A stretch of DNA of 64,000 bases from Botryllus schlosseri (Eukaryota), in assembly GCA_051294905.1 (NCBI GenBank), contig CM119372.1:5644001-5708000 (forward strand), in the 5' to 3' direction. The notes below the pieces were generated by a model. The model searched no databases and was not told the DNA's origin. It was given only the letters and a program-made list of their open reading frames with translations. The position numbers and the translations under genes are program-made. This document shows positions 1 to 64,000 of this stretch, piece by piece (position 1 is the stretch's first letter; each line of letters begins with the position of its first letter).

Positions 1-59
1 CCGATTACAAAATATGGTTACCTTGCAACAACTGACGATAACTTTCATACATTTCGCAG

Positions 60-2941
60 ACGACAGCGTCACTTCTGGGACTTCAGAAGAATCAGATATA
101 GGTATGATCAAAACCAGCTATCATGTGCTACATCGAAAAGGTGCAACATGCGTAATTTTGTAGGCAATGAACAGGACAATGAATTTTTATGTATTCATCA
201 GTGTTGGGATGACTCGAGTCATGACTTGACTCGAGTCACACTCGAGTCACCTTTTTCGTATGACTTGACTTGACTCGAGTCACTTTGTCAAAATGACTTG
301 ACTTGACTTGACTCGGCGTATCAGAAATGTGGATTGACTCGTGACTCGAAGCAAAAATCACGAGTCAATTTCACGTCATTAAGCACTCGATGTCGATAAA
401 AATCACTGTATCTTGCAATCGGATTGTTCGCAAAACGCTAGTGTAACCCGTGAGATCGACCAATCATTCAATGATCGTGCGTTTTACTGAGCCTCCATTG
501 TTCTCTCACAAATAAATTGACCGCTTACGAAGTGATCGAAGCTTACAGCTTACGCTATCGTAAACTAGTATTGTAATGTATTTTAATAGAAAAATGTCTA
601 TTACTGTTCTCTGTACCTGAACCAAACCTCTTTCTTGAAATTAAATTCGAAGATAGTTTATATAGTCCTCGACCATTGGCGCAGGCTCGAATTGTATCAT
701 ATTCATTTGTAAATGTGTCATGTATTGCATCTTATCAATTCGTTTCTCTATTCTCTATATTGGCTGGTAATTATATACTGAGGCTTTGCCGTTATACTTG
801 CGTAGTTCAGCATTTCTACGTATATGTAAGCGATACAAGCGCCGTCTTACGTGTATATTTACCTTCATATTCGTTCATCGGTTCAAAATCAATGACCAGT
901 TAATCTGTATTTCAGACAGCTAGCAAAATGCAATGGCGTAGGCATTCGGAAAATGCAACTTGACTTGAAATGTGACTTGACTCGTGACTTGACTTGACTT
1001 GACTCGACTTGACTCGAGTCACCTTCGAAAATCGATTGACTTGACTTGACTCGAGTCAAAATGTGCAATGACTCGAAATGACTCGTAACTCGAAGGTAGT
1101 GACTTGATCCCAACACTGGTATTCATCGCTAGCTTCACGTAGAAATAATACCTTCTGAAATTGATTTTGTGACGACGATGAAACACAAAACTGTAGTCTC
1201 CAACAACTGACTATAACTTTCATATATTTCGCAAACGAAAACGACACATCTGGAACTTCTGGAGAAACAAATATAGGTATGATAGAAACCGGATATCACA
1301 TGTTACATCGAAAAGGTGCAACATAGAATAATGAGTGGCGCATCGAGTAAAAAACACGTAGCATCCTATAATGAACAACATTCCTATCAATCGAGAAATT
1401 CGAATCATATGTAGTTCGTCGTCATTCAATTGACATACATTCCAATTGTATTTTCAGTTGTAATCATAGTTCCGGTGATATTGGTCGCGCTTCTGGTGGC
1501 ATTGCTGGTTTTCTTATATTTCCGGTAATGTATAAATGTCCTGTCGCTAAGTTACGACATGTGTGACGACACTTTCATTTTACAGACGCCGCTCTCTCGG
1601 TGAAGAAGTAACAAGTAGTGCGGGTGAAAAGTAAAAACGAATTCTTGAGTTCTGGTTTCAGTATAATTGATAATAGTCATTCTTAGATGAGGCCGAAGCA
1701 ATCACCACTATTACAGAAAAAAATTAAAATGAAATTTGGCGGAATGATACCATTATATAATTGCTTAGTTCATGGACATCTGTTATGATCGATCGGACTT
1801 CTTCATTGTTAAATATAGTGGTTTAGCATTTTCTGTCACAGAAATGATAGATTTAATTGAGCATAGCAACGCTATCGACTACAAGTTGTGGAATGTTAGC
1901 CATTCGCACATATAAATTCAAATATCTTTCAACGACAGACCCACAGTGTCGCCATTGTCCTTGGGTAGCATATAACAACAAGGAACGCACGGATTTGTCT
2001 CCTAAAAATGTGCGACTCCACATATGTATCTAGATCTAGAAAGAGACTCCAAAAATGACGACCGACAATATTAAGGATTTGCAGAAAGTGCCATGGGCAT
2101 AAAACATTATATGTATACTTTACTTTGCAGGAAGAGCGAGATCTATGACACTGTTGAATTGGAATCTAAAACAGGTCAATGCAATGACAGCTATAGTCCG
2201 CCGCGTAAATCCGAACACCCTGTCGCGCCATATGAGTAACTATATACCTAGCCAGGATGAATTGGAAACGTAAATATTTCTTTAAACCTTAACAGATTCA
2301 TTGACGATGCTATCGCAAAGTCTGGAGAATATCACACTTTGAAATTGGACACAGTTCCAATGCCGTCTGATGGGGACGGATTATACAACAAGTAATCCAT
2401 GTTCTGTTCCTTTTCCACAACTGAATATTTAGATAAATATTATAATTGTGATCGAAGGTTAAGCGAAGTAACTGGAAAACCATGGACCGCAAACACAAAC
2501 GAAAATAAAGCTAATAAAGACGACCCATATGCTGAGTAATTACCGATGTTTTTATGAAGGGTTACCACGATGTTCGCAAGTACAGAATGCATACGAATTT
2601 CAGGATTAAAGATTCGAATGTCGAATCCCAAGAAGAAAACAAGGATTCTACTGTCGATGATGACGATGACTGCGCACGGTTATTGAGTGAAATAAAATTG
2701 ATAGTTACTGTACCTATAACGGAAGTACCTATTTTAGGTCTGATGAGAAATCCAATGCAGCTGGTGGTCCTGTAGAATCGGAAACCGATGGACGAACGAA
2801 TAATTATTTCGAGTAATCTTATACCTCCCTCAACATATGGACTCAAATAAGTCTCTTTGTTTTACATTCAGAATCAACCTGCCTAATACGGAAGATTTGT
2901 ACGCGCGACCAAACAAGCCGCAGACGTCTACTAATCAATAA
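60..2941 (+). CDS. 3' part of a spliced type-I membrane receptor: stalk, TM and tyrosine-motif tail (5' end outside window; integrity uncertain)
   Basis: Manually spliced GT-AG exons: 60-101 (DDSVTSGTSEESDI), 1458-1524 (TM VVIIVPVILVALLVALLVFLYFR), 1586-1623 (RRSLGEEVTSSA), 2131-2235, 2296-2391, 2458-2535, 2604-2678, 2738-2812, 2872-2941 (INLPNTEDLYARPNKPQTSTNQ*). Tail introns are 59-68 nt with consistent phases. Exons between 1687 and 2075 have weak or broken splice sites and are unresolved. Confidence 0.75.
199..1118. mobile_element. hAT-type MITE (intronic)
   Basis: TIR CAGTGTTGGGAT...ATCCCAACACTG; perfect 8-bp TSD gtattcat (191-198/1119-1126); subterminal GACTT/GACTC repeats. Confidence 0.92.
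1235..1276 (+). pseudogene. Duplicated 42-nt stalk pseudo-exon
   Basis: 1200-1324 is a diverged copy of 24-149. The ATAG|gtatga donor is kept but the acceptor ttcgcAG has become ttcgcAA. Confidence 0.65.
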
Positions 2942-5291
2942 CGAGTCACCCGAACTTGTCCGAACAGCGGAAGTCATTTGGGACGTTTGAACAGAAATAT
3001 TTATTCAGCGCATACATCGAGATTCATTTGAGTTTATTCGATAGGAAAAAAAGAACTAAATGACATTTGCTTTCAGAGAGCTTCTGATTCATGCGTGCAC
3101 AGACTTTAATATAAGCTTCGCTGTGGGCGCGAACTTGTTAATGTTAATTTCAAACACTACTTTGCTGATAGGAAAAAGGGATAGTTGAGGAACAATGTAC
3201 AGTAGTAATCAAAAGCGCAATAATATCATATCGTCATTGTATAGCTATCATATAATGCACTTCTCAATAGTGGCACTGTAGAAAATCTGTCTTAATTGAC
3301 CGTATTCGGAGTAACGACTTCAACATTGTAAGTCACTTCGATTTCAATCCTCGTTTCTCAGATTCAGAAGGCATGTTATACATGGCAAATGACATGACCT
3401 TATAAGGAAATATCTTATTTGCCATTAACATTGGTCTTTTCGTCGCACTCTGCACAGATCATTGACAGACAGACAGACAGACAGACCACGAAACATCAAC
3501 TGAAAGATATACTCATTCACGAGTTACTCTTAATTCAGAGAGCTCTTCTAGTCGGTGCAAGGTTCGGTATCCGTCAAAATCTAAACATAAGTGAATAAAC
3601 AAACAATAAATAGTACGACGCAATTATGAGATTAAATATCGTAATATATTTAGAACAGTGGTTCCCAAATGGTGGGGAATTCAATGGTTTATGGTGGGGA
3701 ACACGCATTTGCTCAAAATTACATACAGGACAGGCTACATATTGACGGAGACACATACGCAATTACCGTTACCAGTTAACTGCTCTGGAATGTATTTATC
3801 GAAAATTATATTGCGTGTCGTTCACAAAACCTCATTTTAACTCTGCAATGATGGCGTCACAAATGCATCCAGCACGCCTAGTTTTACGTGATATAGCTGC
3901 TCTGTGATGACAAAAGTGTTGGGTAGTGGGGAACAGGACCCCAACTGCCGCACTCCAAACTCTTCAATTGATGGGAGGGGCGAGCTCGAAGAGACCCAAA
4001 ATTATTTCGTGAATTAATATTAATTCCAGAGTATTTTGGAAATGTATGTCACTTTTTCAAATTTTTTCGGGTTGGGTGCGCGATTTAATATTGCCGAATA
4101 TCGTGATTATTGGGTACCCTTCCTCCACGAGAATACGTAGAATCTATAGGCCAGGTAACATGCGACTCCGTAAAGTGTGCCATAACGATCAGCAACGACA
4201 AGACCTTGGCCGAGAAGAAATGCCCTTGTGGTGACCGAAAACTTTAGTCAAACTATAGCTGTAAAACGTTATCATGATATCCATGGTTTAATCTCAGCAA
4301 GTCTGACACCAGCTTACTGGGTGCTTTCCAGAGGAATCCAATGCCAGGTAAGTATTTTTATATAATACACATTAATTAATTTTTTCATGTTCAAGATATA
4401 TTGCCGTAACAAAACTTATGTGCGTGTAACATATTTCCTATCGTGCAACACAGCAGCGCGCTGGGAATGCACACAATATAGACTAGCCTTATACGAATCA
4501 GAGACAAAGGATACCAAGGTATAGGCTGTGCACGATCATAACATCAATAAATCAATGCGCGTGAGCAATTTAGACAATTGACAAACAAACGTAATTAAGC
4601 GACACAAATAAGGAGCCCAGATCCATCGAAAAGTGCTAATGCGGAGACTAGAACAGACGATCCCGTGTCAATCCTTATTTCCTCGTGTGCTCTGCTTCCG
4701 TATTTATTCCATGTATTCCGTGATCTGCCCGACGCATGTCTTATTATTCTTTCCTCTCACGGTGTTTTGAGATCTATCGTCAATGGTCATATTACACCAA
4801 GCCGATATTGCTTATTATGATTCCTGATCTGCCAAATTGTAGCATGACTCATATAAGTCCTTAACTTTCTAAATACCACTTACGAGGACTTATTATGTCA
4901 CAATCCTGAGGTACATGATGGGTTTTTAAACATCACTAAATGCATCAAATGGAGCAATCAAATGCTGTAATAATCCCATAAAATCAATATCTTCCGTCGC
5001 TTTTCCAACAATTTCGATGAAGAGTTGCAAGGGAATATAAGCAAACGCCGTAACGGTCCAGGCCAGACCAGACAATGTATTCTGAGTATGACTATTGCTA
5101 CCTTGATATTGAGCAGAATATAAACTGGTTTGTATACTTGGTACCGTTATAACCCCATAAACGAGTTATGCAGTGGTCAACACCCCAATCGCACGGATTT
5201 TGATTTTATGATACAATAAAAATATCTGAAGAGCTTCTTGGAGGTACAGAACTTCAATATACAATTGAATAGTATATTCATATTGAAATGA

Positions 5292-5325
5292 ACCCGAATA
5301 TTTTCGGCTGACACTCGTCAGGGGT
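5292..5325 (-). ncRNA. Minimal hammerhead ribozyme motif (inverted-arm copy)
   Basis: Reverse complement of 5614-5647. Confidence 0.65.
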
Positions 5326-5613
5326 AATCGTCAGCAACTAGTAGAGAATTGGAAAGAACATTGTATATCAACAATCGTATCACAAAATATGACGTCACCA
5401 GCATGAAAGAGAGAGCGTTCAATGTACTATTTTTAGGTGGAATCAACTTTTATCAAAATACACCAACCAAAACTCTGTCAACAAAAGGAGTTCGTGTACC
5501 ACCTAAAAATAGGACATTGAACGCTCTCTCTTTCATGCTGGTGACGTCATATTTTGTGATACGATTGTTGATATACAATGTTATTTCCAATTCTCTACTA
5601 GTTACTGACGATT

Positions 5614-5647
5614 ACCCCTGACGAGTGTCAGCCGAAAATATTCGGGT
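5614..5647 (+). ncRNA. Minimal type-I hammerhead ribozyme motif
   Basis: ACCC-CTGACGA-G(tgtcagc)C-GAAA-ATAT-TC-GGGT: conserved core, stem I ACCC/GGGT, palindromic AATATT stem III. Confidence 0.65.
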
Positions 5648-7860
5648 TCATTTCAATATGAATATACTATTTAATAAAAATATCAAATCAAGATGGATCC
5701 ATGTACGCCTGTTAGATTTTAATATTCGACCGCGATTTATTGTTTATATAATTTGATTCGATTGGTTGCAAGTAAATCGTGATATACGAAAAAGGTTCAC
5801 AGTACGGAACCTACCAAGGTTCCTTTGTGAACGCGAACCTCTAAATTTCCGACGTTCACACACAGAACGCGAACGTTAACCTCACATTTACACCATCCCT
5901 AGTATCTTGCTCTTCTGTGTTAGTGACTACGTTGCTGAAAATTAAATCCATTGGCTTGGTATTATATGTTCTTCGTGCAGTAGTTTAATTTCAAGAAACA
6001 CATATCCATATCTAATGTGACAGGCCACGATTGAGCAACACCGATTAGCCTGCTAATACGACCGTAATCAAGGATGTCTATTGTCCATATTCAAGTCAAA
6101 AGTCAAACAGTTTCTACTGAATAAATTTTAATCATCGTTTGGTAAAAAGACTACAAGTCGATACGACTACCTCCTGTCTTTAAATTGGATTCTTGGTGTT
6201 TTGAGACCATGAAAATTATTATTAAACGAAATCAATGAAACTGTATGCAAATGTTTATTGTTTTGCAAATACAAAGGTAATAACAGTTCCCATAACGAAT
6301 CGTAGGCAAACATAGATAGCCCTTCGAAATGAAAGTAAATATACATTAACCATGTGGCGGAAATAATCGTAGCGTTTGTTTTAAGATAAACGATGATGTG
6401 GGTAATCCAGCAATCGGCGAAACAGTTAGGATATTGCCTATTGTTTTCTTTTGAGACGAGGCATTAGAAATTCCTTGGTAAGCAATCGTCAAGACTCGCA
6501 GTAGCATGCTATAAATCGCTCAAATGACCATCCTGAGATACATACTCTTTGTGATCTTCGTATTACGCATATAAGGGATATCTATTATTCTGGAATATAA
6601 AGTTTAAATAACGATATCATGGATAGTAATGAGATAGTGACATTGTTGGTGTATTGATTGCAGATTCAGTAGTTTTATTCACTATGATACCGCGCAAAGG
6701 AAGAAACCTTCATGCTTTTCATTCTGCATCTACTATTTGAAAAGTTTCCAAAACGTATTAACATACCCATGCCAGAAGAGTAACATCATCATTCTACGAT
6801 TATGACATCAGTGACGGATTTTACAAATAGGCCGATGCTGCTCCGCAAACCTTATCGGAACCCCAAGTTATTTTTCTGAGTCATAAAAACAAAAATCAAC
6901 CACGATACATACCTAATATGTTGCTATAGATTACTGGTGCACGAAATGAACTGTGCATCAACAGACTTTTAAGAGAACAACACCATTAAAATATTATTTC
7001 CATACAAAACAAAAACTTTACAATGAATAACTATTACTTCGAGTGTTCCCTTTCAGATACCAGTTCAGAAATGCGAGGACTCACCTTGGAAAGTGTCATC
7101 GTATTGTTCCGGCGAAAACGCAACAACGCGATACCAATTGTAAATATTGGAGATACAATTGACATTTCACGAGGACTGAATTCTGATTTTGAACCCCAAC
7201 ATCCCCTGCGCACGCCACTGCAAACGGCGTACCGCCACAGCAGTCCCAATGCGAGTACTGATCGGGCCTAATCCCCTGCAACCAATGATGGTCAATACGG
7301 GCGTGTCATCACAAATCATCTGTAATGACCTAGTGATCGTCGTGACCTCCAGGAAACCCCGAAGACTAGCTCAGGGAGGCCATGGTGTGTCAGGGAAAAC
7401 CGTTGAAGATCCACTCCACTGTCCTGCATGCTATCGATTATTCAATTATACTTATTGTTATATAGCCTGACAAATACAGCAGGTTCTAAAATTACGCGCC
7501 ATGCGATAATAGAAGGCCGGCACGTATACTTTGAATTGCAACCGACCCTGTTAACTAAATAATCTGACACAGTAAACTTGACTGTGAAGTCGGCTATCAG
7601 TATCATCAGTATATCACTCGTGATATCATCTTGTTAGTTACTATCAAGAAAGGTCACTAGTTCTGTATTTGGGGTTGCACTAAAACAATAGGTTCGATTA
7701 GAACATTTGTTAAGCAAATCCGATCTCAAAATTTTGTTTTAAAATATTGTATCATTATGGCACATTTGTCTAAATATACTTTCAGTTAACACACATGTAG
7801 GGTGAGCAACCTGCGGCCGTAGAAGGAAATTTTTGCGGCCGTGACGCCTAATCTAAATAG

Positions 7861-8612
7861 CGGAAGATATTGATTTTATGGGATTATTACAGCATTTGAT
7901 TGCTCCAGTTGATGCATTTAGTGATGTTTAAAAACCCAGCATGTACCTCAGGATTGTGACATAATAAGTCCTCGTAAGTGGTATTTAGAAAGTTAAGGAC
8001 GTAAATGAGTCATGCTACAATTTGGCAGATCAGGAATCATAATAAGCAATATCGGTTTGGTGTAATATGACCATTGACCATAGATCTCGAAACACCGTGA
8101 GATGAAAGAATAATAAGACATGCGTCGGGCAGATCACGGAATACATGGAATAGATACGGAAGCAGAGCACACGAGGCAATAAGGATTGACACGGGATCGT
8201 CTGTTCTAGTCTCCGCATTAGCACTTTTCGATGGATCTGGGCTCCTTATTTGTGTCGCTTAATTACGTTTGTTTGTCAATTGTCCAAATTGTTCACGCGC
8301 ATTGATTTATTGATGTTATGATCGTGCACAGCCTATACGTTGGTATCCTTTGTCTCTGATTCGTATAAGGCTAGTCTATATTGTGTGCATTCCCAGCGCG
8401 CTGCTGTGTTGCATACGATAGGAAATATGTTACACGCACATAAGTTTTGTTACGGCAATATATCTTGAACATGAAAAATATGCATTAATGTGTATTGTAT
8501 AAAAATACTTACCTGGCATTGGATTCCTCTGGAAAGCACCCAGTAAGCTGGTGTCAGACTTGCTGAGATTAAGCCATGGATATCACGGTAACGGTTTACA
8601 ACTATAGTTGAC
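7861..8612 (-). repeat. ~750-bp inverted duplicate of 4247-4996
   Basis: Highly similar reverse complement along its whole length; flanked by a ~135-bp direct repeat (~7720-7859 / ~8831-8969). Confidence 0.92.
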
Positions 8613-11600
8613 ATTCAGTGGTTCTCAAACTGAGGGGCGTGAAAGCATCTAAGGGGGCGCGAAACCACCCGAGAAAAATGATATTTCTTGCACTAGAATG
8701 AGTTTAATTTGTGCTGAAATCTCTGAGTTTCAATAACGACAATCATTCTGAATCAGTGGTTCCCAACCTTTTTGTCTTCATTCCCCGCTTCCGATTTATT
8801 CCGAGCCTTCACACCCCACAAAAACCGTAATCCGATCTGAAAATTTTATTTTAAAAAATTGTATAATTATGGCACATTTGTCTAAATATACTTTCAGTTA
8901 ACACATGTAGGGTGAGCAACCTGCGGCCGTAGAAGGAAATTTTTGCGGCCGTGATGCCTAATCTAAATAAGATGTGTTGGCGGCCGTCGACAGGCAAATT
9001 GAATTATTGATTAATTGAATTCAAAGTTTTCTTCGCGTTACGCGCGATTCAATGCTATGCTTCATAGTAGCGCCCTTTGCTAACTTAGTCTCACAGTACA
9101 GACGCGACCGACAGAGAATAATGATGCGCCCCATATAGGAATACAAATTCATAATCGTGTGCTTCTCACGAAAGAAATTTGTTCCTGGTAGGTTTAGGCG
9201 ATTCCAATATACTTCCACTGTACCTTACCGATAATCCTGATGGGAGGTCAAGAAATAACAGCATGCAACAAAGTGACTAATAATAATTGGTCCAGCCGAA
9301 GGTGCATCATCATGTGAAACTTGCCCTAAATTTAAGAAGCTAAAATGTTGGGAGCATAGACTGACGTTCGAAAAACGAGAGTAACCGATTGTGGGAGAGC
9401 GCGAATGGATGCCGCATTACGTAATATGACAAAAAAAAACAGACCGGAAAGAGATTAATCTTAATGATATTACCGTTGTGAGCCCAAATGACGTTATGGG
9501 CTATAAGCGCCAATGTTCTGAAGAATATTACAAACAAAACAAACAAACACCTCATCCATCATCTCCATCAGTGAATCTGATCATATGGTCTGATATTAAA
9601 GGATAATTATTTGATTTTATGATGTGAATCTACTAATATTATTGGCGAAAATAATTTGTCAATGTGAAAAAATGCGAATAGTAACCGATATGAGAAAGTA
9701 GATTAGCCCGGAGTTCACCGGAGATGATGGACATGAATGGTTTAACATGGGTGTTTGGCGCCCAGTTAGTTAATTACGGCTTATGCACTGGAATGCGGTC
9801 GTAGGCTACAAAAGTAATCGAAATGCGGCTGTGAATAGCAAAAATGTTGCTCTCCCCTGATTGTAATATATGACCCTTCCGAAGACTTGCACTAAAATTT
9901 GGCCAATTTTTGACACCGTCGTTGGTTCATCAGTTCTTTAACCTGCTGCTGCCGCTAATTTGTTTTGCTAGACACACTGTGTCTCAGTCACGCAATCAAT
10001 CTATGCAAATGATGAGCTGCGATAAAGTGAAAGCAGTTGAATACGAATTAGATAAAAACATCTGGAATTTCTGCATATCATATCTATGGTAGGGAAGCTC
10101 ATAGAAGGCTTCAATCTGAGATTACAGTATAGCAGACCGGATTATAGGCTATAAATAGGGATGGTGCGAACATTGGGGTCATGCTCGTGTTTGGTGAAGG
10201 AGCCGGTTCTACGCCATTGGTGTTCAACATTTTCGCCAAATGGCGACATCTTTAAACAAATGATTGCGCGGGTCATTTGAGTGTTTACTGCTAGTTTGTA
10301 TACTTCGAAATTGCTATGTCGTGATTTCTTATTAAGACACTCACTCCTAATTTCCAACGATGGCAATGTGTATTATCCTGTCAATGCCACAACTCAGTCG
10401 AAAACAAACTCTGTACCGTACATCAACCGTGTTGACATGGCGAGATAACGTAGTGGTAATAATCCACGGCTGCAATACCAGTAGGTTGCGATTTCGAGTC
10501 CGACCGAGATCGACTCCAGAATTCAGCTACGGAACAAAATCGGTGAAAATTGGCCTGGTGTAAATTGTAGTCGACAAACACCATGAATAACACAAACAAA
10601 CCTTGTTGACTGTTTTTGACATTGTTAGACATTGCCCAGTTATTTTACATCACCACCATGCCATGCTTCGAAATTTGTCTGGAATTCACACCTTGACTAT
10701 CGAGAGGGAATAGTTAGTCATTAAATCTTCAATAAATTATTGAAGCGTTACCTGTGGTTTTTATGTATATCTTATATATTTTATTATCTACCGTAGCCGT
10801 TGGTATTCAAAACGTTTTGAAACTTCTCCCCCAACAAGGTCCACTCTTCCGAAATATTATTGTTATTGGACAATATATATACTCAAACTTTTCATTTCGT
10901 TTATTAGATGCAGACGGTAAGTGACTTAAGTCCACGATGAAGTCTGCCAAATAGTTTCTTCGTCCGTAAGTAAGCATCACCTTATCTCATAGAAGATATG
11001 GATCGGGAATGGCAACCAACGCTGTTGACTGGTGATAGCTTTACTATCTCCATCTGATTATCTGCGCCATGAAACCTATCATCAGCAACACCGTATTCGT
11101 TATCATAACAATCCTATCACGTCAAGTCCTCGCTCGAGGTTGGTATATCTATCTATATGGGCGAGGTACCGACGCCGTACATTTCAGAGATCGAAGAATG
11201 AGAATACAAATCTTCATCTAAAACCGCATTATTCGAGAACTTATGCTGGCGAGTCGAGTCAATTCAGGATGAATGATAATAATCCCGGTGAACGCATAGT
11301 GTTGTCTAGCTAGTACAAGTATCGTACAGTATTGCATCTTAGCTGCCTATTGAGGAGGGCGCGAGATATACCAAGATTCGCTTGAATTTGATGTAGGCCT
11401 ATGAAGTAAAGTCTATAAAGTAAAGTATATAAAGGTTTGTTGCTCATCGATACCACTTATAGTTTGGAACGCAGTCCGTGACGCGCTCATCTTTATCGAA
11501 TAGCATGTATAAAGACACTCTACTATCTTTACCTACCATGGTCGAGCTGGGACAATATCTGCTGTTCATAAGAGCACAGTCAAAATTCAAAAACGAAAAT

Positions 11601-11809
11601 ATTCGGACATTTATCAACAGGTCTCAATCAGGAAAGGAAAGGACGTAGTTTATTTTTGCCCTTTATGTTTTTGCGGCATTTATACCGACTCATGATGGAC
11701 ATACACGCGATCTGTGCATATGCATACCACGAGTGCATGATGTGCATATGCCGCTGGACAAGGAAGGTGCAGATATAGCCTTGTGTGGCTTTCTAAGTCT
11801 TACACCACC

Positions 11810-11936
11810 CATCCTTGCTATCTCAAGCAGGGAAGTCATGGATACCAGTGTTACTAGGTCGTTGGTGTGACCCGACCAGGGACCGAACCCACGACCTACC
11901 GATCAAGAAGCCGGACGCTTAACCATTACGCTATCT
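11810..11936 (-). mobile_element. tRNA-derived SINE
   Basis: Diverged reverse-complement copy of the 12434 element, with A/B boxes. Confidence 0.7.
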
Positions 11937-12433
11937 TGTCGGCACATCAAAACGCAGATGTCACTACGATAAAAGTATTTCACTCCGTCATTAAATGAGT
12001 TCTCGTGGAGCGTCCCATGGCGTAAATTACTGTAACACAAACAATTTAATCATGATGAAGGGCCGGTGCAATGTATATGTAGCTGTACGGATATCAGAAC
12101 GTCCTTGCGGTAGCCTATGTGACTACCTTCAAGTTAGAATGCAAGCTAATTATATAACTGAACCATAGCGCGCGTATATTGAGGTTGTCGGATCGATTTT
12201 TGACCGGGTTGGTCAAAGACTCAGCGTCCTCATCACTGGCATTCAAGTAGTAGAACTATCGTCGTAAATTTCTACCTAATCGCGAGGGTGATTTTCAAAT
12301 TAAGTTAAAGGGAACCTCTATCTAGGCCTAGTCCATGTAGACGCGAAAACGACGAAGTAAGAAGTAGGAGTAGTCTCAAATCATAATCACGTCAAAAAGT
12401 GTTTCAAGTAGGCAAAATCTACTACACCGTAAT

Positions 12434-12692
12434 GAGATAGTGTAATGGTTATGCGTCCGGCTTCTCGATCGGTAGGTCGTGGGTTCGATCCCCGGCCGGG
12501 TCATACCAAAGACTCGAAAATTGGTATCCGCAGCTATCCTGCTAGGCGCTCAGCGATCACGGATAGCATGGAGGAGAAAAAAACGGGTGCGCAGACTAGA
12601 TGACCTCACGGACGCATAGCAAGTCCGTCGTCAAAGCATCTCGATGAGACGATGATGCAGGCGAAAAAGAATATCACATCTCTCTCTCTCTC
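12434..12692 (+). mobile_element. tRNA-derived SINE
   Basis: A box TAGTGTAATGG, B box GGTTCGATCCC, then a non-tRNA body GTCATACCAAAGACT..AAATTGGTATCC..CCTGCTAGGCGCTCAGC and a (CT)n tail. 3' end approximate. Confidence 0.75.
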
Positions 12693-13977
12693 ACTGTGCC
12701 ATGCCTCTTCATCGCCTGTCTATTTGTTTGGGAACAGTTCCGGGCGCTCTTTCTGATTGAGTGTGTAATGTGTAGCCTATGCTATATTTACCACGTTATT
12801 TCAATTTTGTTACTATAATCGTAGGCCAGGATGGAAGTTTGATTTATTGACTTCACCAAGTCGTTTCGATACCTTCCATTCTTTTCATTGTACCGCAATC
12901 TTGTGGTGTATTGGTCGGATAAAATTGTGAATGATAAATGGAACTCAATACTTACAATTTAGTATTTTGAATTGGCGGAGTGGTGATAAATGGATACTTA
13001 CATTGACCATGAAACTAAGGACGAATGCTGTTCCAATAAACCAATAAACCAATACTTGCCAACCAGTGGCTCGCGACCCATTTGTGGGTCGCGTAGCATT
13101 TCTAAATGTTACAGTTTTTCCTTTAATATGTCGCCGAGGCTGCTTTTGGCTGTTACGGAACGCCAATCTTCTAATTGATAAGATAGCGATTTTGTAGGAA
13201 TAAATATTAAACTTTTGGAATACCGACGATTTTACATGTGGCGGTTGGTCAAAATTACCTAAAATAGGTTTGCAATTTTAGGTATTTCTGAATATTTTCA
13301 GAGTGGAAAATCAATCAAGTCTAATCGAACCTAGACTTGTTCTGATATTAGCTAATATGCAAGCTCAACTTACGCATGAATAGTAAATTTGATGTGTAGA
13401 ATTGTTTCTATTCTCATTCGTTTTGACATATCTTACTATGGGTCGCCAACTGTAAAAGGTTGGGAAGCAGTGCACGGACATGAATCTGTGTCGGAAACCA
13501 GCTAGGAAGTACCTGCAAACCACGTAACCGGCCGTGAGGCAGTAGCGTTGGTCACGTCGTTATATTATGACTGGATTTCTTCTTAAAGTGCGATCAATTT
13601 ACATTCCTCCGCAAAAGTAACCTCCCATTCGCGAGCCAACGCGGCGACGGGATGATTGAAACTCGCGTTAAAAGCCTCGGCGGAATCTTTATTCGATAAT
13701 TGCGCGCCGCCAGCAGCATGCTAGCAAGTCGACTCGTCGGGTAGCTGTAAATTGTCACAGTCTGCAGGATTTTCAAGATCACCAACTCATCGAGTTCGCC
13801 GCAAATGCGCCATCACATTACCGGTAGAGAGTGCTTTGAGATGAAATGGTTGGCGTGTGTGAGTTGAAATGAAACTAGGTTGGCGTGTTTTAAATTTCGA
13901 CACGAAGGCACACAAATGAAAACATGAACGACCTCTCCGTGCGGCGCGAAAACTGCCGTCTCAATAAGTAGACTCTT

Positions 13978-14198
13978 GAGAGGTACACAACTTCAATGTA
14001 CAAATGAATAATATATTCATATTGATATAAACCCGAATATTTTCGGCCAAGATTCGTGAGGGGTGATCGTCATAAGCTAGCAGTAGAGACTAACCAAATA
14101 TTTGGTGATACGATTGTTTATGTTCTTTTCAATTCCCAAACTATAGTTGCCGACGATTACCCCTGACGAGTATATTGTATTTCGACATGAATATATTG
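13978..14198. mobile_element. Degenerate copy of the palindromic Penelope-like pLTR element
   Basis: Matches 5241-5345 and, at its right end, ..gacgattacccctgacgag (5607-5625). Confidence 0.65.
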
Positions 14199-14864
14199 TC
14201 CAATTTTATCGGACAGCATCTGTCAAATAAGCAATGCTTTGTAACTGTTGAAATCATATTCTACTTCACACATCCACTTTTTCAGCGCAATTACATTAAG
14301 CTTTTTCGATCAAACATAATCTGGGTGGTTTTGCGACTGGATGTACAGGAAGTTTGAAGCAATAAAAGACAGGCATTCCGCTTTTTCTTCTTCAACTTTC
14401 AGCACGATTATGGATTACGTTGTATCACGCTGCGCACTGGTGAACAGCAAGCGATCAATCAAGTGTTCGCTGCGGGATTACGGGGAAGATTCGCGTAACT
14501 TTCTGCGCCGCTGTTGACATAACCTCGTAAGCCCCAGCGAAAAGAAAACTTTCGTGCTTTCGAGATTATCGAATCGCTGTCCGAAAGATTTGGAGACGGT
14601 TTATATGAAAAACGTGGCGAGGGGCGCTCATTGATCACCACGGACAAGGTAACCTGCTGTTTTTGGTATTCACGGTGTTTTTTGACTGCATTTACACCAC
14701 TTCCGATATTATTCATGATGATTACGCATCTGCCGTAGCACGGCTCACTACTGGGCGTTTTAAGACACCGCTTCCGCGGAACGGATTGCGAGGCGCGGAG
14801 CCTCCAACACACAGGAAAAGATTCTGGAGCTAAACTGAAGTATACAGCCGTTACTATTACCGTT

Positions 14865-16905
14865 TTAGTGATGTTTATTCAAATATGTACATAAAATATC
14901 AAAAATTTCAGAAATAAAATCTTTCCCCATCATCGGGTCATCTCGTCTCAGCCGTTGCTGAAGTAGGATTTGTATACGCGGTCGTAGTAGACGCCGTCGT
15001 AAGTTGGTGCTCGTAGTCGCTCGGCTCATCTCATCGCAGCAGTCGATGTCGATTCGCGGTCGTAGTAGGAGCCGCCAGTACTTGGCGCTCGTTTGCGTGT
15101 GATTTTCATATAAATTTGGTGGAGTGGTGGTGGGTGGAGTAGGAATATGGTAGGGGTGGGTGGGGTAGGAATAGGATAGGGGGGGGTGGTGGATAGGGTA
15201 GATTTGGGGGTGGGTAGGTGGTGGTTTAGGGGGGGTTAGAGTGAGATGGGATGGGATGTTCGGGTGGTTGGGATAGGTTGCAGGTGGATTGGTTGCGTTT
15301 TGTGGGTCGATAAATGCAATGTGATTTATCGCGCGAGCGTTTAAACGGCTCGCTTAAATTATTCGGTATATTTTACTTCTTATATCGTTGATGCGTTGGT
15401 CAATATTTTGGGCGTATTCATTTTGTATGTCGAGTGCATTTTTCCATTCCCACACAAGGGTTTTCACGTTCATAAAAGCTTGTATTATAGTCGGAGCTTG
15501 CGGTCCGTCGTATACGTTGCGTATGATCTCGTCGGGTGTAGCGTCAATAGTCGTTTGCAGGTCGTTCTCGAGATCCTGTATTACAAGAGAGAACAGTTTT
15601 TTGTAAGTTGCACATTCGGCGAAAGTGTGACGCAGAGTGTCTTCGGCGTGTTGGCAGAATTTGCATTTGTTTTTCAAGTAGGCGTCTTTTCGTCGTACCA
15701 AGCCTTCGTTGGTTTTTCTGGAGCCTGTAAAGTAGCTCTCAGTGTTAATGCGATACGAAATCTCACGTTTCTTGTTGTCAATGTGGTCTTTGATATTGGG
15801 TTGGTATAGCCATATCTCTTTCCAGTCCGCCATGCGGCTTCCTCCTTGTTGCGTCTTCGTTTTAACAAGGATCTGGTACATTTCTTTCTGGCTTAGTTCT
15901 TGTATATCTTGTGATTGGCTTTTAATTACGTCGAAGATTTCCTTTTCCTTCTTCCATTCCTCCGTCAATGTATTTCTGTGAGGGCAGAGGTTGTTGTATA
16001 AATTGCAATTTATATCTCTCACCTTCGTTGTTAGATTGTATATCGCTTCTGCATGCCAGATATCGATCGGGTGCTCCAGTCGACTGAGTTGTTGTAGTCT
16101 TTTTGCTCTCTTCGCTTGTGCTGCAGATTCGATATCTGGCATATCAATTCCTCCTTCTGGCTTAGGTCTGATAAGTTGCATTCTGCTTTTTTGCTCAAGT
16201 TTCTCAGGACTCCACAGTAGGCCGAAGACGAGGAGTTCGAGTTTTTGAGCTTGTCGCCTGGAATTTTCTTGTTAGCATATGTATAAGTTATTTTGCCAAT
16301 TATGTATGCCTTAATCGCCGTTATTTTACCAATCCAAGAAAGTCGTTTTGATTTAATATGCCTTACGCTTTTCTCGACTCCTTGCCAGAGTCTGTCAAAG
16401 TTCATTTGCAGTTCGCTTTCTCCGTGGTATAAGCCCAGTATCTTAATTACCGGCTTTAGCATATGTGCGTGCGCAGTTTTTTGCAGTCTGATACGTGATT
16501 TTTCGTTCAGCGGTAGGATTTCCGTCTTGTCTGTGTTGATATCTTGACCTGTCACTCTATGCAAGCTTTGATATTCGTTAAAGACTGTGGTAATAGAGTC
16601 AGTTGTTCTTAGATACAGTGTGACGTCATCAGCAAATTGGTCTAATTTATGCTCTATCCCGCCGATTCTGATGCCTTTGATCTTGTCGTTGGTGCATAAC
16701 CTGTGGGCTAGCGGGTCTGCGCTAATCGCGTATAGCGTCATACTCAAAGGACATCCTTGTCTAATGCCCCTTGTACAATTTACATTGGCTGCTTGGAGAC
16801 CGTTAACCTCGAGGGTTGCAATAGGATTATCATATATGGCTTTGATCACTTTAAGAGTTTCTTCCGTGACGGGCAGTTTGTCAATCACTTTGAGGAGCAT
16901 TACCA
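14865..16905 (-). mobile_element. 5'-truncated L1/Tx1-clade non-LTR retrotransposon (RT plus C-terminal CCHC), one frameshift
   Basis: RGIRQGCPLS and QFADD in ORF 16031-16900; PKPEGG and CKFC..H..C in ORF 15354-16181; frameshift at a T-run near 16245; C-rich 3'UTR; AATAAA near 14875. Confidence 0.9.
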
Positions 16906-17189
16906 GGCCATGATCTACAATATCGACATACCGTTACATGGCACACTCATTTTCATCGCTAGGCTTTTTACGGTCAGTTCAATTACCTTTCATCCTGTGT
17001 CCCATTCGTACCTCTTATTTCCTTACTGTAGGCTTAGGTGGGTGTCTGATTCTAACACTACTGCAAGTCGGAGTGAGAAAGATAACATATTTATTATCGT
17101 CTGCTTTGACTATGGAGATGCGATATACCATTTAAGTAAGGTTCAACCCACGACCACCACGTCACCTCGCTCAGTAAGGAAGTACTTAA

Positions 17190-18626
17190 CCCTTTGTAAC
17201 CGGCCGGCCTACTGACCAAAATTTTACTGCATCCACATAGAAAACGATAAAATGTCATCCATATGGCTTAAATCGACGCCCAATATATTGCCGTAAACCT
17301 GAAGTAGCCGCCTAGCGGTCTGAGATACTCTCACGGCTCAGACGCCAGAGGGAATAGCGTTATGCGAGAAAATGTTCGCGATTTCTTGAAAATAAATTAC
17401 AATTTTGTTCTTCTATATCTCCTGACGTCATACCTAGGCCCTCTCTTAGTATATGACCACCATTGATTGCCTTCCGCATGAATCTCTACGTTCCAACGAG
17501 ACATTACATGCTACCATAGCGCTTCATAGCCCAGCGCTACGATCTTGGAAAGGTAGTGATGATGAGCACAATCACGCGGCCGCCGCCGATGAGTAATCGA
17601 TTACGTAATCTCGTATTCTCGTTGAAGGCAACGCGCGTCCAGTTGTGCAGAACATAGGAACTGCCTTGGCAATGTTGCCGTTAGTATAAGCCTACATCTC
17701 CATGCTATTGAAGTGTTATCAACCCCAGTTGCTTGTTATATGTAACTTGCAGCTGCAAGGAATCCGTAAGTATACACATATTGCCTCATTCGACACTGTC
17801 CAGTGCCCATATACGCTCGGGAAGTTATTTCACGTGATACATTGCTTTATTTCGCATCAATTTGAACTGTATTCTACACGGCTAATGCTCCATGTATGAT
17901 CAACAGTAGTCATACAAGCCAACAGTAAATTCGTGTGCCATCTAAAACAGATATATAACTGCCTCTATATGATGTTGTTATCACAGGCTCGGGTACAAAA
18001 ATAGCCTAACTCGCACGCTTATTTGTGCGGTGTTAGGGCTGGTGTCGGCTTTCTTATACAAAACTAAGCTCCATGATATGGATATTGATGGATATGCCAG
18101 GATAATGGCTAACTATATGCATAATTTGCTATTGCCTGAAGCAATTGTACATCTGTTTGAAACCGCAACGAGTCAGGTCATCTTACGCAGCCATGATTTT
18201 CACGTAATAAGGTATGCTTCTTTCACGTCAATTTGAAACATCTTCTACGTGCTAATCTTCGATATAAGGACTTTCATAGAATAGTATGACCAACAACAAG
18301 TCATAGAAGATAACTGTAATCGGTTATATGAAGTCTAGAACGGAAGATACAATGGTTTATATTTCAGGCGGTCACTCACGCGAACATCATTACAAATTCA
18401 ATTTTGCGGGAAACCTTTTTGCGTGTTCAATCTGCATTTCAAGCAGGATATACATTGCAGCATTAGGTTATACATGGTCTGATGTATGCGTATTTATAAG
18501 AGCTATACATACCAACCGATTGCAATCGTTTATGACCAATACAGGTCTAGCTATCTTGGATTAAATATCGACTCCTCTGCGTTAAACAGTCGCGGTCTAG
18601 TATACTAGACCGCCGGTCGCAAAGGG
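17190..18626. mobile_element. Non-autonomous piggyBac-type element
   Basis: TTAA|CCCTTTGTAACCGGC...GCCGGTCGCAAAGGG|TTAA; no transposase seen. Confidence 0.7.
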
Positions 18627-18696
18627 TTAAGTCGTTTCGACACCCTCCTATCATTTCATTGCATCGCAATCTTGACTGACTGACAAGGTATATGTT

Positions 18697-20092
18697 CAGA
18701 CTTGTACAAACTACTGAATTTTCAAAAAGCGCAACTAGAACTAGAACTAGAACTACTCAATTTTTAAGACTCGCAACTATAACTATAACTAGAACTACCC
18801 AATTTTCAAATTACGCAACTAGAACTAGAACTAGAACTACTCAATTTTCAAAACTCGCAACTATAACTATAACTAGAACTAACGAAATTTAAATATCGGC
18901 AACTAACTAACTAAAACACAACTAACTAAATTTAATTCTCAATCAACTCATTCTTTTTTATTTTATTCGAATTCGGCGTTCCAGACTTCCACATGAACGT
19001 CGGTACAGCGAAATTACTGAAAAATCAGACATACAGAACTTTTCTGTAATCAGTACGGAATAAACTAAACCATTTTCTGCAGCGGTTATACTGATTGCAG
19101 CGAATCAACATGAGTCGCGAAAATGATTTTCCGTTGAATTTTGCCCTCTTTGGGGAATACAAAATCCCAGCATGAGAGAAAGCTCTTCCACTGGGCGCAG
19201 ATGTCGCAGTCATCCCAAGAAAATCTTTCGCCAAGTTCCGTAATTCTGGCAAGTCGGTCATATTCCGCCAACAGTTTGGCACATTCTGACTCAGGAGTAG
19301 TCGCTGTTCCCTGGCATACTTTTTCACCTCATACGGGCCGGATTTAACTTCAAGCGGACGACACTGACTTGGAGATAGAAAGTTGAAGAGTGAGATTTTC
19401 GGTTACTTGTGAGTTGGAGAGCCAGGAGGAGACGACCCAGGCAATTTCTGCAATTTCCTTTGTAAAGATACCTTGGGCGAATCCAGATCGTCTTCTCTTT
19501 GTGCCTGGGCAGGCGTGGTCGGCATCATCATCACGAATCAAATCTCGTAAGTTTAACAGACGCGACAGCTTAGTTCCGAGACAATACTCGCCAGCGCACA
19601 GCAGGAGATCACTAGTTCACATTCCAATTAGTAAACAACCTCAGCGGGAGATCGCGTGTCCCTGCGCACTGTCGATTGTTGTAAATTTGCCAGGTTATCA
19701 GTGAACTCGGCATAATCAATGTATTAACTATGATCCAACAATGAGCATTTGATCCTTTGTCATGATCACATTAGTAACCCTCAGTAACCTCACTTGTCAC
19801 GCGAGGAGAGTTCTCCTCGCGCAGGGCAGGACACACGAGTGTTTTCTAGTTGTTCGGCAACTAATATTTTTTTGAAATGCACAACTAAAACTAGAACTAG
19901 AACTACGGAATTTTCAAAATCTGCAACTAGAACTAGAACTAGAACTACGGAATTTTCAAAATCCGCAACTACAACTAGAACTAGAACTACGGAATTTTCA
20001 AAATCCGCAACTACAACTGGAACTAGAACTACTCAAAAAACTGTTAGTCAGTTGACCGTCAACTAACTAAATGTTTAGTTTGTACAAGTCTG
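18697..20092 (-). mobile_element. Internally deleted hAT transposon
   Basis: TIR CAGACTTGTACAAACTA; TSD tatatgtt on both sides; AACTAG subterminal arrays; hAT dimerization remnant (LAKDFLGMTATSAPSGRAFS) at 19025-19327. Confidence 0.93.
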
Positions 20093-22700
20093 TATATGTT
20101 ACCAATGGCGTTGGTTCATTTTTAAAATACGATATTTTCAAGTACAACCCGCACTATAAGTTGGCGATTGTCGAAAAACGGTGCGAAGGCCGCAGAGACA
20201 GGGGATATCTAGATATCCCTGGTACACACTCTTCTCTGTGCGTGAGAAGGACGTTGGTTTAATATGCTCGTAAAGACAAGGCTTTCACTGGATGCTATCA
20301 ATTCTAATATCTGCGCCCTCGCATGGATGTAGCAAATCAGCGTAGAGCTGGCATGTTCCATAATAATTATACATTGCATTGTGATATATATATATTGGTC
20401 GACAGCTTTCCGACTTTCAATCATTCCGAATATTGACCATCGTATCAGCCTGTTGCAGCAATCCAACCGTGTCCCCCACGCGTCGAGCTGATATCGCCAA
20501 CCATAACAAGATAAGACCTTTCGACACTTGATCAGAATCATCAGTCTTGTGGTTTGTCCAACGTAGCATTCTGCGGATCCGTAGCGACCTAGCGTATATG
20601 AGAGTCTTCCACTCTTCCCGTATTCATTTCCGCACGTGACATCCGCGCTACCCGAGTTTTGTGACTGAATCAAAATCTTTTCCTTGCTGATAGAGATTCC
20701 CGTTCGATTCGGAGTCAACAAAACTGCTTGATGAAGATTTAAGTAAGATTTAAACCAAGTATCGATGTTAATAGTTTTAATGAAGTGAATTGGCGGGTAT
20801 CTACAGACCCAAGGTTGCAAATATGCCACATACTTAAATGTTCTATAGCAGGCCAAGATGGGTGTCTGATCGAAAGACTACTTCAAGTCGTTTCGACACG
20901 TTCCTAACCTTACATTTAACGCAATATTGTGGTGTTATTGAATGATCACAACACGATTACAGCTCGCCTGTTTAAGACAGCTGTTATCAATAGAAGTCTT
21001 TTCGTATGACCCACGACAATATTCTGCAACATAGTACAACAGTCGGCATTAATTTTTTCCCAGAGGCTGAATAGCATTGCTATTAATATCATATAAAGTC
21101 TTGATGTGTTTGATCCCTTTTATTTGGTATTTTACTTAAGGAAAGACTCGCTAAATGATAAAATATTGTAATTTAGATGCTAGCGATTGCAATAAAGCAA
21201 ATTAAACAATAAAAACAGTATTTTAGACCAGCCCACTGTTTGAAACTACAGTATTTTGAATATATTTTCATTTTAAACAGAACCGGGGCCACTACCGAAG
21301 CCTACGCGTAATATACTTTCGCTCTGCAAGCTCTTGTGATCTGCAGTTATGCAAGACTCCATACTACGACATCCCTTAGTAAATCGTCCATTAAATCTGC
21401 CCCCATGGTCGGCAAAACGATACGGATTCGAGGCGACTCGCACATCTGTCCTCGCGGAGAGATGACGCATCAGTTTATGACGAAACGGAACCGTCAAACC
21501 AGTCACGACGAATATCTATTTTGCCGATCGCAAAACAAAACAACCCACTAGGAAAGCCGGTGCGGGAAGTATATGCCAACGCACCTGCGCCTACTCAAAA
21601 ACAAAGACATAATGTCAGAGTGAAATATTCTTTTAGAAAATTCACGAATTCATAACGTCGAATTGAAGGCGACATTCGATGCTGTGACAAATTATAAAGC
21701 AGTGCTTCCCATCAGTGTGCAGCGAAGATGTTTCGGGTAGACTTGGACAACTATATAACTCTAGCTGTCTAATTGAGTAATTATTAGAGCGAAATGCTGG
21801 CAATCTAATTCTAATAGACGTTTCTTTGCTCTAATTCTAATTTAAATTCTGAAATGTTTCTATGCTCTATTCTCTAATTGTATTCTAATTTTCGGTTTCC
21901 TGAAAATGCTGCAGCAGAAATGTGTAGCGCAAAACGAGGCAAGCTTGCTGCACGGACATTTGAAATTCGAAATTCTTGTACATACATTTGCGATGCTCAT
22001 GCTTATGTGAATCAACTCTAATTTGATTCGAACTGGACTTGATTTCATTTCCAAGTTTTCGCGAATTCAGTAATTCTAATTCAATTCCAACCTGTGCAGT
22101 TATAATTATAATATAATTTGGAAAAGCCCTTTATAGATGTTAATGCAAAAAAGGATTCGGGTAAGTCGCAAAGCATTTCCTATTCAATACGTCGAAGAGG
22201 GCTGCTTTTGGTTATTATGAAATGCCAGCAATCTTGTAATTGACATGATAGCAATTTTATAGGTACTAATAAAAAAAACTTTGAAATACTGACGGTATTG
22301 CATGTGACTGCTGGTCGAAACTGGAAAGGTCAGAAAGAACCGCTATAAAGAGTATTATATGCATTATTTCATTTGGATATGACTAGCCTACGGAAAAATT
22401 CTGGAAAGATTTCGCTTCGAACCCGTGGAACTGAATTCGGAGTTGTAACAGCATCGAGGCATCTCTTCGTCAGCTCATTTTTATACCTTCGCTTAGGTCT
22501 CTGATATATACTTCAATCTCGACAACTGACGCTCTACGCCGAGATTGTAGGCAACGTTTGAAGTGCAAACATCAATTCGTAGGGAAACCGAAATCCCGGA
22601 GACGTACATTCAGCATCGACAGTAAATTCAGCCAAAACGTAACAGCATGATACCAATTGCTTAATTACAAATCAATTTATAAATAATAATTAAAAATGAG

Positions 22701-22830
22701 CTACAGATCGGGCCTTATCGCCTGCAATCAATGATGGCCAAGGCGGGCGTGTCGTCGCAAATCCTATGTATGAGTCGAGTGTGTGTCTTGGCCTCCACGG
22801 CGCCCCTAAGGTGTTCCATGTAACAACGGT
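22701..22830 (-). pseudogene. Paralogous exon fragment of the 7423-7085 exon
   Basis: TLGAPWRPRHTLDSYIGFATTRPPWPSLIAGDKARSV aligns to VFGVSWRSRRSLGHYR*FVMTRPY*PSLVAGD*ARSV and has sense codons at the three stop positions. Confidence 0.7.
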
Positions 22831-23642
22831 TATAAACCACTTCCATATTATATCCCAGTTGGCCTACCGGGAATTTACATTACCGAGAATAGACACCACC
22901 GAGAATGAACATTACCAGGATTGGTCAATGCCGAGAATCTAACTTTGAGACGGACGTTGTCGAGAGATTTATATCTGAGAATCGACATCGAATGTGGCAC
23001 ATACACACTATCTGTAGCCTACATATGCATAACATGCCTGCATTGCATACATTGTATATGCACACGTGCAGTCGTGCATGCATACATTGTTTATGTGCCA
23101 CTTCCTAAATACGAACCCGCGAACGGTGATTAAATTATTTCTGCTATGTTCTAGAATCTAGATCTTGTTTGAACAATAACTCAATACGACGAGGTTGCAA
23201 TACGAAATCAGTAAATTATTAGCAGAATAACTTTACGGCAGCGACACGATCCGGAGTGCAGTTAAATGAAAGACCAGTAGACAACAGAACACAGGGTATA
23301 AATACGAAGCACGGCACAGGAGGAAATAATGATTGGCGGTAATTACTAATCCTAGAAACTAAAGAACAAACGATACCAACGTAAAATGCAACATCATCAA
23401 CATCCACGTTATACCAACATAACAGTCCTCCCCTGTAAGTTGAAAGTACAAGGACGCGGTTTACGTTGGCCGATAGAAATCAGTTTGTGTCCTAATTCTA
23501 AGAGTATAACGTGGAAGGAATGTATTTTGCTAATAAATATGGACTTGATTGCTCCGCCATTTCGCCGTTCACGTCTCTTAGCTGACCAACACGTGATGTG
23601 ACTTTTACTCCTCAAGCAAGTGATCGATCAATTTGGTTGGAA

Positions 23643-24735
23643 AAGGGTTGGGACTTCGGGATCAAATTTGAAATCCCGGGATCGGGATTCCCCGGGATTT
23701 GCGCTTCTCAATCCCGGGATTTCCCGGGATTAGCAAAGTAGTAAAATACACATACAAGCTACACACACAACATTTATTCCTTGTAGTATTGACGAAAAAC
23801 ATGCTCCCGTGAATACGAATGAAACCCAGCCACCGAAGGCCACCCGGAAAATGAGCGTTTAAATTCATGTACCGTCTGTTTCGTGTAGAAAATGATTCGT
23901 CAAACGTGGTCGAAAAACGTCCAATGCTGCGTTTCATTGCCATAAGCTCTTCTTCCACACACTTACGGATTTATTTGCTGTGCTCGATCACCAAGTTACG
24001 AACCCGTTTGCGACATCTTGACAAGTCATAGCCATAAGCCTTGAAGGCCCGACGAATTCACCCACTTTGGGTAATTGAATAAATGTTAACCCGCCCACAG
24101 CAGTTAACTGGTTAAGAAGTTCATCGAGGCGAGGCTTATGCGATCTATTTTATAGGAATCGATCTTCCTCGTCTTTATTTTTAGCTGATCTTTCTTTGAC
24201 GTGTCCGATTGAATCATGCATGATTTAATTACGATCATTTGTACGGACCTTAAATGCGGTATTATAGTCCCTTTGTGCTAGACACTGAAGCTTTCAAAAC
24301 GTCTTGACACAAGTTGCATTTGGCTTTTTATGTAGATTTATAAAACAAACCGTTTCGCTAAACATGTTATTTTCTCTTTGCGTTGACGTATCCGAAATTC
24401 GCCATTATTCGACCTGTATTTCACCTCCACAGCACCTTCCTTGTGACTTTCCGATACTCAGTTACACTGCTACCATTCGTAGACTACGACGGAGGTGATT
24501 GTGTAGTACATTGTTATGCCATAGCTGGCTTTAATATCAAATAATTGTGAATGGTTTTAGACTATCAGCAGAGTTTGTGACAATGCTTTATTACCAAAAT
24601 AAGAGATATGGCACTACGCAAGCCTTGGAAAATGCTCTTTACAAATCCCGGGATTTCATTGGGTGTAATCCCGGGATCGGGATTGCTTCAAAACCCGGGA
24701 TCCCGGGATCGGGATTTCCCGGGGTCCCAACGCTA
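23643..24735 (-). mobile_element. Internally deleted hAT transposon
   Basis: TIR (T/A)AG(G/C)GTTGGGAC; TSD gttggaa; TCCCGGGA subterminal repeats; remnant STTFDESFSTRNRRYMNLNAHF..LGFIRIHGS and a BED-finger trace (AKCNLC). Confidence 0.85.
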
Positions 24736-24999
24736 GTTGGAATTAAAGCAGTTTTACAATATCAGCTGATTGTGTCCGTGGTGTCCATTCTCGGTAATGA
24801 CTTTCTCGGTAATGATTTTCTCAGTATTTACCGGACACCATCTAGTCAGCCCTCATGATTACCGGACCTAGATCTGACATAAACCTTGCCTCTCGACACA
24901 TGCGTCATTCATTATCATCGGTAGTCATATTATGTTATCTCTCTGTTTTCATTGTATCGCAGTCTTGAGCTGCATTGAAATGATAAAATTGGTAATAAA

Positions 25000-25241
25000 G
25001 TGATACTGATACTAACACTCCCATTTGCAATGCCCAGAATGTCGGCTGTCTAGTCACTGAGTCAGTCTGTAGAAATTGCTGAGCTTCACGTAACGTGTAG
25101 ATAAGGAGTGAGTTGAATCTGTGATACTGATACTAATACTCCCATTTGCAATGCCCAGAATGTCGGCTGTCGAATCACTGAGTCAGTCTGTAGAAATTGC
25201 TGAGCGTCAGGTAACGTATAGATAAGGAGTGAGTTGAATCT
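25000..25241. repeat. Tandem duplication, 2 x 121 bp
   Basis: 25000-25120 and 25121-25241 are near-identical. Confidence 0.9.
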
Positions 25242-26537
25242 GTGCAGTTGTGCACCGTGCAGTTCCGATATCATTGTGCATTTGATGGTGGCAGATGGCA
25301 GATACCTCATATTAATCCGGTTTTGGTGAGCGCGCAAGTGGCAGCGGCAGCTAGAAGGATAATCAGAATTTAATATTCGTATGCAATAATTTGTCGTTTC
25401 TAATCCGCATAGCTGTTCGGCGTCTCGTAGCAGTATGGGGAGAAGATAGTCTTTTGTGCCTGACGCAATTTTTCCTAACCAGTGTACCTTGAGCATGAGA
25501 CAGTCGCAAGGGTTCCCGCGAGGTCAAGGTACACTCGCAATCCATACATATTATTTGTAATCGTCACTCAAACAGTAGCTGAATTGTGACTGTTGTGGCG
25601 TCTGGCATGTGCAATGCCGTAGGCAGGGGAGATTGGAGTACGAAATCGAAGCTCCGTCTTTCTGAAATGCCGAATCCGTCTCCAACATTTATACGCGCAT
25701 TAGTAATTAGGATATTGGTATCACGCTTTTGCGTTTCGACGTTGATACGATGACTCTTTCCAAGGTGAAGCCTAGCATTAATGAACCGGTTTCTTAATTA
25801 ATTAGATGTCTAGTTAGATGAGTGTTGTGGTAGACTTAGCAAGTATTTTGGGTTCCCGAAGGCTTGTGGATTATTTGGTGTTTTTCCAATCATTGACAAT
25901 GCTGTTCCTTGATCACTATTTCACATATAAGCCATTTTAACCAACATGCATAGCGTTGTACTACATGATCATAATGCCAGTAAACGTTAAGAGCCACTGG
26001 TGTAATGCGTAAGATAAACCAAAGCAGGTTTTAGTGAATTACCAAATCTGAGTCTGAGCAGAAAATCCAGTGCGGGTCTGGAGACAAAAAGTCTGCTCAA
26101 TATACGGGTCTGGAGACAAATTTACTTGCTATCGTGATTGGAATTACTACGGCGACGATGAGCACTTGTTTTTCAATATGTATTGTGAACCGCAACGATG
26201 CTTTGTGTGGCAACCCGTGGTTTCCAGCATGTTCTGTATTTGGCGTTGGAAAATTATGTTCCGCGTGGTATGGCATAGGCTGGAGACCGCGTGCTGCGAT
26301 TGTTGATGAGTTGGCTCATGGCTGAGAGCGTGCCTGATTATGATTATGGATGCGAGTGAGTACGTCTCTATGTTTGGTAGCGTAAAGCAGCAGCATGAAG
26401 TTGTTGTAGTACTAGGCAGCTATCGCGTAGTAGGTAGTTGGCTTTGTATTTGTAGGCTTGAGGTGGGTGTATCCTGTCGAAATTTCAGCGCGGATAGATT
26501 AGCTATGGGACACTAAATAATCACTGACGATATGTCT

Positions 26538-27263
26538 CAGGGCTTGCCAACCTTTTCAGCCAAAGGGCCACATTCGATTGACGAAAAGTTGCGCGGACCA
26601 CTAGCCGCGCGAAGCGCGAAAAAATTTTGAAGTTCACAGGTCAATTATATTGTCACCTGACTATATTGCAGGCCTGCTGTATATCGCTGGGCTCAGTTTG
26701 CAAGGACTGGGCTATTGGCGTCTGGACATATCGATGTCGAAAGTTTCGACCAACATGCGTCAATCATTTTGTGCCTAAAGTTTCATAGTCGACGGTCTTT
26801 CTGCGAGTGCAAACGCAAAGTCGCATATGTTGAACGACACTCTGTTTCGTAATTGCGAATATAGTCAAATTCAATCTGATACATTTTAGGCGTTCTTTCA
26901 TTTTCACAAAGGGGCAACAATATTCAAATCAAGAAATTGAGTGACAACATGTTGCGCGAAGCGTGTAGAAAATTTTTAATTTTGATAAACCTATCACAAA
27001 TTATTCTGCTTTTTAGTAGTGTACGAAGAACTGCGAATATGTCACTGGCTCATGGATCTGCCAATGCGTCTGAAATGATATTTTAGTCAGCACATCCCAA
27101 GTGTTGCGGCCGGACTAATCAAATTTTTGGTTGGCCTCACAAGTTCACAATCTGTGCAATCCATTTTTGATAACATTAGAAATTTCGGAAATTACGTCGC
27201 GGGCCACTCAAAACCTTCTCGTGGGCCACATGCGGCCCGCGGGCCACGGGTTTGCCGGCCCTG
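26538..27263. mobile_element. hAT MITE (same family as 48937-49622, inverted)
   Basis: CAGGGCTTGCCAACC...GGTTTGCCGGCCCTG; GGGCC/GCGGCCC motifs; TSD not evident. Confidence 0.8.
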
Positions 27264-29537
27264 ATCTAAGGAGTGATGTTGCACCATAGGTAGTCCGTAC
27301 TCGTCTGTAGATGGCAAGGCTGGTGCATGCAGTTTTATGCCTAGCTGTCGGAATAGGGTTTGTGGGTAGTTCGGTTGCTGTGCTGTGTCTAGTCGTTTAT
27401 TTCCGTTATCAATGTGTGTGCATTGCTATTATGAGAATATAAGTTCAATGGAAATCTCCGTATTGAGTACTGTGTCATATGGAATATAATCTTATTATAA
27501 TCGCATGGGCATGTGTCTCGTTGTGTTAGGCGATCGCAGAGACACGAGATCTCGGGCCCAGGAACACACACTTGCGCTACACTTAACAACGCTTAGCAGG
27601 TAATAACTAAGGAGTAGGGCTTGGCAAAATCGAGTATCTGTGTGATTCGGTTCTGACCGTGTGATAGTCGTCGAGTCGAGTACTGGGGTAGCCTATCATT
27701 GATAACTGCATGCAAGATATGGACAGTTGAAATATTTTATATACCTTTGATGCGATCACAAAGAATATAATGGCTGGGATTATTTGGTATTTTTCCGACA
27801 GTGCCTATTTCATTGCACTTTGCAACAGTGCGATTGGTTGATCAAGGCTTCACAGCCCTGTCGCGTACAGAGATCAATGAATATTTCGTTCCAAATGGCC
27901 TGAAAGGCGCTTAGTGGAGGGGTGGCGCGGTGGCGACCACCCAATACAAAATGTTTGTATGAATGTCGTCTGTGATTTCAGATTTTTGTATATTTCTATT
28001 GTCTGCTCAGTTCGATAAGCCAAACGAGACCGTCAGCGCTGTGATTAGCGAGTCCGTGATATCGCGTAAATGCCGACTATTACCAATACGGCAATATCAT
28101 TAACGGATAGGCGCGCGCAAATAATTGTAGGCTATACAGTATACACACACAGCTTCGTCGGCGCCGGCAAATTAGTGTTACAAATCAAAATGTTAAAGTC
28201 GGTTGTGGAATCAGTTCCGTAACGGAGCGGAATTCAGTTGATTCAGGCCTTTCTCATACTTGATTAGCGCGAATCAATTACGCCCGTAGTCTGTTTGCGG
28301 ATTCGAAGTTTGGGATGCACGTTGTCAGTCTGAAATTAATATGACACACAGTCGCTACGCAGAACGACATTGTCTCTATACATTGGAGAGATAGCAGGCA
28401 GGCTCGCAGCAGACGTGATAAATCAAGCCTGTGATGATAGCGCACAGCAGGAATGTCACTGAAATTTCGCGTACTGTATAGAATACCCGCGCTACTTTTG
28501 TACGATCTTGATAGCTAAGAACATAAGCAGACACTCGCTGCAAAGACACCCGAATAATTGTAATCGCACCATTTCTCGAGCAAAATCGACCGGCTGATCG
28601 GGGCCTACGTACGCTCCGGGCAGTGTGTCATCGGTTGCCTATTGAACCCTATGCGCATATCCTGAGAGTTTCCCGTTCAAAACTCGAAACCCCGTCCCTT
28701 CGAAATGCCAATTTCATATTTCGTGTGATATCGGTGCTGCGTACTGCAAATTAGCGAGAATCATTTGTGTGCAATATTGGGTCATCGACATGTGCTGTGC
28801 GCTATCGTCGTTGGTTTGATTTAGCGTCTGCATGCAGGCCTGCACGCTATAATCACTGGATTGAACTATCGCGTGCGCCGGGCCAGGATTGACATCGTCA
28901 CCAGCCTGAACTATCTTGTCTACAGCAGGCCTGACGCATGCGATCACATCGCTAGCCTAAACCATCGTATCTGTTACAGGCCTCGCATCATTTGCCTGCA
29001 AGCTCTATGTACGCGATTATTATGTCATTCTGGCTTAAGTCTGTCAACGTGAAATTGATTAAATTTGATTCTGCGTAATTGGCCGCGGACAAACTCCAAG
29101 AGGCTGATACTAAAACATAGTAGATGCGTCTTACCGCCGAGGCGAGTTATTAAAAGATGGGATGACTGGGATCAGTGTCATTACATAACAGATTCCACAA
29201 CAGTCTTGAACTCTTGATCATTTTGATTTGTGAAATAGTTCGTCGTCGCCGAAGTGACGTGTTCGTGCGCTTGTCGGTGAATAGTTGGTATTCATGCGAG
29301 ATCATGGAATCGGTAATTGACGGCACTGTCGGACTCGCTGGGGAGCTTGCGCGTATAATACACGTAAGTTCGCACTATAGCATTCACGCATGTACTCAAC
29401 CCTAATAAATTGATGCTACCATGGTTAATTTGAAGCAATTTAAAATCCCTCCCTTTTTCGGCAAAGCGACCTCGTGTAAACATAATAAAAGTCGCCGCCT
29501 GATGCCTGAAACCAGATCTTATGCAGTTTATATACGG

Positions 29538-30534
29538 CAGTGGTTCCCAACCTGTGGTACGCGTACCACTAGTGGTACGCGAAGGTCTTCCAGGTGGTAC
29601 GCGAGTAGATTCTGTTTACACAGCCAAAATATTTCTGACTCCTCCAATTCCAATTCGTTTTTATCGTAGATTTTGCACTGTCGGTGAACTTATCATTCGA
29701 TATTTTACAGCTTCTAGTCTACTTTATAGGCCTACCATTATAGACGCCCAATGTCTGCTCATCGTGAATCATAAACGGTCAAACGTAACAAATAGGTTGA
29801 CAATTGACATGGTGTTATGGTCAACGTAGCGCAATATCCTAACTGAAGTAAGGCTGCTTGGGCATTGCATGGTTCTTATATCAAGAAGCGAAAAATTGTG
29901 ATGTAGACTGCATTGTCACAATGAAGCAGCACGGTTTGTCATCAGCAGTGTACGCACAACTTCAGTGTTGTCAACCAACAACTGCTGCTGTTGAACGTTC
30001 TTTCTCCATTCTTGGCAAGCTACTTAGTAAAGACAGACACTTTCTACCCCAGAATGTAGAAAAGTATCTTTCGTTGTACTACAACAAGTTTCAATTACTT
30101 CTACCATAATACGTAGAGTGACTACTGGAATTCTTTATAGCGCCAGATATCCTTAAAACAAAGTTTTATGATGTAAATATTTGTCAGTTTCCAAGTCAAA
30201 AACGCCTTTTCAGGCCAAACTACTTCGTAAGGACATACTCTCCCATTCAGAAATGAAGTAGTACAGTTTTAACATCATGCGCAAAAACACCTACTTTGCA
30301 TACGTGAGGTCAAAATTTGCTAAAATTTAAGTTTTTTAGGTCAAAATCCTCCATTTATTGAGTAAAAAATCGCCATAGCTATTACACCACATAGGTCAAA
30401 TACGTGATTATGACGTCATAAATGGTGGAAACATTTTTGACCGCCTACGGCGCGCGTAACTTATGTAGGTGGTACGCGAGCACTGCATAAAACCTCCAAG
30501 TGGTACGTGGGTGGAAAAAGGTTGGGAAACACTG
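29538..30534 (+). mobile_element. Internally deleted hAT element
   Basis: CAGTGGTTCCCAACC...GGTTGGGAAACACTG; TSD atatacgg; remnant QPTTAAVERSFSILGKLLSKDR. Confidence 0.92.
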
Positions 30535-31064
30535 ATATACGGTCTATTTTATTAGCTGTATGACATATCCCAGCCATCGATGATAAGCCACAGGGTGCGT
30601 CGTGTGTTTGGGATTTTGTACTCGTCAAATGAAACATTACGAGTGCCACATCGAAGCATTCAAAATTAAAGGCCGCTGACATAGATGACAACCGAACTGA
30701 ACGCAGTTCGCAAAATATGTATCAAGTGGATTCGTTGTGTAATCAATAATTATAATATCTTCGGGCTGCCCTGTTGTTATTGCTACATCGTTGCATGTTC
30801 TTAATTGGTGACCGCCCATCTGCTATGTAAGCAAATGGCTAGAAGGCCACAATTTCACGGTGAAATTGACATTGGAGAATTTAAAGTAAAAGTAAATATT
30901 TGAATGCAAAACGAGAATGTTAGTTAACTGTTTCATGATATCATCGTCTCATCACCTATCTCAGTATGGAGCACAGTTAATGTTAGCACAGACACACCGG
31001 CTGTTGCGTGAAATCCGCATGCGTTGGGTAGGCTATAGTGTCAGATCGGCGCACATCTCTACCA

Positions 31065-31560
31065 TACTCGACCTCGATAACGAAATTACTGCCCTAATCA
31101 TTTGAGTGTCAACCTTGAGACTTGGCACAGCGTTCGATACTAAAATTAAGACATACCGTGCAAAAGCTCATGACAGATCTAGGTAAGGAGCATCGTTGAA
31201 ATCAATAGAGACCAATACCGGCTTTGCGTAAAATCTGTTAGTGATAAATGACGAGTCGGCTCTCACTCGACTTAGGAAACGAAATTACCACTAACATAGT
31301 TCAGTGAAAAACTTGAAACTTGGTACAGCGTTCGATACTAGCATTAAGACCGTGCCAAATGTCATGACCGATCTCGGTATGGAACATCGTCAAAATCAAT
31401 GGGCACCAATACCGACTTTTGAGTATAATCTGTTTGCGATACATGACGGATCAGCACACACGCAATTTCGGAAACGGAATAACTACCCTGATCTTTAAGT
31501 ACCAACCCTGAAACTTGGGGCAGTGTTAAATACCACTATCACGACAGAACACACCAAGCT
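31065..31560. repeat. Diverged ~190-bp tandem repeat, ~2.5 units
   Basis: Recurring TGA(A/G)ACTTGG..CAG(C/T)GTT at ~31114, ~31313 and ~31509. Confidence 0.75.
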
Positions 31561-32648
31561 TCAAGAATTATCATGGTGTGAAACACCGTCAAAATGGACC
31601 TATACCAGCAAAGATCGACTCGACGCATATAACGGTAACCGAGTTCAGATATAGATACGATTGTGACATCACACCTTAAGGCAGGGGTGGGCAAACTTTT
31701 GAGCTCGCGGGCCGCATTCGACATCTGAATCCATTCGCGGGCCGCACTATATAAAATTTGGACTATACACCAAAATTCAGTATTGGTATTTGAATATATC
31801 ATATAGTGATGACATGGAGCATTAGAGATAATATAGGCCTATGTGCTTATTCAATGCAAACCAAGCATTACTTTGATGATATCGGACAAGCGTGAGAAAC
31901 AGTGGCAAAATTTCATAGGCTGGTCTACCTCAATAACCGATTTGTCGGTTGTCCCGATTCTAAGAACAGGATTGAAATTTGAATCTGTGAGCAGCGATCT
32001 GTTCATAGATTTACCAATTCCACTTTTGGTACAGTTCCAGGACACACAATGCTGGCAGCATCATAACCATGTTAGCTTCAAAAACGCTTCTACTATGTGA
32101 GGACAAAATATAAGTACCCTAATTGTACGCATACAGAGAACGAATCTACCTAAGACACGCGTGAATCGCTATTATAAGCACACCATTGAAATATTTAAAA
32201 CTGAATCTGAAATCACACTCTTGATCCGAATTATGTCAATGTTGTTCAGGATTTCTGTGATGTTTACCAGTTGAAACCTTTTAGACTGCGTGGGCCTTGA
32301 GATCGGGCTGTCGCTTCAGAAATTGAACCTAAAAGTAATATAGGAAGTATGTACCCTTGAATCGTTTGTAAATCGTGCGGAGCGCGAAAAAAATTCAGTC
32401 GAGCTCAGCTTCGCGCCCCCTTGAGATGCTTTCACTACCCCCAAGGAGGGTGCGCCCCTCCGTTTGGCAACCACTGTCTTAAAATTATTATGGTGAAATA
32501 TACTAAGAAAAAGGTTAATCAAGTCTCTGCATGAATTCGATTTTTGGTACGCATTTTGTCAATATTTTTGATAAGTTTCTTTAGACTCTCGTGTGCCGCA
32601 CAGAACAGTGTTGAGGGCCGCATGCGGCCCGCGGGCCTTAGTTTGCCC

Positions 32649-35600
32649 GGGTGCCTTTATTTTGTACATGCAAGCTAATGAAAAGCTAATGCAGCTAATT
32701 AAGCTAATGAAAAGCTAATTAAGCTAATGAAAAGCTAATTAAGCTAATGAAAAGCTAATTAAGCTAATGAAAAGCTAATTAAGCTAATGAAAAAGTAAGC
32801 TAATGAAAAGTAAGCTAATGAAAGCTATTGACGCTGATGAAAAGCTAATTAAGCTAATGAAAAAGTAAGCTAATGGAAAGTAAGCTAATGAAAAGCTAAT
32901 GAAGCTAATGAAAAAGTAAGCTAATGAAAAGTACGCTAATGAAAAGCTAATGAAGCTAAAAGCTAATGACGGTAATAACTATGCTGTAGCACGGGGGCCT
33001 TTCGACCCGCCTGGCGGGAGCAGACCTTTTAACGTGACCCATGCATTTCAAAGGGGAGTTTGGACTTTGAAAATTTTCGAGCTCGCCTATACTTTAACGT
33101 GGGCGACATAATTGCCGCAACTTTGCCGCGGGTCGCCTACCCCAAAACACGCGGCTCTATGGCAAACCGGCTATACTTGCTCGGATCGTTTCCAGATTTC
33201 GTGTGAGCCTAGTCGTGGGGGGTGTTTGGCCGAGAATTTTTTTTTTAATTTCCCGAAAATTTTTTCGGACTTTCGGCTTCGTCTCTTTGCGGCGCTTCCA
33301 ACGAGGGGTCGAGCTTGGGGCTGGGCCTCGCAGGAGCCGAGCTACAACACGAAACGCCGTATCTCGGCTCCTGTGCGTCGTAGAGCTAAGCGAAGTCGAT
33401 TCGAGCTCCTGATAACAGAACGAGGACAAAAATCTGAAATATTTCTGCGACCTCCTAGAGCAGTGATTCCCAACCGCGGCCCCGAGGGCCGCATGCGGCC
33501 CGCAGCTAGCCTTCTTGCGGCCCCCCAAAAATATTAAGAAATCGAGTTATGACAAAATATAAAATTTGTATTTATAAAATACACTTGCTTGGCTTGGAGT
33601 CTGGAGTTTTTAATTAGGATTGCAGGAAAGTCGTGAGTAGACTGCTATCGTTACGTCACTGCTGTTTCAATGCAATGTACCATAACTTTCCAGTTGAACC
33701 AACAGTAGCTATAGATATAGGTAAAGACAGGACCATAACTGTCGCACGCCAAACCCCAAAAAAGGGGGGGACGAGCTCGAACGGGGCTCAACATTATTTC
33801 GTGAATTTGCATAAATTATAGAGTATTTTTTGAAAATTTATGCATCATTTTTTTTTTTGCTCTAGGCGTGATTTCATGCTGCCAAATATCTTGATTTTTG
33901 GGTACTCATCCCCAAGAAAAATGCGCAAGACTTATAGAAATGGGCATTGGGCATATCGGCGTTGGCCATTACCGCGTCACGACGCACCAACACATATTAA
34001 GTTTTAGGCCATGTAACATGCGACTCCAAGAAGTGTGTCAGAACGATCGGCAGCGAGAAAACCTTGGCTAAACGTCAGGACTGCCCTTATGCTGACCGAA
34101 AACTTCGTTATAGATACAAAATACTGTCTTGGCAATCTAAACCTCACGAGACAAACACTATCCTGCAGGGAAAAATTATACTCCAGTGAAGAAATACCGA
34201 TTTGAAATTGTGTGCGTCTCTTAGTTTAGAAGCCTACGTTTAGGCGATTCTATATTTTTTGAAATAACAGACAGGAGGTCACGAAATAACATGTTACAGA
34301 ATCCTACTAATGGTCCCTACAGTCTCCAAGACACCTCACTCAGCTCTACCGGTAAATCTGATTATATGAGCAGCGAGGTCAAGAAATTGATAGCAATATA
34401 TATAGGCTATGCAATTCCCGATCATATTGACCGATTTTATCATGAATTATCGAAAATTTTCACGCTTGGCGCTGGCTCACTTAACAGTAAGGTGATACGG
34501 GTAGGTTTATCACCCTATGGGAGCCCAAGACCCAAGTTTACTATTATTATTATTTTGGGGGTGGGGGAGGGGGCTGACGAAGTGCTGTTTCGTTCCTGCC
34601 AACGGGTATACGCACGAAGATGTTTAATTATTATTGAGGGTCCCTTCCTTTTCAAACACGCCTCTCTCGGCTCTACCTGTAAAACTGATTATGTGAGCAG
34701 AGAAAGGATAAAAATTGATGGCAATTTATATGCAATTCCCGATCAGATTGGCCGATTCAATCATGAATTACAGAAAATTATCGCGCATGGCGCGTCTAAG
34801 CGATAAAACCGGACTCACTAAATCGCCCCGAAAGCAGCATAATTGGTAGTCCTATAGCTCACGACCGAAGCGTCCGCATAATTCGATAGGTTCGGTCTTT
34901 ATCGAAAGCTAGTGTCGCACTGATTCCAAGAATTTAAATTGAAATCTCGCCAGGGCAATAAAACTACTTCGAAATAGCCACCAAAGGTCGATTGTTCTGA
35001 TCAATGGGAGCGCAGCAACAGAATGACCATAACCAATGGCCAATGGCGTCAAGCGATTGATCGGAACAATGCCAATTTTCATATTGTGATGACTATTTTG
35101 GGTCCGTTTCATTGCCCTGGTACTCGTGCGGCCCCCACCGTACTCTGAAACTCTAAATTTGGCCCTGACACCGAAAAAGGTTGGGAACCACTGTCCTAGA
35201 GCCACGCCGAGGGTACCGGCGTGTTCTACTGCGTCCGCTGCGTCGAACGATACCAGAAAAGTGGGAATCGAAAAAAAAATTGAAAATTTTTTTTTTCGAA
35301 AAAACGATCAAGTCCAACTTCCCTATCCTTTAACATGGCGGCGAAATTGAAAAAAAAATGAAGTCCGAAAAGATTTTCGGAAAATATTTAAAAATTCTCT
35401 CGGCCAAACACCCCCAACGACTAGGCTCACACGAAATCTGGGACCGATCCGAGCAAGTATAGCCGGTTTGCCATAGGACCGCGTGCTTTGGGGTAGGCGA
35501 CGCGCGGCAAAGTTGCGGCAGTTATGTCGCCCACGCTAAAGAATAGGCGAGCTCGAAAATTTTCAAAGTCCAAACTCCAAACAAACAAACAAACCGTCAT

Positions 35601-35929
35601 TGGCTATTAGCTTCATTAGCTTTTCATTAGCGTACTTTTCATTAACTTACTTTTTCATTAGCTTAATTAGCTTTCCATTAGCTTCATTAGCTTTTCATTA
35701 GCTTACTTTCCATTAGCTTACTTTTTCATTAGCTTAATTAGCTTTTCATTAGCTTCATTAGCTTTTCATTAGCTTACTTTTCATTAGCTTACTTTTTCAT
35801 TAGCCTAATTAGCTTTTCATTAGCTTAATTAGCTTTTCATTAGCTTTTCATTAGCTTAATTAGCTTTTCATTAGCTTAATTAGCTGCATTAGCTTTTCAT
35901 TAGCTTGCATGTACAAAATAAAAGCACCC
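32649..35929. mobile_element. Foldback (MULE-like) element with long modular TIRs
   Basis: GGGTGC..TTTATTTTGTACATGC termini; 9-bp TSD agtttgccc; inverted AAGCTAATGAA arrays plus unique inverted arms (~33056-33260 vs ~35375-35578). Confidence 0.9.
33461..35193. mobile_element. hAT MITE inside the foldback element
   Basis: CAGTGATTCCCAACC...GGTTGGGAACCACTG; TSD tcctagag. Confidence 0.9.
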
Positions 35930-36758
35930 AGTTTGCCCACCCCTGCCTTAAGGGCAACCGGGCTATGTTTCCCCACCTGCTCGGTAATTTTATGAATAGG
36001 AGAGAGTAAATCACCGTCTCTTTATTGTGTGCGGCTTTGAGAGAATAGACAGTGAAAGCTTGTTTTGAGCGCTACCAGGGCATGCCCCGGCTAGGCATTC
36101 TCAAAGCGAAAACACGGAAGATAATTCGATTTTCGCAGAGGCGTTGCTATATATGGGCATTTACAAGCGAAAGCACAAGAAGAATGCGATTTTTGCTGTG
36201 ATTTCGTTCGGTATATATTGATTGCTGCGCGTCTATAAATGATAAATAATTGTTACTGAACCGAATTTTAGGTGGGGCAATGCCCCAGTTGCCCTATAGG
36301 ACGAGCCGCCACTGTGAATAACCATGGATATCTATGCACCAATGTGGAATATGTTGTCGTAATGCAGGGTCGATGACCGAATGTTTTCACCGATTAGAAG
36401 TACGTGCTTTGTTTTGAGTGCCGTACTCTATTCATTTTGTAATTAGAGGAAAAGCTTCTAAATGCTCTTGAAGGCGGCCCGGTTTATTAACATGCTTTTC
36501 AAGTCCCCCGCCCAGAATCCTTGCAGATTTTGGTATCACACTATTCACTCACCAAGTATTCACATAATTTTGAAGATCCGGCTGCTACTCCTTTTCTTCT
36601 AATTTTTATTTAAGGAGAGATTTGTGCGAGAGACGCAATCGCATCCGCTAACGTAAAGTTTTGTCGGGAATGACTATCACTTCCATGATATTTTAAAATA
36701 ATATTCTACACCTTTTTCTCAGTGCATGAAAATTACAATAACATTGAAACTACTACAG

Positions 36759-38548
36759 CAGTGGTTCCCAAACTTTTTCGGTGTGAGGGCCAAATTTAGA
36801 ATTTCAGAGTACGGTCGGGGCCGCACGAATACTACGGACCCAAACAGTGATCATGACTATTTCGGAGTAGTTTTATTGCCCTGGCGAGATTTCAAAACTG
36901 TACACTGTTTACCGCTACTTATCTGCTGCATTGGGTGTCCGTTGAGTGAATCAGCTTTTCTAGCCTAAACGCGCGAAGCGAGAAATTTCTTTAGTTTCAT
37001 GACTGAATCGGTCAATATGTTCGGGTATTGCATGTATTGCTATCAATTTTCATCATGTCTCTGTTCACGTAATCTGATTTAGGCTACCGGTAGAGCTGAG
37101 TGAGGTGTGTTTGAAAAGGTATAGGCCCCTCAATAGTAATTAAACATGTCTGGGGTATACCCGTTGGCAGGAACGTAACAGCACTTCGGCGGGACCCCGG
37201 GCTCCTATAGGGTCATGAACTGACCCCGCATCACGTTGTTCGCTGTTGCCACGAAATTAAAGCTGTAGCCTACTGTTTAGTGAGACAGCGCGACGCGCGA
37301 ATATTTCGATAATTCATGATAAAATCGGTGAATAAGATCGGGAATTGCATGGTTGTCCTCTTTGCCCACGTAATCAGATTTACTGGTAGATATGAGTGAG
37401 ACGTGTCTTTGAAACTGCAGACCCCGTAAAATTAAACATCTTCGGGCTGCCGGACCCCTAGGTATGACTTCTTTACATGATGTTATTTCGTGGCGCCTTT
37501 ATGGACAATTAAACCTATATGTGTTTGTATATATAACGAGGTTTTTGGTATTTCGAAGTTTTTGGTCAGCATAAAGCAGTCCTTCACGGCCAAGGCTTTC
37601 TCGCTGCTGATCGTTCTGACACACTTCTTGGAATCACATGTCTGGGTGCGTTGTGGTGCGGTCATGGTCAACGCTGATATGCCCATTTCTAGAAATCTTG
37701 CGTATTTTTTCTTGGGGAAGAGTACCCAATAATCACAATATTTGGCGAATTGAAATCTCGTACAGGGCGAAAATTTTTTGAAAAAGTTACATAAATTTTC
37801 AAAAATTACTCTATAATTTATGCTAATTCACTAAATAATTTTGGGCCCCCTTCGAGCTCGGCCCCCCTCAATTGGGGGGTTTGGGGTGCGGCAGTTATGG
37901 CCCTGACTATAGGACTACCAATTATGCGGGTTTTAGCCGGCTAAGCAGTATGCATCTCGGCGTATTCAACCGTGAGTCACGTGTTGCACATCTAGTTACC
38001 ATAGGGTTACAATACGTCCTCTTTTAAGATGATTTGTCCTCTTTTTGTTTTTGAGATTTTGTCCTCTTTTTTGAGGATTTTGGTTACATATAGGGCTAAA
38101 TTCGCCTGATATACATTAATTCAGCACTGTAGGAACGCTACGGCTGCTATTTCGTGAGCTGGACCAGAAAGTTTACCTTTTTTTCAGTCAACCACCTGTT
38201 AATGTGGAAGAAAAACTGTATTTTCCGGGAATTGAGCCTCTTTTTTATTTCTAGTCAAGCGACCACTAAGTGGGAAAAATTTACCATTTTTTCAGGATTT
38301 TCCTCCGGTTTTGAAAGTTATCAATACGGTACCTATTTATATCTATAGCTACTACTCGTTCAACTGGAAAGTTGGGGCACATTGCATTGAAACAGCAGTG
38401 ACGTAACGTTAGCAGTCTGTACTCACAACTTTCCTGCAAGCAAGAGTATCTTATAAATATAAATTTTATTTTTTGTCATAAATCGATTTCTTAATATATT
38501 TTGGGGGCCGCAAGAAGGCTATCTGAGGGCCGCACTTGGGAATCACTG
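36759..38548. mobile_element. hAT MITE, inverted relative of 33461-35193, with a nested small MITE (~38001-38335)
   Basis: CAGTGGTTCCCAA...TTGGGAATCACTG; TSD tactacag/tacttcag. Confidence 0.85.
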
Positions 38549-41500
38549 TACTTCAGTGTATACAGTAAGTATATATTTTCAGTGACTGGTGAATCTTATT
38601 CATTTTCAGTAATAGGCCAACTCCATGTCAGTATCCCTAAAACAAATTAATGGTTTATTTCAGTTTTTTAGATTCGACAGATATTTTGATGAAGTGATTT
38701 TGAAAGATATCTGAGTAGCCTACATCACAATTTCAAGTTTTTAAATTCAATATCCAGCTTTTCAAGTTGACACATGATAACAAACCAGCTTTTCCAGCTC
38801 ATTAAACCGTAAAGTTGATAGAATTTTTGGTAGGTCTGTACATGAGTTACATTGTTGAAGTTGATCTAATATATCATTCAAGTTTCAATTTAGCTTTTTT
38901 ATGTACGGCACTCAAGTTTAAAGTCATTGCTAATGAAAATCCTTGGAGTATCCCTCTCATTTCTGTCGAATTGAAAATTTTCATCACTTGTCATCATATG
39001 GAAGCTATTATAACATAGAATGCTGAAAAATGAGTTTTTATTGAATATATAATTTCAAAGTTGTGACAGCAATGTAGCCTAAATTGTAGGCAGAAGTTGG
39101 CGATTTGAATACTGTTTAGTCCCTCTTGAAACTGGCGTTCGCAATATTTGTGTGGACAGTGTTGCGCCAACAATATTTGAATTTGACGCTGTGTATGACT
39201 TGATTTTGAAAACCATTATGAGCCTGGCTCTGACCCCTTAACCTCATTTTATTGTCAGGTTCGAGAGCTTCTTCTATTCTATCTTTAGACGATAATACGA
39301 GGTGGTCTGGCTAAGCTGATTTATGACCGGTACCATTGCAAGCATTCAATGTAAAATTTACCATAAACATGAAACTATGTCTTGGTTAGGTAACTTCTGG
39401 GACAAATGGTGATTTGTAATATACCGGTATTTTTTTCTTTTCTGTAGGTACCGTACTTGTGCTGTGTGACCTGTTATGAATAAATATTTTTTCTTTTGCT
39501 GTAGAAATATAGTCCATGAGTTAATCCTTGTTGAGTGATCCGGTAATAATTCTTGATGACCATAAACTCCTCTAGGTTGAGTCATCTTGTCAAAGAAGGG
39601 AAGTCATTGTTGTTTGTTGTTGTTGTTGTTTTGAGTATTCATGAATCATGATGTCTCGACTGCTTTGGTAAGTTTACACCAGGCCAATATCATTTTGTTC
39701 CCGTATGATAGTTTCCATTTAGTTGTTCTTTTTTACTTTTGGTGTCATATTTCCTATCATCATTTTTATTTCTACTTTTTTGAAGTACTAAATACATCAA
39801 TTCAATTGTCCGGCCATAGAAGTTTCTTCATTCATTGGAAGTTTCAATTCTATGTAAGTGTTCTATCAAATTCATTGTTTGGTCGCCTTAGTGATCGATT
39901 AGCTGCTGGTCCTCATTCAGGGTTGTAATCGAGTCAAATGTCAATCCTATTTTTATATTTTGATCTGAGCCAAGTCGAGTCACTAAAATATCACCACTCG
40001 AGTCATTGCAATCCTGCCATCGTTGCCTTGAAAAAGTATGAACTTTTTCTTTTTGATTTTCCATTACCACTCTATTTGTGATTACTTTCACGCATGAAAA
40101 TCACATCTTGAACTTGAATGACACAGTTGCCTGTTGACTTTGTGATCTATTTTATATTAAATAGTTACATACAGCATTTAAACATTCTATAAATTTTGAC
40201 GGATTCTTCAAACATGCAGTGTATACAATAGTTGTATTGAGAGGGGTGGGTATGTGATGGCGGGTCCCCCCCAGAAGCTGGGTTTATAGATATATAGGGG
40301 GGCCCAATCCTAGGGTCACCACTGCTTCAAATATAACTTCTAAGAAGCAAAAGTAAATGTAATCGTGATGACATTTCCATGTGATCGTAATGATAACCAA
40401 CTACCTCGAGATTTTGCTGTAATGGTAACTGCGTGATTCGGAAGTAATCGTATCTGCAATCGATTACATTCATGAAGTAATCACCCATGTCTGGAATGAT
40501 GGTAGGCCTACACCTTCGTACAGGGGTTCACAAACCTTTTTTGAATAGTGTACCCTTTCGATTTATCTGTCTGCATAGCATACCCCATAAAAATGATGCT
40601 GCATAAAGTGCATGTAATAGAGCAGGGACGGCCAACCCCCGTGGCCCACTGGTACCCTCAAATATTTCTGACACTGCTGGGTAACTGGGTACCAATTTGC
40701 CATACTATACCTGTTCCATAAACGCCTGTTTCTCAATGTATTATAAACAAAATATTGAGGATTGCAAATAGCCTTCATAACGAATATAGGGACACTGGCT
40801 CTGGCAGGAGTAATCCAAGATCTATAGTAAGCTACGTATACTAACTCTCATAACCGCGGTAGCTGAGAAACAGAAATTTAATAAATTTTATGCAGATGAG
40901 GCTAGCAACGTTACACGGTATCGTAAAACATGCTGGTTCTGGCATGATAAATGCTGTATTTGACCTTTGACTGTATATCTCCTTTTTTACACCATTGAAT
41001 AGAATAACTCATCCTCACCATGTCATGTTAAATTCATTATTATGCAACAAAATGGTTTTCTACTAAATCGTTACATCAGAACAACTACTTGTATATTCAC
41101 AAGCATTGCCAATCTGCACTTCAAAATCTCTCTGTTATCTTTATGCTCCCAAATTCCAGGGTACGCATTGTATCTGAAGTGGATTTCAATGAAGGTTCGC
41201 AAGTGTCGCTATAATATGAGGATTTCCATGACAAAAGTGAGACAAGGGCTAGATTGGTGATCAATGACCATATAGTTGGTGTGCCGAAAATATTACGTAA
41301 TCTTATGCTCGTATAGAGATCAATATCTAGTCTAGTCCCATACAGACAATTATAATATTGACTTATTGAGCATTGTGATTATAATCCACACTTTTCAGCT
41401 AGGAATCCAAAAACAATTGTTAATTGCTTTCACCTGCCGTGAGGGCCAGGAAATACGTTTCATGCAGCAGCGCAATTAACTCACATATTGAGAGTCTTCA

Positions 41501-41573
41501 CTATCACACAAAGGATCATCAATGTGGGATTTGTGGGAAAGAAATGTGTGGAAAGAGTTGACTCAAGATTCAT

Positions 41574-43118
41574 ATGGATATTCATATGGGTGTCAGAAAT
41601 CGTTGTTGTGTTGTTTGTGGGAAAGAATTCCTACGAAACGGTGAGCTCAAGTCACACATGAATATGCATACCGGTGTCAAACGTCAAGAATGTGATATTT
41701 GTGGAAAAGAATTTTCGCGAAGGGATGGTCTCAAGACTCACATGGACGTGCATGCTGGTGTTATAAGCCATAATTGTGATATTTGTGGAAAAGAGTTCAC
41801 TCGAAAGAGTGGTCTGAACATACACATGACTATTCATACTGGAGTTAAATGCCATAAATGTGATGTTTGTGGAGAGGAATTCTCACAAAAGAGTAATCTC
41901 AAAACTCATATAGACCTACATGCTGGTGTTAAAAGCCATAAATGTGATGTCTGTGGAAAAGAATTCTCACAAAAAGGCAATCTCAAGACTCATATATACG
42001 TACATGCTGGTCTGAAAAGCCATAAATGTGATGTATGTGGCAAAGAATTCACGCGAAAGAGTGACCTCAAGCCACACTTAGTTATGCATGGAAGTATCAA
42101 AGGCCATATATGTGAGATTTGTGGAAAAGAATTCACAGAAAAGAGTAGTCTGAACCTACACATGACTATTCATACTGGAGTTAGAAGCCATAAATGTGAT
42201 GTTTGTGGAAAAGAATTCTCACGAAAGGGTCATCTCAAGACTCATACATACCTACATGCTGGTGTTAAAAGCCATAAATGTGATATATGTGGCAAAGAAT
42301 TCACGCGAAAGAGTGACCTCAAGCCACACTTAGTTATGCATGCAAGTATCAAAAGCCATAATTGTGAGATTTGTGGAAAAGAGTTCACTCGAAAGAGTGG
42401 TCTGAACATACACATGACTATTCATACTGGAGTTAAATGCCATAATTGTGATGTTTGTGGAAAAGAATTCTCACAAAAGGGTCATCTCAAGACTCATACA
42501 GACCTACATGCTGGTGTTAAAAGCCATAAATGTGATGTCTGTGGTAAAGAATTCACGCAAAAGAGTAACCTCAAGTCACACTTAGTTATGCATGCAAGTA
42601 TCAAAAGCCATAAATGTGACGTCTGTGATAAAGAATTCACGCGAAAGAGTGTCCTCGAGTCACACTTGGTTATGCATGCAAGTATCAAAAGCCATAAATG
42701 TGAAATTTGTGGACAAGATTTCACGCAAAAGAGTAGTCTGGGCCGACATATGGCTATTCATACTGGATTCAAATGCCATGAATGTGAATTTTGTGGAAAA
42801 GAATTCACACACCAGAGTAGTCTACATCTACACATGACTATACATGCTGGCATTAAATGCCATAAATGTGATATTTGTGGAAAAGAATTCACACACAAGA
42901 GTAGTCTGCACCTACACATGACTATACATACTGGCATTAAATGCCATAAATGTGATGTTTGTGGAAAAGAATTCTCACAAAAGGGTCATCTCCAGACTCA
43001 TACAGACCTACATGCTGGTGGTAAAAGCCATAGATGCGATGTCTGTGGTAAAGAATTCACGCAAAAGAGTGGCCTCAAGTCACACTTAGTTATGCATGCA
43101 AGTATCAAAAGCCATTAA
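41574..43118 (+). CDS. Tandem C2H2 zinc-finger protein, 18 intact fingers (possibly part of a pseudogene)
   Basis: 514-aa ORF of 28-aa CxxC-x12-HxxxH repeats. In-frame TGA in the preceding finger (~41559); the ORF ends at AAA->TAA within the array. Confidence 0.85.
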   Translation: MDIHMGVRNRCCVVCGKEFLRNGELKSHMNMHTGVKRQECDICGKEFSRRDGLKTHMDVHAGVISHNCDICGKEFTRKSGLNIHMTIHTGVKCHKCDVCGEEFSQKSNLKTHIDLHAGVKSHKCDVCGKEFSQKGNLKTHIYVHAGLKSHKCDVCGKEFTRKSDLKPHLVMHGSIKGHICEICGKEFTEKSSLNLHMTIHTGVRSHKCDVCGKEFSRKGHLKTHTYLHAGVKSHKCDICGKEFTRKSDLKPHLVMHASIKSHNCEICGKEFTRKSGLNIHMTIHTGVKCHNCDVCGKEFSQKGHLKTHTDLHAGVKSHKCDVCGKEFTQKSNLKSHLVMHASIKSHKCDVCDKEFTRKSVLESHLVMHASIKSHKCEICGQDFTQKSSLGRHMAIHTGFKCHECEFCGKEFTHQSSLHLHMTIHAGIKCHKCDICGKEFTHKSSLHLHMTIHTGIKCHKCDVCGKEFSQKGHLQTHTDLHAGGKSHRCDVCGKEFTQKSGLKSHLVMHASIKSH

Positions 43119-43780
43119 TGTGATGTCTGTGATAAAGAATTCACGCGAAATAGTGACTTCAAGTCACACTTGGTTATGCATGCAAGTATCAAAGGCCATA
43201 AATTAGAAATTTGTGGACAAGATTTCTCGTGAAAGAGTATTCTGAACCGACACATGGCTATTCATACTGGATTTAAATGCCATGAATGTGAATTTTGTGG
43301 AAAAGAATTCACACACAAGAGTAGTCTGCACCTACACATGACTATACAAATACACACTGGCATTAAATGCCATAAATGTGATGTTTGTAGTAACGAATTT
43401 TCCCAGAGGTCCAATTTCAAGACTCATATAGACGACGTACATGCTGGTGGTAAAAGCCATAAATGTGATGTCTGTGGTAAAGAATTCACGCGAAAAAGTA
43501 ACTTAAAATCACACTTGGTTGTGCATAAAAATATCAAAAGCCATAAATGTGCTGTTTATGGGAACGAATTCAGACAAAAGGGTCATCTCGAGACACACAT
43601 GAACGTACATGCTGGGGGCTGGTGTTCGAAACCATGAATGAGAGGTTTGCGGTAAAGAATTCACGGTAAAGGACAAACTCAAGATACATATCGAGGTGCA
43701 TGCTGGAATAAAAAAACATAAATATGGGACTCGTGTGAATTTGCATGCTGGTATCAAAGATCATAAAAGAATTCTACGAA
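43119..43780 (+). pseudogene. Decayed continuation of the C2H2 array (~7 fingers)
   Basis: Stops, Cys losses, small insertions and a frameshift near 43620; includes ORF 43254-43637. Confidence 0.85.
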
Positions 43781-46092
43781 GGCTAACCTTGTCAATGAAG
43801 TATTACTGAGAAAGAATTCGCTCAAATGACTGTCTTCCGGATTCCTATATTTATGCATGGCAGTGGTGTGATTGTTGTCTCAAATTACATCTTCCCTTCT
43901 TGCTAACTATTGGTTCCAGGTTTTGTTAGGAGTGGTGATTTCGTTGTGTTATCTGTTCATCTCCGTAATTTCGTTATCAAACACTTGGCACAGTAATGTG
44001 ACCGATTTCATTTGTATTGTTTCATGTTTCCTTTTATCCCTGCAATTGCACGAATCTGTACTGCTCACTCAATTGTGACATGATTGTTCAGATTTCTTTC
44101 AAGTACCCTTTAACCCGGCAGATTATCTGATCATCTGTACTTTCGGGTTGAAATCAAACTTTTCGAGAAATATCGGTTTCGGCCATTGGAGGTAAAAAAT
44201 ATGGGCACTTTTTGTGACCTCACGGTATGGCAGTTGGGGGTCAGTGAGCTATCATCTGCGACTACTAGACTGGGGATATTGATTTATTTCTTATAACTGA
44301 CAGGCTGATGTGGTCGAAGTGGACATCGATGGTATCCAAGTAGAAGCAGAAGTAACTTGCATTTCTATTAAAGTTAGAAGTGCTGATTTCCGATTATGTT
44401 AAAAGATTAATATTCTCAGCCTGGTTTTGTCTATATACTGAAATCTCTTGACAAGTAGTCAAATATCATAGCCGCTTGAATAATAATTGCACGTAGACAG
44501 ACTTACTTGAGTACTTTGAAAGAGTTATGAGTAGTTCGTTACTTAACATATATGCTTACAGCTTCCCAGATGCAGCCTTTCTAGTTTGTTTCAGGTCCTG
44601 TCCAAACATAGTAATGGCTGTAGAGCTGTTCAAGTACACGCTCCGAAGTTTTGGCAATTGGCCCTAAACTAGACACTACATTTTGATTAGATCGGGGTTA
44701 TCGATGAAGGTGCCAGATATCGTTATCGGCTCAAAAATCCGATATCGACCGGCCTATACTTTAAGCAGCACCGCTTTTTCGTTTATTAGAGAAACTTTTA
44801 TACCTCCATTTTTGTCTTCTTTTTTGCAGTCATGGTTATGGTGATGATCCTCCATCGTTGCTTCCCGTCTAAGTTGTGCATATGATACTTTTAGTAACGT
44901 TGTCAACTTTTTCGATGACCAATTTGCTGTCAGTATGCGACATTTATGTGGGTTAGATTTAGGGTTATGGTTAAGGTATAAATAAGGGATAATTTCATGA
45001 CTAGGTTTATGGCTAGGGTTTGTTTTGGAGTTACAAATACACATGCTCAAGTGACGCATGCTAAAGTGTGACATCCTTAACTGCCGTTTTTCATTGAGTC
45101 GCATGCTCATTGCTCATATATCAGGCAACCATGGGAACACGCTGTATAATCTATATCACCTATACCTCGTGATTTTCGTTCTGTATTATCATATGAATTG
45201 GCATAAATAATCTCGCTGTATTTCAATTACATGTAAGACTCACATGCATCCTATTGCACATTCATATTGATTCGACCAATATATTCATCCGAGGAAATAC
45301 TTCGTCGTATGCATCGTGTTCTGTCAGATCAAGAGCTAACGCAGCGCCGGTTGACCCAGCTGTTGCGAGTTGAATAATCGTTATATCCACATTTCACAAT
45401 GAACTCGCGTCAATATCGCAGGCTGTCGGACAAAACAACCTATGTCTTGCGTAATTTTCCCTAGAAGCTACGCGCGAGTGCACTGCTGACAAAGTATAGC
45501 ACAGAAAAATGTGTGCCGCGCACAAAAAAATCCACCTGTGATCACTACATCTTGATGATCATTAGACCAAATTGAAGACCATTTCGGATGTACAAATGCA
45601 CATCACAAATTTGTAATCAGTAATTCGTAGTTAGAAGAAGCGACACTATCTCTTTTTGCATAAGATGTATTAAAATGAGCTAAAACTCGAGTCTGTCGCA
45701 ACGAACGCCAGATTGTCGCAAAATTCGGCGATATTATCGTAAAAAAGTGGGTAATGCGTTTGAGTCGATCCGGGGCGTACGATATCGTTAATGGATGAAT
45801 TCAGTCAATAATATTGTTTCCCGGAACTGTCTCGTTCACCCCATAGATCAATCAACCGAACCATAGATCAATCAACCGAACTTCTGGAGGGCTTCTCTCC
45901 CTCCCATCTCACGGCTACTCGAAAGCCCTCTCATGACTAAGTTTTGTAAATAATATTAGTAATTGCATATTATACAATTGCCCACTTGATCTGAGCTACC
46001 GGTAGAGCCAGTTCTATATATCCCTGGGTAGAGCTAAGGGAGGTGGGCTTCGAAAGTGCAGGGCACGTTATTGATACACAATCAAATAAGTA

Positions 46093-47052
46093 GGGGAGAT
46101 GTGGTACCGATGGATCACTGGGACCTAATATACTTGAAAAATTGACCATGATAATTCCAAGATTACACTCCGTGAATTTTTCTACAATTACATGCTGAGA
46201 AAATCTTTCCTCACATGCAATAAAAGGGACCTGTGTAAGTTATGGGGTATGTGACGAATGATTTACGTTTTAGGGGGTGTAAAGTAAATTGGGATCGACA
46301 TTTGCATTTTTCTATATCACCTTTCAGACTAACAAACCCGCCATAATTTTTGATGTGAAGTAAAGAACTTGTATCAGGGTATATAACGGCACATATTTTT
46401 TTAATCAATACCATCCACGAGTGGTCTATTTTCAAGTCAATTACAATATCAATGGGGTGGGGGACCTATGGTACCATGGTCAAATCAAGCAAAATAGATG
46501 GACGAACTAATTACTTAACAACAGAAACTCGCCTACATATATATAGGCTGTAAATCATAGTTACCTGTGGTGTTTTATCGCTATTACGAGGTATTTGAAA
46601 GTCAAAATGTCGATTTGCGGGTAATACGTATGTGGCATTAATTTTGTAAATTTAGGCGTAAATCAAAACATGATTTTATGCCAAAATTTGAGTTGATATA
46701 ATCTATTTTATTCTTGAAGGTCGCGACGAAACATTCTTCACTGGCTTGCTGTAGCTTAGCTTATAGTACACAACAAAACAAGTGACAAATTTGAGTTTTT
46801 GAGCGTATGTCTCATAGGTCCCATGGTCGTGTGCCTTTGGACCCACCGGGCGGGGACCGATGACACGTTCGAGCAACAAATTTTAAACGTTTATAAATAA
46901 TTTTTGAAAAGGCGGATATTAATGTAAATGTCTGCGATAGGTATAGCTTGTATCGAAGTGTTGAGACAGCAAAAGATCTGCTATTCTCGGCTGAAGATTT
47001 GAGGGCCAGAGATAATTTTGCAATTTTTGATCCATCGGTACCACATGTCCCC
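46093..47052. mobile_element. Tc1/mariner-pogo-type MITE
   Basis: 25-bp TIR GGGGA(G/C)ATGTGGTACCGATGGATCA flanked by TA. Confidence 0.88.
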
Positions 47053-48936
47053 TATACATATACGTAGGCGGTCGTTGCGATTAATTAATAGAAGGCATGT
47101 TGTTATTTCGTGACGTCACGGCTGACATATGGCAACTATATATCGGAATCGCGCAAATGCACCAGACTAAACAAAAATAAGAACCTTTTACCCGAGACAC
47201 ACACGATTCAAAGTTGACATTTCATTACTTGGTGCTGCATTTTCTCAGATTGCCAAGACATGACTATTCGGTGCCGACCATTCAGCCACATATATAAACA
47301 ACTGGACAATTAGACATGAACATTGGACATATATATAATATATATATCAACGGCGCCGAAATGCCTATTTCTACATATTAAACTAAATCAATTTTTTCCC
47401 GGGACATAGGGTACTCATATTAGAATCAAGTCATGTACGTAACGCGACATTACATCGCGCCAAGCGCGAATAGAAATTTCAACGAAATCGTTTTGGGCCC
47501 TGTGCTGCTGCTGTGGTGACTTCAAAAATTTAGAAGGATAACAATTATTCATCTTGAGTTATCATGTTCATACCACACGATAAGACTCTTTATGACGAGT
47601 TTCTGGAGGGTGAGCGTCGGGCGGGGCACTTGTAATTACTTACTTGGTTTAAACATGCTGTTTTTTCGTAACGTCCAGACAAAATTGCCGCCACTCAAAA
47701 GATCGCCCACACGTAGCACGACGAGTTAGAGTGGAAATTTGGTCTTTGGAGAGACGCGCACGATTCTCAATTTCATTCATTCACGGGGCGCAATATTTAG
47801 TGCCTCTGCACCCTGCATCTGTACCGCGGGACTCAGATTGTAATGACTGTGCCATGCAGCTCAACAATGACTGGGTCATGTAGCCAGAGTTCAAAGAACT
47901 TGTTGACAATTTGATTGACCACAGATGTTTTATCGATTGACTGCAACAGCTATAGAAGTATATAGCCTGCATTACGCTAAGAAATTCATTAAATACTGTT
48001 TTCGGTCTCTGGGCTTTAACCATAAAGTTTACATTGAATACGATAAATTACTTCTATATATTGGTGGATAAATATGGGATTCATGTTTCGACTCAGGAAT
48101 CCGGCCCGACGACAGAAGAAGTTGCCCGCCCCTGTCCTAACTCATTTTGTGTTCACAATAGAGACTTTCTTCTTAAGACATATAGAAACATGAAGCTTCC
48201 GCAGATTTTTAGCTATATATCATGACTCTACGACCAGCGGTTGCCGAGATGGGCTATTTTACCCCCCCCACGCGCAGAAATTGGGGGGTTGCCGGTGGAA
48301 AATGGGGGCAATACCCGGAAGTCACTTTTAATTGAAGTTTTAGGTCATTTGCCAGGATTGAGGAAGCCCTTTTTTCGATTTGAAAAAAAGTCATTTTCAT
48401 TCCACCCTAGCTCAACTATCAGGAATGAAGTACTTCAACTTTACTGAAGTACTCAAGTCGGTTTCATCTACTTCTAGTACTTAATCAAGTGGAAATTATT
48501 TTTCGCTTCTTCTACTTCATAATATTTTGTGATTTACTTGCATACTCTTCGCTATTTACAGTTTCTGAAGTAGAAGTATTATATTCTTCCAATGAGAGAG
48601 TGAGAAAGAGAGAATGAGACGGAGAAATGTATTGAATTTTTTCGTGTAGTACCAGCAATAATAATAACTAGTACAAAAGTTAAGAAGAGTTCAGAATTTT
48701 TGTCGTACTTCGCGCGAAATAAATATTGAGTGACAAGTATGTTTTCACGAAAGTGTCGGTCAGTATAATTTGGGTAGCAGGTTCCTTTCATTCAGTGTTG
48801 TCGCCCATATGACATGTTTAATTACAGATATGTCCCAGAATAAAGATTTTGAACTATCAAATCGTAATCTAGCATTCTAGCTGCACAGCGAGTGTTCAAA
48901 TAGGGGAAAATGGTACCTGACATTTTAGCATTAGAC

Positions 48937-49622
48937 CAGGGCCGGCCAACCCATGTGGCCCGCGAGGTAATTTCCGAGATTAGTAATATTATCAAAAATG
49001 GATTGCACAGATTGTGAACTTGCAAAGCCAAACAAGAATTCGATTGGTCTGGTCGCAACACTTGAGATGTGCTGACTAAAATATCAGTTCTGACGCATTG
49101 GCAGATCCATGAGCCAGTCACATTTTGGTAGATCTTCGTACACTACACTAAAGCAGAATAATTTGCGATAGATTTATCAAAAGTAAAAAATTCCTGTCCG
49201 CTTCGCGCAACATGTTGTCACTTGATTTCTTGCTTTTAATATTGTTACCCAATTTTTGAAATGAAAGAACTCCTAATGTATCAGACTGAGTCTAACTATA
49301 TTCGCTATCACGAGACAAAGTGTCGTTCAGCATATGCGCCCTTGCGTTTGCGCTAGCAGAAAGACCGTCGACAATGAAACCTAGGCCCAAAATGATTGGC
49401 GCATGTTGGTCGTAGCTTTCGATATCGATATGTTTAGGCGCCGCTTACTCCAGTCCTTGCAAACCGATCCCAACGATATACAGCAGGCCCGCAAGATTGT
49501 CAAATGACAATATTATTGACCTATGAACTTCGAGAAATTTTCGCGCATGGCGCGGCTAGTGGCCCGTGCTTTAGCTCGTCAACCGAATGTGGCCATTTGG
49601 CTAGAAAGGTTGGCCACCCCCT
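48937..49622. mobile_element. hAT MITE
   Basis: CAGGGCCGGCCAACC...GGTTGGCCACCCC; inverted homolog of 26538-27263. Confidence 0.8.
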
Positions 49623-49626
49623 AGAC

Positions 49627-50827
49627 TGGGGGTGGGCAAACTACGGCCAGCGGGCCGCATGCGGCCCCCAACACGGTTCTGTGCGGCCCGCGAGATTCTA
49701 AAGACACCTTTTTTAAATATTGATAAAATGCGTACTAAAAATCGAAATATTGCAGGGACTTGATTAAACTTTTTCTTAGTATATTTCACCATGATAATTC
49801 AGTGGTTCTCAAACTGGGGGCACACCCTTGGGGGCGTGAAAGCATCTGAAGGTGGCGTGAAGCTGAACTCAACTGAAAAATTTTTCGCGCTCCGCGCGAT
49901 TTAGTAACAATTCATGGTTATTGCTCTGTATTTAGTATGAATTTCACATTTTCAAATCTCTCATCCACAGTCGTAACCTTCCATGTCATCAAACTATCCA
50001 TTATGTTTGCTAGCTTCCTGGCTACGTTTTGTGATATGACGATGACGGGTGCGCGCAATCTTTCACCATCATAAAAGTGGGGGGACGGCGTATCTTAAAA
50101 AGTTTGAGAACCACTGTTCCAAGGTTGATACTTCCTATATTATTTTTTTATGTTTAACTTGGCAGCGCGACAGCCCGATCTCAAGGCGCACACAGTTTAA
50201 AAGGTTTCAACTGCTAAGCATCACAGAAATCCTGAACGAGATTGACATAATTCGGATCGCGAGTGAGATTTTAAATTGGCTACTCCTGTTTTAATTATTT
50301 CAGGGATGTGCTTATAAAAAACGATTCGCTCGAGTCTCAGAGGTAGATTCATTCTGTGTATGCGTATAATTGGGGTATTATTATTTTATCTACACCTGCG
50401 TGTTTCAAGCAAACATGGTTATGATGCTGTCAGCATTGTGTGTTCTGGAATTTAGGTAAAAGTGGAATCAGTAAATCTATAAACAGATCGTTGCTCACAG
50501 ATTTAAATTTCAATCCTGTTCTAAGAATCGGGATAACTGACTTTCATCTCTATAGTTCTGACAAATTGGTTATTGAGGTCGGCCAGCGTATGAAATCTCG
50601 CGACTATATGTTTATGACGCGTGTAAGATATCACCAAAGCAATGTTTGGTTTGTTTTAAATAAGCGTATATACTATCTCCGTGTCCTCACTATATAATCA
50701 AATACCAATATTGCGTTTTGGTTTATAATCGCGTTTTGGTTTATAATCCCAATTTTATATAGTGCGGCCCGCGAATGGATTCAGATGTTGAATGCGGCCC
50801 GCGGGCTCAAAGGTTTGCCCACCCCTG
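49627..50827. mobile_element. hAT MITE containing a smaller MITE (~49800-50116)
   Basis: GGGGTGGGCAAAC...GTTTGCCCACCCCTG; TSD ccctagac/ccttagac; inverted homolog of 31682-32648. Confidence 0.85.
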
Positions 50828-51739
50828 CCTTAGACCATCGAGCGTCAAACCCCGTTGAAGCTGCATTGAATAAATACATGAAATATATTGTAGTTGTATT
50901 TCTCTTTATGTGCGGTAACGTTACGGAAAGGTCTTCTAATTAGTCTTAGTTATTTTGTCCAGAGTACATGCACTTCGAAGTCTAAAATTACGAAGTAAAA
51001 GAAATATAAATGACATTTTACGAGCTACCCCATTGTTATTTTACGTAACAATCATCGCGTAAAACGGTCATGCCGTTTCTCATACAACTCCATGTTGCTT
51101 TTCGCCTCAATTGCGGGTCGTATAATACTGTGGAGGTCACAATTCAATGACATGATCTGAAATGGCGTTCTGGGTTAAACAAAAGTCAAGAGCCGCTTTT
51201 TTAAAGCATGACTTAAATTGGGAGCTTTGGAGGTTCACCTACGCTCCTTCTCCTGATATCATCCGCGCAAGCGGTGTTATACAAAAAGTGTAGAAGTCGG
51301 CAGTTACGGAATCAAAAATAATGAATGTCGGCCTGATGTAAATGACCATTGTAGTCGATAAACACCACGAATACTACAAACAAACAAACAAACAAAACTA
51401 TCATTCGCATCCCAGGATGCGGTCAAATTCTTATGTGTGCAAACTTTGTACTAAGCAGCACGAATCCAGCGCTCTGTACCGTCTAAAGTGCCTAGCTTCC
51501 GGCTTTTAGCAGCCCATGGGAGCGTATTTACGACTGCTTCTCACAACTCCTTCATTTGTATATTTTAACGTCGCAACTTTTACTTCTACTCGAAGTAGTT
51601 TTAGGATGCTTTCAAAAGTACTACTTCTATTACTTCTACTCGAGTAGCTGTCTTGATTACTTTGACCACCTCTGGTATTCAAACTACATTTTGAATAGCT
51701 CATGCGGTAATGAGATAGTTTATATATAGTTCGACTTAC

Positions 51740-52415
51740 GGGAATTGATAATGAACTATCAAGTCAAATGTAACCGTAACAGTGTCCATGGCAACTACGA
51801 CGCAAGATAGTTTGGATTGATTGAAGGGCATGTCTAAGATTTTGAGCAGGACCGTCGCATCCATAAGTTTCTCTAGGCTTACGCAATAAGTTGCTATGTA
51901 CACACAGTTTTATTTTCGCAATGAGTATATGCAAACAGTTAGACTCGAAAGCGCAAGAAAGGAATTTAATCAGGGGACGATTGGTTTGTTTACGTATATA
52001 AATCAAGACACCCGACATATACGCTATCATACCGCAACTGTGTAATATTCTTGAGCGAGACTGAATTCACGTGTTGGATTAATGGCTTGTTAATGAAACG
52101 CATCCAAGCAGGGGATGTTGGAGTCAATACGGGGTTAAAGATTGCCGAAACTACTTGAAATATCAATCTATAATTATGGGTTGATCAAACCATGCTTCGG
52201 AAGAGATAATCTGCTATTGAAGTCTTGAAGGTGTAACGAAGTTGTGAGAGTTAATATTTCAAAGGATGAGATATTATGTCGTGCTGTATGTCATATAAAT
52301 TCCGAGTTTATGAACCTGGATGATGAATAATAATCTTTGAAAATACAATAATGATACGATAATTATCGTTGGTAGCGGATTGCGTACTAAACGCAATATT
52401 CCCAACCCGTTTCAT
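51740..52415 (-). pseudogene. Decayed 5' exons of a gene divergent from the 52630 gene
   Basis: Phase-1 exon 52415-52316 (MKRVG..RIIIVFSKIIIHHP); remnant PIIID*YFK..PY*; NSVSLKNITQLR|gtatga; DATVLLKILDMPFNQSKLSCVVVAMDTVTVTFDLIV..|gtaagt (donor after 51740). Confidence 0.35.
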
Positions 52416-52629
52416 ACGGTGTTATCAGAAACATATATAATTGCTTCTTCATACGAGAAAAGTTTGGGATCTTTGGATTTTCCGTCTCATTTTACACCAT
52501 CAGTATAAAAGTAATAAAATTATCATATAATATTGTGTTATATCATGTAGTAGAATAAATATATAAATATTGTGAATTGCAACCAATTGCTGTCATCTTG
52601 GTGGGATCTGGATTTGCTATACTTGCGTC

Positions 52630-52708
52630 ATGGATTCTGCGATAAGCCGTGCCATACTCGGTATGATAACGATTTACCTATCATACTGTCGTCACGTCTT
52701 TGCTGCAG
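52630..52708 (+). CDS. Putative signal-peptide exon
   Basis: MDSAISRAILGMITIYLSYCRHVFAA + G|gttagt (phase 1); acceptor ctttacag follows at ~52806. Confidence 0.5.
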
Positions 52709-52906
52709 GTTAGTAAGTCTGTTTAGTCGATCGAGATTGCACCAATCGGCATAAGTGAATCCGAATATAACTATCTCAGTCCTGATTTCAATGTTGATCT
52801 TTACAGAGTAGATGGCGTTGACATACCAGTTGAAACAAAATTACGAGTTGGACAGGTTGCGGCAAATGGCAAATCAAATGAGTGTTGATTGCATCCGGTT
52901 TGAAAG

Positions 52907-54309
52907 GGCCCTGTGGATATAAAGCTGTATCAGCTGTACCAGCTGTATCAGCTGTATCACTCTGTGGATATAAAGCTGTATCAGCTGTCTCACCCTGTGG
53001 ATATAAAGCTGTATCAGCTGTATCACCCTGTGGATATAAAGCTGTATCAGCTGTATCACTCTGTGGATATAAAGCTGTATCACCCTGTGGATATAAAGCT
53101 GTATCAGCTGTATCACCCTATGGATATAAAGCTGTATCAGCTGTATCAGCTGTATCACAGCTGTATCTCGATCTTATAGGCCGATTTTATCATGAATTAT
53201 TGAAAATTTTTGCGCTTCACGCTGGCTTACTAAACATTACAACAATAATTTCGTGGCAATAAAGCGAACAACGTGATGGGGGACGTTTTATCACCGTATA
53301 AGAGCCCAAGATACCAGGTTTTTGGGGAGCCTGACGAAGTGCTGTTTCGTTCCTGCCAACGGGTATACACACCCGGTGACCCGGAGATGTTTAATTAATT
53401 ATTATTCGAGGGCTCCTACCTTTTGAGGCACACCTCACTCAGCTCTACCAGCAGCCGGTAGCCTAAATTAGATTACGTGAGCAGAGAGACGTTATAAAAA
53501 TTGATAGCAATCTATATGCAATTCCCGATCATATATTGACCGACTCAATCATGAAATATAGAAATTTCTCTTTCTTCGCGCGTGTGGGCGAGTAGAGCTG
53601 ACTCACTAAATGTGTGACAGCCTACTAGACTATTTCGCACATCCCAGACATAGTATAGACCTGATACTAATTGCAGAGTGATACCTGGGTGAATCTCGGT
53701 ACGGCTTGTCTATAATAGTGGTTCACCACCTTTTTTTTTGACGCGCCCCCCTTTTTGATAGTGAAAAATTTCGCACCCCCCTTATTGTCATATCACAAAA
53801 TCCAACTGGGATGCTAGCAACCCCAACAGATTGTTTGGTGGTATGGTCGGTTATGAATGTTGATGAGAGAATAAAAAATATGAAATTGGGTCTATATAGA
53901 GAGAAACACACCTGCATTGGAGGCAAATCGCGCTCTCCAGGTTGAGAACCCCTGGTCTATAATATGGGAGCAGCGATGATTCTCAAAGTTAAAAGTAATT
54001 AAAAAAATAATAATAAAAAAATCAAGAATTGTTTGAACACAAGACACAGATTCCATACAGGTAGAGTGATACAGCTGATAGAGCCGTGTTACAGCTGATA
54101 GCTGATACAGCTTTATATCCACAGGGTGATACAGCTGATGCCTGATACAGCTTTATATCCACAGGGTGATACAGCTGATACAGCTTTATATCCACAGGGT
54201 GATACAGCTGATACAGCTATATATCCACAGGGTGATACAGCTGATACAGCTTTATATGCACAGAGTGATACAGCTGGTACAGCTGATACAGCTTTATATC
54301 CACAGGGCC
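52907..54309. mobile_element. Foldback (MULE-like) element with minisatellite TIRs
   Basis: GGCCCTGTGGATATAAAGCTG termini; 9-bp TSD gtttgaaag; ~250-bp inverted arrays of a ~33-bp unit; interior made of MITE fragments. Confidence 0.92.
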
Positions 54310-55500
54310 GTTTGAAAGTGATGCATAAATATCGTAAAACACGTTTGAAAGGGCATTGTATTTCTTTATATTACGTCGTTTGTCTCAGTGAACGTTATTT
54401 CAATTCGATGCGGTCTTGACGTCCACGGCTATGGCTGCTCCAACATTTTCGGCAGCAAGTTTTAAAGACACTATACTGCAGTGTTTCATTAACATTTACC
54501 TATCCCAGACGACCCCTAAATGTTGCTGGGTGCTTGCGTATGCCCGTTACCACGACATTTGGGAAGTTCATCACTACAAAATGTTAACACTCCCATCCGA
54601 TTGTCATCATGGTGACTCATATTTCCATTATTAATTGCACCGATTGAAGAGACAATCTTTTTGAGATTAAGTTAATTCATAGGTTCTTAACCTTTATTTC
54701 CTGCGGCGCCCGTTCCGAAAGTCGCCAGGGTCTGCTCACCCCCCATCCACGGGGATTGTAGTAATTACCAAGGGTAGAGTTCGAAATCCAGTCGGTCTTT
54801 AAAGGTTGAGACTTCGCTTGAAATATCTTGAATCGCACCCCAGGACCACTCGACTAATTAATCATATGATAATTGTATGTGCTATATTCGGTATCAAATC
54901 AAGGTTGCTATAACAACCATCGGGTAAGGCGCATACCATCTGGTCGATTAACTTCAAGACGAATGTATTACAAACAATGCAACCCATATTTTATAATGTT
55001 CATGTAAGGCTGTGGGTCAAAACACTAAACAGCGCCACCTTTATGATACGATGAAGAAATAATCTGGAGACTTAATTTTGTAGTTCTCAAATACAAATAT
55101 GTTTAGGTAATGATTTTGACCAAAAAGATTTCAAACATATTTTCTGTACAGAGGACTCTCGCTCTTGAAAGTGGTACAGGATCTCTTTCTTCGATTTCGA
55201 AGCGCTATTCGCTGCGGGATAAAATACCTAGTTCGAAACATTTTGTGGAGAATAACCCGAGGTGGCGTGATGGGATTATTTTAACGGGGGATTAGCGACC
55301 TAAAAGTACGCGCAATTAAATTTAAATGAATTAAAATAATCCATTGCGTATACATGGAAACATATTGCAAACATTGTCGGCACATATTTCGCGCGCAGCG
55401 CGACGAAAAATTTCGTGATTTGACAGATTTTTTCGAATGTTAGTTTGCAATGAGAACTCAGATGGGAACTCAACATTGATATTATCATTTCAATATAAAG

Positions 55501-55667
55501 CCCAGCAGCAGGATATGTAGAAACGAGGATGGATGTTACTCGAAAACCACGCCCAAGCTGTTGCCTGCAATAGCAATCTTCCAATCTTGACAATAACCAG
55601 CCCAAACCGCGGCGACACGGGCAGATAAATGCGTGTTCTTGTCGGAGCATGATGTAATACACAATGG
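55501..55667 (+). pseudogene. Dead Ig-domain exon remnant
   Basis: PILTITSPNRGDTGR*MR resembles the Ig E-F strand LTI..DxGxYxC with TAA at Tyr and CGT at Cys; donor gtaaat near 55667. Confidence 0.5.
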
Positions 55668-56056
55668 TAAATAATTTGGCGCTTGCTGAATGTAGCCTAC
55701 GCAATATTGGGTGAGCGCAAAACCTATAATAAAAGCACCCGATCGCGTGTCTGGTGGTATTATCAACATACCATACCACTACTCACTCATCATCAGTAAT
55801 CCAATAAATAACTTGTGCTTACGTCTGAAGTCTGATGTTCGATTATTGGAAAATATTTTTGTCAGAAGTATGACAGATAGTGTGAAATTGTTATTAAATT
55901 TGCGGACACGATCGTTTACGATCATAGAATGAATAGTATATGCAGCGAACTATACTTGAATAGTATTAACAAAGGACAGTAGTGATTACAGATAGTGCGG
56001 TGTTATTTCGTCACTTCATCCACTGTAGAATCCCAATGTAATGTGTTGACTTAATG

Positions 56057-57514
56057 CAGTGGTTCTCAACCGGTGTGCCGCGGCACACTAGTGTGCCGTT
56101 TACGTCTCGCAAGTGTGCCGCGAGCGATTTCTTCAGAAGTTTGAAATTATGCGCAAAATAATTATAGTCTATCTATAGCAAACGATCAATAATGTAAATC
56201 GAGCTTGATGTGTACATAAATCAAAATTGATATTATGCCCGCAATCAGCACCCCCCTCGAATTCGCTTTACCGGGCAGATCGCGTGCCTTGAATGCTGAA
56301 TTCAGTTTTGCACAATACGTGATTGATCGCACGCAGGGAAGAGCAGACATGGCGGCGCCTGAGTGATAATTTAGTTTTCTAATCCTCACTGTCTCCCCAA
56401 TCACCAGCGATAAATCAACTTCTTTGGGATTGACGTTCGAGTTTATCAATTCGAATTTCAAACATTGCAATCCACATTGATTGTTAAGGTATCGTGCCGA
56501 CACTTCCGTTTAAATGTATACGCTGTGTTACTGTCGACGAATATTAGAATTTAGAAGTAATGTTGATCAAATTATATCAGTTAACAAACCTCTTCGTCGC
56601 TGAGGTTATAATCTTGGTTTGTTGGAAGTATAATTGAACTGCGGCTGGCTGCCTATCCTCACGCGTGGTACACGATCTGCGTGAAAATGTAATGTATAGC
56701 CTGGTATAGCCTACACCACTACGCCTCCGTATTCGTTAGTGGCGAGATGCTTGACCTCGTCGACCCAATGCGGCAGTAGGCAGGTTTATTTTCAAACAAA
56801 TCTTATGAAATCGTATCTAAGGGCAACTCGAGGTTTCTGTGAAGTCGTATATCAAAATCACCCCTATTATCTTCGTCTGAATACGCCATGTTTGTTGCAA
56901 TCACGAAGGAACAATAGTCTAGCCCAGTGGTTCCCAACCTTTTTTTAGACACGCCCCCTTTATGATAGTGAAAAGATTTCGCGCGCCCCTTATCGTCATA
57001 TCACAAAATCCAACCGGGATGCTAGCAACCTCAACAGATTGTTTGATGGTATGGAAGGTTATGACTGTTGATGAGAGAATTACAAAATATGAAATTCTGC
57101 CTATATATAGAGTAACACGCGTGAATTGGAGGTAAATCGCGCAGAGCGCAAAAACTATTTCCAGATGACCGCTTCTTCGCGCCCCCCATGTTGGGAACCA
57201 CTGGTCTAGCCCGAGGAACACGACGACTTCTATCACGGCTTGGTAAGGGACGCTTTACGTACAAAAGTTTACTTTTAGAATTATTAAAATGGAGAAGTTT
57301 ATTTTTTTTAAAAGGAAGTGCAGAAACATTTTGGATTGACTGCAGAGGTGGTCACATTAGTCGGCGTTACTAGTGGGTGCTAAATTCTAATAAGTATTCT
57401 GGTAGTTAGCAGGTGCCAAGCCAAAAAATTTCAGAACCACTATGCGATGGTGTGCCGCGAACTATTTTTCGTTTCCAAAGAGTGCCGCGAGGTCGAAAAG
57501 GTTGAGAACCACGG
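56057..57514. mobile_element. hAT (Buster-type) non-autonomous element
   Basis: CAGTGGTTCTCAACC...GGTTGAGAACCAC; TSD acttaatg/acttaatt; GTGTGCCGCG motifs. Confidence 0.85.
56925..57203. mobile_element. Nested hAT MITE
   Basis: CAGTGGTTCCCAAC...GTTGGGAACCACTG; TSD gtctagcc. Confidence 0.92.
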
Positions 57515-57733
57515 ACTTAATTGAATGCATCGCATCAATGCCCGATAAATACCGCAGCCGCCTGCAAGCAGTCATCAACTGGCAGTGCTATTGAGTAGTA
57601 GAGCTGACTATTGCTCGAAATCATCACCAAATACCAAACGCTCTTGCAAATGGAATTGGACTCAGCCTGCTTTTCGTTGAGCGCGACTTAAGTTTGAGTT
57701 CGAGGCGTGTCTTTAAATACGGTGGCCAAGAAT

Positions 57734-58699
57734 TAGGGATGGTGTGAACCTCTGAAAGTTTCAGGTTCGTGTCCACGCGAACCTTTTTAAAAGGTTCTGT
57801 GCGAACGCGAACATGAGCCTCATGACGTCACGTGACATCATTTTGCTAAATCCAGCCCTACATTTCAGTGACGTGTAGCCTATTAATGTGCACGATACCT
57901 AGCGACGACTCAGTCCACATAATGCCACAAAACTGAAGTACATGTTGCCGTTTTAAACTTCGCCGAATGCATGAACTAGGTTAATCAAATGATATAATAA
58001 TCCCGTAAAATCAGTCTCTTATGTCGAGTACTTGCAAGGGAATGCAAGCTTACGCCTTAACGGTATAGGCCAGAACGGACAAGGTATTCGGCGTCCGAGT
58101 ATTGGTACGTTGGTATTGAGCAGAGTGTAAAACGGGTTTCTAAACTTTCTGCCGATATTACCCCATTAACAAGTTATACCGCAGTTGCCAACACCCCAAT
58201 CGGTTTTTATGGTAGAATAAACATAAAAAGTCAAGATTGACCGCGTACGTCTGCTACATCTTTTTCATCAGACAGCGGAATTAATTTCACTGATTGGTTG
58301 AATAAGCATAATTCGCTGACTACCTGCATGTAGTGTAGTTCTCCCTTGATGCTGTGTGATTGCGGGTCAAGCTCACAGCAGAGAGTCACCAAATACTCAC
58401 AAACGGAAAGCTAGATATTTCCAGCCAACTTTTGTAACAAAGCACGTAACATTTTTGAGATTTTCAAGGTGCATGCTCGTTTAGTGTTGGTTGTTTTTTA
58501 TGCTGTCAGTGTCTTGTGGCCCGCAGTTGAAATGCACTAAATATCAAAGAAAGATGTTGTAATGAAGTGAAAATTGTAATATTATGAAAAAGGTTCACAG
58601 TGCAGAACCTACCAAGGATCGTTTGTGAACGTGAGCCTCTAAACTTCCGAGGTTCACACACAGAACGCGAACGTAAACCTCACGTTCACACCATCCCGA
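57734..58699. mobile_element. hAT MITE (right end also present at ~5790-5901)
   Basis: TAGGGATGGTGTGAAC...GTTCACACCATCCC; GAAC/GTTC motifs. Confidence 0.8.
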
Positions 58700-59096
58700 C
58701 CAGAAATGAATATATTTTCTTATTATTTATATGAGTATTGAGTGATCAACGAACATAGCTTCGGCACATGCATTGCAAATATGATATAGGTATCAGGTAG
58801 GCTACACCAATAAGCAGCTCTTCTGTGCTGCATGACCAATAATAATTCTTGGATTTTTGATTTGTTTATCATATACAGCAAGAAGTTCCGTACGGGTTGT
58901 TTCACGTGAAAACTTTATAAAGATTTTACAACTATTTTATTTTATTTTATTTCCTCTTCTTTTAGTAAACCGCCCCTATCATGATACCATCGCTATGTCG
59001 ACATATGACATCGCTATGTCGGCATATGCATCGCAAATATGATACAGGTATCACGTACACCAATAGGCAGTTCTTGTGTGCTGCATGACCCATAAT

Positions 59097-60993
59097 CAGC
59101 GTTGCCATCGACATGGACCCAAAAATAAGGACAGTCGAAATATTAGATAAGCATTAAAAACCGTTATTGTACATACGTTGTATTTATACGAGCCGTGGCA
59201 TATCACATTCCAGAAACAACCTGGTCCAGCGACTCCTTGTTATATGAGGTGCTTCATGGATCTCACGACAGCTCAGGTCTAGGTTTACCTTTACTTAGGG
59301 CCGAAACAGGACTTCGTCAGCCCCCCCCCAAACACGTTGATCTTGGGGCCCCCAGGTGGGGTGATAACTAAACTTCTTCACCTCGTTGTGATTTATGGCA
59401 TCAACCATGACGGAAAAGGCTGTACATCAAGTTTAGATGGAGCAAGAACTCCAGTATCAATGCTTGTAGTCTAGGTCCTTGCCAAAGCAAACTTCTTTGC
59501 TATGTTGTAATGTGGGAATATTGCTTAGAATAATTTCGATGTGCAATCGTTGGTGCGTAATGATTGCTGGTGTTTGCAGTATGGAATGCTCAGACACCCT
59601 CGGCAGCAGCTGCCTTGTAGTCTGTGGTCGTTGGTGCTGCTCGACTTAGACTGGCTCAAATAATCATTATGACACTCTTCTCGTGTTTTAGGCTATAAAT
59701 ATGAGTTGAAATACCGGTCTTTCCTACAGCCTCAATGCGTTAAACTGGTGATTCAGTACCTTTTGACCACTAGATAACATATATGCTGATTGCTTTCTGA
59801 TTGCCTCTACGTCTTGACTATTAAGTTCATACTGAGAGCTGGATGCGGTATCATCTTTGTTTGTTGTACCTGCGTTAACTCTGTTTTATTGCCGTATTGT
59901 ATTCAGATACATAAGCTTTAATTTTATGTTAATAAAATCCTAGGAACCGATCGCATTGCGTTCTATCAACGGGTACAACACTCAAGCTCCAGGTTAATGT
60001 CACAATCGCATTGTGCACCTCGCCCTTAAAGCTTCTTTTGATACCTTTGAATACTCTCTCATTATCTTTACGATAAGCGTTTTTACGCCTGCTCATTTAT
60101 CTACCAGATTTAGCCTTATTAATAGCTAACACTATATGTACAATATAATTTAGGTCAATTAATAATTATACTTTAGCTTCACTTTTCAACCCTAGTGTCG
60201 ACGCCCTTTTTCAGTACGCAATAAATGCTGCCTTCCCTGCAGGTTATTCTGCTTTGGACTAAACAGCAGAAACCTGGTAATGCTGTTTACAGTTAAAATG
60301 ACGTCCGCTGCGATAGCTTGGTACAGCCGAAACGGCTTCACCACTCACTGCCCTAACTTAGGGTTACCATATTTTGGAAATCTGAAAAGGACACTTTTTC
60401 AAAATTTTCAGAGTTGCAATACCGAAGGAAAGCCCTGAAAAATGGTACATTTTTCCCACTTCGTGGTAGGTTGACTACATAAATAAGGTCAACCTTCCTG
60501 CTCGGCTCACGAAATAGCCGCCGGAGCGTTACTTCAGTGGTCATTTACCGTGTGTCAGTCGTATTTTTCCCTATATCTAACCGAAATTCTCAAAAAAGAG
60601 GCAAAATCTCAAAAAAGATGACACAAGGGCGTCGTCAGAGGGCACTTTCAAAAAAGAGGACAAATCCTATTAAAAGAGGACGTATGGTAACCCTACCCTT
60701 GCTAAGCTGTCGCACCACTTCGAAGGTAAATCAAGTTACGCGTACGCCACGGGAGTTCCTTTCATTTATGAAGTCATAAAATCTGGACGTAAAAGCATAA
60801 TTTTAGAATATTATGCAACACCGATATACCAGAGGGAAATGATCGAAGTTCTATAGTTGTTGAAAATAAGACAAAATAAGGACGCAAGTCGAAATAAGGA
60901 CAAATCTTAGAAATAAGGACAGTTGAGTTTTCTAAGACGTGGCCCTTCAAAATAAGGACAAATCTTAGAAATAAGGACGGTATGGCAACCCTG
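59097..60993. mobile_element. hAT element with nested MITE (60359-60695)
   Basis: CAGCGTTGCCAT...ATGGCAACCCTG; TSD cccataat; AATAAGGAC repeats; inner TAGGGTTACCATA...TATGGTAACCCTA. Confidence 0.9.
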
Positions 60994-61328
60994 CCCATAA
61001 TTCTTTCGATTTTTGATTTATTTATCATAGTTCCGTACGGATTCGGATTCAGGTTGCTTCATGCAAAATTTATATACATTTTTACTACTATTTTAATTTA
61101 GTTTATTTTCTCTTCTTGTAGTAAACCGCCCTTATCATACCATCGCTATGTCGATGACACGTTCGTGATATTCAATAATGAATCTGGCTGTGACAGTTTC
61201 CAGGAAAATTTAAACAAATTACATCCAGCATTGCAATGCACGTCAGAAAAAGAGATTAGCAACCACCTGGCATTCCTTGATGTTCTTGTGAAGAAATGGG
61301 ATGGCCAATTGCTTACATTCATTTATAG

Positions 61329-62123
61329 CAGAGGTCTCAAACTCAAATGTGCTCGCGGGCCAATTTCCTACTTTTTGATGGCGGCGTGGGCCGCAGCACC
61401 AATAAAAGGGGTTCCGAGTAGGCCTTATATGACGGGACCTTACATACTGACATTCCACACGCATCGTGAAAATGTGATTGTGAATTCACGCGCACGCCTG
61501 GCACGAACAAAAAACCATTTTAAAATATTTAAATAAAATTGTTGCAGTATTTGGCATAGATGCTGTATATTTAGTTATGGGCACCATGCGAGGGTACAAA
61601 TGCATCAGGACATCGTAAAAGCTGTCGCGTTATAATTTTGCAGTTAGGGGACATTTGACGTGTCACAATTTCACAAGGATTGATCTGATATCAGAGCATT
61701 GGAGCATTACAGCCTAATCCGGGTTTCGGGCATAGGCCTACTCCTGATAACAGGGCTATACTGATCATGTCATTACCTAAGTCAAATCAAATCAGCGTTA
61801 GATTTACCTGGAATTATTGGAACAGATCTATAACAACTTGGATATGATGAGTACTGTGCCATAGTGATAGAAATGTCCAATCGCCGAAGTTTTCATTGAT
61901 CTTCCACTGTGTGGTAACTTTTGAGAGTGATATAATAGTGAAGTTTAATGAGTAGGCTATATAGGCTAGTTTCATGCTTCTGGAGTAGTTTTGAGGCAAA
62001 TTTCCAGTTTTCAAATTAAAAAAAAGATATTTGGCAGTTAAATATTGTCGAATACTTACAAATCCAAAATACCGTAGCGGGCCGCACAAAATGGTCTCGA
62101 GGGCCGCGTGTTTGAGACCGCTG
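61329..62123. mobile_element. hAT MITE inserted in the Penelope RT
   Basis: CAGAGGTCTCAAAC...GTTTGAGACCGCTG; TSD atttatag/gtttatag. Confidence 0.9.
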
Positions 62124-62349
62124 GTTTATAGGAAGCCCTGATTTTCAGGTCATTACCTTCGATGGGGCTCTTCCAGCCCCAAAAGTCGTAAAATCAATTT
62201 ATTCGGCACCTTGGTCCACCGGGCATGATGATTTGTTCCGAGGTAAAATTGAATAGTGAACTTGAGTACATCCGTAAAATGTTCATTGACAACGGATACC
62301 CTGGGCATGTTATCAAGCGGACAATAAATAATAGGTTAAGTCATCGAAC

Positions 62350-62570
62350 ACTAATATCCCCCAATCCCCAACCCTAATATCCCCCTCACCCTCACCCTAA
62401 TCTTGGGATACCCTAACCCCAACTTTCACCCTAAACCACCTCCAGTCTCCCCTAACCCAAACATCCCCCTTTCCCCAACCCTGATATCCCCCTCCCCAAC
62501 CCTAATTTCCATTAACCCTAACAGCCCCCAATCCTAATATCCCCCTCTCTCCAACCCTAATACCCCTCAC
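62350..62570. repeat. C-rich degenerate CCCTAA-containing minisatellite
   Basis: Recurring ccaaccctaatatcccc-like units. Confidence 0.75.
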
Positions 62571-63020
62571 AAAGGTACAAAATAATTATTTTATTTTGAC
62601 GTTTATAAACTTTTTGTCGTGTTTATGGGAAACATTTGTCGGTGCTGGCTCCTCTCCGCTCGTAAAACGAAGAAGCGCCCAAAAGTCTTCTATATTGGCA
62701 AACATTTACTAGAAAATCATACATCTGCCAACTATCACGAGGACATGCTCTCTATATTGGCTAAGGGTCGCAATTTATTTCATTTGTCTGTTCTTGAGTC
62801 CACCATCATCACCATGAGTAAACCCAGTCCATGCCAACATAATAAATTTGTGTATCATTTGAAAATAGCGCATTAACTTGTTTTACTTCGCTGTCTCCAT
62901 GCCAACGCTACAGTTCTCTCGTTTTTCTAACTTTGTATATTTTATGTGTGACGTCATAATTAGCAATATATATTGTTGTTTAACATAGTTATTCGAATTC
63001 TCGCAATATTGCTGACGATA

Positions 63021-63054
63021 TCCCCTGACGACGGTCAGCCGAAAATCTTCGGGA
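63021..63054 (+). ncRNA. Minimal hammerhead ribozyme motif (diverged)
   Basis: TCCC-CTGACGA-cggtcagcc-GAAA-ATCT-TC-GGGA; stem I covaries with the 5614 copy. Confidence 0.55.
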
Positions 63055-63132
63055 ATTAACATGAATATTTTATTCAAATGTGTTATGACATGTGTATAAA
63101 CGACGAATGACAATGTACCGTACATCCGACAG

Positions 63133-63399
63133 ATGACCTTTCTTTTTACGGCGATGCTGATGGTGGATGTAAAATCATCGCTCTTGACAGTGGCGACAAT
63201 GTGCTATGTCGGTCAGCATCGCACCAAAGTGTAACGTGGTGGTATGACGGAACGCCAGTGCCGGAGTATGGCTCAGGGAAACCTGTTGTACAAGCGGATG
63301 ATCGATTATACTTTTACGACTTCGTGACTGTGGATAATTCTGGTGATTACTACTGCAGGTCTCTATCAGAAGCAAAATTATTGCAAGTCTACATTGTAG
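63133..63399 (+). CDS. Intact Ig-superfamily domain exon (phase 1-1)
   Basis: ccgacag|..NVLCRSASHQSVTWWYDG..LYFYDFVTVDNSGDYYCRS..LLQVYIV G|gtaagt; 267 nt open; B-strand Cys, C-strand Trp and DxGxYxC-like motif. Confidence 0.85.
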
Positions 63400-64000
63400 G
63401 TAAGTCTATAGATAGACAATTTACTCATAGTTTCGGCATGCATTATTACATCACGCACAATTCAGCAGGTGCATCAAAAACGACTATAAAATATAATTCA
63501 TGACTATTGTAAACGTCTTGTTGTCCATAAAAACAATTATCAATTAGTTTGTGTTGGTTGATGAAATTAGTGCATTGTATTCCTAAGACCTACGCTCTTA
63601 TAAGCACCATAATTACAGTATCTTCTTGTCAAATAATATTTCTAATAATAATATCACACAGAACAGTGAGATTAATAAAATAAGAGTAGTTGCATATATG
63701 CTTAGTTGCTGACTTTGTACAGCAACTAAGCAAAGTTTAGTCCAAAGATGTATTTTTTCACCTCCATGTATTATTAGTTGGTAATTGTAGTCCAATATCG
63801 AATTTACTTACCAGTCTTATAAACGTTATTACCAATTCTGAATTAGACGATCGGCCTCACAACTACTATATCATATATGTACTGTGCAGCCCGCGGTCCC
63901 ATCTCGTAATTGATATCTGGATTGGACACCCCTTGCTTATCCTGCATCTGAAACACATGCGCACTGCGCAAGCTATATATTATCTCTGATACCATTAGCT

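Follow-up and report, generated by a model that had tools for sequence, protein, structure and literature searches.

The window, a 64,000-nucleotide stretch of Botryllus schlosseri DNA, contains the downstream end of a cluster of small tandem receptor genes with one Ig domain each. All receptor exons found in it lie on the plus strand: the transmembrane (TM) and tail exons of one member (U6), whose Ig exon is located 0.6 kb upstream of the window, an orphan first exon, and the first and Ig exons of the last member (U7) (Table 1). A member consists of its own conserved promoter, a signal-peptide exon, one Ig exon and one or two short Ser/Thr-rich stalk exons; a single TM exon and a cytoplasmic tail of at least five tiny phase-2 exons were found in at least two members. 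The exon phases are consistent throughout, namely signal peptide (1), Ig (1-1), stalk (1-1), TM (1-2) and tail (2-2). No feature was found to start at base 60, where the original prediction began; bases 13-1348 are a high-copy repeat.

Table 1 Exons and related elements of the receptor cluster, numbered from the first base of the window.
Feature	Position	Strand	Description
U6 TM exon	1458..1524	+	encodes (V)VIIVPVILVALLVALLVFLYF(R); phase 1 in, phase 2 out
Candidate alternative mini-exon (22 nt)	1586..1607	+	RRSLGEE; predicted
Tail exon A	2131..2235	+	KSEIYDTVELESKTGQCNDSYSPPRKSEHPVAPY; YDTV; phase 2-2; splice sites and frame
Tail exon B	2296..2391	+	FIDDAIAKSGEYHTLKLDTVPMPSDGDGLYN; YHTL; YNKL across junction; phase 2-2
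Tail exon C	2458..2535	+	LSEVTGKPWTANTNENKANKDDPYA; DDPYAEI across junction, hemITAM-like; phase 2-2
Tail exon D	2604..2678	+	IKDSNVESQEENKDSTVDDDDDCA; acidic; phase 2-2
Tail exon E	2738..2816	+	SDEKSNAAGGPVESETDGRTNNYFE; acceptor confirmed by GT..AG joint
Promoter/5' leader scrap of the Ig family	7533..7556	+	not followed by a start codon
Orphan first exon with conserved promoter block	11007..11138	+	CDS 11069-11138, MKPIISNTVFVIITILSRQVLAR
U7 first exon (gene owning the Ig exon of the window)	52574..52708	+	CDS 52630-52708, MDSAISRAILGMITIYLSYCRHVFAA
U7 Ig-domain exon	63133-63399	+	267 nt, 89 codons; phase 1-1
U7 stalk exon	65236-65325	+	outside the window, downstream of the Ig exon

The Ig exon of U7 ends at exactly the base (63399) at which the original prediction ended. 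It is flanked by an acceptor cag/AT and a donor G/GTAAGT (slashes mark exon borders), carries the Ig hallmarks C...W...DxGxYxC and encodes an I-set/C2-like domain of 89 residues. All candidates found genome-wide matched (8/8, E 4e-54 to 3.5e-14), seven being located on the plus strand within 186 kb of contig C2 and one on contig C14. None of the eight copies contains a stop codon, and their AG acceptors and GTAAGT/GTGAGT donors are conserved; 25 columns of their alignment, including C26, W36 and SGDYYC, are invariant, and neighbouring copies are 50-71% identical on the amino acid level. A profile of the Ig exon gave 270 matches at E<=1e-3 among 1.84 billion proteins, the top ones being giant multi-Ig proteins, and Ig families were present in 5/5 of the protein matches scanned. 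In the PDB, 35 sequences were matched at E<=1e-3, including titin Ig, Fc-gamma RIII, IL-1R and FCRL5, with titin (3b43, E 2.7e-7) and Fc-gamma RIIIa (E 5e-6) as best matches. None of the Pfam cut-offs was reached by the exon (best E 0.011). The structure model was poor (pLDDT 50), and 0 Foldseek matches were obtained at E<=0.001. One intact and one dead Ig exon had been claimed for the window. The former was borne out by its splice sites, hallmarks, intact copies and profile matches to Ig proteins; a second Ig exon was not found in the window by tblastn, by nhmmer with a nucleotide profile or by a six-frame motif scan, whose single match (1/1) was the intact exon.

Two signal-peptide exons were found, in agreement with the original prediction. 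Both begin with an ATG, have an open frame and end in phase 1 at a GT donor (G/GTTGGT in the orphan first exon, G/GTTAGT in U7), features which are retained in 9/9 copies of the first exon, and a promoter block of ~200-400 bp is common to the first exons. From -237 to +85 relative to the start codon, the U7 first exon is nearest to the C14 copy. Behind the orphan first exon, no Ig exon was found for 52 kb by tblastn and nhmmer. Every Ig exon is followed by a stalk exon with a conserved cysteine and a GTATTA-type donor. A search of the 15-20 kb behind the Ig exon of U7 and behind the C14 copy gave no TM exon. A stalk-like piece without an Ig exon of its own was seen near -40 kb.

The TM exon of U6, the strongest hydrophobic frame of the window, has an acceptor ttttcag and a donor CG/GTAATG. 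One close paralog (86% amino acid identity) is located at window coordinate -35612, and structurally alike TM exons were found at -105.4 and -138.4 kb. The tail (2131-2812) contains five YxxI/L/V motifs (YDTV, YEFI, YHTL, YNKL and YAEI); a canonical ITIM, ITAM or hemITAM was not found in this copy. A tail is present in only two of the eight Ig units, and the other copy has a canonical ITIM, its exon A reading VLYDTV. Exon A, with two copies genome-wide, differs from its paralog by four synonymous and four non-synonymous changes; exon B is 97% identical on the amino acid level to its sole other genomic copy, with five synonymous changes and one non-synonymous change. Exon E ends with a stop codon (TAA, 2814-2816) if unspliced, and a GA/GT donor at 2812/2813 may lead to a further exon. 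Of the predicted TM receptor with a tyrosine-motif tail, the exons 1458-2812 (+) were borne out, and two of their GT..AG joints were seen.

These two junctions, 2535->2604 and 2678->2738, were present in contigs of runs X7 and X20, whose status as RNA is a guess. The joint L031 8535->8604 (donor 2535) was found in two contigs of X7 and one of X20, confirming the donor of exon C, the acceptor of which is predicted; together with the joint 8677->8737, which was cut one place to the right, it borders exon D. The junction 2678->2738 was additionally found in one raw read of RNA run X23. The match of an X20 contig ends at 2812 with 14 letters left over, and an X5 contig begins at 2738 and continues to 2901. 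Up to 7/74 letters in exon D differ between the RNA-type contigs and the window, and the contigs may therefore come from an allele or the sister copy. A contig of X7 covers the Ig exon of the upstream member from its first base to 2 bases before the predicted end and continues with sequence unlike the intron; X7 also has a contig within the intron behind the Ig exon. The TM exon, tail exons A and B and the mini-exon had no RNA depth, and no RNA was found to join Ig or stalk to TM; therefore, the full gene model is a predicted one.

The Ig exons are under purifying selection, with a median pairwise dN/dS of 0.52 (28/28 pairs) and values of 0.3-0.65 for 24/28 pairs; the youngest pair gave 2.5. 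For the tail exons and their sole paralog, dN was 0.066 and dS 0.173 (ratio 0.38), and 112/582 aligned sites differ in the intron between tail exons. If change were neutral at 10-25% per site, seven copies would all be stop-free with a probability of <=5e-5. The cluster also bears signs of birth-and-death evolution: the orphan first exon, the promoter scrap, mosaic duplicates and repeat insertions. The heavy load of transposable elements noted before was found as well, with an RT fragment and two hAT remnants in the window; for 48.8% of its length, a non-self copy is present in just 294 kb of sampled genome. Matches on the minus strand were transposons only, and the two receptor classes on opposite strands that had been described were not seen. 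The supposed multi-TM pseudogene and its paralogous fragment were not confirmed; the sole look-alikes, frames 19793-20032 and 18550-18756 on the minus strand, are translations of 42-bp tandem repeats flanking a hAT remnant. None of the 557 ORFs scanned in the window matched an Ig, Sushi or 7TM family above the cut-off, and several convincing hydrophobic spans were not seen in any ORF; a multi-pass membrane partner gene was not found, nor was the pairing of activating and inhibitory receptors borne out.

We consider it probable that the cluster is a new family of single-Ig, tyrosine-signalling receptors in birth-and-death evolution. Judged by sequence comparison, the family is apparently undescribed and distinct from the published Fester/FcoR allorecognition system. 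The original prediction had seen here a haplotype of that system or else an analogous undescribed system; the former was taken to mean a fuhc-type locus in which Ig-type FcoR genes have multi-TM Fester partners on the other strand. The animal is indeed a botryllid: contig C11 carries exons for a C-terminal half that is nearly identical to that of the published FF1/fester protein. The FcoR family was reported from B. schlosseri by Rodriguez-Valbuena et al. (PNAS 2025, PMC12582321); according to that paper, FcoR is SP-Ig-Sushi-Ig-Ig-TM-tail, and FF is Ig-Sushi-3TM, lacks tyrosine motifs and is highly conserved in its C-terminal half; an FcoR-only cluster without FF partners is on record. The window family resembles FcoR as a type I IgSF family of the same kind of animal with a signal peptide, an N-terminal Ig domain and one TM, a tail that is divided among many small exons and has at least two tyrosine motifs ('core-1' YxxI/L/V; an ITIM in some FcoR, as in the paralog here), and tandem clusters with copy-number change and intergenic recombination. 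With the Fester family (FF1/fester, FF3/uncle fester) it shares the genome and an N-terminal Ig-like domain. However, one Ig domain with a short Cys-bearing stalk takes the place of Ig-Sushi-Ig-Ig, and neither a head-to-head FF partner nor the 'core-2' [A/D]VYxxV pair was found. Sushi or further Ig domains were likewise absent downstream of U7 and of the C14 copy (0/122 ORFs), the Ig-to-TM interval of the complete unit contains only a stalk exon and repeats, and none of the FF features (Sushi, three TM helices, conserved C-terminal half) was found in the window. Furthermore, the available FF/FcoR sequence file of PMC12582321 contained 0/6 family motifs and no 'YYC', and the sole FF-type motif match of the genome was located on C11, whereas the window family is on C2 and C14. 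A Fester/FcoR haplotype is thus largely refuted and highly improbable; what stands of the predicted receptor cluster is a multigene Ig cluster with tyrosine motifs and birth-and-death signs, which fits the analogous undescribed system.

It is quite unlikely that the cluster is a graveyard of duplicated exons from a dying family that makes no functional proteins. The orphan first exon (11069-11138) and the promoter scrap at 7533, the stalk-like piece near -40 kb, the U7 Ig unit with no TM exon found, the repeated DNA in about half of the window and the very low RNA depth would agree with decay, but 8/8 Ig exons and 9/9 first exons are intact with splice sites, the dN/dS values of Ig pairs and tail and the neutral expectation given above argue against this, and spliced contigs are present. 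A possible, though rather unlikely, reading is that the genes are real and encode ordinary adhesion-type or secreted Ig proteins with tyrosine motifs for sorting or endocytosis, since YxxI/L/V doubles as an AP-2 sorting motif in endocytosis. The I-set/C2-like domain, whose best profile matches are titin, hemicentin, Robo and neurotrimin-type proteins, is consistent with this, as are the lack of an evident TM exon in most units and of a canonical ITIM or ITAM in the tail copy of the window. Against it stand the fast divergence between neighbours with the high dN/dS of the youngest pair, tandem expansion with copy loss, the canonical ITIM in the sister tail, profile matches to Fc-gamma RIII, FCRL5 and CD3, and a many-exon tail like that of FcoR. 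Such features are typical of immune-type receptor families. An immune or allorecognition role of the window family is putative, and no finding ties the family to either.

Vertebrates have single-Ig immunoreceptor families, such as teleost NILT/NITR and mammalian TREM, CD300, NKp44 and PD-1-type receptors, which consist of a signal peptide, one Ig domain, a stalk, a TM and a tail with ITIM-like or YxxI/L/V motifs. Their genes are clustered and fast-evolving, and the intactness of the ITIM varies between sister genes. The window family is similar in layout, clustering, fast evolution and the ITIM difference between sister copies. However, its Ig domain is I-set/C2-like in length (89 aa) and not V-type, its TM lacks the charged residue that marks an activating partner, and there is no sequence relation past the generic Ig profile: the matches to Fc-gamma RIII, FCRL5 and titin are low-scoring (24-34 bits) and extend over one generic Ig domain, in proteins of unrelated overall architecture. 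NILT is also named in PMC12582321.

If the Ig exon is joined to the TM exon as modelled, the variable Ig domain of these single-Ig receptors would bind a ligand at the cell surface, and the stalk cysteine could give disulfide-linked dimers. Src-type kinases would phosphorylate the YxxI/L/V tyrosines, leading to recruitment of SH2 proteins; the ITIM of the sister copy might recruit an SHP-type phosphatase, and the DDxYxxI and YxN motifs Syk- or Grb2-type adaptors. The family would grow and decay by local duplication, recombination and repeat insertion. Since the tail exons are all in one phase, exon skipping could alter the set of motifs with the frame kept. The candidate mini-exon has AG and GT conserved in both paralogous copies, and its inclusion would lead to an early stop in the next exon and a short tail without tyrosine motifs.

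The main outcome of the analysis is a botryllid family of single-Ig, tyrosine-motif receptor-like genes that is real and apparently undescribed. The window carries one Ig exon of this family, that of U7, the window's own Ig unit. The exon is open and spliceable, as predicted, and its last base coincides exactly with the end that had been proposed for the whole receptor cluster. Taken alone, the exon matched five Ig-clan Pfam families, all of them below threshold (E 0.011-0.17). Genome-wide, eight copies of the Ig exon were found (8/8 candidates scored), seven of them on the + strand of C2, the contig holding the window, at -123, -116, -94, -65, -10, -0.8 and +63 kb (negative values lie upstream of the window), and one on C14, another contig of the same assembly. 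All eight are open and have conserved acceptors and donors. Stops "inside" six of the eight matches were considered as marks of pseudogenes and ruled out, being GTAAGTAA-type donors read beyond the exon end. An alignment of the eight copies contains 25 invariant columns, including C26, W36 and S70-G71-D72-Y73-Y74-C75, and both the Cys-Trp-Cys core and the DxGxYxC motif of the F-strand are present. Searched against 1.84 billion representatives, the Ig profile retrieved 270 proteins at E<=1e-3, mostly giant multi-Ig proteins but also one unnamed family member of 95 aa from a public assembly; against the PDB it retrieved 35 sequences, with titin Ig, domain 1 of Fc-gamma RIII and the IL-1 receptor in front. 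On the strength of these matches to Ig proteins and PDB Ig chains, the U7 exon is assigned, by sequence profile, to the I-set/C2-like Ig domains. The AlphaFold model made from the eight sequences is all-beta with eight strands, at a poor pLDDT of 50.1. A Foldseek search with this model had 0 matches at E<=0.001; of its weak top rows, nearly all are Ig domains. The dead second Ig exon of the original prediction was not recovered: no second exon of this single-Ig family came up in the window by tblastn (to E 10), by a motif scan of all six frames or with a nucleotide profile in nhmmer.

Receptor exons, mobile-element remnants and cassette order in and around the window (window coordinates; negative values lie upstream on C2)
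Feature	Position	Strand	Details
TM exon (VVIIVPVILVALLVALLVFLYF)	1458-1524	+	phase 1 in, 2 out
Candidate 22-nt exon	1586-1607	+	both copies conserve the splice sites; tail truncated if used
Tail exon A	2131-2235	+	phase 2-2
Tail exon B	2296-2391	+	phase 2-2
Tail exon C	2458-2535	+	phase 2-2
Tail exon D	2604-2678	+	phase 2-2
Tail exon E	2738-2812	+	phase 2-2
Promoter scrap	7533	+	
Orphan first exon	11069-11138	+	next 52 kb without Ig exon
Reverse-transcriptase fragment	16034-16933	-	Pfam
hAT dimerisation remnant	19028-19402	-	Pfam
hAT dimerisation remnant	29852-30106	+	Pfam
C2H2 zinc-finger array, stop-broken	41562-43806	+	Pfam
First exon of U7	52630-52708	+	10.4 kb upstream of Ig exon; closest to C14 copy
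Ig exon of U7	63133-63399	+	within frame 63111-63500; acceptor cag|AT, donor G|GTAAGT; 267 nt; phase 1-1
Stalk exon for the window's Ig exon	65236-65325	+	just beyond window
Two cassettes, then TM	-129, -121 kb; TM -105 kb		
Two cassettes, then TM + tail	-96, -82 kb; TM + tail -36 kb		
Two cassettes, then TM + tail	-13, -5 kb; TM + tail +1.5 kb		

The start of the window holds the transmembrane (TM) exon of U6, continuing a unit that has its Ig exon outside, ending 0.6 kb upstream of the window. Together with the five tail exons A-E, which bear YxxI/L/V motifs, it bears out the predicted TM receptor with a tyrosine-motif tail. Read jointly, exons A-E give a tail of ~145 residues with YDTV, YEFI, YHTL, YNKL and YAEI, plus an acidic stretch. 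A canonical ITIM (I/V/L/S-x-Y-x-x-I/V/L) is absent from the window's tail, which reads E-I-Y-D-T-V and has A, G, G and D at position -2 of the other YxxI/L/V motifs, whereas the sister tail at -34.9 kb does have one, V-L-Y-D-T-V. Neither a hemITAM ([E/D][E/D][E/D]xYxxL) nor an ITAM (YxxL/I-x6-12-YxxL/I) was found in the window's tail; the nearest forms are K-D-D-P-Y-A-E-I for the former and YHTL, followed by YNKL 14 residues on, for the latter. A segmental duplication (~80% identity) links the stretch between the stalk and ~5.9 kb to one at -40 to -22 kb. These two are the only tail copies in the genome, and a tail is present in just 2 of the 8 Ig units. Further TM exons of like build were seen on C2 at -138465..-138000 and -105453..-105307, with the acceptor context CCTTTCATTGCAG and phase 1 to 2. 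The former is followed by a frame ending in ...TYEATEGSETYDNSPTITSSDVPEYE and, therefore, a different tyrosine tail may serve other units.

At the 5' side, each unit has a conserved first exon: a promoter-like stretch of ~200-400 bp leads to an ATG and a hydrophobic leader, and the exon closes with a GT donor in phase 1. It is intact in 9/9 copies. Two of these, the first exon of U7 and an orphan, lie in the window and correspond to the signal-peptide exons that had been predicted. Every Ig exon is followed by one or two short, Ser/Thr-rich stalk exons with a conserved Cys, phase 1-1 and GTATTA-type donors. Searches of the 15-20 kb behind U7 and behind the C14 copy, by hydropathy at two thresholds, Pfam on 122 of the 243 listed ORFs and colinear blastn, yielded the stalk exon and, beyond it, neither a TM nor a Sushi nor another Ig exon.

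Splicing was assessed by mapping one raw RNA run (X23) and three contig sets to a 10-kb locus spanning the whole U6 unit; the contig sets X7 and X20 are guessed to be RNA, and X7 includes an intron contig as well. The GT..AG joint 2535->2604 was present in X7 and X20 exactly as predicted beforehand, and the GT..AG joint 2678->2738 in X7, X20 and one read of X23. Since these joints occur in contigs and a read, the tail is spliced. One X20 contig runs C-D-E and its match ends at GA|GT at 2812, with 14 letters remaining; it differs from exon D of the window in 7 of 74 letters and may, therefore, stem from an allele or the sister copy. Another contig, of 389 letters from X7, matches just the upstream Ig exon, starting at the exon's first base and lacking the last 2 bases before the predicted end; the 121 letters that follow do not resemble the intron. 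In the four sets mapped, RNA depth was essentially nil over the TM exon, exon A and exon B, and the candidate 22-nt exon had no RNA support. A join of Ig or stalk to TM was absent from the mapping records listed. The full gene model from Ig to tail is predicted from phase compatibility and exon order. Longer proteins homologous to the Ig exon, the Ig alignment or the ORF around tail exon B were not found, so that no full-length or transcript-derived protein reveals which exons join; since the protein collections searched hold no full-length relative, ORF-based annotation misses these genes.

For the Ig exons, the median pairwise dN/dS is 0.52 (28/28 pairs), with a range of 0.30-0.99, plus 2.54 in the youngest pair. 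This pair, at -116 and -65 kb (loci L004 and L005), has a dS of 0.035 and a dN of 0.090; the ratio of 2.5 rests on few changes and could reflect diversifying selection or chance. In simulations of neutral change at 10-25% per site, all seven other Ig copies stayed free of stops with p <=5e-5, a rough value as the copies share ancestry. For the tail exons of the two copies, dN was 0.066 and dS 0.173 (ratio 0.38), and in the intron the two copies disagree at 112 of 582 aligned positions. Signs that units are born and lost are the orphan first exon, the promoter scrap, a piece near -40 kb that looks like a stalk but has no Ig exon of its own, and inserted repeats, among them the high-copy repeat 13-1348 in the stalk-TM intron. 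The cluster is also mosaic: Ig and stalk exons group the units as {-94, -10}, {-116, -65}, {-123, -0.8} and {+63, C14}, and the TM/tail blocks group otherwise. The repeat 13-1348 itself reaches a summed contig depth of up to ~1.8e5 in one run and is flanked by short direct duplicates, 77-123 and 1214-1320 both matching one place at -36.9 kb.

The original prediction read the locus as a haplotype of the Fester family (FF) and the fester co-receptors (FcoR) or, alternatively, as an analogous undescribed system. According to PMC12582321, FF proteins are built as Ig-Sushi-3TM without tyrosine motifs, and FcoR as SP-Ig-Sushi-Ig-Ig-TM with tails that carry an ITIM, a hemITAM, a "core-1" YxxI/L/V or a paired "core-2"; FF and FcoR form head-to-head pairs on chromosomes 5 and 11, with an FcoR-only cluster on chromosome 9, and FcoR have, by definition, one TM and a tail longer than 60 aa that holds at least two tyrosine motifs. 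The units described here resemble FcoR in the N-terminal Ig, the one TM, the multi-exon tail with core-1-type motifs, the presence or absence of an ITIM between sister genes and the clustered locus with turnover. A signal peptide precedes an N-terminal Ig (9/9 first exons intact, Ig exon in phase), and a single TM with a tyrosine tail is found in 2 of the 8 units. Unlike FcoR, however, the family has one Ig and no Sushi, and no partner gene was found. A Sushi domain after the first Ig was absent from the ORFs given to Pfam, which were 557 of 570 in the window and 122 of 243 in the sequence that follows U7 and the C14 copy, and the Ig-to-TM interval of the complete unit contains only a 66-nt stalk exon and repeats. 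Two further Ig domains were not detected by tblastn, nhmmer and Pfam, the window having one Ig motif, and very divergent Ig exons could escape these searches. In sd01, the sequence dataset of PMC12582321, the FF/FcoR sequences contain 0 of 6 family motifs and 0 "YYC", counts that PDF line breaks can lower by hiding motifs.

The features of FF, that is Ig plus Sushi, three TM and a conserved C-terminal half, were likewise not seen: there is no Sushi and no multi-TM ORF, the TM2 motif is absent from C2, and FF-like exons were found neither within the window nor ahead of any of the nine first exons. A degenerate pattern for the published fester TM motif had one match in the genome, on C11, another contig of this assembly, so that fester-type exons lie on C11, whereas the single-Ig family lies on C2 and C14. 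At this match (L033, G000:C11:26498001-26508000, minus strand) three exons encode an FF1-type fester C-terminal half with three TM helices; the pieces ...EKLDGCSKAAFTITIVGCILTVIFAITVACAMKKMWRFKK, EPASKMFYLGFVAAAAASVLAIGLLFGST and ACVAATIIGAIGSCSMLLVTGLYAREAM agree almost letter for letter with the C-terminal half of FF1/FF2/FF6 in the accessible part of sd01 (PMC12582321), and a Cys-to-Ser change from the published protein was noted in the poly-Ala helix. By this agreement the source animal is Botryllus schlosseri or a species very near to it, as the botryllid of the original prediction implied. A degenerate pattern for the FcoR motif NLQCWSAP had 0 matches, which is uninformative as the motif probably crosses a domain-boundary intron. 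With the defining architecture failing, no partner gene found and none of the six motifs seen in the published sequences, the haplotype reading was judged very improbable. The other reading, an analogous system, stood: compared by architecture and motifs, which leave room for a very distant relation, the single-Ig family is analogous to Fester/FcoR and not a member. An immune or allorecognition role is plausible.

Botryllus is a chordate model for natural transplantation reactions, and descriptions of the receptors known from it (Fester family, FcoR) appeared only in 2024-2025. Judged by their listings, the papers retrieved on Botryllus fester/FcoR and Ig/ITIM receptors include none on a further Ig/tyrosine-motif family in this animal. 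A fast-evolving, clustered Ig family would broaden the candidate receptor repertoire beyond the mapped FF/FcoR clusters; the features of relevance are the tyrosine tails, an ITIM kept by one sister gene but changed in its counterpart, and the frame-compatible mini-exon tail. The family would also be a small, tractable case of receptor-family birth and loss.

On C2, the order of two cassettes followed by one TM block occurs thrice. It is conceivable, but in our judgement improbable, that cassettes with their own promoter, signal peptide, Ig and Cys-stalk have in common a single "constant" block of downstream exons for TM and tyrosine signalling, which would resemble, in miniature, the variable cassettes on a shared constant block of the protocadherin/UGT1A loci. 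Since the cassette exons are all in phase 1-1 and each stalk exon keeps a live donor, one-Ig or two-Ig receptors on a common tail could arise through the choice of promoter or the inclusion of exons, and skipping of phase-2 tail exons could exchange tyrosine motifs. If true, an animal well known for its allorecognition would have combinatorial receptor diversity encoded in the germline.

Two further elements of the original prediction did not hold. Every receptor exon found is on the + strand, in place of two classes on opposite strands, and the window has no multi-TM gene. The frames 19793-20032(-) and 18550-18756(-), presumably those taken for a multi-TM pseudogene and its paralogous fragment, mimic several hydrophobic spans and are translations of 42-bp tandem repeats flanking a hAT remnant; in this region (18709-20032) the arrays occupy 18709-18935 and 19875-20032 and read VVLVLVLVA... 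on the minus strand. The window (G000:C2:5644001-5708000) is animal DNA with ~40% G+C and 0 N, from an assembly of 495.5 Mb. Pfam was run on 557 of the 570 stop-to-stop ORFs of >=45 aa, 13 antisense frames within the zinc-finger array being omitted. Only reverse transcriptase, hAT dimerisation and C2H2 zinc fingers exceeded the cut-offs, and Ig, Sushi and 7TM families reached them in 0 of the 557 ORFs. A match to 7TM_GPCR_Sru at 14109-14354 was dismissed as chance level (E 0.0098, 15.7 bits vs a cut-off of 26). The heavy load of transposable elements was confirmed, non-self copies covering 48.8% of the window with just 294 kb of the genome sampled.

The reverse-transcriptase fragment belongs to a non-LTR retrotransposon fragment at 15357-16933 (-), with RVT_1 above cut-off, a weak zf-RVT and two overlapping frames (frameshift). 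A 222-aa ORF at 20212-20877 (-) gave no usable protein match in a protein atlas search. The zinc-finger array sits in the 52 kb that separate the orphan first exon from the last Ig unit; it consists of ~24 copies of 84-bp units, with 17 zf-C2H2 stretches in an open frame of 518 aa, two shorter frames after it and stops at ~43116 and ~43635. Two arrays of a 33-bp tandem repeat (52941-53148 and 54104-54307), in opposite orientation and ~1 kb apart, adjoin the U7 first exon on its downstream side; they translate as GDTADTALYPQ repeats and are probably DNA transposon ends.
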